DNA of 64,000 nt from a virus: the IMG/VR virus record IMGVR_UViG_3300018080_000121, positions 57,293 to 121,292 of that record. One strand, 5' to 3'. Below the pieces are notes generated by a model. The model did no database searches. It worked only from the letters and a program-made list of their open reading frames with translations, and was not told where the DNA came from. This document shows, in pieces, positions 1 to 64,000 of the stretch (positions within the stretch are counted from its first letter, which is position 1; the number at the start of each line of letters is the position of its first letter). The position numbers and the translations under genes are program-made.

Positions 1-16
1 TCAAGGAGACGTATGG

Positions 17-430
17 ATGGATATGGAAAAAGAAATAGCAAATAAAATCATGCTACTTGGTAAGTGGAGCAATCCGAAACCAGGAACCGGAGCTTCTGTT
101 ATGTATCGTGCAGCTTGTGATTGTACCGATCCTGATTGTGATATCACAATAGATATGGAATATGACCCAGATTTTGGTATGATAGATCTCATGTTTTATA
201 AAGATGTTCATACGTTTGACGAAGTATGGGACCCAGAAACTGGAGCAGATCATATTCGCAATATCATAGGACGAATCAAGAAAGCACTAAAATTGATCTT
301 TACTGGGCGATTAAAAATGGAAGAGTCGTTCCATATCCAAGGTGAAGACCAAATTGATGGATGGATAGAAGCTCTACGAAAGGGGAAGGAGTTCATATTA
401 GAGGACTTAAGAAAGATGCAAGAGGAGTAG
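17..430 (+). CDS. hypothetical protein
   Basis: 137-aa ORF with GGAG RBS; no recognisable motif. Confidence 0.6.
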   Translation: MDMEKEIANKIMLLGKWSNPKPGTGASVMYRAACDCTDPDCDITIDMEYDPDFGMIDLMFYKDVHTFDEVWDPETGADHIRNIIGRIKKALKLIFTGRLKMEESFHIQGEDQIDGWIEALRKGKEFILEDLRKMQEE

Positions 431-432
431 AT

Positions 433-2223
433 ATGGCACAATATACTGCGAAAGATATAAGAACGCTTAATCCAATGGAGCAGATACGTCTCTCTCCAGG
501 TATGTGGATTGGTCCTACAGAAGATCCACACCACCTAATTGAAGAGGCGTTGGATAATGCTCTGGATGAAGCTCAAGGAGGACACGTGTCAATAATCGCT
601 GTGAATATTGACACAAAGAATAATGTCTGTGCAGTTATAGATAATGGAAGAGGTATTCCAATATCTGACAATACTCCTGTAAAGATTTCTACTGAGTTAT
701 TCTCAGGAGCAAAATTCCAGGACAAAAAGACTGCATATGAAATAGCGAGTGGTCTTCATGGTGTTGGTCTTGTTGCTGTGAATGCTTTGAGTACAGATTA
801 CGAAGTAGACATTTACAGGAATGGTAAGCATGGATATTTCCTTTTTAAAGATGGGAAGTTGAAAAAGAAGTACATTAAACCATTCAAAAGTGAAAAACCT
901 TTTTCAACGAAGATTCAATTCAAACCAAACCCAAAAACATTTGAAAGTACAATTCCGGATCTAGATCGAATAAGGAGACGGTTGAGTACAGCATCTGCGG
1001 AGATGGGGAAAAAGATTTCTTTTGTATTACAGGTAGATAACAAGAAAGAGGTATTCAAATTATCTCTAACGGATCACTTTGGACAGCATTGTTTAAATAA
1101 TGGAGAAGAGAATACGGGTATAGCTGGATTGAAATCGTCCATAACACCTGAAGCATTTAATGTTCTCTTGTCATATTCTTTGAATGGTAGTATGACTCCA
1201 AAGGTTTTGTCATCTGTAAATCTTCTTCCGGTCGACTCAGGTGGGACACACGTCAATTGTTTTTACGATATTTTGAGAGAGTTCTTCTCTGCGAAAGCAA
1301 AGAAAGCGGGATATCGTTTCCTTCCAAATGATTGTCTGATTGGTCTGAGAGCATATTTAATGCTCAGTCTAAGAGAACCAAAGTTCTCAAGTCAGACAAA
1401 AGAGAAACTTACCAACAGAAAAACTGACATGGAGAAATTGTCAGCTCAACTCAAAACACAAATCGAAACCTACTTTACAAAACACGGGGACAAATTAGAA
1501 CTGCTACTCCAGCGTTTCGCAGACTATCGAGCGCGACTGGAAGCGAAGAAGATCAAAACCGCACCCAACGGAAAGAGAGTAGCTACGAAATTCACAAAGC
1601 TGAGAGACTGTACGTCAAAAATGGGTGAACTGTTTATAGTAGAAGGAGATTCAGCAGGCGGCGGTTTTGTATCTTGTCGTGATCCAAGGAAGCATGCAAT
1701 CTTACCTTTGAGAGGAAAAATTCCTTCAGCTGCAAGTGCGAAAGACATCTTAAAGAATAAGGAAATTGGAGAACTGATTCAGTCGTTAGGAACGGGTGTT
1801 GGACCTACTTTCAATTTGAAGAATTTGAAGTATAATAAGATTATATGTGCTACAGATGCTGACGAGGATGGGTATCATATTCTCTGTCTTGTTACTCTGG
1901 TTTTAGCAGTTCTAGTCCCCGAAGTCATTAAAGCTGGTAAGTATTATTTCGTCCAGACTCCACTGTGGGCTATAAATGAAAGAAAAACATTTACCCCAAT
2001 CTGGACAGATGAAGAACTTACAAAAGCGAGAGAAGCAAATCGACATCTAACTCGACTCAAAGGGTTGGGTGAATTGAATCCTGACCAATTGAAAGTTGTT
2101 ACGATTGACTCAACAAGAAAACTTGTACCGATTCCATACACAAAGAATCTCGGAAAGATCATAAAACTCTTTTCGGACTCAAGTCAAAAACGAAAACTTC
2201 TAGAAGGAAAATGGAAAGTATAG
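433..2223 (+). CDS. type II DNA topoisomerase, ATPase/TOPRIM subunit (GyrB/ParE; T4 gp39+60-like)
   Basis: GHKL motifs EALDNALDE, DNGRGIP, SGLHGVGLVAVNALS; TOPRIM LFIVEGDSAGG, PLRGK, TDADEDG, RLKGLGE. Start moved to ATG 433 behind GAGGAG. Confidence 0.95.
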   Translation: MAQYTAKDIRTLNPMEQIRLSPGMWIGPTEDPHHLIEEALDNALDEAQGGHVSIIAVNIDTKNNVCAVIDNGRGIPISDNTPVKISTELFSGAKFQDKKTAYEIASGLHGVGLVAVNALSTDYEVDIYRNGKHGYFLFKDGKLKKKYIKPFKSEKPFSTKIQFKPNPKTFESTIPDLDRIRRRLSTASAEMGKKISFVLQVDNKKEVFKLSLTDHFGQHCLNNGEENTGIAGLKSSITPEAFNVLLSYSLNGSMTPKVLSSVNLLPVDSGGTHVNCFYDILREFFSAKAKKAGYRFLPNDCLIGLRAYLMLSLREPKFSSQTKEKLTNRKTDMEKLSAQLKTQIETYFTKHGDKLELLLQRFADYRARLEAKKIKTAPNGKRVATKFTKLRDCTSKMGELFIVEGDSAGGGFVSCRDPRKHAILPLRGKIPSAASAKDILKNKEIGELIQSLGTGVGPTFNLKNLKYNKIICATDADEDGYHILCLVTLVLAVLVPEVIKAGKYYFVQTPLWAINERKTFTPIWTDEELTKAREANRHLTRLKGLGELNPDQLKVVTIDSTRKLVPIPYTKNLGKIIKLFSDSSQKRKLLEGKWKV

Positions 2224-2232
2224 GAGGTGTAA

Positions 2233-2394
2233 ATGTCCCAGAAGAGAAAAAATAGCACCCCAGCTAGGACCCGGTATAATGCTGAGAAGAGATGGGAAGT
2301 CAATAAACTGAAAAAACAAGAGAAGCACAAAAAACGTGTGGAGAAGAAGGCTCAAAGGAAAAAGGACCGTGAAAATACTGAATCCATGTCGTAA
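2233..2394 (+). CDS. small highly basic protein (53 aa, not in ORF track)
   Basis: GGAGG RBS; translates MSQKRKNSTPARTRYNAEKRWEVNKLKKQEKHKKRVEKKAQRKKDRENTESMS. Confidence 0.65.
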   Translation: MSQKRKNSTPARTRYNAEKRWEVNKLKKQEKHKKRVEKKAQRKKDRENTESMS

Positions 2395-2539
2395 TTGTGT
2401 GATCAAAATGTGTTGTACATGTCGGTGTCCTGATCGTCGGGATTACTGGGATACGAGAGAAAATTTTTCTTGGTGGATAGCTCACGCTTGTAAGTGGGTT
2501 GCAACGATTAATATCATTTATATATTCTTTGTAAAATGA
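2369..2539 (+). CDS. small Cys-rich protein, PCxxCVIKMCC family
   Basis: NPCRNCVIKMCCTCRC; probable GTG start at 2369; paralog at 6225. Confidence 0.6.
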   Translation: MKILNPCRNCVIKMCCTCRCPDRRDYWDTRENFSWWIAHACKWVATINIIYIFFVK

Positions 2540-2550
2540 GAGGGAGATAA

Positions 2551-3879
2551 ATGGATCAGTTAATACCGCAGTGGTATAGAAGATATGGCGAGTATGTGAA
2601 CTCATTTAGATCCTTCCCGTTAAAAGACGATGGTTTGAAACCTGTTGAAAGAAGACTTTTAATTACCGCTTATTTAGTTGCTCGTGATAAGCGAGTTAAG
2701 TCAGCTAGTGTGGATGGAACTTGTATTGCGAAATACCATCCACATGGTTCATGTTATGGAACTATTGTACAGTTGGTCAAAAATGGTTTTCTTGAAGGTC
2801 AAGGAAATTTTGGAAATAGCTTGGGAGTAGATCCATCACCTCCAGCAGCTATGAGATACACAGAGTGTAAGCTACCAAAGTCCACCCTTGATATGGCTTT
2901 TAAGTACATTAAACATGTTCCATACATCGAAGGTGAACTCAGTAATGAGGAACCTGCATTTCTACCAACAATGTTTCCATTCTGTCTTATGGGAAGGGAG
3001 TACACTCAAGGAATTGGATTTGGTTTTAGAACCTACGTTCCTTGTTACCGTCTTGAAGATCTTCATAAGAGACTTATGTTTCTTTTGAAGGTCAGAAAGA
3101 CCAAACCAACAATTCGACCCATAACCGATTGTCAAATCCTGTCTCCGGATACTGAGTTGGAAACTTTGCTAACGACCGGTAAAGCTACGATAAAGGTTAA
3201 AGGAGTTATCGTAATAACCAAAACACACTGCAAAGCAAGACTCAAATCTTGGCCACCGGGTAGACGATTCGAGTCCATTCTGGGTAAATTCAAAAAAGAA
3301 CTTGAGAACAACGACATTGGTTTTATCGACCAATCGAATGATGAGGTCGGTACAGCAATAGATTTTACAGTCTTGAAGCAAAGAAATCGAGATAAAATCT
3401 TCAGCTCATTTGTGAAGAAACTCGAAGCCGCTGTAACCGGAACTATTTCATTTGAAGCTATTACGGTTGATAGGAATAGTCATGTGAATCTAACCTCAGT
3501 AGATGAAATGCTCCTTGGGACATATGTAAATTTCAAGGAAGTAAATGAAGCCATGCTGAAATATGAAATTCAAAAGAATAACTCCATGATTAAAGAGTTG
3601 CAAGATTTGGAGAAAATTAGAGCTCCATTATCTGCAATTCTAAAACAGACACCTGGTAGACTTACAAAGAAATTACTTGAAAAGTCTATTAAGTTTATCT
3701 CTGATAAGTCTGGAGTTCCCGTAAAGACAGTTAAGGAGTTGATAGCAAAATATCATATTCAAAAACTCTTAACAGTTGATACGGATACAGGTGAATTAAG
3801 ACAAAAAGGAAAGGAACTAACGAGTTCCTTAAAGAATATTGACCAGTTTGTACTGAGTCAATATGACGCGGTAAAATAG
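2551..3879 (+). CDS. type II DNA topoisomerase, breakage-reunion subunit (GyrA/ParC; T4 gp52-like, no CTD)
   Basis: DGLKPVERR, YHPHG, GQGNFG, catalytic AAMRYTE, PTMFP; 442 aa. Confidence 0.95.
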   Translation: MDQLIPQWYRRYGEYVNSFRSFPLKDDGLKPVERRLLITAYLVARDKRVKSASVDGTCIAKYHPHGSCYGTIVQLVKNGFLEGQGNFGNSLGVDPSPPAAMRYTECKLPKSTLDMAFKYIKHVPYIEGELSNEEPAFLPTMFPFCLMGREYTQGIGFGFRTYVPCYRLEDLHKRLMFLLKVRKTKPTIRPITDCQILSPDTELETLLTTGKATIKVKGVIVITKTHCKARLKSWPPGRRFESILGKFKKELENNDIGFIDQSNDEVGTAIDFTVLKQRNRDKIFSSFVKKLEAAVTGTISFEAITVDRNSHVNLTSVDEMLLGTYVNFKEVNEAMLKYEIQKNNSMIKELQDLEKIRAPLSAILKQTPGRLTKKLLEKSIKFISDKSGVPVKTVKELIAKYHIQKLLTVDTDTGELRQKGKELTSSLKNIDQFVLSQYDAVK

Positions 3880-3887
3880 GAGGAGAT

Positions 3888-4481
3888 ATGTATGAGGAAC
3901 TTCAGAAGTGGGTAAATGAAAATGTCCCTGATGATAAACTCATTTGGAAACGAGGACTTGGTGACCAGGTGATGTTTGTCAGGGATAAGATCCCAGCAAT
4001 CTTGGCGAGATCATCCGAAGAGTATCGGGGAATCAAAGAACGAATTATGGTTGTCAGTACTCACCATTCAAAGTCAGTATGTCTTCCAGTGTATCGTCTT
4101 GAATGGTTCGACTATACATTCACGATGCGATACAATTTCTATAATTGGATAGTATCTGTAAGGACACCGTATGGAAAACCATTCTATAACATTGACTGGC
4201 TAGGAATGATTACCTCGGAGGATAAGGATATCAATTCCGTATATTGTGAAGGGTTCTCAAAAGATGATGTCTATGGAGCCTACAAAGATGGAGAGAGAAA
4301 GTTTACAATTTCTCTATACGATAACTATGAACTCTATACATTCTTTAAAGTCATAAAGAATTGGGTAGTAAAGGAGGAAGCTAAACGTGTACAGAATCAG
4401 GCGAATTTATCATGTGACGATGGGTCACAGACTGAGCAAACATCTGGGTCTGTGCCAGAACTTTCACGGGCACAATGTTGA
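3888..4481 (+). CDS. hypothetical protein
   Basis: GGAGGAG RBS, 197 aa. Confidence 0.6.
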   Translation: MYEELQKWVNENVPDDKLIWKRGLGDQVMFVRDKIPAILARSSEEYRGIKERIMVVSTHHSKSVCLPVYRLEWFDYTFTMRYNFYNWIVSVRTPYGKPFYNIDWLGMITSEDKDINSVYCEGFSKDDVYGAYKDGERKFTISLYDNYELYTFFKVIKNWVVKEEAKRVQNQANLSCDDGSQTEQTSGSVPELSRAQC

Positions 4482-4818
4482 ATTTGAAATATCATTGTCA
4501 GCTCCATCATTGAATGATAATGATATGATTATGGACTTTTCAGAATTAAAAGAGATTGGTGAGAACATATTTGAAATGATGGATCACGCCACACTCTTTA
4601 ATCCCACAGATGAAAATCTTAAGTTCTTTCAAGAGCATGGATTCAAGACATTGACATTTCCGACGAAAGCGAATGAGGATCCGACTGCTGAGGTAACATG
4701 TAAGTGGGTGTACAGGATTTTTCGCGCGGGTTTGGACGAGCGAGGTCTTGAAGATGTTACTATTGACTTTGTTCGTATGTGGGAAAACAAGAACTCAATG
4801 GCGGAGTACAGTGAATAA
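4387..4818 (+). CDS. queD: 6-carboxy-5,6,7,8-tetrahydropterin synthase (QueD/PTPS)
   Basis: GHRL...CQNFHGHN, MDFSELK, MDHATL, PTAE, WENKNS; GTG start. Confidence 0.9.
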   Translation: MYRIRRIYHVTMGHRLSKHLGLCQNFHGHNVEFEISLSAPSLNDNDMIMDFSELKEIGENIFEMMDHATLFNPTDENLKFFQEHGFKTLTFPTKANEDPTAEVTCKWVYRIFRAGLDERGLEDVTIDFVRMWENKNSMAEYSE

Positions 4819-6224
4819 TGTTAAAGTTTAAGAGAAGATCAGGGATCATCATTCCACGGGAGTACGAGCAGTATGATTTCTACCAGATGATCCTGAAGCA
4901 TTTAACGAGACGTCAACAAAACTACAACTCACCAGACTTTGTAGTCAACCAATTCTTTTCACAGTCAGATAAGTTTCTGACCATTCCTAGATTCTTCCCA
5001 TTACAAAATTACATAGAGTGCGGGTATGTCGACGCCCAGCATGAAGGACAAGATATTGATATTGAACACAAGATAACTCCAAGAAATGAAACACAAGAAA
5101 AGACAATGGAGTTTATGTGTAACAATGACAATGGGATTATCCAGCTGGGTCCAGGAATGGGAAAGACAGTAATCAGTATTTATATGATTGCGAAAAAGAA
5201 AAAGAAGACTTTTATTCTGGTGCATCGAGATTCTCTCGATAAACAATGGCGCAAACGACTCATCGAGCATTCTTCTCTTAAAGAAAAGGATATTGCTTTA
5301 CTAACAACTGCAAAATTGGAAGAGCATTTGCAATATCCAGTCGTAATTGCTACAACACAAACGTTTACGTCAATACTCAAACGACGTAGAATGGACTTCC
5401 TTATCGAGTTAGATAAAGCAAACATCGGGGTATTTATCGGAGATGAGGTTCATACTACGGTAGGTGCTCCCACATTTAGTCAGTGTTCCATACACATGCC
5501 ATCTAAGGTGACGTTCGGACTTAGCGCCACTCCCTACAGATGGGATGGGAACACTGACATTATCGAGTACCATCTTGGAGATGTCTTTGGAATTGATGAC
5601 GATTCTGATACTATGTCTGCGGATGTAACTATTCTACTCTCTGACTATGGTATTGATTCTCCAAGGAGGTACAAATACTTACATTGGGAAGGTCAGTTTC
5701 AGCGCTCGCGATACCTTAACATTATGAAAAACTCAACGACCTTTATGACTTTGGTAAAAGCAATGATTAGAAGATTACAAGATCGAAATCTTTTGGTCAT
5801 TTGTGAGCGAGTTAAGAAACTGATCGACCCTTTGTATGATTGGTCGAAACATCCAGATAAGAAGAAATTTATAGCTGGTTCGCCATTATCAAATTTGGAA
5901 AGTCAGTTAACATTCTCAACTCCAGGTAAGATACGAGATGGTATTGATGCTCCATGGAAGGATACATTAATTATTACATCACCTGTTAGAAATATTGAAC
6001 AGTTGAGTGGTCGAGTGATTCGAACAAAACCTGGAAAGAAACAACCAGTTATAATTGATATGGTTGATTATGGGTGTCCAGATATGTCTCGTCAAACTTA
6101 TAGTAGAATTAAATACTACAAAAAGAAAGGATGGAAGATAAGGTACATATTTGTCAATCCTGTTAACATGCAAAAACATGAGATGGAGGAAGACGAAGCT
6201 CTTCGAATCATCAAAGGAGAGTAG
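4818..6224 (+). CDS. superfamily 2 DNA/RNA helicase (UvsW/A18-like)
   Basis: GPGMGKT, DEVH, GLSATPYRWDG, EQLSGRVIR. Confidence 0.9.
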   Translation: MLKFKRRSGIIIPREYEQYDFYQMILKHLTRRQQNYNSPDFVVNQFFSQSDKFLTIPRFFPLQNYIECGYVDAQHEGQDIDIEHKITPRNETQEKTMEFMCNNDNGIIQLGPGMGKTVISIYMIAKKKKKTFILVHRDSLDKQWRKRLIEHSSLKEKDIALLTTAKLEEHLQYPVVIATTQTFTSILKRRRMDFLIELDKANIGVFIGDEVHTTVGAPTFSQCSIHMPSKVTFGLSATPYRWDGNTDIIEYHLGDVFGIDDDSDTMSADVTILLSDYGIDSPRRYKYLHWEGQFQRSRYLNIMKNSTTFMTLVKAMIRRLQDRNLLVICERVKKLIDPLYDWSKHPDKKKFIAGSPLSNLESQLTFSTPGKIRDGIDAPWKDTLIITSPVRNIEQLSGRVIRTKPGKKQPVIIDMVDYGCPDMSRQTYSRIKYYKKKGWKIRYIFVNPVNMQKHEMEEDEALRIIKGE

Positions 6225-6419
6225 ATGCGACGACCCAATCCTTATGGTATTGGTCCAGTTCCAATATTTGATCCATGTGAAAAATGTGTGATTAAAATGT
6301 GTTGCTCATATCTTTGTGAAGAGAAGATCAAATATGAAGGAGCAAAAGTACCACCAATAAAAACTAGAGTATACACGAAAGGAAAAAGAATAAAATGCGT
6401 AAAAAAGCGGATTTCGTAA
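6225..6419 (+). CDS. small Cys-rich protein, PCxxCVIKMCC family
   Basis: DPCEKCVIKMCCSYLC; paralog at 2369. Confidence 0.6.
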   Translation: MRRPNPYGIGPVPIFDPCEKCVIKMCCSYLCEEKIKYEGAKVPPIKTRVYTKGKRIKCVKKRIS

Positions 6420-6730
6420 CCAACAGTAGTTCGACGTCATATATCTTGACGGATAAGGAAGGTAGAATTGATCCACAGGGTAAGATGTTGATCGATTTGA
6501 AGAAGCAAGCGGATCTGACTGTGATTACGACAGAGATCTTGGACGAAATTGAGAAAAATGGATTCTATAAAATTGGTCAGTATTCCAGAATTGAACTGGA
6601 TGAAGGTGAACTTGAAAACGCCAGATTTGTGTTGTCGCACGGCGAGAAGGTTTACTGGATTGATGTATATGACGATCCAGCATGGTTTATTCCCAGTGGA
6701 GTAGTTGCTCAATGTGTAAATGATTATTAG
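6395..6730 (+). CDS. FVTNSSS-tag protein 1
   Basis: N-terminus MRKKADFVTNSSSTSYIL. Confidence 0.75.
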   Translation: MRKKADFVTNSSSTSYILTDKEGRIDPQGKMLIDLKKQADLTVITTEILDEIEKNGFYKIGQYSRIELDEGELENARFVLSHGEKVYWIDVYDDPAWFIPSGVVAQCVNDY

Positions 6731-6738
6731 GAGGGGAA

Positions 6739-7095
6739 ATGAGAAAGAAAGCTGATTTTGTAACGAATAGTTCGTCAACATCTTATATTGTGCATATTCC
6801 AGTTGATTTTACCTTGGATGCACATACAGAAGATATCAAGCAGTCGATTCTTGATTGGGATGGAGAAGTGAATGAAAAACGAATTGAGAAAGTAAAAGAT
6901 CAGCTCCATGAGTTGATGAACTTGAGTGGTCGAATGTATGAGTATGATAATCGCATTGAGATGGTAGCGCTGAGGGATCTATTCCATAAACTAGATTTCA
7001 TAATTGATGGAATTGATGTCGGATCTGATATGGGCGTACTTGTAAATATTAACACACTCAAGGCAAGACAAAAGATCGAAAAGATCGGAGCTTAA
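6739..7095 (+). CDS. FVTNSSS-tag protein 2
   Basis: N-terminus MRKKADFVTNSSSTSYIV; GGAGG RBS. Confidence 0.75.
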   Translation: MRKKADFVTNSSSTSYIVHIPVDFTLDAHTEDIKQSILDWDGEVNEKRIEKVKDQLHELMNLSGRMYEYDNRIEMVALRDLFHKLDFIIDGIDVGSDMGVLVNINTLKARQKIEKIGA

Positions 7096-7096
7096 T

Positions 7097-8101
7097 ATGA
7101 AAGCTATTGTAATAGCGGACATCCATTTGAGTATGTACTCAAATGATCCAGTGGTTGAAGGGATCTCCATGAGACTGTTCTATTTGAATAGTGTCTTGAG
7201 AAGAATCGCAGACTATGCGATTAAACATAAAATTGATATCATCATAATTGCTGGTGATATCTATCACACAAAGAGTTCTATCCATGCGGTTGCTCAGGAC
7301 GTTCTTCTTGAATATGTGAGAGACTATCAGGATCTTCTCTTTTATGTAATTGATGGAAACCATGATATGTCTTCCAAGTCTGGTAAGGGAGTGTCTGGGT
7401 TAAAGTGTTTGGACAATGAACCAAATGTGTATATGATGCACGAGCCAACGATGGTCGAGAACATCTTCTTTGTTCCGTGGAATGCGAAAACGATGGTTGA
7501 GACTGTGAAGAATGGACAAGCTGATTATCTGATATCTCATTTCGGATTAAATGAAGCGATGTTGAATAGCGGAATCTCAATTATTTCTGATCTTGGAATG
7601 AAGGATCTGGCGCATTATAAATGGTGTCTTCTTGGACATTATCACATGCCACAAGAGTTAGGGAATGTGATAATTCCAGGATCAATTATCCAGTTGGATT
7701 GGGGCGAGAAGCATGAGGAGAAACGATTTATAATTCTTGACACAGATAAGCATACGTGGAAGTCTGTTCCTACACAGGGTTATGTTGAACACCATGCACT
7801 TGAACTTACAGATGAAAATAAAGAAGATGTTCTCAAACTCGCGCGTAAGTTGAAAGACAAGGGCCATCAAGTTAAGATTAATCGAATGACAGTCGGTGTA
7901 GATATGGCTGAATTGCAGGATGAGTTTGTGGTAGTTGATAAAGTCGAGAAGGATATCACAAATCGTGGTATTGACTCATCCATGTCAATGTCTGATATCT
8001 TCAAGAGATATATGGAGATTGAAGGAATACCAAAAGAGAAGTGGCCTGCATATGAAGCTATGGCGGTGAAAATTGTGAATACAGCAAGGGAGGGTTTATG
8101 A
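7097..8101 (+). CDS. Mre11/SbcD-like metallophosphoesterase nuclease (T4 gp47-like)
   Basis: IADIH, AGDIYH, GNHD, SHFG, LLGHYH, PGS motifs. Confidence 0.92.
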   Translation: MKAIVIADIHLSMYSNDPVVEGISMRLFYLNSVLRRIADYAIKHKIDIIIIAGDIYHTKSSIHAVAQDVLLEYVRDYQDLLFYVIDGNHDMSSKSGKGVSGLKCLDNEPNVYMMHEPTMVENIFFVPWNAKTMVETVKNGQADYLISHFGLNEAMLNSGISIISDLGMKDLAHYKWCLLGHYHMPQELGNVIIPGSIIQLDWGEKHEEKRFIILDTDKHTWKSVPTQGYVEHHALELTDENKEDVLKLARKLKDKGHQVKINRMTVGVDMAELQDEFVVVDKVEKDITNRGIDSSMSMSDIFKRYMEIEGIPKEKWPAYEAMAVKIVNTAREGL

Positions 8102-8613
8102 AATTCCAAGTAAAATTTGAGGCTCCTGGTGACGGAAGATTGACAGAGGAACCTCCTGGAGAGATTGGAATTGACATGGTGGATATGATTAGAGATGAAC
8201 TCAATCGACCAAATCTTGACGTAGATCTGATTAATGGAGAGATTCAATGTCCAAGATATCGTTCATCTTACTATGTCAATGTTACTGAAGCAACAGCGAG
8301 AACCATCTCATTATTCTCGGGAAGAAACAAGGTAACAGTTAAAGTTCCAGATAGCTATCTGTCAAAATATGAGAACTTTATCTTTCGTGAAACCTTCTAT
8401 GATCCGGTGAATAATGTTCTTGAAATGTTTCGGGTATGGGTATTACGGCGACCAAAAAAATTGACTTGTGTATTTCCCCACTATGAACTAAACGAACAGT
8501 GGTTGATTGAGGATTGGAAGGAAGCTGGATGTCCTCTCAAGTGGGGATTCAATGGGGAAAATGGTTCGAACGCAAAGAAGTTAGCGGAGAAGAAGAATGG
8601 GAAAAAAAGTTGA
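8098..8613 (+). CDS. hypothetical protein
   Basis: 171 aa, coupled to the nuclease stop (ATGA overlap). Confidence 0.6.
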   Translation: MKFQVKFEAPGDGRLTEEPPGEIGIDMVDMIRDELNRPNLDVDLINGEIQCPRYRSSYYVNVTEATARTISLFSGRNKVTVKVPDSYLSKYENFIFRETFYDPVNNVLEMFRVWVLRRPKKLTCVFPHYELNEQWLIEDWKEAGCPLKWGFNGENGSNAKKLAEKKNGKKS

Positions 8614-8899
8614 TCTAGGTGGGACAGAAAAAGGAGCGCCACCTCAAAAACAAAAGATGATCTATTTTGGTATACCCACAACCATTGCGATGATGATGGA
8701 CATATACACATACGAACCTGCAAAGAGATATGTTGACGCAATGAAACAAACTCTACTCAGTTCTGTAAGTCTCAAAGAGTTGAGAAAAGAGATTTGTACA
8801 ATGTTTGGTATGAAGAGTATGAGAAAACTCAAAAAGCAACGAGAGAACCAGGCGAAAATCTTAACTGCGATCTTTGGTGATCGTATATGGGGTGAATGA
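8597..8899 (+). CDS. hypothetical protein
   Basis: 100 aa in the same operon. Confidence 0.55.
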   Translation: MGKKVDLGGTEKGAPPQKQKMIYFGIPTTIAMMMDIYTYEPAKRYVDAMKQTLLSSVSLKELRKEICTMFGMKSMRKLKKQRENQAKILTAIFGDRIWGE

Positions 8900-11100
8900 T
8901 GAAAAAAGTTACCTTTCTGAAACAAGGAATGGAGAACTTTTGTAACCATATCGAACCAATGGAATTGGAGTTTGGAGAAGGTCAACTGGTTCTGGTTACA
9001 GGTCCAAATGGAGCAGGAAAGACTTCTCTATTCCAAGCACTTCCATATACGTTATATGGTCAGTGTGAGAAAGGAAGAGGGGATGATGTTCTTAATGACA
9101 AAACTGAAAAGAATTGTCATACATGGACCGAGTTCGATATTGATGGTCAAGGGTATCGAGTAGATAGATATGTTAAGTATACAAGGCTCGGAAATACTGT
9201 AACATTAACAAGGAAAGGAGAAAAACGCCCATACAAGAAAGGTCATAAAGAAGTAGTACCAGAAGTTGAAAGACTTCTAGTTCCATATAAACTCTTTATG
9301 AATACTTTACTATTTTCTCAAAAAGTGAAAACATTCTTTACCGACTTAACTGATTCTCAGCAAAAAGAAATCTTTCGAAAGATCCTCACTCTTGATGATT
9401 ATGTATTATACCATCAGGGCGCCGGAGTTGAAGAAAGAGATATTGAGAATAGAATCATTGAGTTGATAGGAATGACGAGTGTTAATGAACAGTTGTTAGT
9501 TGATGCAGAGCAACAACTTAAACAGACTAACCAAGCAATGATGGATTTCTATCGACAAAAAGGAGAGGAGATTGAAACTCTTACTCGACAAATCGAAGCT
9601 AGAAAGACAATTGTTGCCAATGGATCTGCTCATTGGGAAAGTTTTGTCAAGCAAAACTTGGATGACAAACTTGCTAATGTTAGCAGTCGCATTGGGTTTG
9701 CAAGTCAGAAGTTTAACAATGTTGCGAAAGAGTTGGATGCAATAGTTGAGAAAATTGAATCTCAAGCTGGATGGAAAGAAGCTGAACTTGAGGGCGCGGC
9801 AGCTACAGCTAGAACAAAAGCTGAACAAGAGTTAAGTGAGCAACGTCACAAGATAAATGCAGAGTGGCAACCAAAAGATGAAGAATTTGAGAAGGAGAGA
9901 GAACTACTTATACACAAGAAACATTCAGCGGAGAAGCAACAGGCATCAACTCATACAGAAATGCTATCAACTAAGAAGCTAATTGGAGAATTAGAGGAAA
10001 GTTTAGAAATGGAAGCTCCTGTATGTCCAACGTGTCTTCAGGATATTACAGATGAATCAAAAAAGAAAATCCAAGAGCAAGTGGATTTTACATTTGATCG
10101 GATGGAGAAATTACGAGGGTTCTATGAGCAACTTACTGAAGAAATTTACGAATGGGACTCAAAACTTTCAGATTTAGCTTCTAAAAGAAATGAGTGGAAG
10201 GAGCAAAAAAATAAGAAAATAGAAAAAGCGGTAGATGAGAACACAAAAACTCTAACATCTATTAACGCTAGACTCCAGAATGCAATGGTGAAATTGGAGA
10301 TCGTCGTAAAAGAACAAAAAGAGGCAGCAATCGCTGAAAGCGCTAAAGAGAAAGCAAAATATTCTCTGCAGGTTGACGAACTTCAAATGGAAAAAGATGG
10401 AGTTGTGAAATTGATTGAAGCTAGAGAAGAAGCTCTCAGAACTTTAAATGAGAGTAAGTCGCAATTGTCTTTAGCGGAACAGGCTCTTAAGTCGAAAGAG
10501 GAAGAAGAGTTTGACAAGTCTCTTCTTAAATCCTTAGAAGAAAAAATTAAGGAATGTAAGAAGAATATTGTTGACTATAAAAAGAATCTTGAAGAGTTGA
10601 GAGAGCAAAAGGTTATGGCAGAGTTCTGGAGAAAAGGGTTCTCACCCTCCGGGATTCAAAGTATGTTAATTGATGACGCAATACCATTCATGAATGAGAA
10701 GATTACTCATTATATGGATAAGCTGTCTAATGGTCGATACCAGGTCAAATTTGATACACTGAAACCCACAAAAGATGGAAAGGTCTTTAGAGATAAGATT
10801 TATGTTGAACTCTTTGACACCTTTACTCACTCTGATGCACGGGTAAAATTCTCAGGTGGTCAAGAGAGATTAGTAGATATTGGAACAATCTTAACACTTT
10901 GCGATCTACAAAGTATGATACAAGATGTTGAATTCAATATCCTACTGTTTGACGAAATCTTCGATGCTCTAGATGACAATAACATTGCTCAAGTTGCGAA
11001 TCTTATTAAAAGGGTCTCAATGAATAAGTGGATTGGTGTAATTTCACATCGACATATTGACCAGATAGAAGCAGACGAGGTATTGGAATTCAGGGGGTGA
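8896..11100 (+). CDS. Rad50/SbcC-like SMC ATPase (T4 gp46-like)
   Basis: Walker A GPNGAGKTS, coiled coils with CPTC zinc hook, signature FSGGQ, Walker B/D-loop LLFDEIFDALD, H-loop SHR. Confidence 0.93.
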   Translation: MMKKVTFLKQGMENFCNHIEPMELEFGEGQLVLVTGPNGAGKTSLFQALPYTLYGQCEKGRGDDVLNDKTEKNCHTWTEFDIDGQGYRVDRYVKYTRLGNTVTLTRKGEKRPYKKGHKEVVPEVERLLVPYKLFMNTLLFSQKVKTFFTDLTDSQQKEIFRKILTLDDYVLYHQGAGVEERDIENRIIELIGMTSVNEQLLVDAEQQLKQTNQAMMDFYRQKGEEIETLTRQIEARKTIVANGSAHWESFVKQNLDDKLANVSSRIGFASQKFNNVAKELDAIVEKIESQAGWKEAELEGAAATARTKAEQELSEQRHKINAEWQPKDEEFEKERELLIHKKHSAEKQQASTHTEMLSTKKLIGELEESLEMEAPVCPTCLQDITDESKKKIQEQVDFTFDRMEKLRGFYEQLTEEIYEWDSKLSDLASKRNEWKEQKNKKIEKAVDENTKTLTSINARLQNAMVKLEIVVKEQKEAAIAESAKEKAKYSLQVDELQMEKDGVVKLIEAREEALRTLNESKSQLSLAEQALKSKEEEEFDKSLLKSLEEKIKECKKNIVDYKKNLEELREQKVMAEFWRKGFSPSGIQSMLIDDAIPFMNEKITHYMDKLSNGRYQVKFDTLKPTKDGKVFRDKIYVELFDTFTHSDARVKFSGGQERLVDIGTILTLCDLQSMIQDVEFNILLFDEIFDALDDNNIAQVANLIKRVSMNKWIGVISHRHIDQIEADEVLEFRG

Positions 11101-11107
11101 TTATGTT

Positions 11108-11263
11108 ATGTGGTTTATTAAATCTCCACCCGGACTAGAAGCTGCTGCAGGAATTTTGAACGGGGTTATAGCAACGTTTTATCTACTTGTTATAATCGTT
11201 GGATTTTACTTTATCGGGTTAACATTTTGGGAGGTTCTATGCGTCGTAAGTGCGATTTCGTGA
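11108..11263 (+). CDS. small membrane protein (51 aa, not in ORF track)
   Basis: MWFIKSPPGLEAAAGILNGVIATFYLLVIIVGFYFIGLTFWEVLCVVSAIS; long hydrophobic stretch; fills the gap. Confidence 0.45.
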   Translation: MWFIKSPPGLEAAAGILNGVIATFYLLVIIVGFYFIGLTFWEVLCVVSAIS

Positions 11264-11835
11264 CAAATAGTAGCTCCGTGAGTTTCGTCTTGAAAGGTAA
11301 GGCTTGTGGTAGGGTTCCGACCATAGCTGATGATCTTCCAAAACTTCTTAGAGAAAGATTTCCTAGAAGTGACCATTATCCAGAAGAGGGCGCTGTAGTA
11401 TATGCTAGCTCCTATGCGATAGTGAAGGATGGTGTTCCATCTGAAGATGATGAGGATGCTCCACAGGGTAGTTATGAAATGACCCTTATAAATACCCATG
11501 ATTGGGATGAAGAACATGACGATGTAGTTGGTGTCACGGCGATTACCATTAATGTAGTAAGCCCTCTTATCTATGTTCGAAATCATCCGGTTATTATGGA
11601 TAGGGTGTTGTTTCTTCTAAATCAAATTCTTCCAAAAGATTCTCATGGCGAATTGTACTTCGCTCAAATGCCTACAGAAATGGAAGGTGGGGGATTAGAT
11701 GGTGGTGATCCAATGGGACCGTATGAATGGTCATTTGATATCTTGAGGTGTGAAACTAAATCTGGAAAGATAAAAATTAAAGATGGAAACCCACGGGGTT
11801 ATGTGAAATGGGTGAAATGTAAGGAGGAGCAATGA
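11239..11835 (+). CDS. FVTNSSS-tag protein 3
   Basis: ATG 11239 behind GGAGG; MRRKCDFVTNSSSVSFVL. Confidence 0.75.
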   Translation: MRRKCDFVTNSSSVSFVLKGKACGRVPTIADDLPKLLRERFPRSDHYPEEGAVVYASSYAIVKDGVPSEDDEDAPQGSYEMTLINTHDWDEEHDDVVGVTAITINVVSPLIYVRNHPVIMDRVLFLLNQILPKDSHGELYFAQMPTEMEGGGLDGGDPMGPYEWSFDILRCETKSGKIKIKDGNPRGYVKWVKCKEEQ

Positions 11836-12188
11836 TTAAAAAGAAAACTACCGAAATGACAAGAGTTGCTCCTGATTGGGAAGTGTCAATCAAAAGAGCT
11901 GAGAATGGATTCATTGTTACCAGTTATGAAGAGATGCATGGTTGTGATGATGATAACCAAATCTACAAGAAGGCTCAATATGTAATTGAAGATGGAGCAT
12001 TCTTTGAAGAAATCGAATCGCTTTCTGCAGAGTACCAGAGTCTGATAGATGACCATGATGTAGCAATGTATTTTCTATTACATCATATTGCTGAGCACTT
12101 TGGATGTCACTACAGTAAGCATAAGAAAATTAACTTGTATGTCGACTTCGTAGTGAAGGAGGACGATGATGGGATGGAGAGAAAGTAG
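11832..12188 (+). CDS. hypothetical acidic protein
   Basis: GGAGGAG RBS; 118 aa. Confidence 0.6.
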   Translation: MIKKKTTEMTRVAPDWEVSIKRAENGFIVTSYEEMHGCDDDNQIYKKAQYVIEDGAFFEEIESLSAEYQSLIDDHDVAMYFLLHHIAEHFGCHYSKHKKINLYVDFVVKEDDDGMERK

Positions 12189-12438
12189 ATATGGCTTTCA
12201 CATATCTGAATACAATGGAGTTTGGAAGTGGACAGTAAGGGACCAACATGGCGTAGAACTTGCGATGAGTCCACGACATGGGTTTGCATCTGCTGATGCT
12301 GCAGTCGAAGCAGTGAAAGAACTCATAAATTTTATCATTGACAATGGGTTCAATATCCCTGTAACCGTGTACAAAGAAGGATTGGAGAATGATAGACAAA
12401 ATACAAATAGTGAGTTGGCTACTGACGCGGCGGTGTAA
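12166..12438 (+). CDS. YegP/DUF1508-like small protein
   Basis: WKWTVRDQHGVELAMSPRHGFASADAAVEAV fits the YegP pattern (w.w.l...ng..ia.s..y.s...a...i). Confidence 0.5.
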   Translation: MMGWRESRYGFHISEYNGVWKWTVRDQHGVELAMSPRHGFASADAAVEAVKELINFIIDNGFNIPVTVYKEGLENDRQNTNSELATDAAV

Positions 12439-13423
12439 CCTCAAATGTTCCTATTGTGCGATTACCAGGAACTATAAAGGAAAACCAGATCAGTATCCTG
12501 ATATGAAGCACTACTTGGAAAATGAGATGGACACCAAAACAGTGATTGAAATTCTCAGGAGAATAAAGGCTCATAACCCAGATGCATTCCATATTCTTTA
12601 TGGGGGCGAGCCGCTCTTGAGAAAAGATCTTCCGGAGATTGTGAACTTCTGTAACTCAGAAGATATCCATTACACAATCATAACCAATAACTCTGACGAG
12701 GTCCAACCATTACTGGAAAAACTCTTGGTTGAGACCGACTACGTAACTGGTTTGACATCTTCTGTAGATCCTCTAGTTGAATCTGAGGACCCTGAATCCG
12801 ACCGTTATAAGAAATGTGTCGCAGGGTTTAATCGGTTGGGAGAATACAGAGATGTCATTAAAGATGTCGTTGCTGAAATAACCGTTGATAATAACAACGT
12901 TGGACATCTTTATAATCTTGTTGCTATGCTCACAAAGATGGGAGTTAATAGCGATATAACTTTCATTGATATTGCGAAGAGTCCGTACTATGACTTTTCA
13001 AATGTTACAGATGAAGGACTGTTGGTTCCCCAATCGGATGAGTTGAGTCTACAATTTGATAAGATTATAGATGATAAACTCGACGTACATATGGCGGATA
13101 AACTACTCCCAGAAATCTTTAAAATCTTACCGTCGGATATGGATTGTGGTATTGAAAACAATATCCATAACATGACCATTGACGCAGATGGATCAGTAAG
13201 ATTATGTTTGAGAATTCGAGGAGTACAAACTCCAAAATTTAAAGCAATTGATCAGTTTTCACCCGATGGAAAACTTATGGCTGCATCTCTTAGAAAGTTC
13301 ATAAAGCATGATAAAGACATATACTGTAGGGGTTGTAATTGGACCTGTATGTTGATGTCACGGATGCTTTCAAGGAGAAAAGATACAGTCCAGAATCTAG
13401 TCCATCGGGATAGGAGGAAATGA
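12389..13423 (+). CDS. radical SAM enzyme with C-terminal SPASM/Twitch-type Cys motifs
   Basis: CNLKCSYC, GGEPLL, C...TIDADGSVRLC...CRGCNWTC. Confidence 0.88.
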   Translation: MIDKIQIVSWLLTRRCNLKCSYCAITRNYKGKPDQYPDMKHYLENEMDTKTVIEILRRIKAHNPDAFHILYGGEPLLRKDLPEIVNFCNSEDIHYTIITNNSDEVQPLLEKLLVETDYVTGLTSSVDPLVESEDPESDRYKKCVAGFNRLGEYRDVIKDVVAEITVDNNNVGHLYNLVAMLTKMGVNSDITFIDIAKSPYYDFSNVTDEGLLVPQSDELSLQFDKIIDDKLDVHMADKLLPEIFKILPSDMDCGIENNIHNMTIDADGSVRLCLRIRGVQTPKFKAIDQFSPDGKLMAASLRKFIKHDKDIYCRGCNWTCMLMSRMLSRRKDTVQNLVHRDRRK

Positions 13424-13728
13424 TGGCAGACAGAATAACCACTGCTCTCACTTTTCTAGATAGGATTAGAGAAGAGGGAGAAGTTACAATTAAGTTCCGA
13501 AAGAAGGATGGAGCCGAAAGGATTATGAGATGTACTTTGGATATGGAGAAAGTTCCAGTCGCACAAAGACCACAGTCGGTAAATCTCGCAAAGATCTTAC
13601 GGCTATTGAACACCCATAAGATCCTACATGTTTATGATATGGATGTGGGTGATTGGAGAAGTGTCCCATTCGATAGAACTGAATGGTTAGAGACGACAGA
13701 CCAAAGGAGGTACAAAATTGGCGGATAA
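13420..13728 (+). CDS. WYL_2/SH3-like phage protein
   Basis: VTIKFRKKDGAERIMRCTL...VYDMDVGDWRSVPFD pattern. Confidence 0.65.
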   Translation: MMADRITTALTFLDRIREEGEVTIKFRKKDGAERIMRCTLDMEKVPVAQRPQSVNLAKILRLLNTHKILHVYDMDVGDWRSVPFDRTEWLETTDQRRYKIGG

Positions 13729-13924
13729 AGTAGATGACCTGTCAATAGAAGTATTTACCAATGTTGACATTGTTCCATATCTAAAATACCATGCAGAGAA
13801 CAACCCAAATGTTTTAGATGTGGGTGCATTTGCGATAGCAGTTTTTAAAAATATGAAAGACTTCATAAAGGAGAATTACGGGGAGGTGATAGAGGATGGG
13901 AGTGTACCTGGACGAGATTCTTGA
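13718..13924 (+). CDS. hypothetical protein
   Basis: 68 aa; TTG start behind GGAGG. Confidence 0.5.
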   Translation: MADKVDDLSIEVFTNVDIVPYLKYHAENNPNVLDVGAFAIAVFKNMKDFIKENYGEVIEDGSVPGRDS

Positions 13925-14261
13925 ATCAGTGAAGAAGAATCCAGTGGCGGAACAACTGAGGATTATATGTGACAAGATTTTTGCTGAAGAGATCCATCAT
14001 CCGAAGTTATATAGAGGTCCACAAGGACCAAATATATTTCTATCTCTTCCAGCTGTTAAAGAAGAGACTGGAATGTGTGATACTCATTACGTTTGTCTAG
14101 AACGAGAAGCAATGAATAGGTTCATTGTTAGTCATTGGATCAAGGGAAAGAAATCAGAATCGCCTTTAAAAAGAGTCAAAGTATGGCCTGTTAGAGCAGA
14201 CACGTCAAAAAAGATTCTAAAGGAGTTTGGGGCGAAACTGTTATTTGTGAAAGGAGAATAG
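13896..14261 (+). CDS. hypothetical protein
   Basis: 121 aa behind GAGG. Confidence 0.55.
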   Translation: MGVYLDEILESVKKNPVAEQLRIICDKIFAEEIHHPKLYRGPQGPNIFLSLPAVKEETGMCDTHYVCLEREAMNRFIVSHWIKGKKSESPLKRVKVWPVRADTSKKILKEFGAKLLFVKGE

Positions 14262-14266
14262 AGATT

Positions 14267-16756
14267 ATGGAAGAGATTGTTATGAATCCATACTTTGCCA
14301 GCTTGGTAATCTCTGATGAATCAAGCGACACTTCAGACAAAACTAAAAAAACATTCACTCCATTTAAACGGCTTAAATTGATAGATACGCCGGACTTTTT
14401 TCGTGGAATGAATGGTACCCACATGGAGAGGGAAATTCTTCCGAGGAATTGCAGAATTGTACATGACCTTCCCAATACCAGTGAGAAAATAGTTGTTATT
14501 GAGGAAGAGCCGGGTGTCCGGAATCTGAGATTTGCTGTTGGATTCCAGGGGACTTTAGACTCGCTAAAAAATGCTGGTTATGATGATATGTACCAGTATC
14601 TCAGCGAAAATGTAAAGAGTAGAAATGGAGAATATACCTTGCAGGTGTCAATGCCATTTGTAGTAGTGGTTATGTTTATTCAAAACTACATTGCCACTTC
14701 AGTGCAAGTATTCTTTCGAATGCGACCCCTTACAAGTTATTCTGATTCTCTGTACTATGCAAACCTCCTCAACATTCCAGACAGTCAGTATATATGTCTT
14801 GGTAATCGACCCCCAAGTTATCGTGAACCAGATAATCTCTATGATGCTTGTACTATTGAGCTTGAAAGATTCTGGAACACAGCATATAACATGGATTACT
14901 ACCACAACTACAAGATGTATGAGCGGGATGTTCCGGAAGTCTGTAATCCGCTTGTGTGGCATTATAATACTGTGATTGATCCCATGTTTATCTACACAGT
15001 TCCGTGGATCATCTATCCTAAAACGATAGGTGAAACAATAGATGATATGGCGGGTGGTAGAACACAAGGAATCCCATCATACGACAAACTAAGGGAGATA
15101 TTCTATCGACCAATCAAAGCACAAACAAGACACAAAACCCACTATAAAAATACAGCTCAAGAGTTAGCTATTAAAAATAGTTACCTTTGTGTTGGGGATA
15201 ACATTACAATAGGAAAGAAAGAATACATTGTTGCATCTTTTGTCGGTACTCCTGGTCATAGACCTACGAGGGTAATCCTACAGGGTGCTGATGGGAAAAC
15301 GACAGAAGTATCCATTACACAAAAATTCAAAAATGAAATCCAGAAGCAGAGATCTGCATCGAAAGAAGTCAAGTCGGTTCAGATTGGTGATCAGAAGATC
15401 AGTACCAATGACTTGATTGTGATCAAGTCAAGATATGCTGGAAAGATTTTTAAGAAGGTACATGTAATTCGAGTCGCCAGAGATGGTAAAATAGAAGCAA
15501 GACTTGGTAGTGATTACTATCTTCTTGAGAATTTGGAATTCGATGTTGTGGATATGTCTAACGTTGAAGTTAACGGGATTAAGGTTGACGCAAATAAGAC
15601 CTATGTTATCCTGAAAGCGGATTATGGTCAAGGTCCTACGTTCCAAAAGTATGACGTAAAGCTTGACAGTTTTGATTCCAATGGGGCTAACATGAGAGCC
15701 TTGTTTAAGAATGTTATGACCGGAAGTAGGATTGCAATTGATCTAAATCCAACAGGTACGCCAGTATATAAGTTGTCGGATAGTAAAGACACTTATATAA
15801 CACCTCCTGTATTTAGATATGCCGACTCTCTTGTAACCAACTGGAAAGACGGTGGTGTTGATGGTTATGGTCTCATTCCTGGTGAAGGAATAGTGGCCTA
15901 CGATGGCGGTGGTTATTATAGAGATTATAAAAGGACTACCGCAAAGAGTAATATCCTGAGCGAGGATAAAACTGAGATTCATATTCCTAGCTTCGATGGA
16001 GATATTTACTTCAAAGTTGGGGATGCTGTAGTTCATGCGGACTGGAACAATCCTGAGAACATGTTGAAAGTCTGCACTATTGCTCTGTTTAAAGAGCAAC
16101 TTGGGTCGTTGTATATTGTCATGACGACTCTTGATGGAAAAGAAGTATTTGAAACCGAGTTCATTGATTTTGAACGAGGACGGATCAGACCTGGTACTGT
16201 CCGACACATTGTAGCAAAATGGGATAAATGGAAAGCTGGTGATAAACTTAGAGCAAAAGTTGGTCGTATTCCAGCATTTCCAAAGAAGGATGTCAACACA
16301 ATCGTTGGGTTCTTACCTGATACAGGTAGAGATATCCCTCAAATTTTGATGTCAAACGGGTGTACCCTCTGGATGGACGAAGAGACGATGAACAACTTTG
16401 AAGTCCTTCGTAGGGGAACAGCTGCTTGTGCAAAGCAGAAAAATGCTCCAATGCAACTGGACAAAATTAAGTGGCAACCGGGCGATCTGGTGGTAAGGGA
16501 TGGTTCGATTGGAATGATTAACCGGCATGAAGGAAGACGGTCCTTGAGAGTGACTGTTACTGAAAGGAGGGCAGGCTTTACGTACAATTATCCAACAAGG
16601 AAAAACTTAGTCAGGTATGGTTTCCTGATACCAAGACGGACGCAACAACATCAATACATGGGAACTGGATTTCCTGTATTTCCTAACTTCCATGGTTGGT
16701 ATACTGTTGCGGAAAGGAGTCCAATGCATGTATCGGAGGACGTGAACAATGTTTAA
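14267..16756 (+). CDS. prokaryotic E2 family D (PRTRC protein B-like) domain fused to a long beta-rich C-terminal region
   Basis: LPRNCR...VVIEEEPGVRNL...SMPFVVVVMF...VFFRMRPL...LYYANLLNIPDSQYICLGN with candidate catalytic Cys; adjacent to JAB/ThiF/Ubl. Confidence 0.65.
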   Translation: MEEIVMNPYFASLVISDESSDTSDKTKKTFTPFKRLKLIDTPDFFRGMNGTHMEREILPRNCRIVHDLPNTSEKIVVIEEEPGVRNLRFAVGFQGTLDSLKNAGYDDMYQYLSENVKSRNGEYTLQVSMPFVVVVMFIQNYIATSVQVFFRMRPLTSYSDSLYYANLLNIPDSQYICLGNRPPSYREPDNLYDACTIELERFWNTAYNMDYYHNYKMYERDVPEVCNPLVWHYNTVIDPMFIYTVPWIIYPKTIGETIDDMAGGRTQGIPSYDKLREIFYRPIKAQTRHKTHYKNTAQELAIKNSYLCVGDNITIGKKEYIVASFVGTPGHRPTRVILQGADGKTTEVSITQKFKNEIQKQRSASKEVKSVQIGDQKISTNDLIVIKSRYAGKIFKKVHVIRVARDGKIEARLGSDYYLLENLEFDVVDMSNVEVNGIKVDANKTYVILKADYGQGPTFQKYDVKLDSFDSNGANMRALFKNVMTGSRIAIDLNPTGTPVYKLSDSKDTYITPPVFRYADSLVTNWKDGGVDGYGLIPGEGIVAYDGGGYYRDYKRTTAKSNILSEDKTEIHIPSFDGDIYFKVGDAVVHADWNNPENMLKVCTIALFKEQLGSLYIVMTTLDGKEVFETEFIDFERGRIRPGTVRHIVAKWDKWKAGDKLRAKVGRIPAFPKKDVNTIVGFLPDTGRDIPQILMSNGCTLWMDEETMNNFEVLRRGTAACAKQKNAPMQLDKIKWQPGDLVVRDGSIGMINRHEGRRSLRVTVTERRAGFTYNYPTRKNLVRYGFLIPRRTQQHQYMGTGFPVFPNFHGWYTVAERSPMHVSEDVNNV

Positions 16757-17927
16757 TGTATGGATCAACGACGGTACAACTGAAATGCCTACTGACGATA
16801 TTCTATATATCGTAGCGAAAGATGGGATATTCTTAAAGAAGAAATTAGGTTTCTTTGAGAGTATTGCGAAAGTGGACCAAATGTCTATTTTGAAAGATGT
16901 AGATCCTTATGCGACGATGGACATTAAACCAATACCAAGAAAGAAATTTGCTCAAATCATTTCATTCTATCGTGAAGTGGCTAAGCAATTTTCTGGTGAG
17001 GCGATGACCATTTTACATTATAACCCGAAACGAAAAAGGTTTAGAATTGAAATCCCTGACCAGGAAGTTTCGGGTGGTGGTGTTGGATGGGAAAGTTTGG
17101 AAAGCTACAAGGGTTATGTTCGAATCGGTTCAATTCATAGCCACAATCATATGTCCGCTTTCCACTCAGGAACGGATGATAACGACGAATTCAATTGGGA
17201 TGGAATTCATATCACGATTGGAAAAGTCGGGAATCCAAATGTTGACATTTCAGCGTCATTAGTGTTTAACGGAACCAGGTTCATGATTGACCCATGTGAT
17301 TATGTAGAAGACTTGGAAATGGTAGAATCCGAGGCTTCATATGTAGGTCCAAAGACCTATAAATGGGAAGGTAATAAGCTGGTACCAGCAAACGACGCTG
17401 CTAAGAAAACAGTTACATTAGGATATCGAATCAAAAATGAAAGGGCTAAGGAAAGGAAATTCCCTTCTACCTGGTTGAAGAATGTGAGTAAATGGATGCC
17501 GAGAACTCAACCAAATCAGGGAATTTATTCAGGTGGTGTCAATGGTATTGTTGGACCGGCTCGACAACCATGGCAGCATAATCCACATGGAAATCCTTAT
17601 TGGGGAAGGTTCCATCAAGGTCGTCATAATGGTCGACAAGCTCTCTTGAGACGACAATTTAATACAGGAAATAATCATGATCAGGTCGCTGCTCAGGAAG
17701 GAGTCAGTTTTGACACAGCTTATGAACCCGGGGATCCAATGGATTGGGATCCATGTGAAAACTGTCCGTATTGCAACTATAAATCCAACCAGTTGCTTAT
17801 GGATCTTATTAACCAGTTGGATTTGGATGAGGACCAGTTAGCACAGCTTGGGCTTACTGAAGAAGAAGATGACAATCCATTAGCGGGTGAATACGATGGA
17901 GGTGAAGTGTATGTTGGGGGACCGTAG
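16749..17927 (+). CDS. JAB/JAMM metallo-isopeptidase (PRTRC protein A-like)
   Basis: EAM...QEVSGGGV...IGSIHSHNHMSAFHSGTDDNDE (E, HxH, S, D). Confidence 0.88.
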   Translation: MFNVWINDGTTEMPTDDILYIVAKDGIFLKKKLGFFESIAKVDQMSILKDVDPYATMDIKPIPRKKFAQIISFYREVAKQFSGEAMTILHYNPKRKRFRIEIPDQEVSGGGVGWESLESYKGYVRIGSIHSHNHMSAFHSGTDDNDEFNWDGIHITIGKVGNPNVDISASLVFNGTRFMIDPCDYVEDLEMVESEASYVGPKTYKWEGNKLVPANDAAKKTVTLGYRIKNERAKERKFPSTWLKNVSKWMPRTQPNQGIYSGGVNGIVGPARQPWQHNPHGNPYWGRFHQGRHNGRQALLRRQFNTGNNHDQVAAQEGVSFDTAYEPGDPMDWDPCENCPYCNYKSNQLLMDLINQLDLDEDQLAQLGLTEEEDDNPLAGEYDGGEVYVGGP

Positions 17928-18606
17928 AATCAAAATTGTTGGATTGGGCGGAATCGGTTCTGCATTATGTGATAACCTATGCAGATTTCTAAACCATCAA
18001 CCCACCCGCTGTAGACTTGTACTAATTGATGGTGATGACTACGAGATTAAAAATAAAGCTCGCCAGTCATTTAATCAGTTGGGAAACAAGGCGAGGGTAA
18101 AATGTACAGAAATGAGATTGTCCCATGAGAATATCTCGTTTGACGATGTTGCTGAATATCTAACACCGTCAAATATTGGGGAGTACATTCAAGAAGATGA
18201 CGTTGTGTTTCTGTGTGTAGATAACCATAAAACGAGAAAAGTGGTTTCTGATCATGCAAAGACACTTGAAAACGTTATTGTGATTTCTGGTGGTAATGAA
18301 TACACAGACGGAAATGTGCAAATCTTTATTAGAGAAGGAGGTGAAAATAAAACACCGTCGTTGTCAGATTACCATCCGGAGATCGCCCACCCTGGTGATA
18401 AGTCACCAGATGAAATGAGCTGTGAAGAGTTGGCGAACTCTGAGCCACAATTGTTATTTGCAAATCTTTCTGTGGCTACAATTATGTGTTGGACTTTCTA
18501 CAATATTCTTGAAGGAAAGTTGGCGCAGAACAGCTCAGAAGTATATTTCGACATGTTGAAAATGAATACGCTAGCAAAACAACGAAAACCTAGAGCTCAA
18601 AAGTAA
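17911..18606 (+). CDS. ThiF/E1-like activating enzyme
   Basis: IVGLGGIG, LIDGD.YEIKNKARQ, FLCVDNHKTR, ISGGN, candidate catalytic MSCEE; ATG 17911 behind GGAGG. Confidence 0.9.
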   Translation: MLGDRRIKIVGLGGIGSALCDNLCRFLNHQPTRCRLVLIDGDDYEIKNKARQSFNQLGNKARVKCTEMRLSHENISFDDVAEYLTPSNIGEYIQEDDVVFLCVDNHKTRKVVSDHAKTLENVIVISGGNEYTDGNVQIFIREGGENKTPSLSDYHPEIAHPGDKSPDEMSCEELANSEPQLLFANLSVATIMCWTFYNILEGKLAQNSSEVYFDMLKMNTLAKQRKPRAQK

Positions 18607-18612
18607 GGAGGA

Positions 18613-19104
18613 TTGAAACAAATGGGTACATTTAAAAGAGAGACATTGGAAGCTAAGACGGTTGTGGAACTCAGGGACATTCTTCGCAAGAAACAAATTA
18701 AAGGGATGATGAAGAAACCCAAGAGACAAATTATCAATGCGATCATGGATTCCCAGAAGGGTGCGGTTCCTGCAGCTGCAGTGGCGAAACCTTCCAAAGC
18801 TTCTCCCAAGTCCACTGGACCGGTTACCAAAATGTCTCTGACAATGGACAGTGAATTGACGAAGCCTGGTGCTCGATTCGGTAACAGAACCAAGACGACC
18901 GTCCGTGTTTCCTGTGGTGCTTCTTCTGGTGACTTTCCGGTTTGCGGTAAGAGCGTCGGCGCTGTTGCGAACTTCCTGCGCGAAGTCCTCAATGTCGATA
19001 AGCTCGCTGAGGGTCTTGTCAACGGTGAAAAAGTCTCTGAGGACTATGTTCTCCGTGAAGGGGATACCCTCGAATACATCAAACCTGCTGGCCGCAAGGG
19101 CTAG
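18613..19104 (+). CDS. ubiquitin-like (beta-grasp) protein with N-terminal Rho_N/HeH-like helical domain; C-terminus GRKG
   Basis: VRVSCG...SVGAVANFLREVLNV...LVNGEKVSEDYVLREGDTLEYIKPAGRKG-stop; N-terminal KTVVELRDILRKKQIKG...KRQIINAI. Confidence 0.85.
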   Translation: MKQMGTFKRETLEAKTVVELRDILRKKQIKGMMKKPKRQIINAIMDSQKGAVPAAAVAKPSKASPKSTGPVTKMSLTMDSELTKPGARFGNRTKTTVRVSCGASSGDFPVCGKSVGAVANFLREVLNVDKLAEGLVNGEKVSEDYVLREGDTLEYIKPAGRKG

Positions 19105-19114
19105 AGCGTAGTTA

Positions 19115-19140
19115 GTGGGGGTGGGGAAACTCACCCCCAC
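19115..19140 (+). terminator. GC-rich stem-loop directly after the Ubl gene (terminator or transcript stabiliser)
   Basis: GTGGGGGTGGG-GAAA-CTCACCCCCAC: 11-bp stem with one G-U and a GNRA loop; no U-tract. Confidence 0.5.
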
Positions 19141-19157
19141 ATCCCGGAGGTGAAAAC

Positions 19158-19697
19158 ATGGAAGAAGAAGTTCGAGTGGTCGAGGAAACTGATGAGCACT
19201 ATTTAATTGAGAAGTTAGATGGATCAATGGTGAAGGCTTATAAGATTGACCAGCGAGATATTGTTGCGGCTCATATAGCTGGAGTTAATAAAATCGCAAA
19301 AGCTTTAGAACCAAGAGATGTAATGCATCTCGTTCATCTTATTGAAAATATTCTGAATTTTGAACCGACGATTTCAGAGTATTTGGATATGGCTACGAAT
19401 CTTGGTAATGTTATTGGTGACCTCTACGATAGAGTTGGAAATCCAAATCTTTTACATCATCCACATAAAAACATACACCCGGAATGTTATGGAACTGCAC
19501 AGACTCTTAGAGATGAATGTGTCAAGCTGCTAAAGTTATTGTGGGAGGTGTTAGAAGAGCAAGAGAGAGGAAATCGTATTGGCGACGTGAGATATAGTGT
19601 AGCTGAAATGACCAGGATAGTACTTTATGTTGCTAACCATCAAATTAAGTTCTCAAGACAAAGAGAGTGTACATATACGACAACAAAAATCTCTTGA
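19158..19697 (+). CDS. hypothetical protein inside the Ubl cassette
   Basis: GGAGG RBS; 179 aa, helical. Confidence 0.65.
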   Translation: MEEEVRVVEETDEHYLIEKLDGSMVKAYKIDQRDIVAAHIAGVNKIAKALEPRDVMHLVHLIENILNFEPTISEYLDMATNLGNVIGDLYDRVGNPNLLHHPHKNIHPECYGTAQTLRDECVKLLKLLWEVLEEQERGNRIGDVRYSVAEMTRIVLYVANHQIKFSRQRECTYTTTKIS

Positions 19698-19737
19698 TTT
19701 ATGAACCCGTTTATTATAGAAAGGGGTATTATGTGAA

Positions 19738-20628
19738 ATGGCGAATAGTATCGTTGTAATCGGGTTAGGCTCGCTGGGAGGTTTCTTTGCAGAAAATATC
19801 TCAAAGCTTGACGGGGTGAAACGCCTCATTCTTGTTGACCCGGATATTGTCGAGAAGAAAAATCTGAAAAATTCTATTTACAGAAAGAGAGATGTTGGAA
19901 AAGGAAAGGTTGATGCGCTTGCTGATATTCTAGAATTCAGTCTAGATGGGAGCATCGAAATCATAAAAATCTTTAAGGAGTTTAAGGAGGGAGAGACACA
20001 ACTACCAGAAGCAGATTTGGTGTTTGATTGTAGGGATGTTCTATGTAGCAGGGGTGGTTACATAGATGTGAAGATGTACATTTCTTTCCGAACGTTAGTC
20101 GTCGACTGTCAAAAACATGTTAATATTCCAAACACACGACGTGGAAGATATGTAGACCATGTTACCAAGAATGATATTCGAAATGCAGCATTTAACGCAT
20201 TTCTTCTAGTGTATAGTAAGAAGATTTATGATTTGATGCGACAACAGACAGTACATACAATCCAGTTGGACGATTATCGAGAAGGTGTAAACCAAAGTCT
20301 TGAGTTGGTACAGAGTAAAAATGACTTGGTATATGAAAGTCAGAATGGAGAAGAGAAATTAGTAAATCTCCATGAGAATCTAGTACCAATTCTTGAAGCC
20401 AATAAAAAACAGGATCTGAATGTGATTATTGGTGAAAAGCAAAATGTTTCACAAAAGTTAATGAAAATTCCATGTTCTGAGATGAGGGACCAATTCGACG
20501 TGATTAGGGTTTTCTCTGAGTTAGCAAGGAACATTCCATTGTCGTATGATAGGTATCTAATTCGAGTATTATATCTAAAGAAGGAAGGTATATATATCGA
20601 ATTGCTACCCAGCACAGGAGCTGCATAA
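19738..20628 (+). CDS. second ThiF/E1-like protein with C-terminal extension
   Basis: IVVIGLGSLGG, LVDPDIVEKKNLKNSIY, DVGKGKVDAL, VFDCRD. Confidence 0.8.
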   Translation: MANSIVVIGLGSLGGFFAENISKLDGVKRLILVDPDIVEKKNLKNSIYRKRDVGKGKVDALADILEFSLDGSIEIIKIFKEFKEGETQLPEADLVFDCRDVLCSRGGYIDVKMYISFRTLVVDCQKHVNIPNTRRGRYVDHVTKNDIRNAAFNAFLLVYSKKIYDLMRQQTVHTIQLDDYREGVNQSLELVQSKNDLVYESQNGEEKLVNLHENLVPILEANKKQDLNVIIGEKQNVSQKLMKIPCSEMRDQFDVIRVFSELARNIPLSYDRYLIRVLYLKKEGIYIELLPSTGAA

Positions 20629-20629
20629 A

Positions 20630-21043
20630 ATGGGAGAACAATTCACAGTTGAGGTGAATAGTCCGATAGTCCCTGTTTCACTTATCTGGAATCAACAACT
20701 TTATGAGATTGTCGGCGTTCACCCAAGTTATGTGATGAATAAATATACAGTACACGTCGACGACTCTAGAAACATTACGGAATTGTACATCTGGAACTCG
20801 TTCCACCCAAACGCAGGCAATGCAACCAATGAACAAGTTCCTATTTCACAACCGCCGAGAATGAGTAAGTTCTGTTTACCACCAGAGTTAATAGGAACTC
20901 ATTTTGAGCTTCCTGATACTACTTACTTTTTAGAGCAATTTGTTCTAAATCGGTGGTACCTTGATAATCCACATCACTATCCAAATCCTATCCATTACAA
21001 AACTGAACCAGACATAGGAGGGCAACATGTTGGGAGAATTTGA
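20630..21043 (+). CDS. putative E2/UBC-fold protein
   Basis: FHPNA...SKFCLP resembles the UBC HPN...C signature; directly follows the E1-like gene. Confidence 0.45.
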   Translation: MGEQFTVEVNSPIVPVSLIWNQQLYEIVGVHPSYVMNKYTVHVDDSRNITELYIWNSFHPNAGNATNEQVPISQPPRMSKFCLPPELIGTHFELPDTTYFLEQFVLNRWYLDNPHHYPNPIHYKTEPDIGGQHVGRI

Positions 21044-21320
21044 AAAAGCTCTTGAGCAAAGAGTTGAGAGCTTGGTGGACAAGCGAATTGAAGAACTAGA
21101 CCTTGCGACAAAATCAAATGTCGAAGAAGAAATTGTTGCTCGGATTGAGGAAGCGGAAGATGAATCTCTTAAAAAGATCAGGAGAACTGTAAGAGAAACA
21201 ATTACTCAAGTAATTGCTTCGGAGATCAAGAGACACTTGATTTTCTTAGCAGAGAAATTGGACTCAATGCCTTTGGGTCCAAGAATTTCAAAAATCTTCA
21301 AAGAGTTGAAGGAGGAGTAA
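21027..21320 (+). CDS. coiled-coil hypothetical protein upstream of RNAP
   Basis: 97 aa, heptad-rich; GGAGG RBS. Confidence 0.55.
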   Translation: MLGEFEKALEQRVESLVDKRIEELDLATKSNVEEEIVARIEEAEDESLKKIRRTVRETITQVIASEIKRHLIFLAEKLDSMPLGPRISKIFKELKEE

Positions 21321-21321
21321 T

Positions 21322-24033
21322 ATGCCATCTTTGTTAAACTATAACCAGTTCTGTGAAGAACTAAAAGAAGTTACAACAACAAAGATTATTGACAAGAAGA
21401 AGTTCCATGCTGAAGGTCTGTTCTCTGAACAGATCTTTGGTCCTGTTAAGAACTATACTTGTCAATGTGGGACATATTATGGAATCTCTGGAGCAGGTGG
21501 TACGTGTAAAGATTGTGGGGTCGACGTTGTAAATAGTAATGAACGACGTCGAAGATTTGCTAAAATTGTATTACCAATACCAGTGGTCAATCCAGTCTTT
21601 TATGATCTGTTGATTGACCTTGGTGGTAATATGATTAAAGATGCGATCACCCAATTGCTTAGAGATGAAAAAAGTGTCCTATATTGGCATGAGGATGAAG
21701 AAGAATTTAGGATCACAGATGAGGAAAATATAGAAGCTGGTACCGAGATTTTTAGAGGTACCGCTGCTGTCAAAGAAATGATCCAAGTTCTTGCAGATAA
21801 ACTTGCGGAAGAAGACGCTGAGGGATGGGATATAGTTCTCGATAATATCGATCAATTGGTTATAGAATATGTCATTGTATTACCTCCGGACCTAAGACCT
21901 GCATCTAGAGGTGTTACACAAAATGACCAAGTGGTTGATAAAATCAATAGATTCTATACTCAGATCCTAACAAAGAAAGAAGCTATGAGGGATACAATTT
22001 TGGATGTCAGACGAGATCCAACTTTGTATTACAGCTATGCAAAACAACTCCAGAAGGATGTCAATGAGTTATACACGCATATTCTTGATAAGTTGTCAAA
22101 AAAGGAAGGGTTGATTCGCGGAAATATTCTTGGGAAGAGAATAGATTTCTCGGGTCGAGCTGTCATTGTGCCATCACCGACACTCAATTTTGATGAGTGC
22201 TCACTTCCGTATGCTATGTTTCTAGAATTATTCAAACTGAGAATTGCTAAAAAGTTAATTCAGTTGGAAAAATTCAAACTTCTGAATGACGCCATTGACT
22301 TTGTAGATGAATGTATAGAGCTGAAAATTCCGGTTCTATTTAAGATCTGTGAAGAGATGGCGGAAGGTGAAGTATGTTTGTTAAATAGACAACCCTCGCT
22401 CCACAAATTAAGCATGTTGGGATACTACATTAAAGTATCTTTGGATAATGTAATTAAGATACACCCATTGTCATGTCCACCATTCAATGCTGACTTTGAT
22501 GGTGACCAGATGGCGGTATACATCCCAATCACACCGGAGTCAAAACAAGAAGTAATTGATAAACTCCTGGTTACTAGAAATTTAAGTAACCCATCAAATG
22601 GAAGTTTGTCAACTGTTCCAAGCCAAGATATGGTTCTTGGAGTTTACTCATTAACAACTGGATACTTCAAAGAATTTAGTGCCTTGATAGATTGTAAAGG
22701 AGAGCAAATAACTGAAGGTATGAAACTTTTCAACGATTGCTTACCTGAAGATTATCCTCTTGTAAATGAGTCTGTTGGTGGAAAACGTTTGGTAGAAATA
22801 CTGAACGATATAAACACAAGATACGAACCTGAAGAAGTAATACGAGTCCTTGATAACATTAAATTTCTTGGGTTTAAGTACTCAACATTATTTGGTGCAA
22901 CTCTTTCTCTGAACCATTGTTATATGGAAGAGGCGGTGAACATCAGGGAAGGGTTATATGAGAGTGACTCGATTGTTGAACAGGTGAGTAAAGTATCAGG
23001 CGATGAAACAACTCAATTACTGAAAGACAACTTCCATTATTCTTATATGATTGAGTCTGGAGCAAGAGGTAGTTGGGATCAGGTTCGACAAATAGTCTTA
23101 ACCAGAGGGTTTATCTCAAACTTTAATGGCGAGATTATTACAGAACCTATCAAGAATAGTTTCATCAGAGGATTAACCCAAAAAGAGTTCTTCAACTCTA
23201 CGTATGGTAGTAGAAAAGGTCTCCTTGACGTTGCGTTGAACACTGGAACTTCAGGTTACCTTTCTAGAAAATTAATCTTCGCTTGCGCAAATCTCCAGAT
23301 AGATCAAAGTTTGGATGATTGCGGAACCCAAGACTTTCTTGATGTGTATGTTGATACACCAAAGAAAGCAAAAATGTTGGTTGGTAAATGGATGAAGACT
23401 GATGGTGGACTCATGTTAATTACCGAAGACAATTGTATGACTTTGGTCAGCGAGTTGATCCAAGTTAGGAGTCCAATCTTATGTCAATCGGAAAGATTAT
23501 GTTGTAAATGTTACGGTGAGTTGTATAAGACTCTTGATACAAGATTTGTAGGAGTTATAGCAGCGCAATCCCTTGGAGAATGTAATACTCAGTTAGTATT
23601 GAGAACATTCCATACGAGTGGTGTAGCACAGCTAAATAAGGACAACGATGCAGAAGATATGAAGCAACAAGATATTGTTAGTGATCTATCAACTGTATCC
23701 AGACTCCTACACCAGTTCAATAAGAGTACAAAATATGATGAGTTGACTCATAATCTTTTCACAAATTACAACCATCGACGTACAATACATCATACACATT
23801 TTGAGTGTGTTGTGTCACAGCTTATGTGGAGTGGAGTTCAAAAGTGGAGATTGGTAAAAGATCGAGACAAAGCAAAGCTTGAATTCCACAGTGTCCAGAC
23901 AGTTCCATCTTATGAATCGTGGTTGATGGGACTGGCGTTTTCAAATCCAAAGAAACACATCATTAAAGGTATCTTACATTCTGGTTTGTATAAGGGTGTA
24001 ATGGACAAGATCTTATGTGGTGAAAGCGTATAA
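21322..24033 (+). CDS. rpoC: phage multisubunit RNA polymerase beta'-like subunit
   Basis: EGLFSEQIFGP, Zn-finger CQCG..CKDC, GKRIDFSGRAVIVP, LNRQPSLH, catalytic NADFDGDQM, PSQDMVLG, SGARGS, NTGTSGYLSRKL, trigger loop TQLVLRTFHTSG. Confidence 0.96.
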   Translation: MPSLLNYNQFCEELKEVTTTKIIDKKKFHAEGLFSEQIFGPVKNYTCQCGTYYGISGAGGTCKDCGVDVVNSNERRRRFAKIVLPIPVVNPVFYDLLIDLGGNMIKDAITQLLRDEKSVLYWHEDEEEFRITDEENIEAGTEIFRGTAAVKEMIQVLADKLAEEDAEGWDIVLDNIDQLVIEYVIVLPPDLRPASRGVTQNDQVVDKINRFYTQILTKKEAMRDTILDVRRDPTLYYSYAKQLQKDVNELYTHILDKLSKKEGLIRGNILGKRIDFSGRAVIVPSPTLNFDECSLPYAMFLELFKLRIAKKLIQLEKFKLLNDAIDFVDECIELKIPVLFKICEEMAEGEVCLLNRQPSLHKLSMLGYYIKVSLDNVIKIHPLSCPPFNADFDGDQMAVYIPITPESKQEVIDKLLVTRNLSNPSNGSLSTVPSQDMVLGVYSLTTGYFKEFSALIDCKGEQITEGMKLFNDCLPEDYPLVNESVGGKRLVEILNDINTRYEPEEVIRVLDNIKFLGFKYSTLFGATLSLNHCYMEEAVNIREGLYESDSIVEQVSKVSGDETTQLLKDNFHYSYMIESGARGSWDQVRQIVLTRGFISNFNGEIITEPIKNSFIRGLTQKEFFNSTYGSRKGLLDVALNTGTSGYLSRKLIFACANLQIDQSLDDCGTQDFLDVYVDTPKKAKMLVGKWMKTDGGLMLITEDNCMTLVSELIQVRSPILCQSERLCCKCYGELYKTLDTRFVGVIAAQSLGECNTQLVLRTFHTSGVAQLNKDNDAEDMKQQDIVSDLSTVSRLLHQFNKSTKYDELTHNLFTNYNHRRTIHHTHFECVVSQLMWSGVQKWRLVKDRDKAKLEFHSVQTVPSYESWLMGLAFSNPKKHIIKGILHSGLYKGVMDKILCGESV

Positions 24034-24049
24034 CGAAGGAGGTTGGATC

Positions 24050-27000
24050 TTGAACATCATTAATCCGCACTACAAATTGCGTGAACAGAACATTTTCTCC
24101 ATAAGAGACCAAGAATATGCAGCGCTCCTAGAGACAGTAAGACAAATTCTAATCCCGGCTGAAGAGCTGGGATTTGAACTTACTGACTGTAGGATAAAAG
24201 ATTCGAGGTTCTCAACTGGAGAGATTTCTAGAACTTTAAAACAGAACCTAGTCATTCGATTACAAAAGGGAGCGTCAAAGATTGACCTCTCAATGCAAAT
24301 TCCAAAGCTCGTTGATGGGAATTATATCATCATAAACGGGAGGAAGAAAATTCCCCAATTTCAATTGTTTGATATTCCAGTTGTTACAAGGGGAAAGAGT
24401 ATCAAAATCAGGACTAATGTAGCGACAATTATGATCATTGAGCAGAAGGAAGCTCCCTTTACATACATCAGTATTCTTGGGAGAAAAGTCCCGTTGTTTC
24501 TGGTTATCTTTGGTTACTATGGAATTGAGCCTGTTGCGCAGAGGTTTAATCTTCCAACACTTCAAGTAAGCGATACCAACCTGGACACAATGTATGACCG
24601 ACTGCTTTATGACATGAAAATGTTCTATGATAGTTCTCGGGGTACTACACAAGATGATATCATCAAAGAAATTGGTAGATATTACTCAAAGTACAATGCT
24701 AGAGTTAAGGGTGAAGATTTGATGTATGCTCTTGACTTAATCCTTGATACAGATGTAATGTCTGCTTGCTTCTTTAGGACCGGGTCCATTCTAGAAGAGA
24801 TTCTAGATGTAATGCAAAACGGTCCATTGGATGATACGTTAATTACAAACAAGAGGATTCGATGTTTTGAGTATGTCATCCTCGCAAAGGTCTCTAAAGC
24901 TGTATTTGATCTCTGTATGTCAAATCGTACAGCTAGACAACCGAAATTCAATGTAAACTCAACTGCGATTTTATCTGAGTGTAATGTATCGGATATAGTC
25001 CAGTTTGACTTTTCTATTAATCCAATCGACGAGCTGACCAAACTAAGTAGAACTAGTCTTGTAGGTCCTGGTGGTTTTAACAGACAAAATGTACCAGAGC
25101 ATCTAAGAGATATTATGCCTACAATGTTTGGACGGTTATGTCCAGTTGACACACCTGACCGAGATAATTGTGGAGTTCTCCAGAACTTAGTTCCAAATGC
25201 AATTTTAGATGACAATTTAAAGTTTTCTGAAGAGTATTTGGAGAAACAACCAATCTCAATAGCGGTGTCAATGGTTCCATTTCTTGAGCACGATGACCAA
25301 ACTCGACTCCAGATGTCAGCTTCACAGATGCGTCAAAGTATTATGTTAAAGAACTTCGACCAACCAATGATCCAGTCTGGTTGTGAAGGGTTGTATACAG
25401 ACAAGACACAATTTGTAAAGGTAGCAAAGAAAAATGGAGAAGTCGTACATCTCGATCACAACTATCTCATCTTGCTTTATGATGACAAGACCGTAGATAT
25501 ATTCGATATCTCATATCGAAAGATTTACATCTCAAACCTTGATGTATACAAAGTTTATGTACAACAAGGGGATAAAGTCAAAGCAGGAGATATTCTGGCT
25601 GAGAGTTATTTTACAGATAATGGAAAGATTAACATTGGTAAAAACCTGTTAACTGCTGTTGCGGAATACTATGGGTATAACTATGAGGATGGAATTGTCC
25701 TATCTGATAGAGTTGTAAAAGAGGGAATGTTCACATCTGTACATTTCATAGATTTATCCTTTACCCTTCCGCCAAATAAAGTTCTCCTAAGTCTTTCACA
25801 AGATGAGTATAAACCCCTTCCAGGTGTAAGGGAAAGGGTTTCTAAAGGAGAACCATATATGATTACCAAGGAAATGCCTTCTATACAGATGGATTACAAA
25901 AGCATTTTTAAGAAGGAACGTCCGGTATTAGCTAAATCGGATATGATTATCACCGAGGTAAACATGTTTGCAAACTCATGGAATAAAGAAATACCACAGT
26001 TTGATAAATGGATGGAAAAGAAGTTAACGCAACAGCAAAAGCAAGAAGAGAAAATTGCTAACATCGTTGGGGAATATCTTTCCAAAGAAGATACAACTAG
26101 ATTCGTAAGGGATCATGATCTTGCGAAATATGGAAATATTGGAAAGTATAAATTCAAAGGTGAATACATTAACGGTGTCCGAGTAGAGATGTTTGGAATC
26201 TTCTTCCGACCAATCCAAATCGGTGACAAAATTGGAAATCGTCATGGGAATAAGGGAGTTGTATCTACTATTGTACCACAAGAGAAAATGCCACAACTAC
26301 CTGATGGGCGACACGTAGATATTTGTATTAATCCGCTTGGTATTATAAGCCGGATGAATATTGGGCAAGTTTATGAACTCCATTTAGGCATGGCTCTATA
26401 TGACTTGAGGGAAACTCTGAAAGCAATTCTTGATGGACGGGAAAAGAATTCAGCAGAATTAGATGACGCAAAACGTCAAGAACTTGCAAAAAGATTTCTC
26501 CTTGGATTTATTGAGTTGGTTGATAAAACTGACGAACATTGGTATTATGACCAATATGTAGAACATCTTCCAGAAACTATCGACGAGAAGTTTATTGATA
26601 ACATTGTTCTCCTACAACCTCCATTTGAGTCGATGAATATGTCTGAGATGAAGGAAGCATTGGAGTACACAGGCACAAAGTTTGAGTACCCACTATTTGA
26701 ACCGATGGCTGGACAGAACATTCAGAATGAGATTGCTGTGGGTTATTTGTACTTCTTTAAGATGGTACACATTGCTGAGACTCGTCTTGCTGCAAGAGGA
26801 ATTGGATCCTACACAAGGAAGACACTTCAACCTTTAGCAGGAAGAAAGAATCGAGGCGGTCAGAGAATGGGTGAAATGGAAACAGGGTGTCTCATTGGAC
26901 ATGACGCTCCAGTTAACTTAGCAGAATGTCTGACAACCAAGTCAGATTGTACTGATAAGAAGAACCAATATATCCGAGATGAAATTGACACGGGTATGAA

Positions 27001-27082
27001 ACTGGAAGAGGAAGGTGACAATGTAGCAGAATCTGTCAAACTTCTGAAAGCGTATCTTACGACAATAGGAGTAAGGATGTGA
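24050..27082 (+). CDS. rpoB: phage multisubunit RNA polymerase beta-like subunit
   Basis: [80 protein letters not shown]; TTG start at 24050 behind GGAGG. Confidence 0.96.
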
Positions 27083-27540
27083 ACAATTTGAGAAATTGTC
27101 CGGACTGTGGAGTAAAACCTGGCCAGATTCATAAAGACAATTGTGACGTCGAAAGATGCTCTGTCTGTGGGGGTCAAACTCTTACTTGTGGTGGATGTGG
27201 TGGCCATGATATGGAGTTTGCAAAATGGACAGGGATCTGGCCAGGCGCAGCTGAAAGTGAATTTTTAGGAATTAATCTAAACGAATTTTACGAAAGAGGA
27301 TATCATAAAATCTTCTTTGTGAAAGCTGAAGTTCAATATTATGAGGGGAAGGGTTTTCGAGAACAGCATTTCGATTACCCTCTAAATATTGAACAACGAC
27401 TGAAGGGAGGTTGTGAAACTAATGAGAAGAGCCATCTATGCAGGGAGCTTCGATCCAGCAACGATGGGTCACATATGGATGATCAAGGAGGGTGCTCGGT
27501 TGTTCGACGAACTGATAGTAGTGATCGGGGACAATCCTGA
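27079..27540 (+). CDS. Cys-rich zinc-binding protein
   Basis: CPDCG...[18 protein letters not shown]...WTGIWPG. Confidence 0.6.
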
Positions 27541-27910
27541 GAAAACGTATATGTTCTCAGAAGAAGAGAGGCTCCATATCTTACAAGTGTGCACTGAAAG
27601 TATACCAAACGTATCTATTAAGTTCTTAAGGAAGAAGTATCTAGCAGATTTTGCGAAGTACGAAGCAGCATATTATCTATTGCGGGGTATAAGATCCTCA
27701 AGTGATTATGCTTATGAGAAAATCATGAGATATATCAATGAGGATCTGCACCCAGCATTAGTGACTGTATTTCTCATCCCTCCAAAAGAATATGTTGAAG
27801 TAAGCTCCAGTCTGATTAAGGGATTGGTTGGTCCTGAGGGATGGGAGAGTGTTACAGCTAGGTATCTTCCTGCAGTTGCACATACGATGTTAAAGGAGAA
27901 GGTGAAATGA
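27422..27910 (+). CDS. coaD: phosphopantetheine adenylyltransferase (CoaD)
   Basis: [47 protein letters not shown]. Confidence 0.9.
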
Positions 27911-28287
27911 TTGAAATGTTTCAGCATACAACAGAACAGCTTGAACGTGATTATGACTCTGTTAAGACAGCAATAGTTCTTGCGTTGGTTAACGAGGGTT
28001 ATATGACACAAGATGAGGCCGACGAATGGTGCACAACACATACAATCATTCTTCGAAAGAAAAGCATCTTTCGTACCTTTACAAATAGGTTTAAGAAAAA
28101 GAAGGGTGTAGAAAAAGGACAATATATGCTAGTTGTAAAACTAGTAGAACCAAAGGAGGAAAAGGATGCAGAAAGACATAACGGAGGGAACGATGAAGCT
28201 TCCGGACATACAAACCTCAAAACCAAAGATTCAAAGACCTCTTCGTCAAGTGGGAGTGGAGAGTGTTGTGGTACCATTTTCCCTTGA
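27907..28287 (+). CDS. hypothetical protein
   Basis: 126 aa; GTGAAATGA coupling to coaD. Confidence 0.55.
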   Translation: MIEMFQHTTEQLERDYDSVKTAIVLALVNEGYMTQDEADEWCTTHTIILRKKSIFRTFTNRFKKKKGVEKGQYMLVVKLVEPKEEKDAERHNGGNDEASGHTNLKTKDSKTSSSSGSGECCGTIFP

Positions 28288-29059
28288 ACTGAAATCTGGG
28301 GGATTTAGATCGATGGCGGCGAATGTTTCTATGAGAACAAACCTTGACTCTGACGTCAAAGGAATCTCAATGTCGAGGTTGATTCGGACTCTTCGTAAAT
28401 ATTTAGATCTGCCCTTGAAGAAAAAATTGATAAGACAGATCTTATCAGACTTAAATAGGAATGTGGGTACAACGAAAAGTTATATGAGATTTGATTTTGA
28501 ACTTCCACTTCCTAGAAAGTCGGCGAAGTCAGATTACCAATTCCCAATCTTTCATAAGTGTATGTTTGAAGGTCATTTAGTTCCGGACGTGGATAGCTTT
28601 GATGGAGATAAGTTCCGATTCTTTCAAGGTGTAACAGTCCAATATGCGAGTTACTGTCCATGTTCTGCTGAGTTATGTGCAGATTTAAACTCAAGGGGAA
28701 GAGTAGGTTTTCCACATGCTCAGAGGTCCTTCGCTCATATCGTTACTGAGAAAGAGATGAATGGTGATCACTACGTTTGGTTGGAGGATATAATTGATTG
28801 CGTAACTAAAGCGATCCCGACGATTCCATACCCAATAATCAAACGTGAAGATGAACAAGAAATAGCAAGGATCGCAGGTGCAAATCCGATCTTCGTGGAA
28901 GATGCTATCCGAGCAATAAGTGAGCAATTAGACGCTCTGCCGGGTGTTCGCGACTGGATAGTTAAGTGTATTCATGAGGAAAGTATTCACACCAGCGAAG
29001 CAATTGCGGTTAATTGGAAAGGTATAGACGGTGGGTTTAATTACCGATCCTTTCTTTAG
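28166..29059 (+). CDS. folE2: GTP cyclohydrolase IB (FolE2)
   Basis: PDIQ...QVGV, KGISMSRL, SYCPCS, HAQRS, KREDE, NPIFVEDAIR, HEESIH. Confidence 0.92.
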   Translation: MQKDITEGTMKLPDIQTSKPKIQRPLRQVGVESVVVPFSLELKSGGFRSMAANVSMRTNLDSDVKGISMSRLIRTLRKYLDLPLKKKLIRQILSDLNRNVGTTKSYMRFDFELPLPRKSAKSDYQFPIFHKCMFEGHLVPDVDSFDGDKFRFFQGVTVQYASYCPCSAELCADLNSRGRVGFPHAQRSFAHIVTEKEMNGDHYVWLEDIIDCVTKAIPTIPYPIIKREDEQEIARIAGANPIFVEDAIRAISEQLDALPGVRDWIVKCIHEESIHTSEAIAVNWKGIDGGFNYRSFL

Positions 29060-29067
29060 GAGATGAA

Positions 29068-29730
29068 ATGATGATAGGGGAATATAGTTTAGGGTCTTTA
29101 ATAGATCCGAGTAAAATCAAAGAAAAAGAACTGATTCTGATTTTGAAAGAACTTGAGAATCGGAATTGTTGGATTTGTACAGACCCGGTTACCTCTTTGA
29201 AGAACCCTAAATGTGGAGATGATTGTTGGTTCACGTCAAAGAGTAATTGTTATCCAGACAAACCATTTACGAAAGGAAATAGAATTGGTTGTCGAAGTAA
29301 ATTTGCTGAACTCCTTGGAATTGATAAACTCGTCCAGGAAGTGGGAAGATCACAATTAGTATATCTTTTCAAGCATCTGGAGCTTGGATGGAGAATGCCT
29401 CAAAAACCGCAAATTGATATATTCGGCAACGAATGTGATCCAGATAAACCTTGGATACTCCATCATTATATACATCGATTTGATGATCTACATCAAGTGA
29501 GATGTACCTGGAGAGAACATAAAACGTTAGATGCAATGTGCAGACGAGGCGACTTAACTCTGATAAACATATTGCTCAAGACGAGAGAACGTAGTCCGGA
29601 TTTAGAACCAGGAGTAATCCTATCAAAATCACAACGAGAAGAGTATTACAGGTGTTGGAAACAAAATGGCAACGGCGTCTGGGGTTTGAAGGAAAACAAA
29701 GTTGATGTATTCCAGAATCTCTGGAAATAA
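29068..29730 (+). CDS. possible HNH-type endonuclease
   Basis: WILHHYIHRFDDLHQVRCTWREHKTLD is loosely beta-beta-alpha-metal like; free-standing position after folE2. Confidence 0.35.
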   Translation: MMIGEYSLGSLIDPSKIKEKELILILKELENRNCWICTDPVTSLKNPKCGDDCWFTSKSNCYPDKPFTKGNRIGCRSKFAELLGIDKLVQEVGRSQLVYLFKHLELGWRMPQKPQIDIFGNECDPDKPWILHHYIHRFDDLHQVRCTWREHKTLDAMCRRGDLTLINILLKTRERSPDLEPGVILSKSQREEYYRCWKQNGNGVWGLKENKVDVFQNLWK

Positions 29731-29742
29731 GAAGAGGGTGAA

Positions 29743-29997
29743 ATGATAAAACTATGGGGAGTTATACTTATAGTCAATGCATTCTCTCTTGGTCTGTTTG
29801 CGTCAGTAAATAACTGGGGTAGATGGAGCGGAATCTGCGCTGGTCTCCTTGTAGGTGTGGGTGTAAATATAATCCTCATGGATATTGGAGTATGGAAGTC
29901 ACTTGAGAGAAAAATTTTCAAATGGTTGGACAAGATCCAATTTGAAAAGAGAATGAAGTTTTACTGGTTGGTCGCAAAAGAATTTTTCAAACCATAG
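29743..29997 (+). CDS. small two-TM membrane protein
   Basis: two hydrophobic segments followed by a basic tail. Confidence 0.6.
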   Translation: MIKLWGVILIVNAFSLGLFASVNNWGRWSGICAGLLVGVGVNIILMDIGVWKSLERKIFKWLDKIQFEKRMKFYWLVAKEFFKP

Positions 29998-30000
29998 GAG

Positions 30001-30291
30001 GTGGAAATGGACATTGTAGATAAACTGTCAAAGGGAACCATCAAAACGTGGGAATGGTCTTGGAGAACTGTAGGTAACATATGGAATGGGTGGCCGCAAC
30101 ACAAAAAAGTTGGTGCTATAATCATCGTAACGGGCATAGTACTTGGGGTTCTGGTCTCAATACTTTTGGTCAATCGAGTGATTGGATCTTTCCTTGCAGG
30201 TATTGTAGCTGGACTGGGCATCCAAATGTTTATGGGGGATCAGAAAAATGAACAAAAAGATGCGCTTGGGTCTGATATTGATGCTTGTTAG
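30001..30291 (+). CDS. small two-TM membrane protein
   Basis: GAIIIVTGIVLGVLVSILLV / IGSFLAGIVAGLGIQMF. Confidence 0.6.
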   Translation: MEMDIVDKLSKGTIKTWEWSWRTVGNIWNGWPQHKKVGAIIIVTGIVLGVLVSILLVNRVIGSFLAGIVAGLGIQMFMGDQKNEQKDALGSDIDAC

Positions 30292-30403
30292 TATTCCAAC
30301 TGGGACATATGGTATGTTGGAGATAGATCCAATTTATTTAGTTTCGGGACTTCTCTTTGGAGTTGGCGCCTATCTCTTATATAAGGGAGGTGGTAATCGG
30401 TGA
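30248..30403 (+). CDS. small two-TM membrane protein (51 aa, not in ORF track)
   Basis: MNKKMRLGLILMLVSIPTGTYGMLEIDPILLVSGLLFGVGAYLLYKGGGNR; its stop overlaps the next start. Confidence 0.55.
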   Translation: MNKKMRLGLILMLVSIPTGTYGMLEIDPIYLVSGLLFGVGAYLLYKGGGNR

Positions 30404-30723
30404 TGTTGACTGGAAGACCAACATATAACACTTTCTTGGACAAAATCACCAAAGCTGATCTACTCATTGAGATTACAGATGGTGAAGCAAGAATTATTAA
30501 AAATCGTCGGGGTCACACTGAAAAATTCAACACAAATGACATTGTAGAGTTGATTATGCATGTGTTTAGTATTGACTTGGGAATTGACTTCTTTACGGAT
30601 GCTTTTAAAGTTGATCTTGGAGAAACATTCACAGAGTTGATGGTCAGACATATGCCTGAAGGGAGTGGTCGAGATAAAAAATGTACTGCGATTAGAAAAT
30701 TATGGAATCCCAATAGGGTCTGA
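30400..30723 (+). CDS. hypothetical protein
   Basis: GGAGG RBS. Confidence 0.5.
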   Translation: MMLTGRPTYNTFLDKITKADLLIEITDGEARIIKNRRGHTEKFNTNDIVELIMHVFSIDLGIDFFTDAFKVDLGETFTELMVRHMPEGSGRDKKCTAIRKLWNPNRV

Positions 30724-31063
30724 TCAATGGGATGTTTGTCAACCTTATGGAAATAGGATGTTAAAATGGAATCCAGAACCGTACGAGTATAGATTTCAAT
30801 ACAAATGGGTTGAACCAAATTCACATCCTAATCTAAATATCCAGCAAGGTGATATCATTAAAATATCTAGACATTTGGATAAACCACGATACGCACAGGG
30901 ACAATATGGTGTGATCATTGATAGATACGTACGAGAGAAATACAAAGGTACTACTTATCGAGATCACTGTTTTGTAATCATGTTGATTTCAGGTCCTAAC
31001 AAGGGACACGCATTCAGATTTCCTGCTAGCAAAGGTGGGAAAATTGAGAAGACTGTCTTCTAG
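30665..31063 (+). CDS. hypothetical protein (SH3/KOW-like C-terminus)
   Basis: IQQGDIIKI...GQYGVIID. Confidence 0.5.
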   Translation: MVEIKNVLRLENYGIPIGSDQWDVCQPYGNRMLKWNPEPYEYRFQYKWVEPNSHPNLNIQQGDIIKISRHLDKPRYAQGQYGVIIDRYVREKYKGTTYRDHCFVIMLISGPNKGHAFRFPASKGGKIEKTVF

Positions 31064-31073
31064 GAGGAATTGA

Positions 31074-31565
31074 ATGGAAGTCAAAAAAATCTACTTGGGT
31101 TATCCTCAGTATTACTCTATGTTATTTGAGTTTCTGAGGAGAAAATATGAAAAGGAAGTTACAGCGTGGGGGGTTTATCCGAAACCAAAATTCGTCCACG
31201 GTATACCAAGAGGTGGAGTTGCTATCGCTCTTCATCTATCCCATGCTCTTGGTCTTGAGTATGTAGAAAAGTTTGCAGATATTCTATATACGCATAGAGA
31301 TGGTGTTATTTATACTCTTACAGAAGAGGATAAGAAATACCTCCTTGTTGTGGATGATGTATCTGACACCGGTAAGACATTTCTTGAGTTCTTTGAATGT
31401 ATGAACCACAAAAGATTTCTTACCTTTACTTTATACGTGAAACCCCACACGAAATACTTTCCAACGATGTACTGTGAAGAAACAAGTGATTGGATTGTAT
31501 TTCCTTGGGAAAAAGTTGATGAAAAACCTAATAGGGAAATGTATGAGCACTTAGGAGGAGAATGA
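31074..31565 (+). CDS. type I phosphoribosyltransferase (xanthine/hypoxanthine-guanine PRT-like)
   Basis: GIPRGG, PRPP loop LVVDDVSDTGKT, YVKP, DWIVFPWE. Confidence 0.88.
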   Translation: MEVKKIYLGYPQYYSMLFEFLRRKYEKEVTAWGVYPKPKFVHGIPRGGVAIALHLSHALGLEYVEKFADILYTHRDGVIYTLTEEDKKYLLVVDDVSDTGKTFLEFFECMNHKRFLTFTLYVKPHTKYFPTMYCEETSDWIVFPWEKVDEKPNREMYEHLGGE

Positions 31566-32719
31566 AAATGACGGAAAGAAAGCATGTAGCAAAGACGTTG
31601 AAGGAAGTTTTAGATCACCCAGTTATGAAAATGGTATTGGACAAGACAGTCCCTCCATTTGAGATTGTGAAGGCAGTGGAAGGTTGGTGGAGTTTTGATA
31701 TGTACTCAAGGAAACCCGGACCAGCAATAGTAGATGGGATTTTCAAAGGTACCGATCTGGATCTCGCATGTTTCCTGATGACGATTGCGGAACGAGGCGC
31801 TGTGATCAATATCCCTACGTATAAGTCGATGCGTCCAAAGACGATTAAGGAAGGTCAGAGAGTTTCGTCTTCTACCAATCGTCATGGTCCGATTGTGAAT
31901 CTGACGTCCAACAAAGACGTTTTCTCATTTGGAATCAGGATCAAGGACGCCAATGTTATGACAACTGACAGTGTAGGAGATTATAGAACCTACTCACTTA
32001 CCGATCCGTCAGGGACATGGTATAGTGGATGGAACCGGATTGAGTGGGATCCTTCTGCAGAAGAAAACAAATTCCTGTTCGAGAATTCATTGTGGACAGG
32101 AAACCGCGTTGTCTTTAAGAACTTTGTGCATCCCAACAGATGGACAAGTCTTTACGGTAAGCATTATTTTATTACTAAAGCTCTCATTGAGAGGCTTACC
32201 GATCAAGCGAAGGATTATTTCGCTCAGATGAAGAGAATGCAAAAGGCAGGAATCCAATTCCCAGAAACTGGTGATGGTGCGCCGACCAAGTGGCCAAAGC
32301 AAGATCGGGAACAAGGTAAGTCAGTTAAGTTTCGATCTCTACAAGTCGAGGTTGACATCCCGCCGTACGAGGGAGAATATCCAGTGTTTAAGGATACCCA
32401 GGAAGATTTGGTCAGGTTAGATGGATGGAGAAGACTTCTCAATAACTCCATTATTCCTAATCTCAGGTTTGCAACCAGGGCGACAGAGTTGGCTTTCTTC
32501 CTCCATGGTATACAAGACGGTGTTGAAAGAAAACCCGCATGGATCGCTGGAGGAACAAAGTGGGAGAAGGATTATGTACCAAAAGGCAAAAGAACCAAGT
32601 GGGATCGACTTGTACTGCTCCAACCTAGTGTTGGTGAAAGAGCAGTCGCGATCCGGAAACGGATTCGTGAAAAGTCAGAAATTATGGCTATGGATTACCA
32701 AGGGGGAATCAATGGATAA
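31562..32719 (+). CDS. hypothetical protein
   Basis: 385 aa; GGAGG RBS. Confidence 0.7.
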   Translation: MKMTERKHVAKTLKEVLDHPVMKMVLDKTVPPFEIVKAVEGWWSFDMYSRKPGPAIVDGIFKGTDLDLACFLMTIAERGAVINIPTYKSMRPKTIKEGQRVSSSTNRHGPIVNLTSNKDVFSFGIRIKDANVMTTDSVGDYRTYSLTDPSGTWYSGWNRIEWDPSAEENKFLFENSLWTGNRVVFKNFVHPNRWTSLYGKHYFITKALIERLTDQAKDYFAQMKRMQKAGIQFPETGDGAPTKWPKQDREQGKSVKFRSLQVEVDIPPYEGEYPVFKDTQEDLVRLDGWRRLLNNSIIPNLRFATRATELAFFLHGIQDGVERKPAWIAGGTKWEKDYVPKGKRTKWDRLVLLQPSVGERAVAIRKRIREKSEIMAMDYQGGING

Positions 32720-33074
32720 ACAGACGTTGATCCAGTTGTATCTAAAAGAGAGGGAGTATGAGAAAAGAGTGTTTGGATCGTATGAGGACAATCCAAACCT
32801 CAACGTAGCAAGTTTCCTTCAGTTCATTGAAGAGACATTAGAGAAAGCAAAGTCGTCATACGCGAACAAATGGGAAAATAGTCTCCCTCCGTGGTTAATC
32901 GGGTGTAGAGAAGCAAAAAATAATACGGCTGCACCTGTCCTCACATATGAATATCTCATAAAAATTATGGCTTTAGCAGGCGCTGCTCTTGAAGCATATG
33001 CAGTAGTGAATGTTGATGAGTGGCGCCGTTTATTCGAAGTTAATCCAAAGTGGCAAGAGGAGGATATTACATGA
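32712..33074 (+). CDS. possible MazG-like all-helical NTP pyrophosphatase
   Basis: ATG 32712; EREYE...FIEETLEKA...EYLIKIMALAGAALE. Confidence 0.35.
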   Translation: MDKQTLIQLYLKEREYEKRVFGSYEDNPNLNVASFLQFIEETLEKAKSSYANKWENSLPPWLIGCREAKNNTAAPVLTYEYLIKIMALAGAALEAYAVVNVDEWRRLFEVNPKWQEEDIT

Positions 33075-33373
33075 TCAAGGACCAAGACGGGAATGAAGTT
33101 CCCGAAGAAGTAGTAGAACAAATCAAGAGTTCTATTGAAGTGCCAAGACTCACAGGTGAAGGTGATCTTACTGTTGAGAATAGCAACAGTGTAGACCTAG
33201 GGTCTGATGCGAAGAAAGTTGAGGAACCCGAACCAGAGGAGAAGGAGAAACAAGAAACTCCGCTACCTTCTATTGGTGACAAATTCATGCTGAACGGTCA
33301 CGAGTATAAGGTGGTATATATTAATGAGGGTAAGCGAAGATTCTCTTGCGTACCTTGCAAGGGGGTGTACTAG
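33071..33373 (+). CDS. hypothetical protein
   Basis: ATG 33071 behind GAGGAGG. Confidence 0.55.
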   Translation: MIKDQDGNEVPEEVVEQIKSSIEVPRLTGEGDLTVENSNSVDLGSDAKKVEEPEPEEKEKQETPLPSIGDKFMLNGHEYKVVYINEGKRRFSCVPCKGVY

Positions 33374-33391
33374 AAGGAGGGAATAGAAGAA

Positions 33392-34132
33392 ATGAACGAT
33401 AATTTGGCTCAAATGATCGACGAGACCGACGTTCCTGTGCAAGAAGAAACAGCTCTTGATTTAGAGGATACAACTCCCTCTGAGCAGGATACTGAGGAAG
33501 AAGAAGATCGACATGAGATTAGCACGGTCCCGTTGTCTGAATGGTTTTCTAAAAATCATCAGAACTTTCCGAATGTGAATCCGGTAAAGGTTTCAATTCG
33601 AGATGTTGATCCAGATGCCACTTTGATATTCTCTGTGGAGAATACAAAAGATATAAAGAATGATGAGGGTCGTCTGGTGAGAGAGATTGAAATCTTTAAG
33701 AAGGCGAAGACATTTCCTGTACTGAATCTTCCAGGTCATACAATGAATGTCTTCAATAACGGGTTCGTAATTGTGTATGATTGCGGTCAGGGAAGATTCT
33801 TGAAGTGTTATGGCGTCAAGACAGGTTTGATTACACAGTATTGTATCAGTGTTGATGGAAGTTTGATTCCGTATTCCAAGACAAAATTGAAAAAGAAAGA
33901 TACTGGTCTTGATATGGTCGAACCAGATATGACTGCTATTCAAGAGAGTCTTGGAAACGAACTGGATGCAGAAGGTTTGCAAATCCAGTATAAGCAAGTA
34001 CAAAAGTCAATTGATGACATTACCACAAAGGCGGATGCAATTAAATGGATGACTGACAAAGCGAAGGAAGTCACTGATATTAACCATTTGATGCAGATCG
34101 ACGATGTGTTGATGTGGTTGGCGTCATCCTAG
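33392..34132 (+). CDS. hypothetical acidic protein
   Basis: 246 aa; AAGGAGG RBS. Confidence 0.7.
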   Translation: MNDNLAQMIDETDVPVQEETALDLEDTTPSEQDTEEEEDRHEISTVPLSEWFSKNHQNFPNVNPVKVSIRDVDPDATLIFSVENTKDIKNDEGRLVREIEIFKKAKTFPVLNLPGHTMNVFNNGFVIVYDCGQGRFLKCYGVKTGLITQYCISVDGSLIPYSKTKLKKKDTGLDMVEPDMTAIQESLGNELDAEGLQIQYKQVQKSIDDITTKADAIKWMTDKAKEVTDINHLMQIDDVLMWLASS

Positions 34133-34154
34133 ACGTCGACACCTCCTCCCATAA

Positions 34155-34183
34155 GGGCGGGTAGACTAGTCACCTACCCGCCC
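34155..34183 (+). terminator. GC-rich inverted repeat (terminator or stabiliser)
   Basis: GGGCGGGTAG-N9-CTACCCGCCC, perfect 10-bp stem; no U-tract. Confidence 0.45.
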
Positions 34184-34201
34184 GACTCCAAAAGGTGAAA
34201 T

Positions 34202-34924
34202 ATGGACATAAACAAATCATGTCGCCTCGTCCTTCGGAATGTGTACTCATATGATATATCTTCTTGTCATTATGTAATTATGGAGAGGCTAGGATTTGAT
34301 ATGTCACAAATTCCAAAGGATGATAAGCAAGAAAGAAACACACAAATTGGAAAGTTAATGAGAGACAATCCTAGGTTGACCGCAGCTCTTAGGAACACGA
34401 CAGAGTCAACGATTAGTTCGTATCTTACATTGAATGGGATTAGTGAGGACGATCTAATATTGCGAGCATATGATGGGTTTGTTTCTAGTAAACTGTTGGA
34501 AAAAACAACTTCACAATATATCCCACTAGAGTTACGTCATGTATTTGAGTACATGGTTATAGCATCTAATCGCCAGAAGTTTATAGCATGGGGAGGTGAA
34601 TCTATCATCAAAGGGGTTCCCCATAGATATGAGGCGATGGATAAGATGTTTACAAAACTCCTACTTCTTAGAAACACGGACAAAGAAGCAACATTTACAA
34701 GACTTCAAAAGATCAAAGACGAAGTCGTAATTGGAGATGATAAAGCTCTATTTTGCATTCCAATAAAAAATAAGAAGTTTATCATCTTCTTAAAGGGTTA
34801 TGGGGAAACTGAGATCTCAGAGTCATTAGTCAATTTAATTGACATATCTGATATTGACAAACAACGATATTATGACTTCTATCTTCGACCATTTTGTGAG
34901 TCGATTGTATTAGAGGAAGCGTGA
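34202..34924 (+). CDS. truncated or split DNA polymerase palm-like protein
   Basis: motif A-like YSYDISSCHY, motif B-like ERNTQIGKLMR, motif C-like LRAYDGF; only 240 aa. Confidence 0.45.
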   Translation: MDINKSCRLVLRNVYSYDISSCHYVIMERLGFDMSQIPKDDKQERNTQIGKLMRDNPRLTAALRNTTESTISSYLTLNGISEDDLILRAYDGFVSSKLLEKTTSQYIPLELRHVFEYMVIASNRQKFIAWGGESIIKGVPHRYEAMDKMFTKLLLLRNTDKEATFTRLQKIKDEVVIGDDKALFCIPIKNKKFIIFLKGYGETEISESLVNLIDISDIDKQRYYDFYLRPFCESIVLEEA

Positions 34925-34936
34925 AAGGAGGTTAAG

Positions 34937-35680
34937 ATGTGGTCATGTTTGAAGGACCAACTTCTAGCTATTCTCTGTGTAGTTCTATTTAGTTTCATGT
35001 GTGCTGCTTGCGATTCATACTCTGAGGGTGATGAGCTAGCAAACAAAGCATTTGAAAAAATGACTGAACAGGAGAAAACATACTACAGTAAAGTTCAAGA
35101 CGCGTGGGGAGAGAAGTATCTCACATTTATAAGGGCTGCTATTCGAAAGAGAATGTACAAACCAGATGAGTCATCTATTCCGTTTGGAGATATTCCTAAA
35201 CTTATAGTATCTACAAATGATGTGACAATGACAATTGAAGAATCATGGACAGGAGACACAAGAAAGAGACGAGGCGCAAATAAGTTTAGTGAAATTGATG
35301 GTAGGTGGTATGACAAGATTCGAACTCTTGCTACAGGCGGCGAGAAGGAAGACTCTTGGAAGAAACAATCTTACAAACCTGCTAAACAAGAACCGCCGCC
35401 AGTTTCAGAACCAATGTATGTTGACTCGTTTGTAGTATCTTCACCGCCACCAAGGGTAGAGGAATTCGAAGAGGGTGTTCAATATGATATGGACGATCTT
35501 CTTCCTGATGATGAATATCTGGATTTAAAACTACAGATTTCTAAATGTCCTTTGGCGAAGGCTTATCTGTCAAAGGTAGTGAGGAGTGGTCGACCGATTA
35601 CCCTGAAGGATAGGGATGTAATGGTTGAAAAAGCTCTATATTGCAAGAGTGTTGCGTTGAACAATTCATTTGCGGAATAG
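34937..35680 (+). CDS. exported protein, possible lipoprotein
   Basis: hydrophobic signal ending in lipobox-like CAAC-DS. Confidence 0.5.
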   Translation: MWSCLKDQLLAILCVVLFSFMCAACDSYSEGDELANKAFEKMTEQEKTYYSKVQDAWGEKYLTFIRAAIRKRMYKPDESSIPFGDIPKLIVSTNDVTMTIEESWTGDTRKRRGANKFSEIDGRWYDKIRTLATGGEKEDSWKKQSYKPAKQEPPPVSEPMYVDSFVVSSPPPRVEEFEEGVQYDMDDLLPDDEYLDLKLQISKCPLAKAYLSKVVRSGRPITLKDRDVMVEKALYCKSVALNNSFAE

Positions 35681-35692
35681 AAAGGATAAGGT

Positions 35693-36688
35693 ATGATTAA
35701 GGAAATCAAAACAAGTAAATATAGGATTTCATTTAACACAGAAACCGGGGAAGAAGAATTGGAAGGGATTAATGGAAACGACGATCCCTTTTCTCTGGAA
35801 TTTCCGAGTATGCTGGACATTGGAATTATGGGTAGCTGTCCGAATAAATGTAAGATGTGTTACCAAGGAGATAAGGTGGAGCCACATATGACTCTGGATC
35901 TGTTCAAACAAATCATTGACGAAGCAAAAGATGGTACATGTCAATGTGCGTTGGGTGGTCGTGGAGATCCAAATCTTCATCCGCAATTCGAGGAGATCAT
36001 TAAATACGCATGTGAAAATGGTGTGATTCCAAACTACACTACCAGCGGTAATGGTCTTACAGATGAACAAATAGAATCATCCAAAAAGTATTGCGGAGCT
36101 GTTGCTGTTAGCGACTATGGAAAGGAGTTCACATTCTCAGCTTTAAACAGACTGATGGATGCAGAAGTCAAAACAAATATTCATCTAGTCTTTTCTGCGC
36201 CAAACTTCATGAAGTCGATAGCCATTTTAGATGGTCAAGATGCATGGAGTGGTCGTGTCAATATAGAGAAGTTAAATGCTGTGATATTTCTCTTGTTTAA
36301 GCCACAAGGTCGTGGTAGAGATTTGGAGAAATGGATTCCAACTGATCTCATGCTGGAATTATTCAGCTATGGAATTGCACTTCCAAAAACGAAATTTAAA
36401 GTTGGGATGGATAGCTGCTTAGTAAACCATATCATGAGGTTTAGAAAACTCAACAAGTTGGAACAGGAGTACGTTGACACTTGTGAGGGTGCAAGGATGA
36501 GTTGTTACATTACACCAGATGGGAGACTTGTTCCTTGTTCATTTGGAAACCATGATGAATATGGAAGTGATATTAAACATCACGGAATAAGGAGAGTATG
36601 GAATGACGGACTTGCATTCAAAGGATTCAGAAAGACTCTTAGATCAAGACCAAATCAATGCCCTTTTGAAACGGACGGTTGGCGTTAG
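35693..36688 (+). CDS. radical SAM enzyme with SPASM/Twitch-type C-terminus
   Basis: CPNKCKMC, ALGGRGDP, TCEGARMSCYITPDGRLVPCSF...NQCP. Confidence 0.9.
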   Translation: MIKEIKTSKYRISFNTETGEEELEGINGNDDPFSLEFPSMLDIGIMGSCPNKCKMCYQGDKVEPHMTLDLFKQIIDEAKDGTCQCALGGRGDPNLHPQFEEIIKYACENGVIPNYTTSGNGLTDEQIESSKKYCGAVAVSDYGKEFTFSALNRLMDAEVKTNIHLVFSAPNFMKSIAILDGQDAWSGRVNIEKLNAVIFLLFKPQGRGRDLEKWIPTDLMLELFSYGIALPKTKFKVGMDSCLVNHIMRFRKLNKLEQEYVDTCEGARMSCYITPDGRLVPCSFGNHDEYGSDIKHHGIRRVWNDGLAFKGFRKTLRSRPNQCPFETDGWR

Positions 36689-36875
36689 AGCAATTGGTCA
36701 TGGGTTGATTGGTCTTGGAAAAGGATTAGCTTCCCTTGGTATTTGCGCAGTAGCACTATATGTCATCAAATATCATTATGAAGATATAAGTCTATTTTGG
36801 ACAGCGGTGATGGGAGGTGGTCTTATCGCGGGCATTTGGAAGTTTGATTGGGATTGGAATGGAGGGATATTTTAA
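36603..36875 (+). CDS. small membrane protein
   Basis: two Gly-rich hydrophobic segments; the true start may be internal. Confidence 0.5.
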   Translation: MTDLHSKDSERLLDQDQINALLKRTVGVRAIGHGLIGLGKGLASLGICAVALYVIKYHYEDISLFWTAVMGGGLIAGIWKFDWDWNGGIF

Positions 36876-36887
36876 AAGGAAAGAAAA

Positions 36888-37166
36888 ATGAAGAAAAAAC
36901 TAGACTTTGTTACCAACAGTTCGTCATCCAGTTTCGTAATAAGTTTATGTGATCTATCTCCAGTCCAGCAATTTGCTATCATGAATTATAAAGATTTTTG
37001 TGAATGTTTGGGTTGGGATGATTTCTATATGGCTGGCGACGACAACTGGAACATCGTATCTGGCGTATCCGAAATAAAGGGTACTACTTTCATGGACAAT
37101 TTTGATATGTACCAGTTCTTCGAGAGACTTGGAATTGACATGGAGAAAGTGAGGTGGAGTTCATGA
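36888..37166 (+). CDS. FVTNSSS-tag protein 4
   Basis: MKKKLDFVTNSSSSSFVI. Confidence 0.75.
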   Translation: MKKKLDFVTNSSSSSFVISLCDLSPVQQFAIMNYKDFCECLGWDDFYMAGDDNWNIVSGVSEIKGTTFMDNFDMYQFFERLGIDMEKVRWSS

Positions 37167-37531
37167 GAAAGAGATTAGACTTTGTTACCAACAGCTCAAC
37201 TTGTAGTTTTCTAATCGTTGGATGGGAGTTGCATAAAAGTCAACTTCCGGACAAATATAAAGACGAAGATGGTTACTTCGATTGGGAACGGACAATGGAT
37301 GACCAGGAGAGATTACATATTGAGGTTATGTTAGGTCGTGAGATGGGCGCCAAAGATGACGACCATATGATTGTTGGTGTTGACTGGGGTGGTGGAGATA
37401 TTGAAGATGATACCAAAGAAATCGCTATGAAAGATCTCCTTGAAGTCCAAAACAATGGTGAAATCAGAGAACTTTTTGGGATTCCAAACGGCGTAGATGC
37501 GTCTGTATTTTTCGGAATAAGGATGTGTTAA
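37163..37531 (+). CDS. FVTNSSS-tag protein 5
   Basis: ATG 37163; MRKRLDFVTNSSTCSFLI. Confidence 0.75.
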   Translation: MRKRLDFVTNSSTCSFLIVGWELHKSQLPDKYKDEDGYFDWERTMDDQERLHIEVMLGREMGAKDDDHMIVGVDWGGGDIEDDTKEIAMKDLLEVQNNGEIRELFGIPNGVDASVFFGIRMC

Positions 37532-37532
37532 C

Positions 37533-38084
37533 ATGAAACGAAAAGCCGATTTCGTAACTAATAGTTCGAGTACATCATTTACATTTATATTCAAAGGAAC
37601 TGATAAGAAACATCTCTTTGATCTTCTCCTAGCCAGAAAACAACTATTTGATCTACATTACGAGTCTGAGTGGGATGATGAAGGAACAGTTCATGAATGC
37701 ACCGTAGAGGATGTGATTGCTGCACTTGACAAGTTCTTGAGTGGCAGACTCTCCAGTCTGGACTTTAGTGGAAAGGTTGAATATATCAATGACCTTCTAG
37801 CTAGGAGGACTGCAGATATTCGATCTTGGGAAGAAATGTATGAGGATGATGTGGAGGATTGGGAGCAGAAGTGGATTACTGATAGTATCTCTGAGATAAA
37901 ACAAATCATCGGATTAATTAAGGGCGCTAAAGATCGAGGTCTTCTCTCAGTCGTTCAAATGGGTTTTGGAGATAACCACGGCGAAGTTTGGGGCGATGGA
38001 CTCGGAGTCGTAATGGATTATAAAGGAAGGAGGATATTTGTGAATGACGACGATCTCGTCATATTTACAGAACAAAATAGGTGA
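37533..38084 (+). CDS. FVTNSSS-tag protein 6
   Basis: MKRKADFVTNSSSTSFTF. Confidence 0.75.
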   Translation: MKRKADFVTNSSSTSFTFIFKGTDKKHLFDLLLARKQLFDLHYESEWDDEGTVHECTVEDVIAALDKFLSGRLSSLDFSGKVEYINDLLARRTADIRSWEEMYEDDVEDWEQKWITDSISEIKQIIGLIKGAKDRGLLSVVQMGFGDNHGEVWGDGLGVVMDYKGRRIFVNDDDLVIFTEQNR

Positions 38085-38087
38085 TTC

Positions 38088-38453
38088 ATGAAAAAGAAAG
38101 CAGATTTCGTAACTAATAGTTCCTCAGCGTCATTTGTGATGATCTTGCAAGCTACAAATGAGAATATTGATGTTGAGGACTTTCGAAAGAACTTTAACGA
38201 GTACTTAGAACACTATATGAAAGAAACTACGTACTCAAGAGAAGGTAAGAACAACATGCACTTTTGGGAAGCACTCCAGGTTCATGCTGGAGCCGTTCCA
38301 GGTGTTTTCAAGGTGTTAGATGGTACGTCAATGTACAATTGTCAAGATGACATTCCAAGGTACATGAGAGATATGTTAGTGAGACATCACATTGGCGGAT
38401 TTTTGGATTACGGGTTTAAACTAATTGACTTTTCAGTCGAACGAGACAGTTAA
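38088..38453 (+). CDS. FVTNSSS-tag protein 7
   Basis: MKKKADFVTNSSSASFVM. Confidence 0.75.
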   Translation: MKKKADFVTNSSSASFVMILQATNENIDVEDFRKNFNEYLEHYMKETTYSREGKNNMHFWEALQVHAGAVPGVFKVLDGTSMYNCQDDIPRYMRDMLVRHHIGGFLDYGFKLIDFSVERDS

Positions 38454-38464
38454 AGGAGGAGAAA

Positions 38465-39226
38465 ATGGCGAACAAAAAACCCGCGCTACATGAAGTACTG
38501 GCTGTTGTTGGTGACCTCAAGGGAGCCAAGGATAAAATTAAGATTGAAACTGAGAACACATTCAGAAAGAATGTTTCTCTTTTCCAAGGATCTTCCAGAC
38601 GACTCGAAATGTTCGAGGACTCCAGAAAACAGGAGGAAATGTCTGAGTCCAAATCTCTTACCACTACGGTAATGGAGAAGCTGACTTACATGAAGAAATC
38701 CTTCATTAAGTTCTGGGACGCCAAGGTCCAGAAAGAAGGAACTGCACAGTTGGCGCAAGCTGACATTGTTGTTGATGGGGAAACCCTAGCAACAAATATT
38801 CCTGTGTATTTTCTTTTGGAACTCGAGACGGAGTTGAAAGAACTGAGACGAGTTCTTGATGCTATTCCTACTCTGGCTCAGGGACCTACCTGGATCGAGG
38901 ATCCTACGGAACGAGCTGGGGTTTATAAAGCTCAGGATTCTACCATCACAATGAAGACTGAAAAGAGATATCAGCACAATGTGATGGTACCTGCTACCGA
39001 ACATCACCCTGCTCAGGTCCGCGAATGGACTGAGGATGTTCCTGTTGGTCGTTATGTGGCTGACCAGTGGAGTGGAATGATGTCTTCTGCTGAGAAATCT
39101 GCATTGATCGCAAGACTTGACAAACTATACCGCGCTGTTAAGAAAGCGAGACAGCGAGCAAATACCCAAGAAGTTGTCAAGGGGAACATTGGAGCAGTCT
39201 TGTTCAAATACATTCTGGGTGAATAG
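38465..39226 (+). CDS. conserved helical hypothetical protein
   Basis: 253 aa; AAAGGAGG RBS; motifs IPVYFLLELE, IPTL, ATEHHPAQV, DVPVG...WSG, LYRAVKKARQRAN. Confidence 0.7.
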   Translation: MANKKPALHEVLAVVGDLKGAKDKIKIETENTFRKNVSLFQGSSRRLEMFEDSRKQEEMSESKSLTTTVMEKLTYMKKSFIKFWDAKVQKEGTAQLAQADIVVDGETLATNIPVYFLLELETELKELRRVLDAIPTLAQGPTWIEDPTERAGVYKAQDSTITMKTEKRYQHNVMVPATEHHPAQVREWTEDVPVGRYVADQWSGMMSSAEKSALIARLDKLYRAVKKARQRANTQEVVKGNIGAVLFKYILGE

Positions 39227-39240
39227 AAAGGAGATAGAAC

Positions 39241-39375
39241 ATGGGATTCTTTGAAGCGATTTGGTGGATCATCAAGAGCTTTGTAACATTCAATACGGAT
39301 CTTTATTCCGACGAGCTCATTCGTCGAGCCAACATCAGGTTTGAGAAAGAGCAGAGAATGAAGGGTTACAGATAA
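39241..39375 (+). CDS. small protein (44 aa, not in ORF track)
   Basis: AAAGGAG RBS; MGFFEAIWWIIKSFVTFNTDLYSDELIRRANIRFEKEQRMKGYR. Confidence 0.5.
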   Translation: MGFFEAIWWIIKSFVTFNTDLYSDELIRRANIRFEKEQRMKGYR

Positions 39376-39639
39376 AGTCGTGAAACCATTTTTACAGGTT
39401 AGAACATATTATAAATGGAAGAGTTTATAATCGACTAACCTGTAGAGGAGAACACTTATGAAATAACAGTTTAACATTGCTGGTTAAGCTTATACTTATA
39501 CTTATCATCTACGCGGCATGAGGCTCACATTAAATATGATAAATACTCAGAGAAGGGGGTTATAAAAATTAGATGAAACCCCCGGAGAGTTTATAAACGG
39601 GCCCTTGAGCAGCCGCTTATACTTATCTTATTGCACCAG

Positions 39640-39836
39640 CCAAACTTATCACGCATTCAACTGTTGACACATGGTGCTGTGACTCAAACAATTTACCTCG
39701 GTTGTCGGTTCAAGTCCGACCTGGGCGGCCATAATAGTATCAAAATGTTGGTATTATTATGAACGCCCAGTACCTCAATGGAAGAGGAGAGGTCAGTGTC
39801 CTACTGAAGTCCAGTATTCATAGATGCGATAGTTGG
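39640..39836 (+). ncRNA. circularly permuted tRNA-like RNA (YrlA-like or permuted tRNA)
   Basis: T-arm GTCGG-TTCAAGT-CCGAC 39704-20; acceptor 3' CTGGGCG+G+CCA 39721-31; acceptor 5' CGCCCAG 39764-70; D-arm CCTC-AATGGAA-GAGG 39773-87; anticodon stem ACCTC 39695-99 / GAGGT 39789-93. Confidence 0.75.
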
Positions 39837-39926
39837 GTGGATATTCGGGTGTTCGCACCCACTTGCATTATATGCTTGAAACATATAAATGGATGATGAA
39901 TATAAACGACAGGGGGAGTAGAGAAG

Positions 39927-40340
39927 GTGATCTCTACTCCCCCATTTTCCGTCGGAGGGAATCTTATGGAAGAAGAATACCACCATATCATTGGTGTTAG
40001 AACTGTACGCGCTGATAGCGGAAGACCAAAGTTATCATGCGACTTTGTAATCACAATTACGCCAGACCAAATTACTAAATCCCGCCTTGCTGAATCAATG
40101 TACAAAAACAAGTTATGGAAAACCACTTACCGAGAAGCGATTGAAGCGGTGGGTTTACAAGAGTTGGATGCTGCACTTTGGGCTTCCAAAATCAGAGCCA
40201 GTTCAAATATGATGACAATTCACAAATTTGTAACAAACTTTGAAATGACTAGAGAGGATTTTGATATCTTTGTACAAGCTGCGAATGTGTCAGATGGAAC
40301 TCTTAAGAAACTCATGGATGGAAAGATTGGAGGTGGTTAA
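39927..40340 (+). CDS. hypothetical protein
   Basis: likely ATG start near 39966 behind GGAGG. Confidence 0.55.
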   Translation: MISTPPFSVGGNLMEEEYHHIIGVRTVRADSGRPKLSCDFVITITPDQITKSRLAESMYKNKLWKTTYREAIEAVGLQELDAALWASKIRASSNMMTIHKFVTNFEMTREDFDIFVQAANVSDGTLKKLMDGKIGGG

Positions 40341-40342
40341 AG

Positions 40343-40597
40343 ATGTGGGGTAGAATAACAACTGAATGTCCTGAATGTAGCGAGGAAGCTTCAGATATCT
40401 ATAGAGTGGGTGATTGTAAATATATTGTATGTACTCATTGTGGCTTAGTGATATATGCTGAGGAAACATACATAGTTCGTAATGCCTTACATCTCGATAG
40501 ACTAAAAGGACTTACACCAGATAACATTACACTTAACGACTTTGAGACAGTTTCTGAAGGAACAAGTGGATCAATCTTTATCGGACAAGAATGTTAG
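40343..40597 (+). CDS. zinc-ribbon protein
   Basis: CPEC...YIVCTHCG. Confidence 0.6.
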   Translation: MWGRITTECPECSEEASDIYRVGDCKYIVCTHCGLVIYAEETYIVRNALHLDRLKGLTPDNITLNDFETVSEGTSGSIFIGQEC

Positions 40598-40608
40598 GGG
40601 AGGGAAGG

Positions 40609-41016
40609 ATGAAAAGGAAAGCTGATTTTGTTACAAACTCAAGTAGTACTTCTTTTATTGCGATGGGGGTTGAATTTAATATCCCTGACGAAATGAAACA
40701 AACTGCGTTTGACAGAGCAGTTGCGTGGCATAAAGAAAAGGGATATAGCTTTGACTATAAGTCTGTAGATGAACTCTTTGAATCTGATTACGAAGGAATT
40801 GAAGCAGTTAGGTCGATGCTCGAAGAGTTGGGTCTTGAATGTGATTCCGACCCGTATGGTGATAGGGAATTGTTCGTAGGAATGCACCCGCAAAAAATGA
40901 ATGATGACGAAACACTACGTGAATTCAAACAACGAATTCTTGATCTTCTTAACCAGTTTGGAAAATTTACAATGGAGGACATTGGTTGGTTGGAAGATTG
41001 TAGATGGGATGGATAA
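40609..41016 (+). CDS. FVTNSSS-tag protein 8
   Basis: ATG 40609; MKRKADFVTNSSSTSFIA. Confidence 0.75.
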   Translation: MKRKADFVTNSSSTSFIAMGVEFNIPDEMKQTAFDRAVAWHKEKGYSFDYKSVDELFESDYEGIEAVRSMLEELGLECDSDPYGDRELFVGMHPQKMNDDETLREFKQRILDLLNQFGKFTMEDIGWLEDCRWDG

Positions 41017-41028
41017 AAGGAGAATAGC

Positions 41029-41640
41029 ATGGAACCAGTAGTATTAAATATCGCAGCTGGAAAAATGGACCCGTTGGGATTGAAGTCGCCCCCAGCCCAC
41101 TATGTGGTAAATCTTGACACGATGTATTATAGAGCATCTTCTCCAGAAGATGTTGAAAGTATCTACAGTTTATGGATACGTCAAGTTCCACATATTGACA
41201 GGAAAAAGATAGTACATTGTAATGAGGATGCGTTCAGGTTTATGGAACGAACTAAACTTCAATTTGACGTCATTACTTGCTATCGATTTCTTGAACATGT
41301 GAGTTTTACACAAGTTCCATATTTCATCTATCTTATGTCGACATGTCTTAAGATAGGCGGAATTGTGGACATCATTGTTCCGAATTATACAACGTTGGCG
41401 AGAATGGTTATTAATGAGGTACCTGGTGGTCCGAATTTTGAAGCGGACAACATATTACTGACTACCGAGTTACTCAATGAGCCCGGATGTCCTCATGCGT
41501 CAATATGGACAGCCCTTCGAGCAAAATATTTCTTCCATCTCGAGGGGAGATTTGAAGTAATCAATGAGACAATTACAGAGAGTTTCGAATATGATGGACG
41601 AGATATCTATCTCAGATTTCAAGCGAGGAGGATTCGATAA
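41029..41640 (+). CDS. class I SAM-dependent methyltransferase
   Basis: VLNIAAG, NLD, FDVITCYRFLEHV, LKIGGIVDIIVPN. Confidence 0.8.
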   Translation: MEPVVLNIAAGKMDPLGLKSPPAHYVVNLDTMYYRASSPEDVESIYSLWIRQVPHIDRKKIVHCNEDAFRFMERTKLQFDVITCYRFLEHVSFTQVPYFIYLMSTCLKIGGIVDIIVPNYTTLARMVINEVPGGPNFEADNILLTTELLNEPGCPHASIWTALRAKYFFHLEGRFEVINETITESFEYDGRDIYLRFQARRIR

Positions 41641-41840
41641 TGGAACAATCACATTGGATTATCGATCCCACTTGCAGTAGATGTAATGGAATGGCGGAAC
41701 GAGTATATGTAAGTCCAACGAAAAGAACAATTACCTGCTTCGACTGTGGGTTAGTTAGAGTTGAAGAATTGCGGACGTGGGAATGCACATTAGAATACTT
41801 TCCTGAAGGGAGTTCAAATGGCGAAAAAGAAGCAGCCTAA
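41640..41840 (+). CDS. zinc-ribbon protein
   Basis: CSRC...ITCFDCG. Confidence 0.6.
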   Translation: MEQSHWIIDPTCSRCNGMAERVYVSPTKRTITCFDCGLVRVEELRTWECTLEYFPEGSSNGEKEAA

Positions 41841-42144
41841 GAAGCAAGGCGTTTGTAAACGTTGTGGAGCAGATATACGAAACACAAATCGACTGGTATT
41901 CTGTTCAGATAGATGCTCCCAAATTTGGTTTCGTGACAACCACAAAAAGGAAAGAAATAAATACAAAAAGAAAAACTATATGGACTTTAAAAATGGGAAA
42001 TCATGGGTTGCATGCAAATGTCCCAAGTGTGAAAAGATTCATAAGGTTAAAATGAAGTGGATCGGAAATGGAATGCCGAGAAAATTCTGTAAGAAGTGCA
42101 TTACACATCTTGGTCAGATTTACAGCGGAGCGATTGCTGCATAG
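41818..42144 (+). CDS. double zinc-finger basic protein
   Basis: CKRC...FCSDRC and CPKC...FCKKC. Confidence 0.6.
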   Translation: MAKKKQPKKQGVCKRCGADIRNTNRLVFCSDRCSQIWFRDNHKKERNKYKKKNYMDFKNGKSWVACKCPKCEKIHKVKMKWIGNGMPRKFCKKCITHLGQIYSGAIAA

Positions 42145-42149
42145 GTTAG

Positions 42150-42326
42150 CTGGGATCCTACCTGTACACGGCCTCTGCAGGTAGGTTGCATGGGGGTTTC
42201 ATGCCACGTCTGCTAGCTATGCGTGAGTCACAGATAGTCCCGTGCGTAAAGTTGTTTTGCTACTGTGACGTCCTTTGGGAAAGATGCTCGGGGGTCTAAT
42301 CCTTTAACAATAGCTAGTAACCCCCA
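42150..42326 (+). ncRNA. candidate structured RNA
   Basis: intergenic, GC-richer than its flanks, at least five helices (see findings). Confidence 0.45.
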
Positions 42327-42349
42327 ACTTCTTATGAAAAGGAGTGAAT

Positions 42350-42496
42350 ATGTTTAAATGGTTAAAGAAATTGTTTAAGAAAAAACCATCTATATATGAT
42401 TCGCCAATGATGTGTCCAGATTGTGGTTGTGATATGTTGATGGTTGCAGATCCAGAAGTTCACTGGAAATGTATTGGTTGTAAGAGAGGATGGTAG
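42350..42496 (+). CDS. small zinc-ribbon protein with amphipathic basic N-terminus (48 aa, not in ORF track)
   Basis: AAGGAG RBS; MFKWLKKLFKKK...CPDCG...WKCIGCKRGW. Confidence 0.6.
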   Translation: MFKWLKKLFKKKPSIYDSPMMCPDCGCDMLMVADPEVHWKCIGCKRGW

Positions 42497-42497
42497 A

Positions 42498-42992
42498 ATG
42501 AATGAAATCGACTGGGATGATCCCATAGTTCTAGCAGAACAATCAGAAGAGTTGCGGCTGTCTCACGCAATAGCGATCGCAGCTGAAGCTCATAAGTATA
42601 CACTTGATAAAGGAGGACGCCCATATATACTCCACCCACTTACAGTTATGTTTCGATTTACTGATCCTATTGATCAAATGGCAGCTGTACTACACGATCT
42701 CATAGAAGATACATCCTATACTCTTGATGATTTATGGAGATTTGGTTTTGGAATACAGGTCGTAAATACGGTAGATGCGTTGACAAGACGAGAAGGTGAA
42801 ACTGTAAGGGAGTATTATGATAGATTGAAAGGAGATGAAAGAGCAGTAAGAATTAAGATGGAAGATCTAAGTCACAATATGGAGGTGATAAGATTTAAAA
42901 GAATGTTAGAAAAGAAGGACATTAACCGACTCAAAATGTACCATAAGATGTGGTTAGAACTATGGACATTCAAGGAAGGAGTGATAGCTTGA
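42498..42992 (+). CDS. HD-domain hydrolase, RelA/SpoT hydrolase-only type
   Basis: AAEAH...DKGGRPYILHP, AAVLHDLIEDT, ALTR, IKMEDLSHN. Confidence 0.85.
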   Translation: MNEIDWDDPIVLAEQSEELRLSHAIAIAAEAHKYTLDKGGRPYILHPLTVMFRFTDPIDQMAAVLHDLIEDTSYTLDDLWRFGFGIQVVNTVDALTRREGETVREYYDRLKGDERAVRIKMEDLSHNMEVIRFKRMLEKKDINRLKMYHKMWLELWTFKEGVIA

Positions 42993-43357
42993 AAAAGAAA
43001 CTTGATTTCGTAACCAACTCATCATCTACATCTTTTATCATTGGAGATATGAGAGGTGACATTGATGACGCAATTGGGAAGGTGACCATTACAGTAAATC
43101 TCCGAGACTTCCTGGAGAAATCAATCGAAACAAGAGAGGAACTCCACGACTTTTGGGAATACTGGTATGGGGATTTTGAAACTCGAACAGAGGACTACGA
43201 AAAGTGTTGTAAGATTATTGACGATGGCGGTGTAATCCACGTCCTCAACGTCAGTAATGAGGGAGAGGTAATAGAGGCAGTCATTCAAGATGAAGGATTG
43301 AATGACATGGATTTGCCAGATCATATTATTGTGATTCAAGGAGAAGGAGGTTATTAG
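42989..43357 (+). CDS. FVTNSSS-tag protein 9
   Basis: TTG 42989 behind AAGGAG; (M)KKKLDFVTNSSSTSFII. Confidence 0.75.
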   Translation: MKKKLDFVTNSSSTSFIIGDMRGDIDDAIGKVTITVNLRDFLEKSIETREELHDFWEYWYGDFETRTEDYEKCCKIIDDGGVIHVLNVSNEGEVIEAVIQDEGLNDMDLPDHIIVIQGEGGY

Positions 43358-43358
43358 A

Positions 43359-44792
43359 ATGTCGAAGATACCTGGAATGGACGACATGGATCCAATGGAA
43401 GCAGTAAAGAAAGCAAAGGAAATCAAGGACGAGGCTATTGGAAGAGTGAAAAAGAAAGGGAAGAGATGGTTGGTGATCACAGGTTGTGTCATCATAGCGC
43501 TGTTTGTAGCACCATTCATTTGTACAACGGTTGAAAGAGGTACTTACCACATCAAACAGACAGCGATCTTTGGTACAATGTACGCAAAGACTAGTCCTGG
43601 TATCTGGTTGCAACTATGGGGTGATATCGATGTGTGGCCTAAAGCTTTCACATTCTTCTTTACCCATGACAAGGATACCGACTCTGATACCCACGGAGAC
43701 CTTTCTATGGAAGTTCGATTTGTAGATGGGTCGAAGTGTAAGATCTCAGGGACCGCTCGTGTTGTGATGCCAACAGATGAAGATACCGCCTTGACGTTGG
43801 TTACAGAACACAACTATAAAACCTGGAAACAGGTAAGAGATCTCTTAATCCGACCGACAATTCGTAATGCTCTCAGAATGACCGCAAATATGATGACAGC
43901 TCAAGAGAGTTATTCATCCAAACGAATTAACTACAACGAGTGGGCTAGAGACCAAATTGAGAACGGGTTGTACCAGACAATGGATGAAAGTCGTCTCGTC
44001 GAGGATCTGGTTTCAGGAGATAAGGTTATGAAGACGTTTAAGGTAATTAAACGTGAACCTGCGATTGATGAGAAAACTGGAAAACAAATGGTAGATAATG
44101 AGGGAAATCTCATGTGGGGTGTACCTCTTTATCAAAAGAACCCGTTGGAAGGGACTGGCATTCATCTTGAAAACTTTGAGGTAAAATCCTTTGAGTATGC
44201 TGATAAGGTGAAAGATCAGATTGCTACACAACAGGAAGCCTTTATGGCGGTTGCTACTGCTAAAGCAAAGAAGCAAGAAGCGGAACAGCGTAAGCTCCAA
44301 ATTGAGGCTGAAGGTAAAACAGAAGTAGCGAAAGCTAAATACGAGGAAGAACAAATCAAGGTTCGTGCTGTGGTTGTAGCTGAAAGGGAGAAAGAAGTTC
44401 GTGAGTTGAACGCAGCGAGGGATAAGAACGTAGCAGTGATTGCTGGTAAACAAAGGAAAGAAGTTGCTGCTCTGGACAAAGCTGCTGCTGAGCTGAACAA
44501 GAAAAAGAATATCCTTGACGGTGAGGGTATCGCAAAGAAGAAACAACTGATCCTCGATGCTGACGGCGCACTCCAACAGAAGCTGGATACCTATCAAACG
44601 GTCATGGCTAAGTGGGCAGATGCTTTCGAAAACAGAAAAGTGCCAGCTTATATGATGATTAGTGGTGGAGCGGGCGGAACAGGTGGCAATCATCCTGACG
44701 CCCAGACCGCCCAGTTTATGGCGAATCTCAACGCGCTAACCCTTCAGTCGTTGGGATTGAATATTGACATTAAGAAGGGGCGTCAGAAATAG
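43359..44792 (+). CDS. SPFH/Band-7 (flotillin-like) membrane protein
   Basis: N-terminal TM (WLVITGCVIIALFVAPFIC), SPFH core (VRFVDG...IRNALRMTA), Ala/Glu-rich flotillin coiled coil. Confidence 0.75.
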   Translation: MSKIPGMDDMDPMEAVKKAKEIKDEAIGRVKKKGKRWLVITGCVIIALFVAPFICTTVERGTYHIKQTAIFGTMYAKTSPGIWLQLWGDIDVWPKAFTFFFTHDKDTDSDTHGDLSMEVRFVDGSKCKISGTARVVMPTDEDTALTLVTEHNYKTWKQVRDLLIRPTIRNALRMTANMMTAQESYSSKRINYNEWARDQIENGLYQTMDESRLVEDLVSGDKVMKTFKVIKREPAIDEKTGKQMVDNEGNLMWGVPLYQKNPLEGTGIHLENFEVKSFEYADKVKDQIATQQEAFMAVATAKAKKQEAEQRKLQIEAEGKTEVAKAKYEEEQIKVRAVVVAEREKEVRELNAARDKNVAVIAGKQRKEVAALDKAAAELNKKKNILDGEGIAKKKQLILDADGALQQKLDTYQTVMAKWADAFENRKVPAYMMISGGAGGTGGNHPDAQTAQFMANLNALTLQSLGLNIDIKKGRQK

Positions 44793-44801
44793 GAGGATTC
44801 T

Positions 44802-45083
44802 ATGTATGCAGGTTTCCTCATTCAAATAGCATGTGTTGCTATAGTAGCGTGGTTAATCTGGAAGAAGTTTGGTGACAAAATAATGTTATTCTTTGGAGGT
44901 GAATCGCCGGAGGAGGTGAAGACGCGACTCCAAGAGAGGATTGAGCAATTGAAGATCGCTCAAGAACAACTGAAAGCAATGAGGCAAGAGGTAGAGGTCA
45001 CAAAAGAGCTTAGAGCAGTTACAACTGAGCTTGAGAAAGAAATGAAAGCATTATCAAAAGTCAATAAAAAACTGGGTGTATAG
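44802..45083 (+). CDS. single-TM coiled-coil protein
   Basis: N-terminal TM, then heptad repeats; AGGAGG RBS. Confidence 0.6.
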   Translation: MYAGFLIQIACVAIVAWLIWKKFGDKIMLFFGGESPEEVKTRLQERIEQLKIAQEQLKAMRQEVEVTKELRAVTTELEKEMKALSKVNKKLGV

Positions 45084-45110
45084 AATACCCAACATGAAAG
45101 GAGATTTAAA

Positions 45111-46181
45111 ATGGCAGACGCAGCACAAGAAGTTGTAGAGAACACGGAAGAGTTGGAAGCAACAACCGAGGAGAACGAAGTGGAAGCTTCCGGAGATCTG
45201 GAGAATCACGGTTTTCCTGTTGGTGATGATGACGAGATTGAAACGGTTGAGGAAGAAGATGAAGTCGTAAATCGTCGTCAGACCTTCGCAGATCGTATTG
45301 AGGATATGGGGTTGACCGAAATGGGAGACGGGTGCTACCACTACGCTGACGAGCATTGTGAGGTGGCTTACAGGTCTCTTTATACCGGAGGTGGTGCAGA
45401 GATTATGGACAATGTCGCTGTTCCGCATTTGTCCCTGTTCACCAAGGGTCTTGAGGAAGATGATGACTGGAAGAGAGCTGGTTTGGTTTCCGACGCCTAC
45501 AGGTTTACTGGAAATGGTGCTCTCATTGAGGCGATCAAGGCCTCCATCGTCGACGCCGGTTCTCCCATCTTCAGGGAAGCTTCCTACCTTACCGCAAACA
45601 AAACCCAGATTCGTCATGAGATCATTGTCCAGAACGAGACTAATATTCCCTCCGTGGGTGATGTGTATCCGTTGATCGTCATCAAGAATAGCTACGATGG
45701 GACGATGGCAGCAAACATCAGTTTCGGGTTGTTCTTCAATGACTCCGACGATCTGGATGTTATGTTCGGTTCCAAGCAAAACTGGGGAAACATTCGCCAG
45801 GTTCATCTTGAGGGAGCACAAGCAGATCTAAGCGGTCCTCTTGGTGGATACGTCACTGCGTTTAGCGAGAACATCGCCGACTTGGTTCAGACGAATTTGG
45901 ATAATGAACTGACCGAACAAGAGATGCTCGCTACGCTGGATGTGATTGAACGGTCTGCTGGTAAGAAAAGGCGGGAAGCTTTGTCCGCAATCCTCGAAGA
46001 GATGCACGACGGGGAAGAGGGTGATACGCCCATGACAAGCTGGAAAATGTTCCATGCGATTACCCGGTTTAGCACGATGGAGAAAAACCTCAACGCCAAG
46101 CTCCTTCTGGAGAATATGGCTGAGAGAGTTCTGGTAGTTCCTCCACAAATGTTGGAGGTTCTGTCCGAACTCCAAGGGTAG
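45111..46181 (+). CDS. DUF932-like protein with acidic N-terminus
   Basis: PLIVIKNSYDGT...FGLF; TSWKMFHAITRF. Confidence 0.45.
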   Translation: MADAAQEVVENTEELEATTEENEVEASGDLENHGFPVGDDDEIETVEEEDEVVNRRQTFADRIEDMGLTEMGDGCYHYADEHCEVAYRSLYTGGGAEIMDNVAVPHLSLFTKGLEEDDDWKRAGLVSDAYRFTGNGALIEAIKASIVDAGSPIFREASYLTANKTQIRHEIIVQNETNIPSVGDVYPLIVIKNSYDGTMAANISFGLFFNDSDDLDVMFGSKQNWGNIRQVHLEGAQADLSGPLGGYVTAFSENIADLVQTNLDNELTEQEMLATLDVIERSAGKKRREALSAILEEMHDGEEGDTPMTSWKMFHAITRFSTMEKNLNAKLLLENMAERVLVVPPQMLEVLSELQG

Positions 46182-46188
46182 GTGAAAC

Positions 46189-46329
46189 ATGAAATGGTTG
46201 ATTGGAATTGGTATACTGTGCGCGATCGTATGGTATGTCAATAAAAGAGTCAAAGAAAGAACAGGTCGGTCAATACTCGACGCGATAGGTGATATCGCTG
46301 ATGATGTTAGCGACTTCGATGACGATTAG
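46189..46329 (+). CDS. small membrane protein (46 aa, not in ORF track)
   Basis: MKWLIGIGILCAIVWYVNKRVKERTGRSILDAIGDIADDVSDFDDD. Confidence 0.55.
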   Translation: MKWLIGIGILCAIVWYVNKRVKERTGRSILDAIGDIADDVSDFDDD

Positions 46330-46335
46330 GAAATT

Positions 46336-46371
46336 GGACCCCTCGGAATATATCTGAGGGGTCCATTTTTT
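46336..46371 (+). terminator. rho-independent terminator ending the early/middle block
   Basis: GGACCCCTCGG-N7-CTGAGGGGTCC followed by ATTTTTT. Confidence 0.8.
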
Positions 46372-46417
46372 GTTGTTATATTTTTTGAACAAAAAATAAA
46401 GTCAAAGGAGATCTAAG

Positions 46418-47719
46418 TTGCCTGAAAAAATTTCTAGTGAAGCTCAAGGAGTTATAAACCAACCCGCTGTAAATTTCTTTCTTGATCTTCGAATTAAGGA
46501 TTTAACATATACAAATGATTTGGCGGGAGTTAGAATTGCTTCCTCTCTTGCGTCAGCATATCCGAACATAGAGATCATTTTAAATATCGCAGCAAAAGAT
46601 GCAATCATCCCATCTCTATCTGGTGAAGATCCAATCAAATTAAAGATAGAACTTCTCCAACAAAATACTGCTTCAGAGCCTGTGAGATCTCAACCGCAGG
46701 ATACGTTAGAATTTGATTTGATGTTAATTTCAGTTGAATTTGAGATGCCTGTCACGGATGCAATGGCTGCACCAGGTCTTGAACATACTCTTGATAGAAC
46801 TACAGTAAGATTACTAACCGTACCAAGAAAACCATACATATCAATGACTACAACTGTAAATGAAGTATTTGGTGTTGTAGAAGATCCAAAAACTCCAAAA
46901 GAGGTTATTGAGAGTCTGGTGTCTGAGTTTTCTTCTAATACAACAATTAAATATGATTCTGCAAATCAAAACAAAAATAAGGTACCACAGTTGTGTGTGC
47001 CACCAACTACATTATATAGCGCTATTAATTACCTAGATGATACCTATGGATTATTTGATGGAGCATGTGCTGTGTTTTGTAAACATGATAATGAATTACA
47101 AGTAATGAACTTATCCTATCGAATTAAAAGTTCAAAAGACAGACTAACAATCTATCATTTGTCCACAAGTGCAAACCCAGAAGATGCTATTTTTAAGAGT
47201 CTAAAAGATCGAACTTATTATACATATGATAACCTCCAAACAACCTACGTAGGTAACACAAAATTTGCTGTAATAGGAAATGATATCAATCATATTGTTT
47301 TGCCAAGCGACTCACTATATGCGGTTGTTCAACAAGATCTCACAAATATTTGTGGAAGATTCGGGATTATAGATCAACGAAAAGACATACCGGTTGGAGC
47401 AGAAATAGATCATAGAAAAAAATATTACATCTTACATGGCGGTGTTGAAACACAAGATACTTTCGCAAATGCGATGGTGGCTAAGAAGATATTTGATTTG
47501 TCAAGAATAAGCTTTCAACTAGATCGAAATATTAAATTAACATACTTAATGAATATCGGTCGCCCAGTTAAGCTGAAAACTACAACATTAGAACATAAGG
47601 GATTAAGTGGAAATTATATATTATTCTCGACTGATGTTGTTCTAATTCGAGATGGTGGAATTTGGACGTCGACCGCAAGACTACAGCTTGCAAGAACTAA
47701 TCGAACAATCGGACAATAA
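46418..47719 (+). CDS. putative baseplate hub/tail protein
   Basis: 433 aa, beta-rich; C-terminal IGRPVKL...LSGNYILFS resembles gp27-type hub ends; first gene after the terminator. Confidence 0.4.
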   Translation: MPEKISSEAQGVINQPAVNFFLDLRIKDLTYTNDLAGVRIASSLASAYPNIEIILNIAAKDAIIPSLSGEDPIKLKIELLQQNTASEPVRSQPQDTLEFDLMLISVEFEMPVTDAMAAPGLEHTLDRTTVRLLTVPRKPYISMTTTVNEVFGVVEDPKTPKEVIESLVSEFSSNTTIKYDSANQNKNKVPQLCVPPTTLYSAINYLDDTYGLFDGACAVFCKHDNELQVMNLSYRIKSSKDRLTIYHLSTSANPEDAIFKSLKDRTYYTYDNLQTTYVGNTKFAVIGNDINHIVLPSDSLYAVVQQDLTNICGRFGIIDQRKDIPVGAEIDHRKKYYILHGGVETQDTFANAMVAKKIFDLSRISFQLDRNIKLTYLMNIGRPVKLKTTTLEHKGLSGNYILFSTDVVLIRDGGIWTSTARLQLARTNRTIGQ

Positions 47720-47720
47720 A

Positions 47721-47773
47721 GGACTGTCCCCTTTCGGGGACAATCCCACCTTTTTCTATAAAAAGATGGGGGT
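47721..47773. terminator. tandem hairpins, probable bidirectional terminator
   Basis: TGTCCCC-TTTC-GGGGACA then CCCACC-TTTTT-CTAT-AAAAA-GATGGG; lies between converging ORFs. Confidence 0.6.
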
Positions 47774-47784
47774 GGTACAATAGA

Positions 47785-47919
47785 CTACGTAAGGGTTAGA
47801 GTCCGGTAGATTTTAGCCTCTTGTAAATAAATCATGGTACCTCCTTTCAAATCAAATTTTTGGTGAATGTTCAATTGTCCTCCATCATGACCTTTGTTAA
47901 CAATTTCTCGTTTGTACAT
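47785..47919 (-). CDS. small minus-strand peptide (44 aa, or 16 aa from internal ATG 47835)
   Basis: MYKREIVNKGHDGGQLNIHQKFDLKGGT-MIYLQEAKIYRTLTLT; the internal ATG has AAAGGAGG. Confidence 0.35.
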   Translation of the reverse strand: MYKREIVNKGHDGGQLNIHQKFDLKGGTMIYLQEAKIYRTLTLT

Positions 47920-48115
47920 CACATTTCCTTCCTCTGCGCAGTTTAGGTTAGTAATACTCCTCCTTGCGACAAACGAGGCGTGCCTAAGCCAACCGAAACC
48001 TCCTTTAGTTATAGGTCAGCAGAAGAGAAAACAATATGTTTTCTCAGTTATTAATATATATAAATCTATCTTCTATATATGATCCTGTTGAGAACAAATA
48101 AAAAAGGGGGTTCGT

Positions 48116-49753
48116 ATGATAGAAGAGCAAATTGTTAAGTTAAGGAAAGATGCAGAAGAATATGTTGCGGAGTTCATACGTTGTAAATCTTCCTTCGACT
48201 ATTTTTGTAGTAGATATATTTTAATTGAAATGCCTGGCGGAGACGTTCTTCTCCATCCTTACAAACCCCAATCTAAACTAATTCGACTGATAAACAATAA
48301 ACATTACGTACTAGTTCTTAAATCTAGACAGATTGGAATCTCTACAATTACACAGGCTTATATTGTTTGGTTGTGTTGTTTCTTTGATAATGCAGTGGTA
48401 GGTATTATTTCAAAAGATGGAAAGGAAGCAACAGATTTTGCTCGTGCAATTCGAGCTATGATGGAGAAACTTCCAAAGTGGATGGGTGCTAACTTTGATA
48501 AGAAGACGGAACAATCTTTTATTCTTACAAATGGTGCAAAAGTATACGCATCTCCAGTAAACCCAAATGCTCCAGAAAAAACTCTTCGTGGTAAAGCTAT
48601 TACATTTTTGGTAATTGACGAAGCTGCATTTATCAAGTTTCTTGATGAGGCTTGGACAAGTATGGTATCTGCGTTATCAACTAATCAGATGCATGCGAAA
48701 AAGCAAAACGTTCCCTATGGTACGATTATATTATCCACGCCAAATAAAACCGTAGGTCCTGGAAAATGGTTCTTTGAGAGATATCAAAATGCTGTATCCG
48801 GGGATGATATCTTTCATCCTTTTGTTATCCATTGGCGTGACGTAGAAGAATTAGCTGATGATGAGGGTTGGTATGACACACAATGTAAATTGTTTGATAA
48901 TGATCCTCGTAAAATTCAACAGGAGTTGGAGTTAAAATTCTTATCATCTATTGGATCATTTTTTGACGAATCTGTAACACAACAACTTCAAGAGATCAAG
49001 ATTAATCCAATAGAAAAACTCAAGTTATTTGGTGGGGAAGCTTGGCGATTTAAAGAACCAGAACCAAAAACTCATTATATAAGTGGAATTGATACGGCGC
49101 CAGAACATGGTGCTGATAAGTCTGCTATTACTGTATGGAACAACCAGACCCTAGAACAAGTATTTGAGTATCAGGGAAAGTGTAAGGTACTTGATTTTGT
49201 TAAAGTTGTTAAGGTTGTAGCTGCACAATATCCTGGTACATTAGTTATAGAATCGAACTCGTACGGAAACCAAGTTGTTGAAGAGATGAACAACAGTGAA
49301 TACATGACGATGGTTTATAGTGAGTCCAGAGGTAACAAAAAATTACCAGGATTACAAACGACAGGTAAGTCAAGACCATTAATGATAGATGCTTTATATT
49401 CTACAGTTACTGAGTTTCCAGAGTGCATTCAATCTACTAGACTCGCCTTAGAACTCGTCGGATTAATCACGAAACCTAGTGGTCGTGTTGAAGCTGATAC
49501 GGGGTGTCACGACGACTTAGCACTCGCTACAGCGTTAGCATTTTATGTGAGGAAATATGATCCACCTTATGTTGACTATGCAAATCCTGTAAATTCCGCG
49601 CTGTTGAAAAATGTGCTTGGGATGAATGATATACATGTAGGAAAACCATCAAATGCTTCAATCATTCATGACATTAAGAACAACTTAGGAAAAGATAAAT
49701 ATCGAGGTAATATAAATACATTTGACTTTTTAGTTGGGGTTGATAGAGATTAA
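48116..49753 (+). CDS. terL: terminase large subunit (T4 gp17-like)
   Basis: LKSRQIGIST, LRG, IDEAAF, LSTPN, nuclease SGIDTA, IESNSYG, HDDLALA. Confidence 0.93.
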   Translation: MIEEQIVKLRKDAEEYVAEFIRCKSSFDYFCSRYILIEMPGGDVLLHPYKPQSKLIRLINNKHYVLVLKSRQIGISTITQAYIVWLCCFFDNAVVGIISKDGKEATDFARAIRAMMEKLPKWMGANFDKKTEQSFILTNGAKVYASPVNPNAPEKTLRGKAITFLVIDEAAFIKFLDEAWTSMVSALSTNQMHAKKQNVPYGTIILSTPNKTVGPGKWFFERYQNAVSGDDIFHPFVIHWRDVEELADDEGWYDTQCKLFDNDPRKIQQELELKFLSSIGSFFDESVTQQLQEIKINPIEKLKLFGGEAWRFKEPEPKTHYISGIDTAPEHGADKSAITVWNNQTLEQVFEYQGKCKVLDFVKVVKVVAAQYPGTLVIESNSYGNQVVEEMNNSEYMTMVYSESRGNKKLPGLQTTGKSRPLMIDALYSTVTEFPECIQSTRLALELVGLITKPSGRVEADTGCHDDLALATALAFYVRKYDPPYVDYANPVNSALLKNVLGMNDIHVGKPSNASIIHDIKNNLGKDKYRGNINTFDFLVGVDRD

Positions 49754-50708
49754 GGAGCTACCAATGTTTGAAGACGCATTATTTCCAGGAGATGTTCCTC
49801 CAGAATATATTGAAGAGTGCAATCAGCAGCTACAACAGGAGATTTTTGCTCTTCCATTTAATACATACCTTGTAGCTAATTTAGATGGGTGGAAGTTATA
49901 TTCATCGGATGCTCTAAAGAGAAGATATAAAGAGTCAATGTATAAAATGTCCCGTACAAAAAATATAGCTGATGATATTGGCAGAATGGTGGATGACAAA
50001 AAAATCATACCATGTTGGATCAATAAGGGAATTTTTCGACTCATAACATTTAAAATTTTCGCTCCTAGAGGTGCACAAAGTATAGCTGGATTCTTTACAA
50101 ATAGAGAGAACCAAATTTATCTTCTAATTGATAATAACATGTCATTTGGTTTTGCATCGAATAATCTACTAGCAAGTCTTACAGTTCATGAATCCATGCA
50201 CATGGCTTGTAGTAATCAAAGAGGATCATTTGTGTCTCTATTTCGAGAAGAATTAATAACATATTATAATACAATGTTTGAATTTATATTCCAGACAAAA
50301 GGGGATATATCTAAAGCGAGCCAAAAAATTATTTCGTTTCTTTTTAAATCATTTGAATTTCCTGTGAATCCATCGCCTGCGCCGCTAATTAAAAAGTATT
50401 TAAGATTGATGGATGAAGAGTTAAGACCTTTTTCTACATTATCTATGGAGAAATTTGACCAATCTCTAAAAGATTATATTGATTATATTCGATTATATTT
50501 TTTCCATGGAGAGAGATTCTATAAGTCAATAAGAGACTATGCCCATATTTATCAAGGATTAAGAAAAGGATATGAAAGAGGACTAGGTGTGAAGGGAAAT
50601 ACAAGTCTGATGGTCCAAGAGATGTTTTATCCTTCAGAGATTATTTGCATTTACGCTGAGCTTACACAAAGAATGTCCAAAGTTTATAGAGCATTTCATA
50701 AAATATAA
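49734..50708 (+). CDS. protein with HExxH zinc-metallopeptidase motif
   Basis: LTVHESMHMA. Confidence 0.5.
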   Translation: MGLIEIKELPMFEDALFPGDVPPEYIEECNQQLQQEIFALPFNTYLVANLDGWKLYSSDALKRRYKESMYKMSRTKNIADDIGRMVDDKKIIPCWINKGIFRLITFKIFAPRGAQSIAGFFTNRENQIYLLIDNNMSFGFASNNLLASLTVHESMHMACSNQRGSFVSLFREELITYYNTMFEFIFQTKGDISKASQKIISFLFKSFEFPVNPSPAPLIKKYLRLMDEELRPFSTLSMEKFDQSLKDYIDYIRLYFFHGERFYKSIRDYAHIYQGLRKGYERGLGVKGNTSLMVQEMFYPSEIICIYAELTQRMSKVYRAFHKI

Positions 50709-50720
50709 GAGGATTTCGAG

Positions 50721-53700
50721 ATGGTTGATGAAAACAAAAAAAGGCAAGACGCCTTAGAAAGGGAAGCTGACAAACGGATACAAAATATAAGTAATGTTAC
50801 GTCGTCCGTTGCTGCAAGAGCAGAAGCAGCCGCAAAACGTGCCCAGGATTTAGAAGTCCAAGAGAGGTACGGTACGGCGAAAGGTGCTCGACAAGCAGTA
50901 TCATCAATCGACCGTGTACTTAAAAATTTAGGAAGTGCCACCGAAGCCTTAGCAATAGGTGTTAAAAACATAACAGCTGAAACCGCAAGAGGTGTTAAAC
51001 AAATCTCAGTAGGAGCAGCTGGCGCTGTTGGAGAATATGCAAAAGCTGTTGGTGAAGACATCAACTGGAATAAGGGCGCATTTGTAACCACTACCCTTGG
51101 AAGAATTACTCCCCTCCTTGGTTATGCTGTGGCTAAAATGATGGAAACCACAGTATTCAGAAATATGATCGCAAAAATGAAAGCTGGTATTAACAAGGCT
51201 CTTGGCGCGGTCGCATTCAAATTTAAGCAAATTGCGATGGTTGGTTGGGAAAAAGGAAAGGAGTTTGTAGCGGGAATTCGTGATCTCTTTTCTCGAAAGA
51301 GGGGAGCAGCGCGTGTAACTGAAGCGGCAAAGCGAGAAAAAGAAGCAATAGAAAAAGCCAAACGTGCAGCTCCTAAGATGCAAAGGGGTGGGTACGTCAA
51401 AAAAGGCGGACTCGCAGAAATTCATTCTGGAGAAGTGGTGCAGAGTAAGCAGGACGTTGCTGGTTTTAAACGGCTGGCAACTGTTATCGCTTCTGGATTT
51501 AAAATCTTCCAGAAAAAGTCGCTTGATATTGAGCAAAAGTTGGCGATGCAACCACATGTCCAAAAGAATATTCTTGGAGATGCTGTCAAAGACGCGCTCG
51601 CAGAAAAACAAGGACGAGGAGCTCCGTTAGAGCGAATTGCTGAAGCCACTGCTCGTATCGCTACTATTGTAAATCCATTCCGTCTTATCTCTACAATTTG
51701 GCAGAACTTCTTAGCAAGAAGTCCGTTCATTCGAGCATTTAATAGAATTGGAGTTGCTGCATTAAAGGTCGTAGCACTTCCAATAACTGCTCTTTTTAAA
51801 CGAAGAACGTCAGGATTACGGCTAACGGGAAATCCATTTGTTGATATGGGTTCTCTGCTGGGCGCAATTCATGGAATTTTATACACTGAATTAGACACTC
51901 AAACTCGCCATCTAAATGACATTGCTGAAGCAACAACAGCAATGGCTCAGAAAGAAGGAATTAAAATTGAAAGAACTCAAGCTAGAAAAGCTTCGGCTAC
52001 TTATACATGGGCGGGCAAGGGAATAAAGTGGTTAGGTAAACAGATTGGTTCAGGTCTCGGTTGGATGTTTGGTGAAGATTCACCGTTTGTAAAATTTATG
52101 ACCAAAGAAAGATCTGTTGGTGGCGGCGCTAAATGGATGGGAAGAAAAGCTGGTGAAGCAGTGAAATGGGGTGGTAGAAGAACAGAAGAGAAATTAAGAG
52201 AAAAATATGGTGACAAAGCATGGGTTGATTATATTTCAAAACAACGAACTGTAAAAGGTGGACTTGAAGGTACTAGAGATTGGTTAAAAGAGAAGACTTG
52301 GGGGAGAGTTGGTAAATGGTGGGACGAACGAAAGAAAAGAAAGAAAAATGTAAGAACACTTGAAAAACAATTATATGAATTTGAAGACTTGCATAAGACT
52401 CAAAAACGAAGTTTAAATCTTCAAAAAGATCAATACTTAAGACAAAGAAAGCAACTTAGAGTTGCCAGAGCATCATCTAAAAAATTAGGATCTGTTGCAA
52501 CCAGATTAAAAAGCGGAAAAGATTGGTTCATGAACCTGTTTACAAAAATTGGAATGGGTATTATGGGCATCCCAAAATTGTTAGGTAAATTTTGGGGAAT
52601 CGCAAAGGGTCTTAAAAGTATGACAAGTTTCTTTAATCTTGTTAGTAAAGTTGGACCTTTGAAAGCTATCCTTGGAGTTGGTGGTGGAATTGCAGCGGCT
52701 GGTGCAGCAGGATATGGTGTTGGGACTCTCCTAAATAAACTGATTATCGAACCATACATTGTCAAGCCACTTGTCAAGGGTTCGGAAGAGAGGGCTAAGC
52801 GAAGTACTAAACAGCATGTGACAGGTATTAGGGAAGCACAAGATCTTATTTCACGATACCAACTTGGAGAAGAAGTCGACAAAGAGAAAGTTATAAAAGC
52901 CAGAACAATGATTTCTGCATCAGCTCAGATGCAAGGAATGAAAGCTAAAAGACGAAAAGACTTTGGTTCTCTTACAAGAAGTACATTGTTTGATGAAATT
53001 GAATCTGCTCAAGATGCTTACTTCGTAGAAAATTTTGACCGATATGCTGGTTATGGTTCTGCTCAGTTAACTAGACTTCGTGCAGAGTGGTTAGAAAAAG
53101 GTGGGTTTGGTGGTAAAGGTTGGACTGAAAATGCAACTGAGTATGGTAGACGAAGAGAAGAAGCTTTCTTAAAATATGTTGAATCAAAAGGCAAAAAATT
53201 ATCAAAAGAAAAATTAGAGACTCAAGCCAGAGGAGCATTGACAGGGGAGAAATACTTACTTTCTAGAGGTACAGCAGCAAAAACTAGAAAGTTCCAAAAA
53301 GGTCTTGCTGATTACTTACCAATCATTTCTCAATTTGCAGGAAGTACTATTTTAGGCGTTGGTTCACAAGCAGCCGCAAAATATCTTGAGAATAACCCAG
53401 AAGCTCTAGTTAAAGTAGCTGATTCTATTTTGAAAATGAAAAGGGATCAAATAGACCCAAATATTATAGCCGCTGCTGAGTTCATTAAATCAAATCCTGA
53501 TGCGTTAGGTGCTCTAGAAAAAGGAGATGCCATTGTTCAACAAGCAAAGGCAACCGTCACTGAAAAAGTAGAAGGTGCGAAACAAAAGGTGAAAGCAGAG
53601 ACAACAAAGAGATATGTTGCGGTACAGGCTTGGGCAACATTAAAAGAAAATGGACAGCAACTTATAGGATACGGTGGCGCAATGGGCATTGGACATCGTG

Positions 53701-54566
53701 GATACGTCCAGGCTCTTAAAATAGCTAAAGCCCACGCCAGAAAACAAGTTCTAGAACAAGCTAAAGGTAGTAAAATCGGTGCAGTAAATTATACAGTTGT
53801 TGAAGATGAAGCGTTTGCAAAAGAATTGATAGCAGAAAGACGAAAGCCAACCGGTACTGCTATGGATACAGCTATAGAAACCGCTGGGGAAGGAACTCTT
53901 GTAGCTGCTGCAGAATTTGGAAAATCAGCTAGAAAAGCAACAGATAAAGCAGTTGCAACTGTAAAAGAATCTGCAATAAAAGCGAAAGATTTTGCAGCTG
54001 ATGCTGTTAAAAATCCAACTGTATATTATAGAATGTTAAAAGAACGAGTATTTGATGGCATTGATGTACTGAAAGGATATGTAGCAAATATTAGCGATAG
54101 AATGACTGGAGTATGGGAAATTGCTAAAGCAAGATATGAACATGAAATTGGACAACTTCCAAAAGAAGTAGTCGCTCATAGAGGCTTCAAAGGAATGGCT
54201 ACAAAAGGTACGCCACTCATAAGAACGGAAGCTGGTGAGTTCATTGAGATTACTCCAGCAGGGGAAGTTAATGAAGCTCTTAGAAGACAAGGTGTTTCGA
54301 GAGATCAAGTTGCCGCACTTGGCGCTGGAAGAGATATAATGAGAGCCAATATGACTTCAGATATGATTAGCGGTATAAATGGAATACGTGGCGCTGTGGA
54401 ATCAGGAACTAAGTCACAAGCTGCTATGATGTCATCGTTTATAGATAACTCTACACAGTCTACACAAGTTACTAATGTAAATGGCGGTGGAGGAGCTTCT
54501 GGTCCAGGAGGAGCTGTATTTTATGGCAATGAATTAAATGCAGTACTTTCTGGGAACTTAACGTAA
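50721..54566 (+). CDS. tape measure-like protein
   Basis: 1281 aa, Ala/Gly/Lys-rich helical; GGYV...AEIHSGEVV motif typical of tape measures; C-terminal Gly/Ser/Asn-rich tail. Confidence 0.75.
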   Translation: MVDENKKRQDALEREADKRIQNISNVTSSVAARAEAAAKRAQDLEVQERYGTAKGARQAVSSIDRVLKNLGSATEALAIGVKNITAETARGVKQISVGAAGAVGEYAKAVGEDINWNKGAFVTTTLGRITPLLGYAVAKMMETTVFRNMIAKMKAGINKALGAVAFKFKQIAMVGWEKGKEFVAGIRDLFSRKRGAARVTEAAKREKEAIEKAKRAAPKMQRGGYVKKGGLAEIHSGEVVQSKQDVAGFKRLATVIASGFKIFQKKSLDIEQKLAMQPHVQKNILGDAVKDALAEKQGRGAPLERIAEATARIATIVNPFRLISTIWQNFLARSPFIRAFNRIGVAALKVVALPITALFKRRTSGLRLTGNPFVDMGSLLGAIHGILYTELDTQTRHLNDIAEATTAMAQKEGIKIERTQARKASATYTWAGKGIKWLGKQIGSGLGWMFGEDSPFVKFMTKERSVGGGAKWMGRKAGEAVKWGGRRTEEKLREKYGDKAWVDYISKQRTVKGGLEGTRDWLKEKTWGRVGKWWDERKKRKKNVRTLEKQLYEFEDLHKTQKRSLNLQKDQYLRQRKQLRVARASSKKLGSVATRLKSGKDWFMNLFTKIGMGIMGIPKLLGKFWGIAKGLKSMTSFFNLVSKVGPLKAILGVGGGIAAAGAAGYGVGTLLNKLIIEPYIVKPLVKGSEERAKRSTKQHVTGIREAQDLISRYQLGEEVDKEKVIKARTMISASAQMQGMKAKRRKDFGSLTRSTLFDEIESAQDAYFVENFDRYAGYGSAQLTRLRAEWLEKGGFGGKGWTENATEYGRRREEAFLKYVESKGKKLSKEKLETQARGALTGEKYLLSRGTAAKTRKFQKGLADYLPIISQFAGSTILGVGSQAAAKYLENNPEALVKVADSILKMKRDQIDPNIIAAAEFIKSNPDALGALEKGDAIVQQAKATVTEKVEGAKQKVKAETTKRYVAVQAWATLKENGQQLIGYGGAMGIGHRGYVQALKIAKAHARKQVLEQAKGSKIGAVNYTVVEDEAFAKELIAERRKPTGTAMDTAIETAGEGTLVAAAEFGKSARKATDKAVATVKESAIKAKDFAADAVKNPTVYYRMLKERVFDGIDVLKGYVANISDRMTGVWEIAKARYEHEIGQLPKEVVAHRGFKGMATKGTPLIRTEAGEFIEITPAGEVNEALRRQGVSRDQVAALGAGRDIMRANMTSDMISGINGIRGAVESGTKSQAAMMSSFIDNSTQSTQVTNVNGGGGASGPGGAVFYGNELNAVLSGNLT

Positions 54567-54576
54567 GGAGATTGAG

Positions 54577-55842
54577 ATGGCTAAAGAAACAGGAAATTTA
54601 ACTGACATTGAGTTTACATATGGTTTGCCACCTACGACAGAGACTACAGCACCCATTATACATAACACAATGCCACAAGCTACTATTACACCTTGTGTTC
54701 CCAAGTTTGAACAAGGGCATTCACTATTTAGATTGGAAGAAGAACCGCCATCTTATTTAAAGTTGTTAGAAGATCATGGTTTTACAAAAAAGAGCGGTGA
54801 TATTCAAGTTGCATTTTTAGCGGATTCCTTTCCAACGGATACGTTTACAAATGAGTTTGGTGAAACCTTTCTAGATAGATTTGCGAAGGTAGCCTCAGGT
54901 GGAGTTTCTGATGTTATGCAAATTCTTGGAACACGCAGTGCAGGTGAAACAGCTGATGTGATGCAGGAGATTGCTGGAGAAGGAAAGTTCGCAGATCTTA
55001 TAGGTTGGGTACAGGGAAAAGCTGGAGCCGCAGAAACTGCCCTGACGAAAAAAGCTGGAGAAATAAAAGGAAGTAGAGCTAAACAAGTTGCTCAGAATAT
55101 ATTGAATGTAACAAAAGCAGTAGCAACAGGTGGTCGTTTTGACTTTCCTCAAGTATGGAAGAATAGTACATTTTCTCCGTCTTATACAATGACAATTAGA
55201 TTATGGAACCCATCACCAGGAAATGCAGAGTCCACGAGAAAATTTATTGTAGGTCCGATAGCATCTCTACTACTTCTTACACTACCTCAATCAGATAAGG
55301 ACGTTGGATCTGCATACAAGTGGCCTTATCTATGTAAAGTAAGAGCACCCGGAATATTTCATTTGAGCGCTGCTTACGTAAGTAGTGTAGCTGTGATAAA
55401 AGGTGGCGACCAACAAAGTATTGCATGGAATCAAAATCTTGGTGTAGTTGATGTAAGAATAGACTTTGGAAGTCTTTTTAACAGTGTCTTGACAGAAACT
55501 ACAGGAAGTGTACTCAAAGATAGTCGTCCGACTCTTCGAAATTATCTTGAAGGAATTGGCGGTCCTGGTCTCCCTAATCGACAAGGGAAGGGTTTATACA
55601 ATCCTTTTATAGCAACTCAGGAATCATTGTTTGGGGAGGAAGGAATAAGAAAGTCCCTAGAAGAGATTCTTTGGGAATCGAGAGAATATAATCATGGTAA
55701 AGCAATACCAACAAAGACAAATCAGAAAACAGTCAACTCTGTAAATACCCAGAATAAACAAACTGAAACTGCAAGTGATCCGACTTCAACAAGGGTTACA
55801 CAAGAACAGAAGGATGCTGAAAATAATTTTGTGTGGCCCTAA
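54577..55842 (+). CDS. putative tail tube-initiator/baseplate protein
   Basis: follows tape measure; WKNSTFSPSYTMTIRL...WPYLCKVRAPG...VDVRIDF tube-like fold pattern. Confidence 0.4.
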   Translation: MAKETGNLTDIEFTYGLPPTTETTAPIIHNTMPQATITPCVPKFEQGHSLFRLEEEPPSYLKLLEDHGFTKKSGDIQVAFLADSFPTDTFTNEFGETFLDRFAKVASGGVSDVMQILGTRSAGETADVMQEIAGEGKFADLIGWVQGKAGAAETALTKKAGEIKGSRAKQVAQNILNVTKAVATGGRFDFPQVWKNSTFSPSYTMTIRLWNPSPGNAESTRKFIVGPIASLLLLTLPQSDKDVGSAYKWPYLCKVRAPGIFHLSAAYVSSVAVIKGGDQQSIAWNQNLGVVDVRIDFGSLFNSVLTETTGSVLKDSRPTLRNYLEGIGGPGLPNRQGKGLYNPFIATQESLFGEEGIRKSLEEILWESREYNHGKAIPTKTNQKTVNSVNTQNKQTETASDPTSTRVTQEQKDAENNFVWP

Positions 55843-56945
55843 CATGCAGTATTTCTAAAGATCATTGTGATATAATAGGCGAGATATTTATTGATTAGAG
55901 CTTGGGTTTGCTTTGTTAAATCATCGTACTGCTTTTGGTAATTCAAAGTTTTGATAACTTGATTTAAAAGTAAAGTAACTTGTTGTTTAAAGTAGACCCT
56001 GGCTTTAGTCCTCTTTACAGCCATCAACCCACTGACATATCCGTAATAAGACTTTCCGCAAATCGAGTCAACCGAAGTTACACCTTTCAAAAACAATTCT
56101 AAGATTGTTCTTATATTGTCTGCGTATTTCACGTCGCGGATATTATTTGAAATCAGTGTTGCTAATGATATTCTAATTTTTGTCAACGCCCTAGCTTCAT
56201 CAACAGCTTTACGATCTGTAATTTTGTAGACCGTTATCTTTTTAACAACATCAGTAACAACTCTTGAAGTTCTCTCTAATTGTTGATATTGTTGTTCATC
56301 ACCCTCTTCACCTTCATATGGTTCTCTAATCGCAAGCCCTTCCTTCGAAGCTCTATAATATAGTTCTGCAAAACTCTTAATACTTTGAGATACTCTTGTT
56401 CTAGCTTCTCTAATGAATGTAACATTTCCATCTACAGTTGGGGAAATAAAATTTTTTCTGTGTTTTTTATCCATTTCCCTTGTCATAAAAAGAAGCGCAT
56501 TCGCGATAGTTTTTTCTCTGACAAAAAGATGAGTCTTTGCAAGATTCTCTAGAGTATACTTAAATACATCTTTGTTACAATACTGAATTTGCTTGTATAT
56601 TAAGTTTGTAAATACTCTCGTGATATACAAAGTAAGGGTTGACGTATAAGCACTCACCTCACGACGTTTTAACATTGCGTACATTATGAATAGATAGAAA
56701 TTTGAGATTGGGTCTGTTTCTAACTTCCATTTTGCGGCAGGAGTGCCCTTGTAAAACCTTTTCACAAACTCACGTATATCTTTTTCTTTTAACTTGCACA
56801 AATGGAGTAAAATGAAATAGTACTTTTTAAGGGAAGGGTAGTAGCAAGGTTCTGACAAACTAGATAGTTCAAACGCAGCAATTTGATGAATTTTCTTTTT
56901 TAATGCTGGATAATCTATATTTGATTGTTCAAGTAATATATCCAT
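55839..56945 (-). CDS. hypothetical helical basic protein
   Basis: 368 aa; its stop overlaps the converging gene. Confidence 0.65.
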   Translation of the reverse strand: MDILLEQSNIDYPALKKKIHQIAAFELSSLSEPCYYPSLKKYYFILLHLCKLKEKDIREFVKRFYKGTPAAKWKLETDPISNFYLFIMYAMLKRREVSAYTSTLTLYITRVFTNLIYKQIQYCNKDVFKYTLENLAKTHLFVREKTIANALLFMTREMDKKHRKNFISPTVDGNVTFIREARTRVSQSIKSFAELYYRASKEGLAIREPYEGEEGDEQQYQQLERTSRVVTDVVKKITVYKITDRKAVDEARALTKIRISLATLISNNIRDVKYADNIRTILELFLKGVTSVDSICGKSYYGYVSGLMAVKRTKARVYFKQQVTLLLNQVIKTLNYQKQYDDLTKQTQALINKYLAYYITMIFRNTAC

Positions 56946-56947
56946 TT

Positions 56948-59479
56948 TTATTCTTGTGTAAGAATCCTTACAACAATATCATCTTCTGTGAAATATACCC
57001 ACTCAGGACCATATTCTAGAAGCTCTTGTTGTGAGAAGTCTGATATATTGAAATTAAAGAAAATGCTACTCTCAGGTTTTATTAACCTACAGTGTGATAC
57101 GCCAGTAACTCCTTGTACTACATCAATCATTTCTGTTCTATAAATGGCAATGTTAGGACCAAACCTGTCACTAAACGCCGATACTAATGCAGTTTTTATA
57201 TCTGCTGAGAGACCTGCATCTGATGTATCAGCGGTCGGATCTCTAAACACTTCTAGTTCAATTTGTAATGGGATGTCATATATTGGCGGCGCCCATCCAT
57301 ACTGCGTATAAATGTACTTATAAGGTTTAGAATCAATATTAACAATGTCATTTGCAGTCGGTTCGATATAGGTCCATGTGATACTTGTTGAATCTGTGCA
57401 TAAAGCAATCTGATCTCTTTTTCCTTCCCACTCTCCTCCTTCATTACCACTGATAATGTACCTATCAGAGATACTTGGCGACGTAGGAATGGATGTCAAA
57501 CCAATGTCTTTCACGTCGGGTCTTGTAACGTCGTTTCTTAGCATATTAGTCATAATCCCTGTCGCATTACAAAACTTAACATTGGTGAAGTCTGTCAACA
57601 TTCTATAGCTCTTTAAATCCATTGATGAGAGTAATGCTTGAAGAACTTGTAGTTCAAAATCTTGTTTCGTAACCCCATCATAATAACTCTTCTTAATTAC
57701 AGGAATATCATAAATTACTGTAGTTGTTCCGTCGTCGGATGTATTTGACATCATATAATCTGAAAGGTCATCTCGAAACGTGAATGCAACGGAATATTGG
57801 CTTATAAGCTGCTCATGAACTAAGTTGGGATTACTAAATGTAAAATAGTAAGTTTGCTCCCCTTCTGGAATTGTCATATAATTTGGGAACGTATATCTAA
57901 ATGTTCCAGCTTGTGCACCAGGAACATTTGTCATTGTATAAGTTGCGCTATTTGACAATATTTGCATCTCACATTCAACATCTGCAAAATCCAGTTCATT
58001 AGAATAGTATGTGAGTTCAAAAGTTGCTTCGTTTGTGGAGTCACTAACACTTACGGTTAATTCATTCGCATGGAAATGGTATGGGTCTTGTAAGTCATGC
58101 CCCCAACTTTGAATCAACAATGGAGTCAACTGAAGCTCATACATAATATAATGATAGTATGCTGCTTCGTTCATGCTATCCAATGTCATTTCAAATAGGG
58201 TAACATAATTTATACCATTTACAGATATAATTGTTCCTCGTGGTATATATGTAATTACTGAAGGTAATGTATACTTTGCATTTCTAGTAGGAACAATTTC
58301 ATCACCAAATAGAAGTACTGTAAAGAGTTGGATTTCATTTACTTTTAAATCAGATCTCTTTAAAACTGGAATGGAATTTTGTGCAACAGGAGCGTCATCC
58401 ACAATAGCTGCAATTCCTTCATAGTCACCCTCGGTAACAAGACGATTTAGAGCTGTAAGATTTGTTATGGAGTTTGACCGAATATCTTCTAATGATTCCT
58501 CATCTGCTCCACCTGTAGCTGGTGAAGGATTGGTTACAGTATAGTCGACTATAGTTGTGATGCCACTCTGTTGACTATATATTCTATCACCAGTTACAAT
58601 AGATCCAGCAATAACATTACCATCAGCACCTTCAGTTTCGTCTATACTTACAATAACCGTAGATCCTGGAAGTGGTTGTTGACCAATCAAACCATTTCCA
58701 AAATATAATCGCTTACCTTCGGAGGATGTTCTAACAACGTACCCGTAGTCGTCACTCCCCATCAAATATAAACTTGTAAATTCAGTATACAACCTACCAG
58801 TCGCACCACCACCTTCATCAGGATCTCTTACATATACTGTAATGTTAGCTACTTTTCCTTCAATTGGGACGTCAACTGTTGTAAACTGAAAGGGTTGTAG
58901 GTCTTCGTCAATTTGGAATTCTTGTTCAGTTGGTTTATACTGTCTAACTGGGAGTACAAATGTGAAAGTTTGATCTTCAGATGTTGTATCAATTCCAACT
59001 GGAACGTTGTATACACGACCGTCCTGATCTGCAGAAATACTTACACCTGTGTTATTTGTGATGGCAACTGTAGTTTCATAGTAAGTAATAAAAGTAATTC
59101 CATCGCTTGTGGAAAACTCGAACTCATCAGGAATTGTAAAAGTTGTATTCGGATCTGTAAATGGAAGAGGGACTGTCATTAGGACATTTGCTGTTGCGTA
59201 AGTTGCTTCTGAAGGTCTGTACCCAAGGAACGAACTTAGATTATGAATAGATTCTGGGAGTTGTGCTTTTGTTAAGAAGAACTCACGATATACATTGTCC
59301 TGATAGAACATCAAGTTTGATGTTAGAGCAGAAATTACGTCTATGACGTATGATAGGAATGATGACTGAGTAAGATCAACATTATCGAGCTCCATATACT
59401 GCTTAGTGTACTCAATAATCTGATTTCTTATCGAGTCTCTAGATGCATATACTTGTGAAGAAATAGGTGTATCAGCCAT
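56948..59479 (-). CDS. baseplate wedge protein (T4 gp6/baseplate J-like)
   Basis: EFFLTKAQLPESI..L...LGY.P..AT.A; LYFGNGLIGQQP; ATGGADEESLEDIR...LNRLVTEGDY. Confidence 0.85.
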   Translation of the reverse strand: MADTPISSQVYASRDSIRNQIIEYTKQYMELDNVDLTQSSFLSYVIDVISALTSNLMFYQDNVYREFFLTKAQLPESIHNLSSFLGYRPSEATYATANVLMTVPLPFTDPNTTFTIPDEFEFSTSDGITFITYYETTVAITNNTGVSISADQDGRVYNVPVGIDTTSEDQTFTFVLPVRQYKPTEQEFQIDEDLQPFQFTTVDVPIEGKVANITVYVRDPDEGGGATGRLYTEFTSLYLMGSDDYGYVVRTSSEGKRLYFGNGLIGQQPLPGSTVIVSIDETEGADGNVIAGSIVTGDRIYSQQSGITTIVDYTVTNPSPATGGADEESLEDIRSNSITNLTALNRLVTEGDYEGIAAIVDDAPVAQNSIPVLKRSDLKVNEIQLFTVLLFGDEIVPTRNAKYTLPSVITYIPRGTIISVNGINYVTLFEMTLDSMNEAAYYHYIMYELQLTPLLIQSWGHDLQDPYHFHANELTVSVSDSTNEATFELTYYSNELDFADVECEMQILSNSATYTMTNVPGAQAGTFRYTFPNYMTIPEGEQTYYFTFSNPNLVHEQLISQYSVAFTFRDDLSDYMMSNTSDDGTTTVIYDIPVIKKSYYDGVTKQDFELQVLQALLSSMDLKSYRMLTDFTNVKFCNATGIMTNMLRNDVTRPDVKDIGLTSIPTSPSISDRYIISGNEGGEWEGKRDQIALCTDSTSITWTYIEPTANDIVNIDSKPYKYIYTQYGWAPPIYDIPLQIELEVFRDPTADTSDAGLSADIKTALVSAFSDRFGPNIAIYRTEMIDVVQGVTGVSHCRLIKPESSIFFNFNISDFSQQELLEYGPEWVYFTEDDIVVRILTQE

Positions 59480-59488
59480 AAGTCCCTC

Positions 59489-60133
59489 TTAAACAGTGTA
59501 GAAGCCAGTATTTTCATCCCACATATTTTTTAATCGACCCTTTAATGATTCATTTTTGGACAACATTCTTGCTAACGTTGTTGCATCCTCCAAGGTATGT
59601 ACTTTCTTATCGTAATCAAAGAATACATATTGGTCTATTACTTGGTCATCTACATCTGCTAAATTTTTACTTTGATAAACTTTGATTTTCATTCTCCAAA
59701 AACGTCTATCTGTATTTGGATGAATTTCTACTCCCTTTACCATAAAAAGCGGATATACATTATTTGTAGGTCTTAAAAATTGTTGCTCTAGTTTTACAAT
59801 ATCTCCTGCGTATGGTGTTATCCCATAAGTGGAGGGAAATACCATTGTTGTTTCTTGTTCTTTTATATGTCCGATTTCTGAACCATCAAACCCTGTATTG
59901 ATCTCTTCTGTGAAATAAACGGGAAGAAGCAAGTATTTGTCGAATTTAATTCCTGTAAGTGATCCTGTTCTTTCATATGCGCCACCAAACATTTGGGTGT
60001 CATCCCAAATTGTTTCGTCCTTATTTAAGTTATAATAAGTTGTTAGAAATGCAACACCAACTTTACTATAATACTCGTATACGAGATTTTGGTATTCATG
60101 AATGTAGTGGTACAACCTTGTCCAATTTTGCAT
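59489..60133 (-). CDS. virion structural protein (putative)
   Basis: lies in the baseplate operon; 214 aa. Confidence 0.5.
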   Translation of the reverse strand: MQNWTRLYHYIHEYQNLVYEYYSKVGVAFLTTYYNLNKDETIWDDTQMFGGAYERTGSLTGIKFDKYLLLPVYFTEEINTGFDGSEIGHIKEQETTMVFPSTYGITPYAGDIVKLEQQFLRPTNNVYPLFMVKGVEIHPNTDRRFWRMKIKVYQSKNLADVDDQVIDQYVFFDYDKKVHTLEDATTLARMLSKNESLKGRLKNMWDENTGFYTV

Positions 60134-60137
60134 AATT

Positions 60138-60644
60138 CTACCTCATGAATTTTGAAAGAAATTTACTTAAAATACCATCTGTGTAAGCTTTATGTCTTTG
60201 AGCTGACATTTTTAAATGAGTCGGATTATCAAGGTATTCATCTTGATTAAAATCAAACTTTCCATCAATCATGTAAATCTTTACATTGCCTGTGCTATAA
60301 TTTGGATCAAAAGAAATGTCCAGGTTAGACTTTATATGTCTCCCTGGTTTCTTTAATTCCACTTTGTAATCGTTAATTGACGTCTGTCTAGCTACACAAG
60401 GAAGTGTTTCAACTGGTATAAATTTTTCCACCTTACTATAATGCTGAAGAAAAGATGGAAGCATTTCAATACCCATTCGAAGAATGAGTTGTGATGCAGA
60501 TCTACCATCCTTCATAGAGCCGATTAAATTTAGTACCATAAATGTCTTCGACAAAGGAACAACCAGAATTTGCTCATTACCAATATGCGTCTTTTTTAAT
60601 AATCCTTTGTACGTCTTTAGAACGCCATAAGTCAGAGTCTGCAT
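60138..60644 (-). CDS. hypothetical protein
   Basis: AAGGA RBS; 168 aa. Confidence 0.55.
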   Translation of the reverse strand: MQTLTYGVLKTYKGLLKKTHIGNEQILVVPLSKTFMVLNLIGSMKDGRSASQLILRMGIEMLPSFLQHYSKVEKFIPVETLPCVARQTSINDYKVELKKPGRHIKSNLDISFDPNYSTGNVKIYMIDGKFDFNQDEYLDNPTHLKMSAQRHKAYTDGILSKFLSKFMR

Positions 60645-60774
60645 GGTTTTTCCTTATGAAGTTATGTTCAGAACTAAAAAAATTCAAGTTCTAAGATATT
60701 GATTTTATTATTTTTTAAATATCCAAAAAATCGCGTTCTTTGTATATACAAGGACACAATTTTCTGTTTGTTTC

Positions 60775-61200
60775 TTAGAGAACGTTAAGGTACTTATTTT
60801 CATCAATTGCAATCGAAAGAGTACCTGTTTTGTCTTCATATTCTACTTCAATGTCTACAACAAATCCGTGTCGATCATGCATAAATTTTACATTAATGGA
60901 TGTAATTGTAGCTCGATCATCATATTTAGATATTCTATTCAAAACCTCAGCTTGGATTCTTTGAACAGTCCTGTCATCTGCAGGTTCAAATACATACTTA
61001 TATAATTCGCTTCCGTAAGCAGGATTATACAGATATGTTCTAAGAGGAGTCAAAAGAATATTATTCCATGATGACAAAATAACCTCAAGATCATTTACTC
61101 TAGCAAAATCACCACTAGATGAGATCACAGGAAGATAGTCAGCAATCTTTCCTTGAGAGCCAACTACGTTCTTTTGAAATCTTTCTAGTAGAGATGACAT
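60775..61200 (-). CDS. baseplate gp25/GPW-like protein
   Basis: NILLTPLRTYLYNPAYGSELYKYVFEP...ISKYDDRATI. Confidence 0.85.
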   Translation of the reverse strand: MSSLLERFQKNVVGSQGKIADYLPVISSSGDFARVNDLEVILSSWNNILLTPLRTYLYNPAYGSELYKYVFEPADDRTVQRIQAEVLNRISKYDDRATITSINVKFMHDRHGFVVDIEVEYEDKTGTLSIAIDENKYLNVL

Positions 61201-61415
61201 TATTTTTTCCTCTTCTCATCTATTAGTTTAAGTCTTTGTTCTTCTAAGTCAGACTTCCACTTCAGAAGATCATAGAACTTTTGTACAGGCATCATCATGA
61301 CACTGTAATATTGTTGTTTCAACATCTCTATACAAGCAAAGATACTCTCGTTTAGGGTTTTTCTATATTCCTCAACAGTATTAGGCTGAGTATACCATGC
61401 GAAAAAATTGGCCGA
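61200..61415 (-). CDS. gp51-like or chaperone-extension ORF lacking an early start codon
   Basis: ...EEYRKTLNESIFACIEMLKQQYYSVMMMPVQKFYDLLKWKSDLEEQRLKLIDEKRKK; TAATG overlap with the gp25-like start. Confidence 0.6.
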   Translation of the reverse strand, partial: SANFFAWYTQPNTVEEYRKTLNESIFACIEMLKQQYYSVMMMPVQKFYDLLKWKSDLEEQRLKLIDEKRKK

Positions 61416-62172
61416 CTAAATCAATGTCGACCACCTCCTCGAACCCGCAATGGATGCAGAAGGTCCTCATCTTTAAGTCAACACCATATTGACCCAGCTC
61501 TTCTTGATATTTTTTATGTATTGCTCGTTTATCTCTTGCTGGTAGAGATAGATACGCATCAAGTATGTCCACACTTTGAGTGTATTTCATTGGTTCTTTT
61601 GAATCTTTTTGATCTTGTTGAAACTCATCAATAATTAAAGTTTCAGAAACAACATCTACAGAAGATCCCGGTCTTCCACCAAGACTAGTAAGAGCATTAT
61701 ATTCATCTTCTAAAGATGGTTGTTTTACAATAGCCACAACACCCTTAGACATTGGAAGCTCAACTGGAATTCTTACTTTTAAGATGTCTTTCTTTGGATA
61801 ATTATTGAAATTGAATGTACTTGATGCTTGTACCGTAACTGGATAATCTTTTCTGCAAGAGGAACAAGTTACATCATAATTACGTATTTCCTCATACGTG
61901 ATGTGGTACAAACCATAGAGGAGGGCATCTCTGTCTTTGAGGGTACAATTTTTTAAGAACCCTTTGAAGTCCTTGATAGTTGCGGGTTTCTTAACAATTG
62001 CTTCGAAGATACACTTGTTTAAGTGCTCTGTTATCTTCGTCGGAGAAATCAAGCTACCTTTTAATCTCTCTTCTTCTTGAACACTTAAACTCCTTACACT
62101 GAACGACAAATTGGTTTGTGGTGTCTTAACCTCGTACTCAGGGTACTTGAGGTTGAATCCTGTAAATGGCAT
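61381..62172 (-). CDS. baseplate hub assembly or tail chaperone protein (T4 gp26-like)
   Basis: PEYEVKTP...VRSLSVQEE...TLKDRDALLYGL...CSSC...CIHCG...FFR. Confidence 0.7.
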   Translation of the reverse strand: MPFTGFNLKYPEYEVKTPQTNLSFSVRSLSVQEEERLKGSLISPTKITEHLNKCIFEAIVKKPATIKDFKGFLKNCTLKDRDALLYGLYHITYEEIRNYDVTCSSCRKDYPVTVQASSTFNFNNYPKKDILKVRIPVELPMSKGVVAIVKQPSLEDEYNALTSLGGRPGSSVDVVSETLIIDEFQQDQKDSKEPMKYTQSVDILDAYLSLPARDKRAIHKKYQEELGQYGVDLKMRTFCIHCGFEEVVDIDLVGQFFRMVYSA

Positions 62173-62186
62173 TTGAATCTCCTTTC

Positions 62187-62651
62187 TTATTCTTTATCTA
62201 GCCGTTTTTCTAGCTTCTTTAGCTTTTTCTTAATCTCTTTTTTTCTCGCTTTCAAGTTTTTAATAATTGTTTTACCAGCTTCTTTACACTTATCTGGATC
62301 TTTTTTGTCTTTGCAATCTTTTTGTCTTTTCTGAATAAATTTTAATCTTTTTTCTGTATCTTTTAATTTGGCTTTTTGAATGCAGATATCTCTTTTATCA
62401 GATATCTCAAGAGTTCCACATTTTTTATGAGCTTTGTCTGTTAATGATTTAATTGCCCTCCATAACAACCACACATTTTGTCCAACTAAAAATATTGCAA
62501 TATGATTCCAGATCGCATTAGCCTCATCAATAACTTGTTTATTGATGGCAGTACCAACTTTTTCCATATGTTGGTCAACTAAGGCTCTTACACGATCTTC
62601 ATGTCTCATATTGTCCTCAAAAAAACGCTGCTGGTGCACCATAAGATACAC
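62187..62651 (-). CDS. basic protein with four-Cys C-terminal domain
   Basis: KKCG...ICIQK...KDCKDKKDPDKCK. Confidence 0.6.
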   Translation of the reverse strand: MYLMVHQQRFFEDNMRHEDRVRALVDQHMEKVGTAINKQVIDEANAIWNHIAIFLVGQNVWLLWRAIKSLTDKAHKKCGTLEISDKRDICIQKAKLKDTEKRLKFIQKRQKDCKDKKDPDKCKEAGKTIIKNLKARKKEIKKKLKKLEKRLDKE

Positions 62652-62678
62652 CAGCAGCTATATTGTATGTTGAAGGAA

Positions 62679-63887
62679 CTAGATTCCTTTTGCTACTTCT
62701 TTGTCAATTTTTCGTTGCACGGTTGCTTTACATTGATAATTCTTACACTTACCAAGTCCCGCCTTCAATTTCGCAATTTTCGCAGATCTTGCGTCAGCCT
62801 TAAATTTAGCCATACAAGCGGTTTTATCATCACTTCCTTTGCACGCTTTAGCAGCTTTACTAAAATGTTTTTGATAAATCTTATTAGCAGCAATACCAAT
62901 AAGAGCTGCTGCGCCAATAGCCGCTGTTGCTTTTGCAGCACCTTTAGCTTGAGGAGTTAGTTTATTCCATCTACTTGTAATAGCGTCCTTTACTGCTTTT
63001 GTTACAGGAGTTCTCTTAGTGTCCTTGTCTTTCTTTTTAGATGAATCCTCTCCTCCAGAAGCTTGAGTTACAGTCCCACCTTCTGGAGTTTTTTCAGACT
63101 TGGCGACCGTGGGTTCTGGTTTCTCTGGTTTCGCCAATCCCTTCTTTGAAGGCATTGGTGGTTCTGGTGTCTTAGCCGCCACTACCTTGTCAGGAATTTT
63201 AGGATCTTTCTTGACAGGTTTTGTTTCTTTTGGTGCTTCGATCTTTTTCCTAACAACTTGAGTTTTTTTAGTAGGTTCTATTTTCTTATCTGAAGTTTCT
63301 TCTTTTTCACCCTTCTTGGACACATACCCTTTTAACTTCTTCCATTGAGTCTTAGCCCATTTAGCAACGGGATCATCTTTTCCCTTTTTTGCTTCGTATT
63401 CTTTTTGACGTCTTGCTAATTCTTCTTTGGAAGGAGGTTTTGGGAGTTTATTTTTTAGAACATGTTTTCCACCACTACTTGGATCAAATCCAATTTTTTC
63501 TTGGTGTATAGTTCTATGAATATGTCCAGATTGAATGTGAAACTCAAGGATAGGAGTTGCAGAGGACAAACCAAATTCATGGACCGGTCCCATCTCGAAG
63601 AGAAACGATTGAACAAGGTCATCATCTAGAGCCTCTAAGAGGCCCTCATTCTCCATTATTATGGATTGTCTGAGGGCCTCCCAAAGCATTTGCTCTCTTA
63701 CAGGATCATAATCAGTTGAAAGTTTTCCAGTAACCATCAATTCCATAATCTGATAGTCAGTGGCATCATTCTTGATAAATCTCCTGACATCGCTAAGACG
63801 ATCAACTTCAAGTGTTTCGTAATACTCACAAAGAGTACTTCTAGCAACCGTGAGGAATAGTAACGAATCCAGTACTGGATTGTTCAT
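62679..63887 (-). CDS. virion-type protein with acidic N-terminus, K/P/E-rich linker and four-Cys basic C-terminal domain
   Basis: AAKACKG...TACMAKFK...LGKCKNYQCK. Confidence 0.65.
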   Translation of the reverse strand: MNNPVLDSLLFLTVARSTLCEYYETLEVDRLSDVRRFIKNDATDYQIMELMVTGKLSTDYDPVREQMLWEALRQSIIMENEGLLEALDDDLVQSFLFEMGPVHEFGLSSATPILEFHIQSGHIHRTIHQEKIGFDPSSGGKHVLKNKLPKPPSKEELARRQKEYEAKKGKDDPVAKWAKTQWKKLKGYVSKKGEKEETSDKKIEPTKKTQVVRKKIEAPKETKPVKKDPKIPDKVVAAKTPEPPMPSKKGLAKPEKPEPTVAKSEKTPEGGTVTQASGGEDSSKKKDKDTKRTPVTKAVKDAITSRWNKLTPQAKGAAKATAAIGAAALIGIAANKIYQKHFSKAAKACKGSDDKTACMAKFKADARSAKIAKLKAGLGKCKNYQCKATVQRKIDKEVAKGI

Positions 63888-63908
63888 TGTAAAACCTCCG
63901 GTTCATTA

Positions 63909-64000
63909 TTATGCAAGTTTACCTTGAAGTTTCGAGATCTTTGCGTTGATGATAGATTTACATTTTGCAGGATTGTTGGTCTTTGCACAACCACCAATAC
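63909..64000 (-). CDS. partial gene (3' end), four-Cys basic-domain family
   Basis: ...IGGCAKTNNPAKCKSIINAKISKLQGKLA-stop. Confidence 0.6.
   Translation of the reverse strand, partial: IGGCAKTNNPAKCKSIINAKISKLQGKLA

Follow-up and report, generated by a model that had tools for sequence, protein, structure and literature searches.

An 18-residue peptide at the N-terminus of otherwise unrelated proteins travels almost everywhere with one family of radical SAM enzymes, and is therefore most likely the handle by which these enzymes recognise and modify their clients. The window analysed here, 64,000 nucleotides from the contig of a large uncultured phage, encodes nine such tagged proteins and two of the enzymes. 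The genomic coupling of tag and enzyme is strong; the chemistry would be a covalent modification of the tag. On balance, we lean towards the view that the radical SAM family recognises the tag and chemically modifies it on whole proteins.

A portable peptide on unrelated proteins

A six-frame scan of the window for M-[KR]-[KR]-[KR]-x-D-F-V-T-N-S-S-[ST]-x-S-[FY] recovered exactly the nine open reading frames listed in an earlier note on this DNA, all on the + strand and each with the tag directly after its start codon (Table 1). The same scan of the whole 121,292-base contig yielded these nine matches and no others. In four genes (at 11239, 37163, 40609 and 42989), the register of the tag places the start downstream of that of the longest open reading frame.

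Table 1. Tagged proteins and radical SAM enzymes encoded in the window
Feature	Position	Strand	Description	Basis
T6395	6395..6730	+	111 aa; body pI 4.4; singleton body family	tag motif; body clustering
T6739	6739..7095	+	118 aa; directly upstream of SbcD/gp47-like gene	tag motif
T11239	11239..11835	+	198 aa; tag variant ...NSSSVSF	tag motif
rSAM_A	12389..13423	+	radical SAM enzyme, 344 aa	PF04055 E 4.5e-13
rSAM_B	35693..36688	+	radical SAM/SPASM-twitch enzyme, 331 aa	PF04055 E 3.8e-9; PF13186 SPASM E 1.4e-5
T36888	36888..37166	+	92 aa; opens a run of four genes, 200 bp after rSAM_B	tag motif
T37163	37163..37531	+	122 aa; tag variant NSSTCSF; start overlaps T36888 stop	tag motif
T37533	37533..38084	+	183 aa; alpha/beta with long helical hairpin	tag motif; AF2 model
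T38088	38088..38453	+	121 aa	tag motif
T40609	40609..41016	+	135 aa; small alpha/beta fold	tag motif; AF2 model
T42989	42989..43357	+	122 aa; TTG start	tag motif; body-family profile match

Residues D6, F7, V8, T9, N10, S11, S12 and S15 are invariant in the nine copies. Over tag codons 5-16, identity is 37% at the third codon position vs. 73% at the first two, and the serine codons alternate between AGY and TCN. An invariant peptide written in scrambled codons points to selection on the peptide, as had been proposed, and rules out a nucleotide-level start signal.

In the wider set of loci, the consensus spans 18 residues, M-K-x-[KR]-x-D-F-V-T-N-S-S-S-x-S-[FY]-[IV]-[IV], with conservation extending to K2, [KR]4 and [IV]17-18, which the search pattern did not fix. 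The 18 residues carry about 4 bits of information each, against about 0.5 bit at residue 19. An ATG, TTG or GTG lies exactly six codons 5′ of the tag Phe in 518 of the 522 motif occurrences (2.85 Mb of fetched loci), which excludes a chance origin of the tag. About 20,600 protein clusters bear it, and it occurs in phages, bacteria, archaea and plasmids.

The bodies of the nine proteins, taken from residue 19 to the end, have acidic isoelectric points (pI 4.05-5.22) and lack mutual BLASTP similarity (best E 0.14), in keeping with their first description as acidic and unrelated. The 439 tagged-protein bodies that we compared fall into 92 BLAST clusters; profile-profile probability reached at least 90% for 2 of 171 cluster pairs, the remaining 169 showing no profile similarity. 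Tagged proteins range from about 60 to 777 aa, and different ones carry the Pfam domains LRR_5, BRCT, HIRAN and TIR_2. Because the tag is found on LRR, BRCT, HIRAN and TIR proteins, it is a portable module and not a strand of a single common fold. The original inference of a leader or recognition sequence, selected as a peptide and carried by diverse bodies, therefore holds.

Structure prediction, one of the checks proposed in the earlier note, gave confident AF2 models for T37533 (pLDDT 89.8) and T40609 (pLDDT 86.1). Tag residues 1-10 of the former (pLDDT 39) and 1-12 of the latter are coil, at pLDDT 39-49 in the two models, and only residues 13-18 join the first beta-strand of the body, strand 1 of T40609 beginning at residue 13. 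Neither model has a fold match in the PDB, and their secondary-structure orders differ. The case that would have undermined a recognition role, a single fold with the tag as a structural strand, is thus largely excluded, except that residues 13-18 do enter strand 1; conservation of the tag could therefore be partly structural, and access to it may need an unfolded or nascent client.

We consider it extremely unlikely that the tagged proteins are divergent paralogues of one ancestor, with the tag as their best-conserved strand or as a start optimised for translation initiation. M-K-K is a frequent start that favours translation, remote homology links a few of the body clusters, and strand 1 of both modelled bodies includes tag residues. 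This explanation is difficult to reconcile, however, with the variety of architectures and lengths, the rarity of profile similarity between clusters, the dissimilarity of the two models and the fact that residues 1-12, the most conserved, are unpacked in them.

Two-way coupling to a radical SAM family

The two radical SAM enzymes of the window, which are absent from the earlier note, are not similar to one another by BLASTP. The CxxxCxxC motif of rSAM_A is C16/C20/C23, and its conserved C-terminal cysteines are C253, C273 and C313-x2-C316-x3-C320; in the tree of tag-linked enzymes it falls in clade A, a very divergent group of 10 members. In rSAM_B, a member of the viral clade (82 members), the motif is C49/C53/C56, the 45-aa N-terminal extension is conserved and the auxiliary cysteines C242, C264, C282 and C323 are invariant among 171 homologues. 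The closest curated relatives of the enzymes are MftC, PqqE, WgkB, ScmE/F and NirJ2, all far below family cut-offs; these are peptide/protein or cofactor maturases.

Two small unknown ORFs separate T11239 from rSAM_A, which follows it at a distance of about 550 bp, and a tag gene upstream of the enzyme is typical of clade A. Orthologues of T36888 occur at 15 other loci. Five of the nine putative client genes are within about 1.5 kb of the nearest enzyme gene and four are 3.9 to 6.3 kb away; the enzymes must therefore act in trans.

The survey of copy number and neighbours called for by the earlier note revealed a coupling that holds in both directions. Of the viral tagged loci that extend at least 3 kb in both directions, 28/33 carry the enzyme, as do 11/11 with at least 5 kb; for prokaryotic loci the figure is 90/111. 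In about 25 viral loci the ATG of the tagged gene abuts the stop codon of the enzyme gene. Conversely, tags are present in 62 of 79 viral loci fetched by way of the enzyme, and the enzyme-fetched loci (813 kb) hold 119 tag matches, all of them on the same strand as the enzyme. Linkage spans every clade of the enzyme tree, clade A included. The fourth tag residue co-varies with the enzyme clade, being K in 95/97 cases for the viral and A clades and R in 93/93 for the expanded-motif clade, a pattern confounded by shared ancestry. About 15 enzyme-bearing viral loci have no tag despite several kb of flank; four of their contigs, fragments only 4-7% complete, are wholly tag-free, and RB16-type phages encode a distant enzyme relative with no tagged neighbour within 7 kb.

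Ser-rich sites beside Asn are chemically prone to self-processing, as in pyruvoyl enzymes and Asn cyclisation. The Asn-Ser-Ser-Ser run might thus cleave or rearrange autocatalytically (by pyruvoyl-type serinolysis or an Asn-mediated reaction), the radical SAM protein being a mere neighbour with a separate role. The tag's position at the extreme N-terminus in nearly all occurrences would suit such a reaction. We nonetheless judge it very unlikely: the two-way, same-strand and often translationally coupled linkage across domains of life would go unexplained, a cut inside residues 1-12 would free only a tiny peptide, and pyruvoyl enzymes have a common fold and active-site context, unlike the unrelated tagged bodies.

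The reciprocal linkage, and the presence of two such enzymes in the window, make a tag that, as in RiPPs, marks the substrates of a modifying enzyme the best-supported of the options first put forward; the particular chemistries named with it (dehydration, formylglycine, pyruvoyl) are hypothetical. Radical SAM/SPASM-twitch enzymes mature RiPPs in several systems, e.g. StrB/SuiB (streptide), AlbA/SkfB (sactipeptides), WgkB, PqqE and MftC (reviewed in PMC5682303 and PMC8326336). As in those systems, a radical SAM core is followed by a C-terminal auxiliary-cluster domain, the enzyme adjoins genes with a conserved recognition sequence and a hypervariable remainder (leader/core logic), and the best NCBIfam similarities of the tag-linked enzyme, though weak, fall in the RiPP group. 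It misses every curated family cut-off by a wide margin, however, and the clade of rSAM_B conserves only four auxiliary cysteines. The tag clients, moreover, are not short peptides but folded proteins, from 60 to more than 700 aa long, and the conserved part of the tag is the presumed site itself, not a removable leader. No recurrent protease or transporter was found beside the tag-enzyme pair, so the system is not a RiPP pathway of the classical, exported kind; nor was an RRE domain evident.

The anaerobic sulfatase-maturating enzymes (anSME/AtsB), also of the radical SAM/SPASM type, act on whole sulfatases, where they modify one Ser or Cys within a short conserved motif. They resemble the tag-linked enzymes in having whole-protein substrates and many different clients per enzyme (see PMC5491770). 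They differ in that the motif, (C/S)-x-(P/A)-x-R, lies inside one enzyme family, the sulfatases, and not in an N-terminal tag on unrelated proteins, and in their SPASM domain, which in anSME has the full seven Cys and two auxiliary clusters. No relationship at the level of sequence was detected between the two groups of enzymes.

Prokaryotic cassettes and phage defence

Avs2-type STAND defence genes adjoin 18/46 cassette-type prokaryotic loci vs. 0/56 others, next to one bacterial enzyme clade and its dedicated tagged partner. On the Agrobacterium plasmid pAt2, the order is Avs2-like gene, tagged 131-aa protein, radical SAM enzyme. The body family of T42989 is remotely homologous to the tagged cassette partner (hhalign against body cluster 1: 95.4%, E 1.7e-8).

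The earlier note knew of no functional description, and it is true that none has been published for the tag or the tag-enzyme system; the bacterial layout, however, matches that of the Klebsiella pneumoniae anti-phage operon KpAvs2-Avap1-Avap2 (Bechon et al. 2024, Nat Commun 15:9860, PMC11564622) that comprises an Avs2 STAND NTPase, the radical SAM protein Avap1 and the small Avap2. The accessory proteins have no known mechanism; Avap1 is required against some phages, and the small partner is constitutively bound to Avs2 (PMC11564622). Judged by architecture (an Avs2-type gene with PADLOC E down to 4e-94, a tagged protein of about 130 aa and a radical SAM gene), the bacterial tag cassette may be equivalent to this operon. 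If Avap2 is a tagged protein, it would have an enzyme-independent activity, since against one phage the small partner was essential and the radical SAM protein dispensable. PF19902, the paper's Avap2 marker by HHpred, gave no HMMER match on tagged proteins. Unlike the Klebsiella operon, the window and all viral loci are free of STAND genes, and the phage enzymes would serve nine unrelated clients; the paper mentions neither an N-terminal tag nor phage homologues.

This distribution also tells against a sorting signal, an option raised at the outset by analogy with the T4 capsid-targeting sequence, another short N-terminal peptide common to several small, rapidly diverging phage internal proteins. 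Many bacterial and archaeal chromosomes, as well as plasmids, carry the tag, in STAND cassettes without virion genes, it is tied to an enzyme gene, and in the window the tagged genes lie among replication and recombination genes, outside the structural module. The peptide bears no likeness to the T4 sequence and has no hydrophobic core, twin-arginine motif or Glu for a T4-type prohead-protease site. We accordingly reject targeting to the capsid, and a sorting signal for the capsid or for a secretion or compartment system is the least probable of the readings considered here.

Modification or docking

Genomic coupling is equally compatible with binding of the tag and with catalysis on it. The tag could instead tether proteins, unmodified and by non-covalent contacts, either to the radical SAM enzyme itself or to some third partner that they share. 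The enzyme would then act on a nucleotide, nucleic acid, small molecule or host protein, and the tagged proteins would serve as interchangeable sensors, regulators or specificity adaptors. The LRR, TIR, BRCT and HIRAN domains of the bodies, typical of sensors and effectors in conflict systems, are consistent with this, as are the enzyme-independent behaviour and constitutive Avs2 binding of the KpAvs2 small partner (PMC11564622) and weak PADLOC viperin-core matches (E 1e-7 to 1e-13). These matches, however, are limited to the common radical SAM core, and for Avap1 Bechon et al. found neither viperin-type nucleotides nor an NTP-sized pocket (PMC11564622). From phages to bacteria and archaea, N-S-S and D-F-V-T are almost invariant, more so than a mere docking strand usually is. 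Two enzymes have nine clients between them here, and elsewhere a single enzyme has up to seven; such ratios fit catalysis better than 1:1 docking, and the four distant client genes likewise favour turnover over stoichiometric complexes. Docking is thus a serious but rather unlikely alternative.

We infer instead that the enzyme physically recognises the tag and modifies it covalently. The 18 residues would single out unrelated whole proteins for a dedicated radical SAM family with a C-terminal auxiliary Fe-S (SPASM/twitch) domain, rSAM_A and rSAM_B together serving nine clients in this phage. The flexible first dozen residues would enter the active site, with S-[FY]-[IV]-[IV] aiding binding as an extended strand. 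The 5′-deoxyadenosyl radical would then take a hydrogen from within the invariant D-F-V-T-N-S-S-S, leaving there a cross-link or an oxidised side chain or C-alpha, and the modified N-terminus would be required for the activity of the variable bodies.

The setting would be phage-host conflict, in which one prokaryotic clade of the pair is built into Avs2-type STAND defence cassettes, and the phage clients, small and acidic, are most plausibly host-takeover or counter-defence factors.

The N-terminal tag and the proteins that carry it

Nine ORFs opening with a common N-terminal tag had been claimed in the earlier note, and an ORF listing together with a six-frame motif scan confirmed all of them. 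The window forms the 3′ half of a virus contig of 121,292 bases with 37% G+C; the full contig contains the same nine copies and no extra ones. Eight amino-acid positions of the tag are invariant among them. Over codons 5-16, identity was 37% at the third codon position vs. 73% at positions 1 and 2, and the tag's serine codons switch between the AGY and TCN families. The constraint therefore acts on the peptide, as had been proposed. The register of the tag places the start downstream of the longest-ORF start in four genes, including T42989 (tagged proteins are named by their start coordinate), which has a TTG start preceded by a ribosome-binding site, GGAAGGAG.

Main features of the window and neighbouring ORFs (window coordinates)
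Feature	Position	Strand	Remarks
T6395, tagged	start 6395	+	M-[KR]-[KR]-[KR]-x-D-F-V-T-N-S-S-[ST]-x-S-[FY], as in all tagged ORFs
T6739, tagged	start 6739	+	
T11239, tagged	start 11239	+	
Small ORF	11832-12188	+	118 aa; zero family matches
Small ORF	12166-12438	+	90 aa; zero family matches
rSAM_A, radical SAM enzyme	12389-13423	+	PF04055 E 4.5e-13; CNLKCSYC; ~550 bp downstream of T11239
RNA polymerase subunit, beta-prime-like	21322-24033	+	903 aa; Rpb1 domains 1-5
RNA polymerase subunit, beta-like	24017-27082	+	1021 aa; Rpb2 domains 3, 6, 7
rSAM_B, radical SAM enzyme	35693-36688	+	PF04055 E 3.8e-9; SPASM PF13186 E 1.4e-5; CPNKCKMC
Small ORF	36603-36875	+	90 aa
T36888, tagged	start 36888	+	
T37163, tagged	start 37163	+	
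T37533, tagged	start 37533	+	
T38088, tagged	start 38088	+	
Small ORF	40343-40597	+	zinc-ribbon-like, paired CxxC
T40609, tagged	start 40609	+	
Small ORF	41640-41840	+	zinc-ribbon-like, paired CxxC
Small ORF	41818-42144	+	zinc-ribbon-like, paired CxxC
Small ORF	42344-42496	+	zinc-ribbon-like, paired CxxC
T42989, tagged	start 42989	+	

The bodies, from residue 19 onward, are acidic and unalignable as first described (pI 4.05-5.22; best E 0.14 in pairwise BLASTP). None of the nine proteins matched Pfam or NCBIfam above noise, and PHROGs likewise gave nothing above noise, with a faint match to phrog_7397 beginning at profile position 1. The phage is far from cultured phages. A megablast search of the region and a tblastn search with T40609 against them both returned zero matches. 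The phage encodes its own two-subunit RNA polymerase, a topoisomerase, an SbcCD-like nuclease and a terminase, and the tagged genes are located among replication and recombination genes. The two polymerase ORFs are cellular-type, adjacent, slightly overlapping and unsplit, and much shorter than bacterial RpoC/RpoB; such a pair is unusual in a phage of this size. Zinc-ribbon-like small ORFs are interspersed among the tagged genes, and similar Cys pairs occur in the bodies of some tagged proteins elsewhere.

In 448 unique tagged proteins that are complete, information content is about 4 bits at each of the 18 positions and falls to about 0.5 bit at residue 19. K2, [KR]4 and [IV]17-18 are conserved though the search patterns left them free. 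Of 522 occurrences of the motif, 518 are N-terminal, the Phe lying exactly six codons after the start codon. The bodies, about 60-777 aa long, form 92 BLAST clusters, 50 of them singletons. Among 19 viral body clusters, only 2 of 171 profile-profile pairs reached at least 90% probability, and none between the window's own families. With one representative per body cluster, Pfam recognized LRR_5 (2), BRCT (2), HIRAN (1) and TIR_2 (1), with zero matches for the remaining representatives. No enzyme-tag fusion was found among the 448 proteins.

A word-indexed protein search with residues 1-40 retrieved close orthologues alone. An exhaustive search of 1.84 billion cluster representatives with a tag profile, at a threshold of E 0.001, found 20,657 proteins, whose matches nearly always begin at residue 1. 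Almost every one of the few 'internal' matches is a pair of adjacent tagged genes joined in gene calling. In the public protein clusters P0136 and P0138-P0143, which have two tags each, every internal copy restarts with M-K, so these proteins are probably merged neighbours, possibly from recoded phages. P0137, whose second copy has no M-K start, may be a genuine case of an internal tag.

T40609 (pLDDT 86.1, pTM 0.77) and T37533 (pLDDT 89.8, pTM 0.86) were modelled confidently with AlphaFold2 from family alignments. In both models, residues 1-10 or 1-12, the most conserved part of the tag, are coil (pLDDT 39-49) and the first beta-strand begins at residue 13; x-S-[FY]-[IV]-[IV] is thus the sole part of the tag in the predicted fold. 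The order of secondary-structure elements differs between the two models. Neither model yielded an informative fold when searched against the PDB with Foldseek and VIA-align: the best neighbour of T40609 (Z 4.9) was not convincing, and the Z 8.6 match of T37533 covers a generic helical hairpin only. The earlier note had weighed a single fold shared by all bodies, with the tag as a structural strand. Since residues 1-12 are modelled as coil, this does not hold for them, and the LRR, BRCT, HIRAN and TIR diversity contradicts it. That the tagged proteins are plain paralogues, a reading that the strand at residue 13 would fit, has a very low probability.

Two radical SAM enzymes and their linkage to the tag

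Two enzymes absent from the earlier note, rSAM_A and rSAM_B, belong to the radical SAM superfamily, each having the three-Cys cluster motif and a PF04055 match. BLASTP detected zero similarity between them; in a PDB sequence search, rSAM_B had no match and rSAM_A had weak matches to the common radical SAM core only. The tightly packed run T36888-T37163-T37533-T38088 begins 200 bp downstream of rSAM_B. A small ORF in a different reading frame overlaps rSAM_B at the 3′ end of the enzyme gene and fills the gap before T36888; it has two hydrophobic stretches and may encode a small membrane protein with a later start.

The SPASM/twitch match of rSAM_B is above the cut-off. In 171 B-type homologues, the radical SAM cysteines are invariant along with C242, C264, C282 and C323; these four extra cysteines fit one auxiliary cluster, and the C-terminal domain is therefore twitch-like rather than a full SPASM domain. 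B-type enzymes also keep a 45-residue N-terminal extension with invariant G19, P32, P38 and D42. rSAM_A lacks a Pfam SPASM match but has conserved C253, C273 and C313-x2-C316-x3-C320. In roughly half of the B-type homologues, an expanded motif, C-x7-C-x6-C, takes the place of CxxxCxxC at the same position. The fuller form GHC-x7-C-x6-C-YQ was seen in loci L070, L115, L144, L150, L188 and L197 and about 55 others; these enzymes form one clade and have lost the PF04055 match at E < 0.001.

A tree of 185 enzymes (FastTree only) contains the long-branched clade A (n=10, including rSAM_A) and two prokaryotic canonical-motif clades from many phyla (n=13 and n=17), all with the tagged gene upstream, the expanded-motif clade (n=63, mainly Bacillota and phages) and a viral clade including rSAM_B (n=82), in which tags lie downstream. 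Tags that accompany the viral and A clades have K at position 4 (95/97), while those of the expanded-motif clade have R there (93/93); at position 14, tags of the prokaryotic canonical clades have T or V (33/34). Both associations are confounded by descent. The nearest curated models, MftC, PqqE, WgkB, ScmE/F, NirJ2 and a tungsten-enzyme maturase, are loosely related and all score far below their cut-offs.

Loci were gathered in three independent ways: from relatives of T37533, with a degenerate tag DNA pattern, and with the enzyme alone. Relatives of T37533 in viral contigs are accompanied by 3-6 tagged paralogues at every locus, and by an rSAM_B or rSAM_A orthologue wherever the contig extends far enough; as these loci are syntenic kin, they constitute weak evidence. 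Among the matches listed, the DNA pattern occurs in more than 113 viral-contig stretches and in more than 119 stretches of prokaryotic genomes. Among these, 67 of 123 viral tag loci contain a homologue of the window enzymes, rising to 28/33 where both flanks reach at least 3 kb and to 11/11 where they reach at least 5 kb. The start codon of the tagged gene abuts the enzyme stop codon in about 25 viral loci. The enzyme is directly adjacent in 90 of the 111 prokaryotic loci among the matches listed, most misses falling at locus edges. Their hosts include Bacillota, Bacteroidota, Thermodesulfobacteriota, Campylobacterota, Myxococcota, Acidobacteriota, CPR bacteria, methanogens and Thermoplasmatales, a spread over many phyla that makes the linkage phylogenetically independent.

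For the reverse test, enzyme relatives were found on 308 viral contigs, the best 80 of which were taken, giving 79 new loci. A strict tag lay within 6 kb of the enzyme in 62 of the 79, and all 119 tags in this sample of the best 80 were on the enzyme strand (0 opposite). About 15 of its 17 tag-less loci have real flanks; four tag-less contigs, each a 4-7% complete fragment, lack a tag anywhere. In the window, too, the distance to the nearest enzyme gene is 3.9 to 6.3 kb for four of the nine tagged genes. These data establish the enzyme and its tagged clients as a two-component module of great breadth. What sets the window apart is that its array has nine clients, that one genome combines two very divergent enzyme clades, and that one of the clients has a relative in the bacterial cassette partner (see below).

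Among cultured phages, Vibrio phage D479 (OZ195776.1; locus L129) has a tagged gene (MKIRNGFVSNSSSSSF..., 5134-5532) 1.4 kb upstream of a radical SAM gene (6893-8098). A homing endonuclease has inserted directly behind the enzyme gene, and the phage could serve as an experimental model. RB16-type T4-like phages (Pseudotevenvirus, Klebsiella T4-like phages) have a radical SAM/SPASM protein with 27-29% identity to rSAM_B, seen in Escherichia phage RB16 (NC_014467.1, 90403-91557; locus L128) and about 170 related T4-like phages. No tagged gene was found within 7 kb of this gene, which places these phages outside the system as defined.

Known systems and the prokaryotic defence cassettes

The linkage in both directions provides one hallmark of RiPP biosynthesis, an enzyme gene co-located with substrate genes that share a conserved recognition sequence. 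Short precursors, a leader-removing protease and export are lacking: the clients are proteins of 60-777 aa, and clustering of neighbour ORFs in 119 prokaryotic loci revealed no recurrent protease or transporter. Sulfatase maturation by anSME was rejected, the tag having no (C/S)-x-(P/A)-x-R and clade B having four conserved auxiliary Cys vs. the seven-Cys SPASM domain with two auxiliary clusters; anSME models were absent among the NCBIfam matches of the enzymes. Prokaryotic viperins (pVip) were also rejected, as PADLOC matches are confined to the radical SAM core (profile positions ~4-150 of 257-262, E 1e-7 to 1e-13) and the NCBIfam viperin model scored 20-47 bits vs. a cut-off of 180. The small FxSxx peptides with SPASM enzymes of VMAP systems (Kaur et al. 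2020, PMC7159879) are a different system.

A sorting signal resembling the T4 capsid-targeting sequence had been offered in the earlier note, and the N-terminal placement of the tag on many proteins would suit it. The T4 sequence ends in a prohead-protease site and is confined to phage virion proteins, neither of which is true of the tag: it lacks a Glu-containing cleavage site and is widespread in bacterial, archaeal and plasmid DNA. The T4-like option thus fails, and we give sorting of any kind next to no credence.

Neighbour clustering of the prokaryotic loci brought out a large protein in 24 loci and an untagged protein of about 134 aa in 17. The large proteins have NACHT/nSTAND3 modules with SMEK or trypsin-like N-termini, and match PADLOC Avs2 models with E down to 4e-94. 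STAND genes are present at 18 of 46 loci whose tagged partner comes from two 'cassette' body families, at 0 of 56 loci with other bodies, and neither in the window nor in any viral locus. In the STAND cassettes, the untagged protein is encoded directly upstream of a tagged partner of about 138 aa (L157:1490-1888; relatives in L142, L204, L206, L212, L235 and L244). Paralogy between the two small proteins of the four-gene cassette was not established (E 0.033 only).

In an annotated isolate, plasmid pAt2 of Agrobacterium tumefaciens has, in order, a SMEK/Avs2-like gene, a gene for a 131-aa protein starting MKIKLDFVSNSSSTSF, and a radical SAM gene. This is the layout of the KpAvs2 operon described by Bechon et al. 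2024, in which the radical SAM protein Avap1 is required against T2 and dispensable against SECphi18, while the small protein Avap2 binds the STAND NTPase Avs2 and is essential (PMC11564622). No viperin-like product was found for this operon, and the roles of Avap1 and Avap2 are stated as unknown (PMC11564622). The paper's criterion for Avap2 is an HHpred profile-profile match (DUF6375/PF19902); by HMMER, PF19902 had zero matches on the tagged ORFs of five genomes, on pAt2 and in 401 genomes of one phylum. An Avs2-type STAND neighbour is a feature of the KpAvs2 operon, whereas the window and the viral loci have no STAND match. Of the nine tagged proteins in the window, T42989 belongs to a family remotely homologous to the cassette partner (hhalign 95.4%, E 1.7e-8).

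A proposed role for the tag

Pfam, NCBIfam, PADLOC and the searched literature do not contain the tag, and literature searches with motif strings returned nothing relevant to it; neither the enzyme clade nor any of the tagged proteins has a curated model. The tag, the enzyme clade and the phage arrays are thus without description in the searched literature and curated libraries, and the cassette form is in print as the KpAvs2 accessory genes only, without a mechanism.

Tag and enzyme very probably interact functionally. In the most economical mechanism, the enzyme would recognise an exposed N-terminal handle and modify that handle by radical chemistry, making the system of the radical SAM/SPASM maturase kind with a recognised substrate sequence. 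We lean slightly towards a covalent change within the tag. By way of speculation, candidate chemistries at the invariant F-V-T / N-S-S-S are Ser oxidation in the manner of anSME, epimerisation, or an aromatic-to-C-beta cross-link like that of three-residue cyclophanes. The main rival, that the tag docks non-covalently while the enzyme acts on another substrate, accounts for the same linkage; we rate it as unlikely, if deserving of attention. Self-processing of the tagged proteins, set beside an enzyme gene so regularly near the tag, is highly improbable.

A broader reading joins the phage and bacterial forms. Both phage enzymes would covalently modify the shared handle of nine unrelated early proteins, and the same handle-enzyme pair would serve the small partner in bacterial NLR-like (Avs2-type) cassettes; the array would be a counter-defence battery copying or hijacking host immune adaptor chemistry, with T42989 as a decoy. 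We consider this combination doubtful as a whole. If true, it would mean a new class of enzyme-installed protein modification common to both sides of the phage-host conflict.

Should the tag be modified, the system would be a protein-level counterpart of RiPP maturation, in which one radical SAM enzyme acts on many unrelated folded proteins by way of their 18-residue handle, and would extend to about 20,000 protein clusters of phages, bacteria and archaea. It would also provide a possible tool, an enzyme-addressable N-terminal handle, and a testable hypothesis for the unexplained Avap1 and Avap2 accessory proteins of Avs2 immunity, and would reveal a large unexplored set of phage early proteins dependent on radical chemistry.

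Follow-up and report, generated by a model that had tools for sequence, protein, structure and literature searches.

A probable phage-encoded ubiquitin-like conjugation module near-universal in an uncultivated jumbo-phage clade

Among prokaryotic gene sets that combine a ubiquitin-like protein (Ubl) with activating (E1) and conjugating (E2) enzymes, the '6d'/PRTRC type described by Iyer, Burroughs and Aravind is found on plasmids, ICEs and islands; the '6d' operons encode an uncharacterised Ubl, a JAB with an N-domain, a standalone E1, an E2 lacking the His and an alpha-helical protein (PMC1779556). The anti-phage BilABCD systems (Type I/II) consist of a Ubl, an E1, an E2 and a JAB deubiquitinase; their Ubl, which may be multi-domain or tandem, carries a conserved Gly beyond which many homologues have further residues that must be trimmed off (PMC10557695). 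Phages lambda and T1 encode in their tail modules a beta-grasp Ubl with a conserved Gly (TAPI) together with a JAB+NlpC/P60 protein (TAPK) (PMC1779556). Here we describe a 64,000-nucleotide stretch of viral DNA (the window; positions 57,293 to 121,292 of IMG/VR record IMGVR_UViG_3300018080_000121), in which a run of genes at 14267-21043 probably encodes a phage-borne ubiquitin-like protein-conjugation system, kept as a core syntenic module in a clade of jumbo phages that are known from uncultivated members.

Seven ORFs were verified on the + strand of this interval at the coordinates given in the initial annotation, with overlapping or abutting genes. The JAB gene starts (ATG 16749) 8 nt inside the 3' end of the 829-aa gene, behind GGAGG; the likely start of the first E1 gene (E1a), ATG 17911, lies 17 nt inside the JAB gene and also follows GGAGG, GTG 17887 being the ORF maximum only; the Ubl gene likely starts at ATG 18622, behind AAGGAGG, with TTG 18613 not favoured; and ATG 20630 of the last gene, p137, begins 1 nt past the stop of the second E1-like gene (E1b). 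These junctions show coupling, and the cassette is the contiguous, coupled run it was first said to be. The gene identities proposed at that stage (E2-like protein, JAB, ThiF-type E1, Ubl, second ThiF and HPN..C protein) all hold.

More than 50 independent metagenomic contigs share this gene order although the largest protein is only 26-36% identical, which places the module far beyond chance. Two sets of loci were compiled, 42 found via the E2 and 56 found independently via the neighbouring RNA polymerase (RNAP) beta' gene. A survey of synteny among these relatives found the six-gene set, defined as the 829-aa E2-like gene (E2big), JAB, E1a, Ubl, E1b and p137, in 53 of the 56 RNAP-anchored loci, always abutting phage RNAP genes. 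The module is thus a near-universal syntenic part of the replication/transcription region of this clade and not a sporadic accessory cassette. It is missing from one to three relatives and may therefore be non-essential. The assignment to a large phage is borne out by related contigs of up to 277 kb and by T4-type terminase and RNAP genes within the window. The module has a radical SAM gene 1 kb upstream of it, and 7 kb downstream lies a gene for FolE2. The 'unknown gene' listed within the cassette exists (179 aa; 19158..19697, +) but is not a regular member of the set: without a match in Pfam, PHROG, NCBIfam or PADLOC, it occurs in 13/42 E2-found and 8/56 RNAP-anchored loci, about a quarter of relatives, and is counted here as a sub-clade-restricted accessory. 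A possible seventh member is a conserved 121-aa protein (13896..14261, +), whose gene lies directly 5' of E2big in 50/56 RNAP-anchored loci and in nearly all E2-found loci.

E2big (829 aa; 14267..16756, +) begins with a small beta domain, continues with a UBC fold at about residues 52-260 (nt 14420-15046, +) and ends in an array of SH3/KOW/Tudor-like barrels at about 300-829, according to an AF2 model with a mean pLDDT of 83.7. In VIA-align comparisons, residues 52-260 matched 1yf9 (Z 5.1, rmsd 5.8, 126 aligned), Pex4 and UBC9 (Z 4.9 each), the CBASS E2 8hsb (Z 4.7) and the Cap2 E2 domain 7to3 (Z 4.6), values that for this 829-residue model reach at most 5.1 where the tool's comfort line is about 8. 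Foldseek placed Spt5 KOW arrays top for the remainder of the protein (E 6e-7), with UBE2O (7un6) at E 6.6e-4. E2big has matches to 2152 cluster representatives (50% identity) at E<=1e-3, the best 150 of which are mostly full length; Prok-E2_D is matched by 31/35 homologues (best E 3.6e-6), the window's own protein scoring 13, below the Pfam threshold of 25. Cys177 (codon 14795..14797, +), the 'ICLG' Cys singled out in the initial annotation, and Asn169 (nt 14771-14773, +), 8 residues upstream, are invariant in 65/65 homologues; in the window's own protein their context reads N-I-x5-I-C-L-G. In eukaryotic E2s the HPN Asn and the catalytic Cys are likewise 8 residues apart; E2big has no His at the HPN. 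Residues 52-260 are accordingly modelled as a UBC/E2 fold with a candidate catalytic Asn-Cys pair. The lack of the HPN His in a Prok-E2_D-type E2 is shared with '6d'/PRTRC operons, whereas the fusion to about 570 aa of barrels is not, and Bil E2s carry a Cys/His pair instead of the Asn-Cys of the phage E2s. A UBC domain and tandem SH3-like barrels in one chain, which could recruit substrates, are reminiscent of UBE2O, but the barrels are C-terminal in E2big, reversing the order, and there is no sequence similarity, making the analogy an architectural one only.

The JAMM/JAB metallopeptidase (392 aa; 16749..17927, +) is extended at its N-terminus and ends in a variable tail, which contains CxxC pairs in longer homologues. 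It matches PRTRC_A (E 4.9e-11, residues 20-176) and Prok-JAB (E 1.2e-4; 22.4, below the Pfam threshold of 25). The HSH...S..D motif read earlier is part of an E84 + H130-x-H132-x7-S140-x2-D143 signature invariant in 73/73 homologues, and the JAMM active-site motif is, as judged from sequence, intact. E1a (17911..18606, +; residues numbered from GTG 17887) matches Pfam ThiF (E 1.3e-19, residues 11-227; 70.8 bits against a threshold of 28.1) and PRTRC_ThiF (E 6.2e-11). Its GxGxxG (G19/G21/G24) and 'MSC' Cys (Cys179 in 'EMSCEE', nt 18421-18423, +), both noted initially, are invariant in 73/73 homologues together with D48, R59-Q60 and D112, predicting a complete ThiF-type E1 with an intact active site.

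The gene set had been said to match PRTRC-type operons. This did not survive scoring against equivalog cut-offs (PRTRC_A 42.6 vs 101.8; PRTRC_ThiF 42.1 vs 144.75); PRTRC_B was matched weakly by 8/35 homologues, and the PRTRC C, D and E profiles gave no match. No ParB match was found across the 121-kb contig (estimated 39% complete), extending the absence of this partner reported for the window. With all scores far below the cut-offs, PRTRC membership was rejected. Profile comparisons nevertheless identify the module as a distant relative of PRTRC/'6d' operons: it is made of standalone small parts with no fusions, the JAB aligns with PRTRC_A over nearly its whole length, N-terminal extension included, and E1a aligns end-to-end with PRTRC_ThiF. 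Unlike them, it resides on a phage and not on a plasmid or ICE, its tag is fused to a HeH domain, and a second E1-like protein and a mini-E2 with a canonical HPN are added. As to the other families assigned initially, both ThiF proteins pass the Pfam threshold; Prok-JAB, Prok-E2_D and ThiS stay below it for the window's proteins.

The Ubl (18622..19104, +) carries, in the numbering of the 163-aa ORF, a Rho_N/HeH domain at about 12-48, which a linker rich in Ala, Lys and Pro joins to a beta-grasp domain at about 91-163, and ends in ...KPAGRKG-stop. Of its 35 homologues, 27 match Rho_N (best 1.1e-8), 28 TGS, 24 ThiS and 6 Ub-Mut7C; in the ESM Atlas model, matches to residues 91-162 include SUMO/Rad60 clusters as well as a ThiS cluster (TM 0.79 by target). 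The initial reading of a beta-grasp protein ending GRKG-stop is supported by these data, that is, by an ESMFold model of low global pLDDT (0.61) and sub-threshold Pfam matches. A C-terminal ..G-x-K-G is conserved among homologues, about 16 of which have one extra Cys and a few longer tails, and one relative encodes a head-to-tail di-Ubl. By parallel with polyubiquitin precursors, these forms argue for processing by a peptidase and use of the C-terminal Gly. A conserved C-terminal Gly is also a feature of '6d' tags (PMC1779556), and a Gly followed by extra residues in relatives is shared with Bil. The pairing of a phage-encoded beta-grasp protein bearing a conserved Gly with a JAB peptidase likewise recalls TAPI/TAPK, which lie in the tail module and have no E1 or E2 with them, whereas the present genes lie in the replication/transcription region.

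The resemblance of tag homologues to ThiS raises the possibility of a thiocarboxylated sulfur carrier or of a MccB/PaaA-type peptide or small-molecule adenylation, perhaps serving a thio-modified DNA/tRNA or a cofactor in connection with the nearby radical SAM (1 kb) and FolE2 (7 kb) genes. The best named E1 matches, ThiF/MoeB, with MccB and PaaA for E1b, are in line with such a role. We consider it very improbable. Thiocarboxylate chemistry has no role for two Cys-bearing E2s, and two UBC-fold proteins with invariant Asn/Cys are conserved here alongside a JAMM peptidase. The module genes encode no rhodanese, cysteine desulfurase, sulfurtransferase or other sulfur-transfer domain, the 90-residue HeH domain and linker are unlike minimal sulfur carriers, and a polyubiquitin-like tandem precursor exists. 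Linkage to the radical SAM gene is moreover not strict: one relative (L122, a 92-kb contig) keeps it while lacking E1a, Ubl, JAB and E2big, and another (L127) has neither it nor the module. Both the missing sulfur-transfer domains and the two Cys-bearing E2s favour conjugation; in operons that include an E2, the E1 is never found with a rhodanese domain (PMC1779556).

E1b (296 aa; 19738..20628, +), the second ThiF claimed initially, exceeds the Pfam ThiF threshold (51.7 vs 28.1 bits; E 8.4e-14) over residues 4-104 only. A Rossmann adenylation-type half (1 to about 120) is followed by a region of about 175 aa for which no homologue was detected, and the chain closes with a strongly conserved stretch, ...E-L-[LI]-P-E-T-G-A-A (T293 in 69, G294 in 75 and A296 in 77 of 79 homologues). 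Its profile matched MoeB in the PDB (1.2e-12) as well as MccB, ThiF, PaaA, Cap2 and UBA5. The 79 homologues show neither the R-Q Arg finger nor a conserved loop Cys, and for want of the former E1b may be inactive. The product of p137 (137 aa; 20630..21043, +) has an HPN at residues 59-61 (nt 20804-20812, +) and Cys82 (nt 20873-20875, +), H59/C82 being invariant in 76/76 homologues and P60/N61 in 75/76, in agreement with the HPN...C protein described initially; it is present in 41/42 E2-found loci. Its AF2 model (mean pLDDT 85.7), like that of E2big, is a UBC fold, in keeping with the E2 nature ascribed to both products. Against 48,161 PDB representatives, 25 of the top 28 VIA-align matches were E2s or E2-fold proteins, with Z at most 4.5, under the comfort line of about 8 (1yrv: Z 4.5, rmsd 4.1, 96 aligned, 17% identity; others include UbcH7, Ubc8, UbcH10, BubB 9eav_D and ASFV I215L); Foldseek returned no E2 among its matches, and the sole profile match in the PDB was the E2 1yrv (E 0.4), with HPN..C aligned. 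The protein is modelled as a minimal E2 without the N-terminal helix and last helices of canonical E2s, in which helix alpha1 binds E1 and E3.

ThiF-family enzymes are obligate dimers. E1b could thus be the dead partner of E1a, as APPBP1 and SAE1 are of theirs, in a single heterodimeric E1 that charges both E2s with the same Ubl: the Arg finger and invariant loop Cys are found in E1a and not in E1b, and both genes occur together in 55/56 RNAP-anchored loci. We regard this arrangement as unlikely, given that inactive eukaryotic E1 partners have lost nucleotide-site residues, whereas E1b retains GxGxxG (G9/G11/G14), the ribose-binding Asp (D34), Lys57 and the Mg-binding Asp97 in 79/79 homologues. 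E1b is also coupled translationally to p137 and not to E1a, and L122 keeps only these two of the six genes, which suggests a second, separable arm.

The complement of Ubl, E1, E2 and JAB recalls BilABCD, and its chemistry that of Cap2/Cap3 in Type II CBASS. It differs from Bil, whose E1 is a multidomain IAD+AAD+CYS protein, in having two small ThiF-size proteins, with only a weak Rossmann match to BilD (2.4e-6), and in lying in a phage core region instead of host defence islands. It differs from CBASS in having no CD-NTase and no E1-E2 fusion and in possessing a dedicated beta-grasp tag, even though E2big matches CBASS E2 structures and E1b matches Cap2-type PADLOC models (2e-11). Rather than running a cascade of its own, the phage might use these enzymes to interfere with host Ubl immunity (CBASS Cap2/Cap3, Bil, Bub). 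Phage proteins might, for instance, be freed of host conjugates by the JAB, which might also undo the priming of cGAS-like enzymes, while the E1/E2-like proteins might tie up host Ubl or charge it wrongly. Matches of E1a and E1b to PADLOC E1-E2 (Cap2-type) and BilD models (1e-6 to 2e-11), a 6A-MBL cap2_3 match (2.9e-8) and the reversal of such conjugation by bacterial JAB/Cap3-type peptidases (PMC10097602, PMC10557695) speak for this view. We find it decidedly unlikely; the PADLOC matches span the generic Rossmann half only, and pure interference would not call for a phage-encoded tag whose C-terminal Gly is invariant and which has precursor forms. Genes for anti-defence typically occur sporadically and move fast, whereas these six keep their place and order beside core replication/transcription genes across a deep clade; such near-universal synteny is more in line with a core phage function than with a mobile counter-defence set. 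A counter-defence purpose is, however, compatible with a working cascade, and the two readings differ in role more than in mechanism.

Part of the module is found in cultured phages. An E2_D-JAB-ThiF triad in the same order, and only this triad, is carried by Salmonella phage Arash (gp248c-246c), Vibrio phages D69, D181 and D148, and Bacillus phages vB_BceM_WH1, Edson and KLEB27-3; its E2, unlike E2big, has only about 230-250 aa and no barrels. 'P-x-N..x..[IM]C.G' is common to the E2s, the WH1 E1 shares 'EMSC[AE]E', and Arash likewise has unsplit RNAP beta/beta'. We note that the labels given to the triad genes there are 'hypothetical' or 'structural'. No homologue of Ubl, E2big or p137 was found by tblastn in 50,697 phage records. 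The Arash triad proteins were detected by LC-MS/MS (PMC10585845), which lends support to the conjugation reading.

That reading draws further on the domain identities and invariant catalytic residues, the modelling of the two E2 candidates as UBC folds whose structural matches are mostly E2s, a beta-grasp tag with precursor forms akin to polyubiquitin and Type II BilA, tight gene coupling, and retention of the six-gene set at low identity (42 and 53/56 loci). It is weakened by the modest Z-scores, the sub-threshold Pfam matches, the missing His in the E2big HPN, the absence of helix alpha1 from p137 and that of the Arg finger from E1b. In the proposed cascade, the Ubl of this phage would be made ready to use, ending in Gly, while the precursors seen in relatives would be trimmed after ...G-x-K-G, presumably by the JAMM protein. 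E1a, with its intact ThiF site, would bind ATP-Mg and adenylate the terminal Gly; the Ubl would probably be loaded onto loop Cys179, passed to Cys177 in the UBC domain of E2big and attached to lysines on its targets, while the barrels would bind substrate or scaffold within the same chain, in an E2/E3 hybrid of the UBE2O manner. The same JAB could remove the tag. In the second arm, E1b may pass an adenylated C-terminus straight on to p137. Our best guess, held with low confidence, is that the targets are DNA- or transcription-associated proteins of phage or host, given the nucleic-acid-binding Rho_N/HeH domain of the tag, the KOW-like barrels of E2big and the RNAP adjacency; tandem small barrels are common and the adjacency is clade-wide synteny, both of which weaken the guess.

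To our knowledge, such complete kits have until now been studied only in bacteria, as anti-phage defences. The present locus suggests that a sizeable group of uncultivated giant phages, and not only bacteria, appears to carry a complete ubiquitin-style kit beside its RNAP genes, with a tag, two enzymes each for activation and conjugation, and a trimming or removing peptidase.

The seven genes at 14267-21043 follow one another on the + strand and meet in overlaps or gaps of 1-50 nt, with ribosome-binding sites lying within the preceding gene, which bears out the contiguous, coupled gene run proposed in the initial annotation. They encode, in order, an 829-aa E2-like protein (E2big), a 392-aa JAMM/JAB peptidase (JAB; ATG at 16749, preceded by GGAGG), a ThiF-type E1 (E1a; most likely start ATG 17911), a beta-grasp tag (Ubl; most likely start ATG 18622, preceded by AAGGAGG), an accessory 179-aa protein (19158-19697), a second ThiF-like protein of 296 aa (E1b) and a 137-aa candidate minimal E2 (p137) whose start lies 1 nt past the E1b stop codon. 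Elsewhere the window, taken from a viral IMG/VR contig of 121 kb that CheckV rates 39% complete, carries genes for topoisomerase II subunits, a helicase, SbcCD-like proteins and a T4-type large terminase. The label of jumbo phage is reasonable given that related contigs measure up to 277 kb.

Immediately downstream of the module (21322-27082) lie unsplit genes for bacterial-type RNA polymerase (RNAP) subunits in the order beta' (903 aa) then beta (1021 aa), whose products share ~28% identity with those of Rhizobium, Yersinia and Acinetobacter phages and 52-67% inside the clade. In nearly every relative the module is directly preceded by two small genes that may belong to the same operon, one encoding a WYL_2/Sm-like SH3 barrel protein (13420-13728) and the other a 121-aa protein (13896-14261). 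A radical SAM enzyme with a weak match to a QueE-like PHROG (12389-13423; 1.6e-6) and a FolE2-type GTP cyclohydrolase I (28166-29059; 5.6e-57) could represent a 7-deazaguanine DNA-modification pathway.

The synteny of the module extends well beyond this contig. With E2big as bait, 42 IMG/VR loci were recovered that have in common the order SbcC, radical SAM, WYL_2, 121-aa gene, E2big, JAB, E1a, Ubl, (179-aa gene), E1b, p137, RNAP beta', RNAP beta, at E2big identities of only 26-36%; p137 is present in 41 of them and the 179-aa gene in just 13. When RNAP beta' served as an independent bait, all six core genes were found in 53 of the 56 loci with enough upstream sequence. The three exceptions are a locus devoid of p137 (L061), one that passes from SbcC and WYL_2 directly to RNAP beta' with neither the module nor the radical SAM gene (L127, IMGVR_UViG_3300029268_000036), and one in which SbcC, radical SAM and WYL_2 are followed by E1b and p137 only and then by RNAP beta' (L122, IMGVR_UViG_3300005573_000857), no E2big or Ubl being found elsewhere on this 92-kb contig. 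The last two, on contigs that are 14% and 29% complete, respectively, look like natural deletion variants. A search of 1.84 billion representatives of 50%-identity clusters with the E2big profile returned 2152 proteins at E<=1e-3, the best 150 of which are mostly full length, and 350 at E<=1e-30. Together with the synteny, this abundance indicates a large, diverse, uncultivated lineage in which the module is nearly a core feature. We note that four contigs from GTDB metagenome-assembled genomes (L045-L048; GC 27-35%) display the same phage synteny under the mutually contradictory bin labels Heimdallarchaeota, Thermoplasmatales (twice) and 'uncultured bacterium'; these labels, the only host hint available, are probably binning artefacts and were disregarded for host assignment.

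The active sites of JAB and E1a are intact. JAB aligns to PRTRC_A across residues 20-176 (4.9e-11) and scores 22.4 bits against Pfam Prok-JAB, for which the cut-off is 25; its JAMM motif, E ... H-x-H-x7-S-x2-D, is complete (E84, H130, H132, S140, D143). E1a comprises a full ThiF domain (Pfam, 70.8 bits against a threshold of 28.1; E 1.3e-19) with the GxGxxG glycines G19, G21 and G24, the R59-Q60 finger, the Mg-binding D112 and C179 in the motif 'EMSCEE'. All of these residues are invariant in 73 of 73 homologues, so that the motifs noted in the initial annotation, namely the glycine loop and loop Cys of E1a and the H-x-H..S..D of JAB, stand. C179 lies 67 residues beyond D112, a position from which we infer that it is the thioester Cys. 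The only PHROG matches of E1a, as of E1b, are to PHROGs of unknown function.

Against Pfam Prok-E2_D (PF14460) E2big scores 13 bits (E 0.085), short of the gathering threshold of 25 bits; the same family was matched in 31 of 35 homologues at E<=0.1 (best 3.6e-6), and by these profile matches E2big is a homologue of Prok-E2_D beyond the curated family boundary. Its PDB sequence-profile search gave nothing useful. An AF2 model built on an alignment of 35 sequences (mean pLDDT 83.7) has the secondary structure H94-115, E122-164 (four strands), a loop bearing C177, H191-204, H213-221 and H228-243, and the UBC order of helix, four-strand meander, active-site loop, crossover helix and C-terminal helices fits this predicted segment (~94-245). 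In a VIA-align comparison with 48,161 PDB representatives, at least 10 of the best 50 matches of residues 52-260 were E2/UEV/RWD-type chains, at Z scores of 4.5-5.1 (100-129 aligned residues, rmsd 3.6-5.9), which are modest values obtained with a model rather than a structure. The best E2 among them was Leishmania 1yf9 (Z 5.1, 126 aligned); others included Pex4, UBC9, UbcH10, the CBASS E2 8hsb, the Cap2 E2 domain, the Tsg101 UEV and the FANCL URD. The UBC fold anticipated for the product of the gene starting at 14267 is thus present in the model at residues ~52-260, at modest Z. Asn169 and Cys177 are invariant (65/65 homologues), and the Asn, 8 residues before the Cys, is spaced as the HPN Asn is from the catalytic Cys in canonical E2s. 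The HPN His is replaced by Leu, Pro or Thr; the 6d-type E2s reported by Iyer et al. likewise have no such His (PMC1779556). The remainder of the AF2 model (~300-829) is a row of SH3/KOW/Tudor/BAH-like barrels with Spt5 KOW arrays as top Foldseek matches (E 6e-7) and UBE2O among the matches.

Ubl is made up of three parts, a Rho_N/HeH domain (matched in 27 of 35 homologues; best 1.1e-8), a low-complexity linker and a beta-grasp-type C-terminal domain. The latter matched TGS, ThiS and Ub-Mut7C in 28, 24 and 6 of 35 homologues, respectively, always below threshold, and in an ESM Atlas model residues 91-162 matched a ThiS cluster (TM 0.79 by target), with SUMO/Rad60 clusters also retrieved. PHROGs yielded a marginal match only (phrog_2250, E 0.0097), and PDB profile searches with the whole protein or the C-terminal domain alone gave nothing useful. 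A resemblance to the FHA domain of Dun1 (E 0.0045-0.018) reflects a common 'NG..V...L..GD' pattern and was rejected in view of the helix at the center of the region and its matches to ThiS, TGS and Ub-Mut7C. Nearly all orthologues end in ...[KR]-[PQ]-A-G-x-K-G, with G-x-K-G at or near the terminus in all except two truncated- or aberrant-looking sequences. Taken with the Atlas model and the family matches, this conserved end agrees with the earlier description of a beta-grasp tag terminating in Gly.

Thirty-six distinct Ubl sequences stop at the Gly of G-[RK]-K-G and a dozen more at that of a variant G-x-K-G, while ~16 carry a single additional Cys and a few others 1-5 other residues. One relative (L030:14419-15378, IMGVR_UViG_3300033146_002768) has a Ubl gene in which two complete HeH-linker-beta-grasp units follow one another, both terminating in KPAGRKG. 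Head-to-tail units are the arrangement of polyubiquitin genes, and by its encoded repeat this gene is a polyubiquitin-like precursor. The sole sensible reading of the precursor forms is cleavage by a peptidase just past the Gly, with the carboxylate so exposed as the functional end. The same pattern of a conserved Gly followed by extra residues is seen in Type II BilA proteins (PMC10557695). In a sub-clade, an additional gene just upstream of E2big (L006:8283-8723, L007:9600-9962, L011:9528-9965) encodes a Ubl-like HeH/Rho_N domain followed by an acidic Pro/Glu-rich tail, with no beta-grasp domain.

E1b matches Pfam ThiF at 51.7 bits (threshold 28.1), yet over residues 4-104 only, its ThiF-like part being confined to the first ~105 residues. 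GxGxxG, D34, K57 and D97 are invariant; an alignment to MoeB shows the Arg finger to be missing, and there is no invariant loop Cys. The rest of the protein, which terminates in a highly conserved ...PETGAA, has no detectable relative: a PDB profile search with the C-terminal domain was unhelpful and residues 120-296 retrieved only unnamed ESM Atlas clusters (0.82), none of which supplied a model. Its comparison with Ubl by hhalign was not significant, and a beta-grasp identity of the E1b C-terminus is therefore not claimed.

p137 had no family match in the profile libraries searched, including Pfam and PHROGs, the latter being equally silent on E2big and JAB. Its conserved residues are nevertheless those of an E2: H59 (76/76), P60 (75/76), N61 (75/76) and C82 (76/76), the commonest motif among homologues being HPNA-DPxTGEFC, in which the Cys lies 9 residues past the Asn. 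The sole match of its profile in the whole PDB was the E2 1yrv, aligned exactly at HPN..C, with HPNVDPHTGQPC of 1yrv as the alignment partner. In the VIA comparison of its AF2 model (pLDDT 85.7), E2s took 25 of the best 28 rows, yet at Z <=4.5 (1yrv: Z 4.5, 96 aligned, rmsd 4.1, 17% identity); BubB and ASFV I215L were also among the structural matches, and Foldseek retrieved no match from PDB or BFVD at E<=0.001. Neither helix alpha1 nor the final two helices appear in the model, which resembles a truncated E2 core lacking alpha1. Since hhalign found no significant similarity between p137 and E2big, close paralogy of the two E2s is not claimed. The presence of two proteins of predicted UBC fold and of a JAB, and the lack of a sulfur-transfer domain, argue against the alternative that the module has a biosynthetic role of the ThiS/MoaD type.

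Among described systems the 6d/PRTRC operon type comes nearest, with its free-standing Ubl, its E1, its E2 without the HPN His and a JAB that is extended at the N terminus. The match to PRTRC proposed in the initial annotation did not hold up in the strict sense. Scores against PRTRC_A (42.6 versus 101.8 bits) and PRTRC_ThiF (42.1 versus 144.75 bits) are below the equivalog cut-offs (NCBIfam TIGR03734-03741), PRTRC_B was matched weakly in 8 of 35 homologues (best 0.0065), and the Ubl, 179-aa protein and p137 of the window matched none of PRTRC C, D and E. ParB, noted before as missing from the window, is not found in the 121-kb contig either (no ParB_N; 39% complete). The module is therefore a distant relative of PRTRC elements rather than a member. 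With Bil, CBASS and Bub it has its predicted chemistry in common but not its architecture. The only Bil model matched was BilD, in the Rossmann region alone (residues 14-123; 2.4e-6), with no match to BilA, BilB or BilC; the Bil E1 is a multidomain IAD+AAD+CYS protein whereas the E1s of the module measure 231-296 aa, and the module does not classify as BilABCD. Neither a Cap2-type E1-E2 fusion nor a match to a CD-NTase model, as in Type II CBASS, was found among the seven proteins.

Among 50,697 phage records, neither nucleotide nor protein searches matched the region, E2big, Ubl or p137, and E1a and JAB found 7-9 distant records only. These include cultured large phages with unannotated triads of E2_D-like, JAB and ThiF genes in the same order: Salmonella phage Arash (OQ632216.1, gp248c-gp246c; L052), Vibrio phage D69 (L051, 3179-5942; also D181 and D148) and Bacillus phage vB_BceM_WH1 (L050, gp214-216; also Edson); Bacillus phage KLEB27-3 has a ThiF match only. 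No homologue of the Ubl, the barrel-bearing E2 or p137 is found in Arash, D69, WH1 and the other triad phages, in which they differ from the module. LC-MS/MS of purified particles revealed all three triad proteins of Arash, in a study whose authors caution that abundant non-structural proteins may co-purify with particles (PMC10585845). An SPFH/Band-7 protein is encoded both in the window (43359-44792) and in WH1, two genes on and ~1 kb downstream of the ThiF gene (L050:6848-7921), a co-occurrence that may be coincidental.

All mechanistic proposals made here derive from sequence, predicted structures and gene context. E1a would adenylate the terminal Gly of Ubl and then take Ubl on Cys179; the UBC domain of E2big would receive it on Cys177, with the barrel array choosing the target; and the JAMM peptidase would mature Ubl where needed and reverse conjugation. 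E1b and p137 would form a second, separable arm. The fixed position next to the RNAP genes, the HeH domain on the tag and the KOW-like barrels on E2big point weakly to DNA- or transcription-associated proteins as targets. A bolder reading, which we regard as improbable, is that the clade possesses two orthogonal conjugation arms, the second of them self-contained and conjugating E1b itself. In the first arm, E1a, E2big and JAB would attach the HeH-domain Ubl to transcription- or DNA-associated proteins and so tether or mark them on nucleic acid during cell takeover. In the second, E1b would combine in one chain an E1 and a Ubl-like domain of its own at the C terminus, and the ...P-E-T-G-A-A tail of that domain, perhaps with its Ala residues first removed, would be activated and passed to p137, the conjugated moiety being the E1-like protein itself, much as the cGAS-like enzyme's own C-terminus is conjugated in CBASS. 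Such self-containment would explain why one relative keeps E1b and p137 only.

To our knowledge, prokaryotic Ubl-like conjugation has so far been shown only as anti-phage host immunity (CBASS Cap2/Cap3, Bil, Bub), and we know of no function for the PRTRC/6d type. The literature searched, of incomplete coverage and including a 2021 survey of jumbo phages, contained no description of a phage-encoded E1/E2/JAB/Ubl cascade. The genes analyzed here would place the same chemistry on the side of the virus, as a complete and conserved putative writer-eraser-tag set with polyubiquitin-like precursors, across hundreds of metagenomic lineages (350 clusters of E2big at 50% identity and E<=1e-30). With the Arash, D69 and WH1 triads, the core enzymology, if no more, comes within reach of tests in laboratory hosts. 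Were the hosts of the clade archaeal, which is improbable, a virus-borne E2 with a eukaryote-type HPN-Cys would bear on the spread of ubiquitin machinery before eukaryotes. A working module would bring to light an E2/E3 hybrid of new architecture and a minimal HPN-Cys E2 and would lend the orphan 6d/PRTRC-type machinery a biological context open to testing, and these phages would, like eukaryotic giant viruses, use protein tagging in their own program.

Follow-up and report, generated by a model that had tools for sequence, protein, structure and literature searches.

Does a phage carry its own machinery for tagging proteins with a ubiquitin-like domain, and if so, why would the tag be fused to a basic domain that resembles the N terminus of Rho? 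These questions are raised by a 160-residue protein, which we will call the Ubl, from a viral contig in IMG/VR. A sequence-only reading of this DNA had described it as a ubiquitin-like protein fused to a Rho_N/HeH-like domain. This description holds. The gene is located among genes for E1-like, E2-like, and JAB proteins, with the qualification that the matches to E2 proteins are weak. Our favored answer, which we consider fairly probable, is that this is an abundant phage Ubl that can be conjugated to other proteins, and that the conjugates carry the basic HeH domain as a handle.

By the window, we mean the whole stretch of DNA that was analyzed: 64,000 nucleotides, which is the second half of record IMGVR_UViG_3300018080_000121 (positions 57,293 to 121,292). 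The record is 121,292 bp long and its CheckV completeness is about 39%, which suggests a giant phage. Other genes in the window encode topoisomerase subunits, SbcCD, two radical SAM proteins, FolE2, the large terminase, and unsplit beta' and beta subunits of RNA polymerase. The beta' subunit is just 26–31% identical to those of the closest cultured phages. There were zero matches in the INPHARED phage records for the DNA of the cassette around the Ubl gene or for the Ubl protein.

Architecture of the Ubl and its conserved C terminus

The features of the Ubl gene are as follows.

18605..18611, + strand: Shine-Dalgarno site AAGGAGG, read from the sequence; overlaps the stop codon of E1a and lies 10 nt upstream of the ATG
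18622..19104, + strand: Ubl gene, 160 amino acids plus the stop codon
18622..18765, + strand: residues 1–48, basic three-helix Rho_N/HeH-like domain (Pfam, family profile, AF2, Atlas search, and charge)
18766..18885, + strand: residues 49–88, disordered (low-confidence) linker that is rich in Ala, Lys, Pro, and Ser (AF2)
18886..19101, + strand: residues 89–160, beta-grasp domain (ubiquitin/ThiS/MoaD-like) that ends in LEYIKPAGRKG (AF2, Foldseek, and VIA)
19115..19140, + strand: hairpin with an 11-bp stem (including one G-U pair) and a GAAA tetraloop; begins 10 nt past the Ubl stop; -22.3 kcal/mol

The open frame extends from 18613 to 19104. The gene had been reported to begin at 18613, and the frame is real, but that position holds a TTG, in frame and upstream of the probable start, which is the ATG at 18622. 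We prefer this ATG given its spacing from the Shine-Dalgarno site and the matching Met in the relatives. All 16 of the relatives that we checked start at the equivalent Met, with a site of the AAGGAG or AGGA type about 7–10 nt ahead of the ATG.

Several approaches agree about the N-terminal domain. Pfam's Rho_N model matches residues 9–45 (E = 0.0017), with a score of 18.7 bits that is under the gathering score of 24.9, and PF07498 is precomputed for roughly one fifth of the listed homologues. A profile of the family, built from 66 sequences, matches the N terminus of Rho proteins of solved structure (the best is 3l0o, E = 2e-4, across residues 3–48). AF2 predicts helices at residues 6–11, 14–23, and 34–45 with pLDDT above 90, and the Atlas model of residues 1–48 gives TM scores of 0.80–0.87 (by query) on Rho_N proteins. 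The domain has a pI of 10.5, with 13 Lys or Arg residues versus 5 Asp or Glu. So the basic HeH-like domain that had been suggested for the N terminus is borne out. The same is true of the Ala/Lys/Pro linker that was said to join the two domains: residues 49–88 or so have pLDDT of just 49–65, and in the family alignment, both the length and the sequence of this region vary among the relatives.

The N-terminal domain of Rho (PF07498) and the SAP/LEM/HeH group have the three-helix fold and the basic charge in common with the phage domain. In Rho, the three-helix bundle lies upstream of an OB fold, which does most of the RNA binding. The phage domain differs in being a solitary module, joined through a flexible linker to the Ubl that comes after it, and its Pfam score does not reach the gathering threshold. 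Judging from the fold, the charge, and this analogy, the domain may bind nucleic acids, although a Rho_N domain by itself is not an established nucleic acid binder.

The rest of the protein is confidently predicted to be a beta-grasp, with pLDDT of 87–97 across most of residues 90–150. The best structural matches from VIA are Fubi (Z = 8.6, rmsd of 2.1 across 66 aligned residues) and MoaD (Z = 8.4), followed by ubiquitin variants, ISG15, TtuB, and SAMP1, with Z down to 7.2. The top matches from Foldseek are SUMO, ubiquitin, and NEDD8. The gene reads ..PAGRKG and then a stop codon, so a beta-grasp that ends in GRKG was correctly identified. The predicted fold by itself cannot separate protein modifiers from sulfur carriers. 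The Pfam hints on this domain are to ThiS (E = 0.03, 15.3 bits versus a gathering score of 22.5) and TGS (E = 0.0026) only, and family members with tandem domains exceed Pfam's cut-off for ThiS.

Given the TGS hint, the Ubl might instead be a nucleic-acid-binding or architectural protein that acts non-covalently. The beta-grasp would then be an interaction module or a TGS-like RNA-binding module, and the neighboring E1 and JAB genes would be irrelevant. A basic N-terminal domain, a linker, and signs of abundance are also what one finds in structural or nucleoid proteins. We think that this is very improbable, because the extreme C terminus is conserved. The most conserved segment of the family is the C-terminal end, with a consensus of LEFxKPAGxKG, and short, presumably removable caps lie beyond it, which is not expected for a pure binding module. 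Also, the Ubl gene is in strict synteny with E1a: at all loci, the two genes are on the same strand and 15–60 nt apart.

The conservation of the C terminus is striking in its detail. Across 66 sequences, K159 never varies, and G157 and G160 vary only rarely. Lys-Gly is found within the last nine residues of 237 of 267 family members (89%). Of these, 135 end exactly at Lys-Gly, 75 have one additional residue, a Cys, and the remaining 27 have other tails of 1–5 residues. In other words, 102 of the 267 members (38%) are capped, with 1–5 residues past the Lys-Gly. One locus has a tail that reads ..GRKGDRKGC. A conserved Gly that is followed by short, variable, and presumably removable caps resembles the pattern of ubiquitin-like precursors. 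Similarly, overhangs of 2–9 amino acids past the C-terminal Gly have been reported for homologues of BilA (bioRxiv 10.1101/2023.09.04.556158).

This pattern bears on two further proposals. First, the penultimate Lys had been suggested as a site for the formation of chains, and we find no support for this. Given that Lys-Gly is nearly invariant at the end of the family, K159 looks instead like a recognition element for an E1, an E2, or the JAB. Second, the JAB enzyme had been proposed to act as a deconjugase and not as a maturase. That suits this phage, as its Ubl ends with a free Gly, but it does not suit the 102 capped relatives. In those, a peptidase must also mature the tag, most simply the JAB, and the JAB probably does so.

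The conserved cassette and the sulfur carrier alternative

We found 21 IMG/VR contigs that encode a relative of the Ubl (46–100% identity), and all of them have a single gene order: SbcC, a radical SAM protein, two small genes, a protein of about 850 amino acids, JAB, E1a, Ubl, E1b, a protein of about 150 amino acids, a protein of about 75 amino acids, beta', and beta. The RNA polymerase subunits from the related loci are 56–60% identical to those of the window. In the window, the relevant genes are:

12389–13423: radical SAM gene, syntenic, upstream of the cassette
14267..16756, + strand: 829-aa protein with an E2 family D-like region (about residues 124–228, with Cys177 in ICxG) and a C-terminal region of about 600 amino acids
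16749..17927, + strand: JAB/JAMM metallopeptidase with an intact HxH-x7-S-xx-D motif in its translation
17887..18606, + strand: E1a, a compact ThiF-type adenylating enzyme of 239 amino acids with GxGGxG, D-G-D..N..RQ, VDNHxxR, and Cys179 in EMSCEEL
19158..19697, + strand: 179-aa gene with no family match; an insertion that is confined to this phage and a near-identical contig and lies outside the conserved cassette
19738..20628, + strand: E1b, a second ThiF-like protein with NS in place of RQ and a conserved C-terminal extension that ends in ..ETGAA or ..TGGA
20630..21043, + strand: 137-aa protein with an HPN..C motif, a candidate minimal UBC-type E2

The match of E1a to ThiF has E = 1.3e-19, its Cys179 is invariant, and the mean identity of its alignment columns is 69% across 14 loci. 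E1b matches ThiF in its N-terminal half only (E = 8.4e-14), and it keeps the Rossmann motifs. We considered whether the C-terminal extension of E1b might be a second beta-grasp and found no support for this idea, as a profile-profile comparison to the Ubl family showed no similarity. The JAB protein matches Prok-JAB (E = 1.2e-4). In PHROGs, the two ThiF-like proteins were the only ones with matches, and both matches were to families of unknown function.

The E2 candidates are more difficult. Prok-E2_D matches all 13 of the orthologues of the 829-aa protein, and all of these matches are under Pfam's cut-off (the best is E = 5.4e-5). Cys177 and Gly179 of this protein are invariant among the orthologues, and it is syntenic in all loci. 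In the 137-aa protein, His59, Asn61, Thr66, and Cys82 are invariant across 14 orthologues and Pro60 is nearly so. Its AF2 model has a pLDDT of 86, and most of the top matches from VIA are UBC-type E2s, with Z of only 3.2–4.6, while Foldseek found no match. We consider both of these putative assignments to be weak.

The main alternative to a protein modifier is a sulfur carrier of the ThiS, MoaD, TtuB, or QbsE type. Under this scenario, E1a would adenylate Gly160, sulfur would then be carried as a thiocarboxylate and would feed the modification of the phage's nucleic acids or of a cofactor, and JAB would trim the cap, as QbsD or Mec+ do. In a milder form, the Ubl would have a dual role, as Urm1, TtuB, and SAMP do. 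Some of the evidence does lean this way. The Pfam hints are to ThiS and TGS only, with the tandem members passing the ThiS cut-off; the best structural matches include MoaD, TtuB, and ThiS-like chains, and MoaD and TtuB are as close as the modifiers are; and the best named matches of E1a are ThiF and MoeB. The one-residue Cys cap is reminiscent of the capped end of QbsE and of the CysO-cysteine adduct. Also, the syntenic radical SAM gene lies upstream (radical SAM proteins are not diagnostic), and a FolE2 gene lies downstream.

On the other hand, the Ubl ends in Lys-Gly, with an invariant K159, instead of the Gly-Gly of the known carriers. The cassette also has, as constant members, two E2-like proteins whose cysteines are invariant, albeit with weak matches to E2s. 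Among the genes of the window that we scanned, we did not find a rhodanese, a cysteine desulfurase, ThiG, MoaE, or TtuA. And it is hard to see why a catalytic carrier would require a basic HeH domain, a long linker, or very high expression. Overall, we think that a sulfur carrier, including the dual-role form, is unlikely.

Possible signs of high expression

The preference of the Ubl gene for C-ending codons, relative to its neighbors, was also noted from the sequence alone, and it is real. At two-fold degenerate, pyrimidine-ending codons, 14 of 26 (0.54) end in C, as compared to a median of 0.29 for ORFs across the whole genome (p = 0.013, binomial test against a background share of 0.31, with only 26 informative codons). 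GC3 is 0.51 for the Ubl gene versus about 0.35 (p = 2e-5). On both measures, the gene is an outlier in the window. The Ubl gene has a higher C-ending share than every neighboring long ORF at 13 of 16 related loci and nearly equals the highest of them at one more, so about 14 of the 16 relatives are alike. Among the genes in the window that we picked as coding, the sole other look-alike in codon bias encodes a DUF932 protein (45111–46181).

The shift in codons might be due to recent horizontal acquisition from a donor with higher GC, or might be some effect of composition, instead of reflecting high expression. The overall GC of the Ubl gene is indeed raised, at 0.50 versus about 0.38 for its surroundings, and because of this high GC we take the 218-aa antisense ORF that lies across the gene to be an artefact. 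We nevertheless consider such an origin to be quite improbable. The Ubl gene is at the identical place in every relative, and it shows the same shift versus its own neighbors in loci whose background GC spans 0.28–0.37, which argues for selection on the Ubl gene and against recent import. The shift is located at third positions. Furthermore, two pattern scans with the Ubl across 185,579 genomes of prokaryote species did not find any relative.

The 11-bp hairpin with a GAAA loop, which was said to follow the stop codon, is present at 19115–19140. There is no U-tract after it, and the next gene's Shine-Dalgarno site comes directly afterwards. In the 64 kb window, just two other hairpins are likewise perfect, rich in GC, and at least 9 bp long. 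One of these two is 3' of the DUF932 gene and is accompanied by a T-run. All 16 of the relatives that we checked have a hairpin 10–22 nt past the stop codon of the Ubl. The sequences of these hairpins differ: three of them have a UUCG tetraloop, and G-U pairs are common. The stability of the hairpins on the sense strand matches or exceeds that on the other strand. Since the hairpin is kept while its sequence changes, and since the sense strand is favored, we take it to be an RNA element of the message. We infer that it may stabilize the 3' end, or may act as a partial stop that raises the output of the tag over that of the enzymes.

Together, the codon usage, the strong Shine-Dalgarno site, and the conserved 3' hairpin are compatible with high expression of the Ubl, although codon bias gauges abundance only indirectly. 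A comparison of the loci did not reveal a conserved promoter in the 120 nt ahead of the Ubl, and sites that resemble sigma-70 promoters or intrinsic terminators occur at no higher rate than in shuffled sequence.

A possible mechanism and its relation to known systems

If the Ubl is a conjugated modifier, as we favor, then it might work as follows. The tag would be made in large amounts, as signaled by its perfect Shine-Dalgarno site, its C-shifted codons, and its stable 3' hairpin. The hairpin would probably shield the 3' end of the message or halt part of the transcription ahead of the downstream enzyme genes. E1a, possibly paired with the degenerate E1b, would adenylate the free Gly160, and it may then hold the tag on Cys179. 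The tag would be transferred to the cysteine of an E2-like protein, which could be Cys177 in the 829-aa protein or Cys82 in the HPN..C protein. From there it would be joined to lysines of target proteins, with the long C-terminal region of the 829-aa protein as the likeliest selector of targets. JAB would strip the tag, and it would also expose the Gly in those relatives that run 1–5 residues past Lys-Gly. Each conjugate would bear the linker and the basic three-helix domain, which could tether it either to nucleic acid or to some partner recognizing the domain.

We can also imagine a more specific role, as a SUMO-like “chromatin” tag, which is speculative and which we doubt. The Rho_N-Ubl would be ligated to host or phage proteins that associate with DNA or RNA (the adjacent phage RNA polymerase would be a candidate), or to itself via the lysines of the linker. 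This might tether the modified proteins to nucleic acid or might form a cross-linked coat on the phage's DNA. E1a and E1b would then form a heterodimeric E1, like that of eukaryotes, that serves two E2s.

How does this compare to what is known? By analogy, the phage system may function like the Bil, Bub, and PRTRC-type systems, even though it falls below the thresholds of the models for PRTRC and Bil. The PRTRC-type E2 family D / Prok-JAB / ThiF cassettes (Iyer, Burroughs and Aravind 2006, PMC1779556; PF14460, PF14464; TIGR03735, TIGR03736) have the same triad in the same order (E2-D-like, JAB, and ThiF), and both kinds of cassettes are on mobile DNA. Neither kind has an established function. 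However, the phage proteins score far under the curated cut-offs: the JAB protein matches PRTRC_A with E = 4.9e-11 and 42.6 bits versus a cut-off of 101.8, and E1a matches PRTRC_ThiF with E = 6.2e-11 and 42.1 bits versus a cut-off of 144.75. The Ubl has no match in NCBIfam, which includes PRTRC_C. Also, the phage's E2-D domain is part of a protein with about 600 additional residues, a further E1-like gene and a further E2-like gene are present, the Ubl bears a Rho_N domain, and the replicon is a giant phage of the lytic type.

The Bil system (BilA is the Ubl, BilB the E2, BilC the JAB, and BilD the E1) has the same logic of Ubl, E1, E2, and JAB, and shares the conserved C-terminal Gly with occasional short overhangs (bioRxiv 10.1101/2023.09.04.556158). 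Bil is a bacterial defense against phages that tags the phage's tail fibre (Hor et al., bioRxiv 10.1101/2023.09.04.556158). In contrast, the cassette described here is owned by the phage, and BilA has one or two beta-grasp domains without an HeH domain. With PADLOC, only the two E1-like proteins have matches: E1a matches BilD weakly (2.4e-6), and E1b matches the E1 part of the Cap2-type protein of CBASS (2e-11). No protein of the cassette matches PADLOC's models for BilA, BilB, and BilC.

The Ubls of Bil type II and Bub operons (Gong et al. 2024, PMC11601603; Ye et al. 2024, PMC11601596) likewise have an extra N-terminal module before a single beta-grasp, and that family also includes tandem beta-grasps (one to three, as compared to up to four in the phage Ubl family). 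The N-terminal modules of bacterial Ubls are reported to be Asn/Gly-rich tails, coiled coils, or DUF1508, and Rho_N/HeH is not listed (PMC11601603). Bub relies on oxyester chemistry and on a serine protease, whereas the E1 and E2 candidates of the phage retain their cysteines and its peptidase is a JAB.

Finally, the phage system has a ThiS/MoaD-like beta-grasp, a ThiF-type E1, and a JAMM peptidase in common with Urm1, TtuB, and SAMP, and TtuB and SAMP1 are among its structural matches. Urm1, TtuB, and SAMP end in Gly-Gly and are not known to need an E2. The phage Ubl differs on both counts, as it ends in Lys-Gly and has two E2-like genes fixed in its cassette.

We searched the literature for phage-encoded Ubls, for Rho_N-Ubl fusions, and for jumbo or huge phages with ubiquitin, and found nothing that matches. 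In the literature that we searched, ubiquitin-like conjugation in prokaryotes is a defense against phages (Bil, the Cap2/Cap3 proteins of CBASS, and probably Bub). In this case, giant phages of one clade have the complete kit as a fixed core module beside their RNA polymerase genes, and phage-owned, ubiquitin-style tagging with a Rho_N-Ubl would be a form that this literature does not describe. If the conjugation is real, then the phage would attach a nucleic-acid-tethering handle to proteins of its choosing, which would be a new viral route to reorganizing the host or the replication factory of the phage. Minimal ubiquitin-type chemistry could also be studied in so compact a system, with an E1 of 239 amino acids and an E2 candidate of 137 amino acids.

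The family is not small. A HMMER search against 1.84 billion representative sequences identified 496 clusters at E <= 1e-3, of which 117 were at E <= 1e-10, so there are at least 496 clusters at 50% identity. We did not find a functional name for any of them. Among the best 150 representatives, 112 (about 75%) have a Rho_N-like domain, 37 have a beta-grasp without a detected Rho_N domain (some of these are stand-alone proteins of 65–73 amino acids), and 8 have two to four beta-grasps in tandem. Some cultured giant phages of Bacillus, such as vB_BceM_WH1 (gp214–216), encode a triad of E2-D-like, JAB, and ThiF proteins; we looked for a Ubl beside the triad in those phages and did not find one. 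Some of the family members are encoded on contigs of up to 302 kb.

E1-like and E2-like genes of the cassette

Counting the genes of the cassette, we find two that are E1-like and two that are E2-like (the E2-D-like protein and a small candidate), versus one recognised Ubl. Two of these genes are as follows.

19738-20628, plus strand: E1b, the second ThiF-like protein, with a C-terminal extension of about 100 aa
20630-21043, plus strand: candidate E2-like protein of 137 aa, with invariant His59, Asn61, Thr66 and Cys82 and a nearly invariant Pro60

The top structural matches of the 137-aa protein are mostly UBC E2 enzymes, with low Z scores (3.2-4.6). If it is E2-like, then it is among the smallest of such proteins. 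The C-terminus of E1b is conserved in 14 of 14 loci as Thr/Glu-Gly-(Ala/Gly)-Ala, most commonly in the form ..ELLEETGAA-stop. This end looks like a conserved tail that is either reactive or recognised; it may be that an E1-like enzyme here carries a second conjugatable end as a fusion.

Variation around the Ubl gene

The JAB protein (16749-17927) has 392 aa in this phage, as compared to 491-627 aa in the relatives (L003-L022); the region C-terminal to the JAB domain varies among the loci and is shorter here. Two other open frames lie at or beside the Ubl gene:

19158-19697, plus strand: gene for a 179-aa protein that belongs to no known family, an insertion that separates E1b from the Ubl hairpin
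18571-19227, minus strand: antisense open frame of 218 aa, spanning the entire Ubl gene

The 179-aa gene is present in this phage and in the near-identical contig (L002) only, and is absent from the 20 other loci. The antisense frame is an artefact that arises from the GC-rich codon use of the Ubl, and a gene caller that favours length would be misled by it.

A cultured giant phage with similar genes

The Bacillus phage vB_BceM_WH1 (L024; LC597490, 2704-5798), a giant phage in culture, has E2-D-like, JAB-like and ThiF genes, as the cassette does. The E2-D-like profile hits its gp214 (E = 7.6e-8), gp215 matches Prok-JAB weakly, and gp216 is a ThiF protein. NADAR and SPFH genes follow, and no Ubl was found near gp214-gp216.

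Codon bias and hairpins elsewhere in the window

Among the genes of the window that were picked as coding, the sole other one with Ubl-like codon bias belongs to the DUF932 family (45111-46181; C-ending share of two-fold pyrimidine-ending codons 0.51, GC3 0.55). It is followed by a 13-bp hairpin and T-run (46335-46365) with the canonical shape of a terminator. The gene two positions upstream of the DUF932 gene is of the SPFH/Band 7 type (43359-44792). The window's third strong perfect hairpin (39912-39943; 13 bp, 6-nt loop) adjoins a tRNA-like region.
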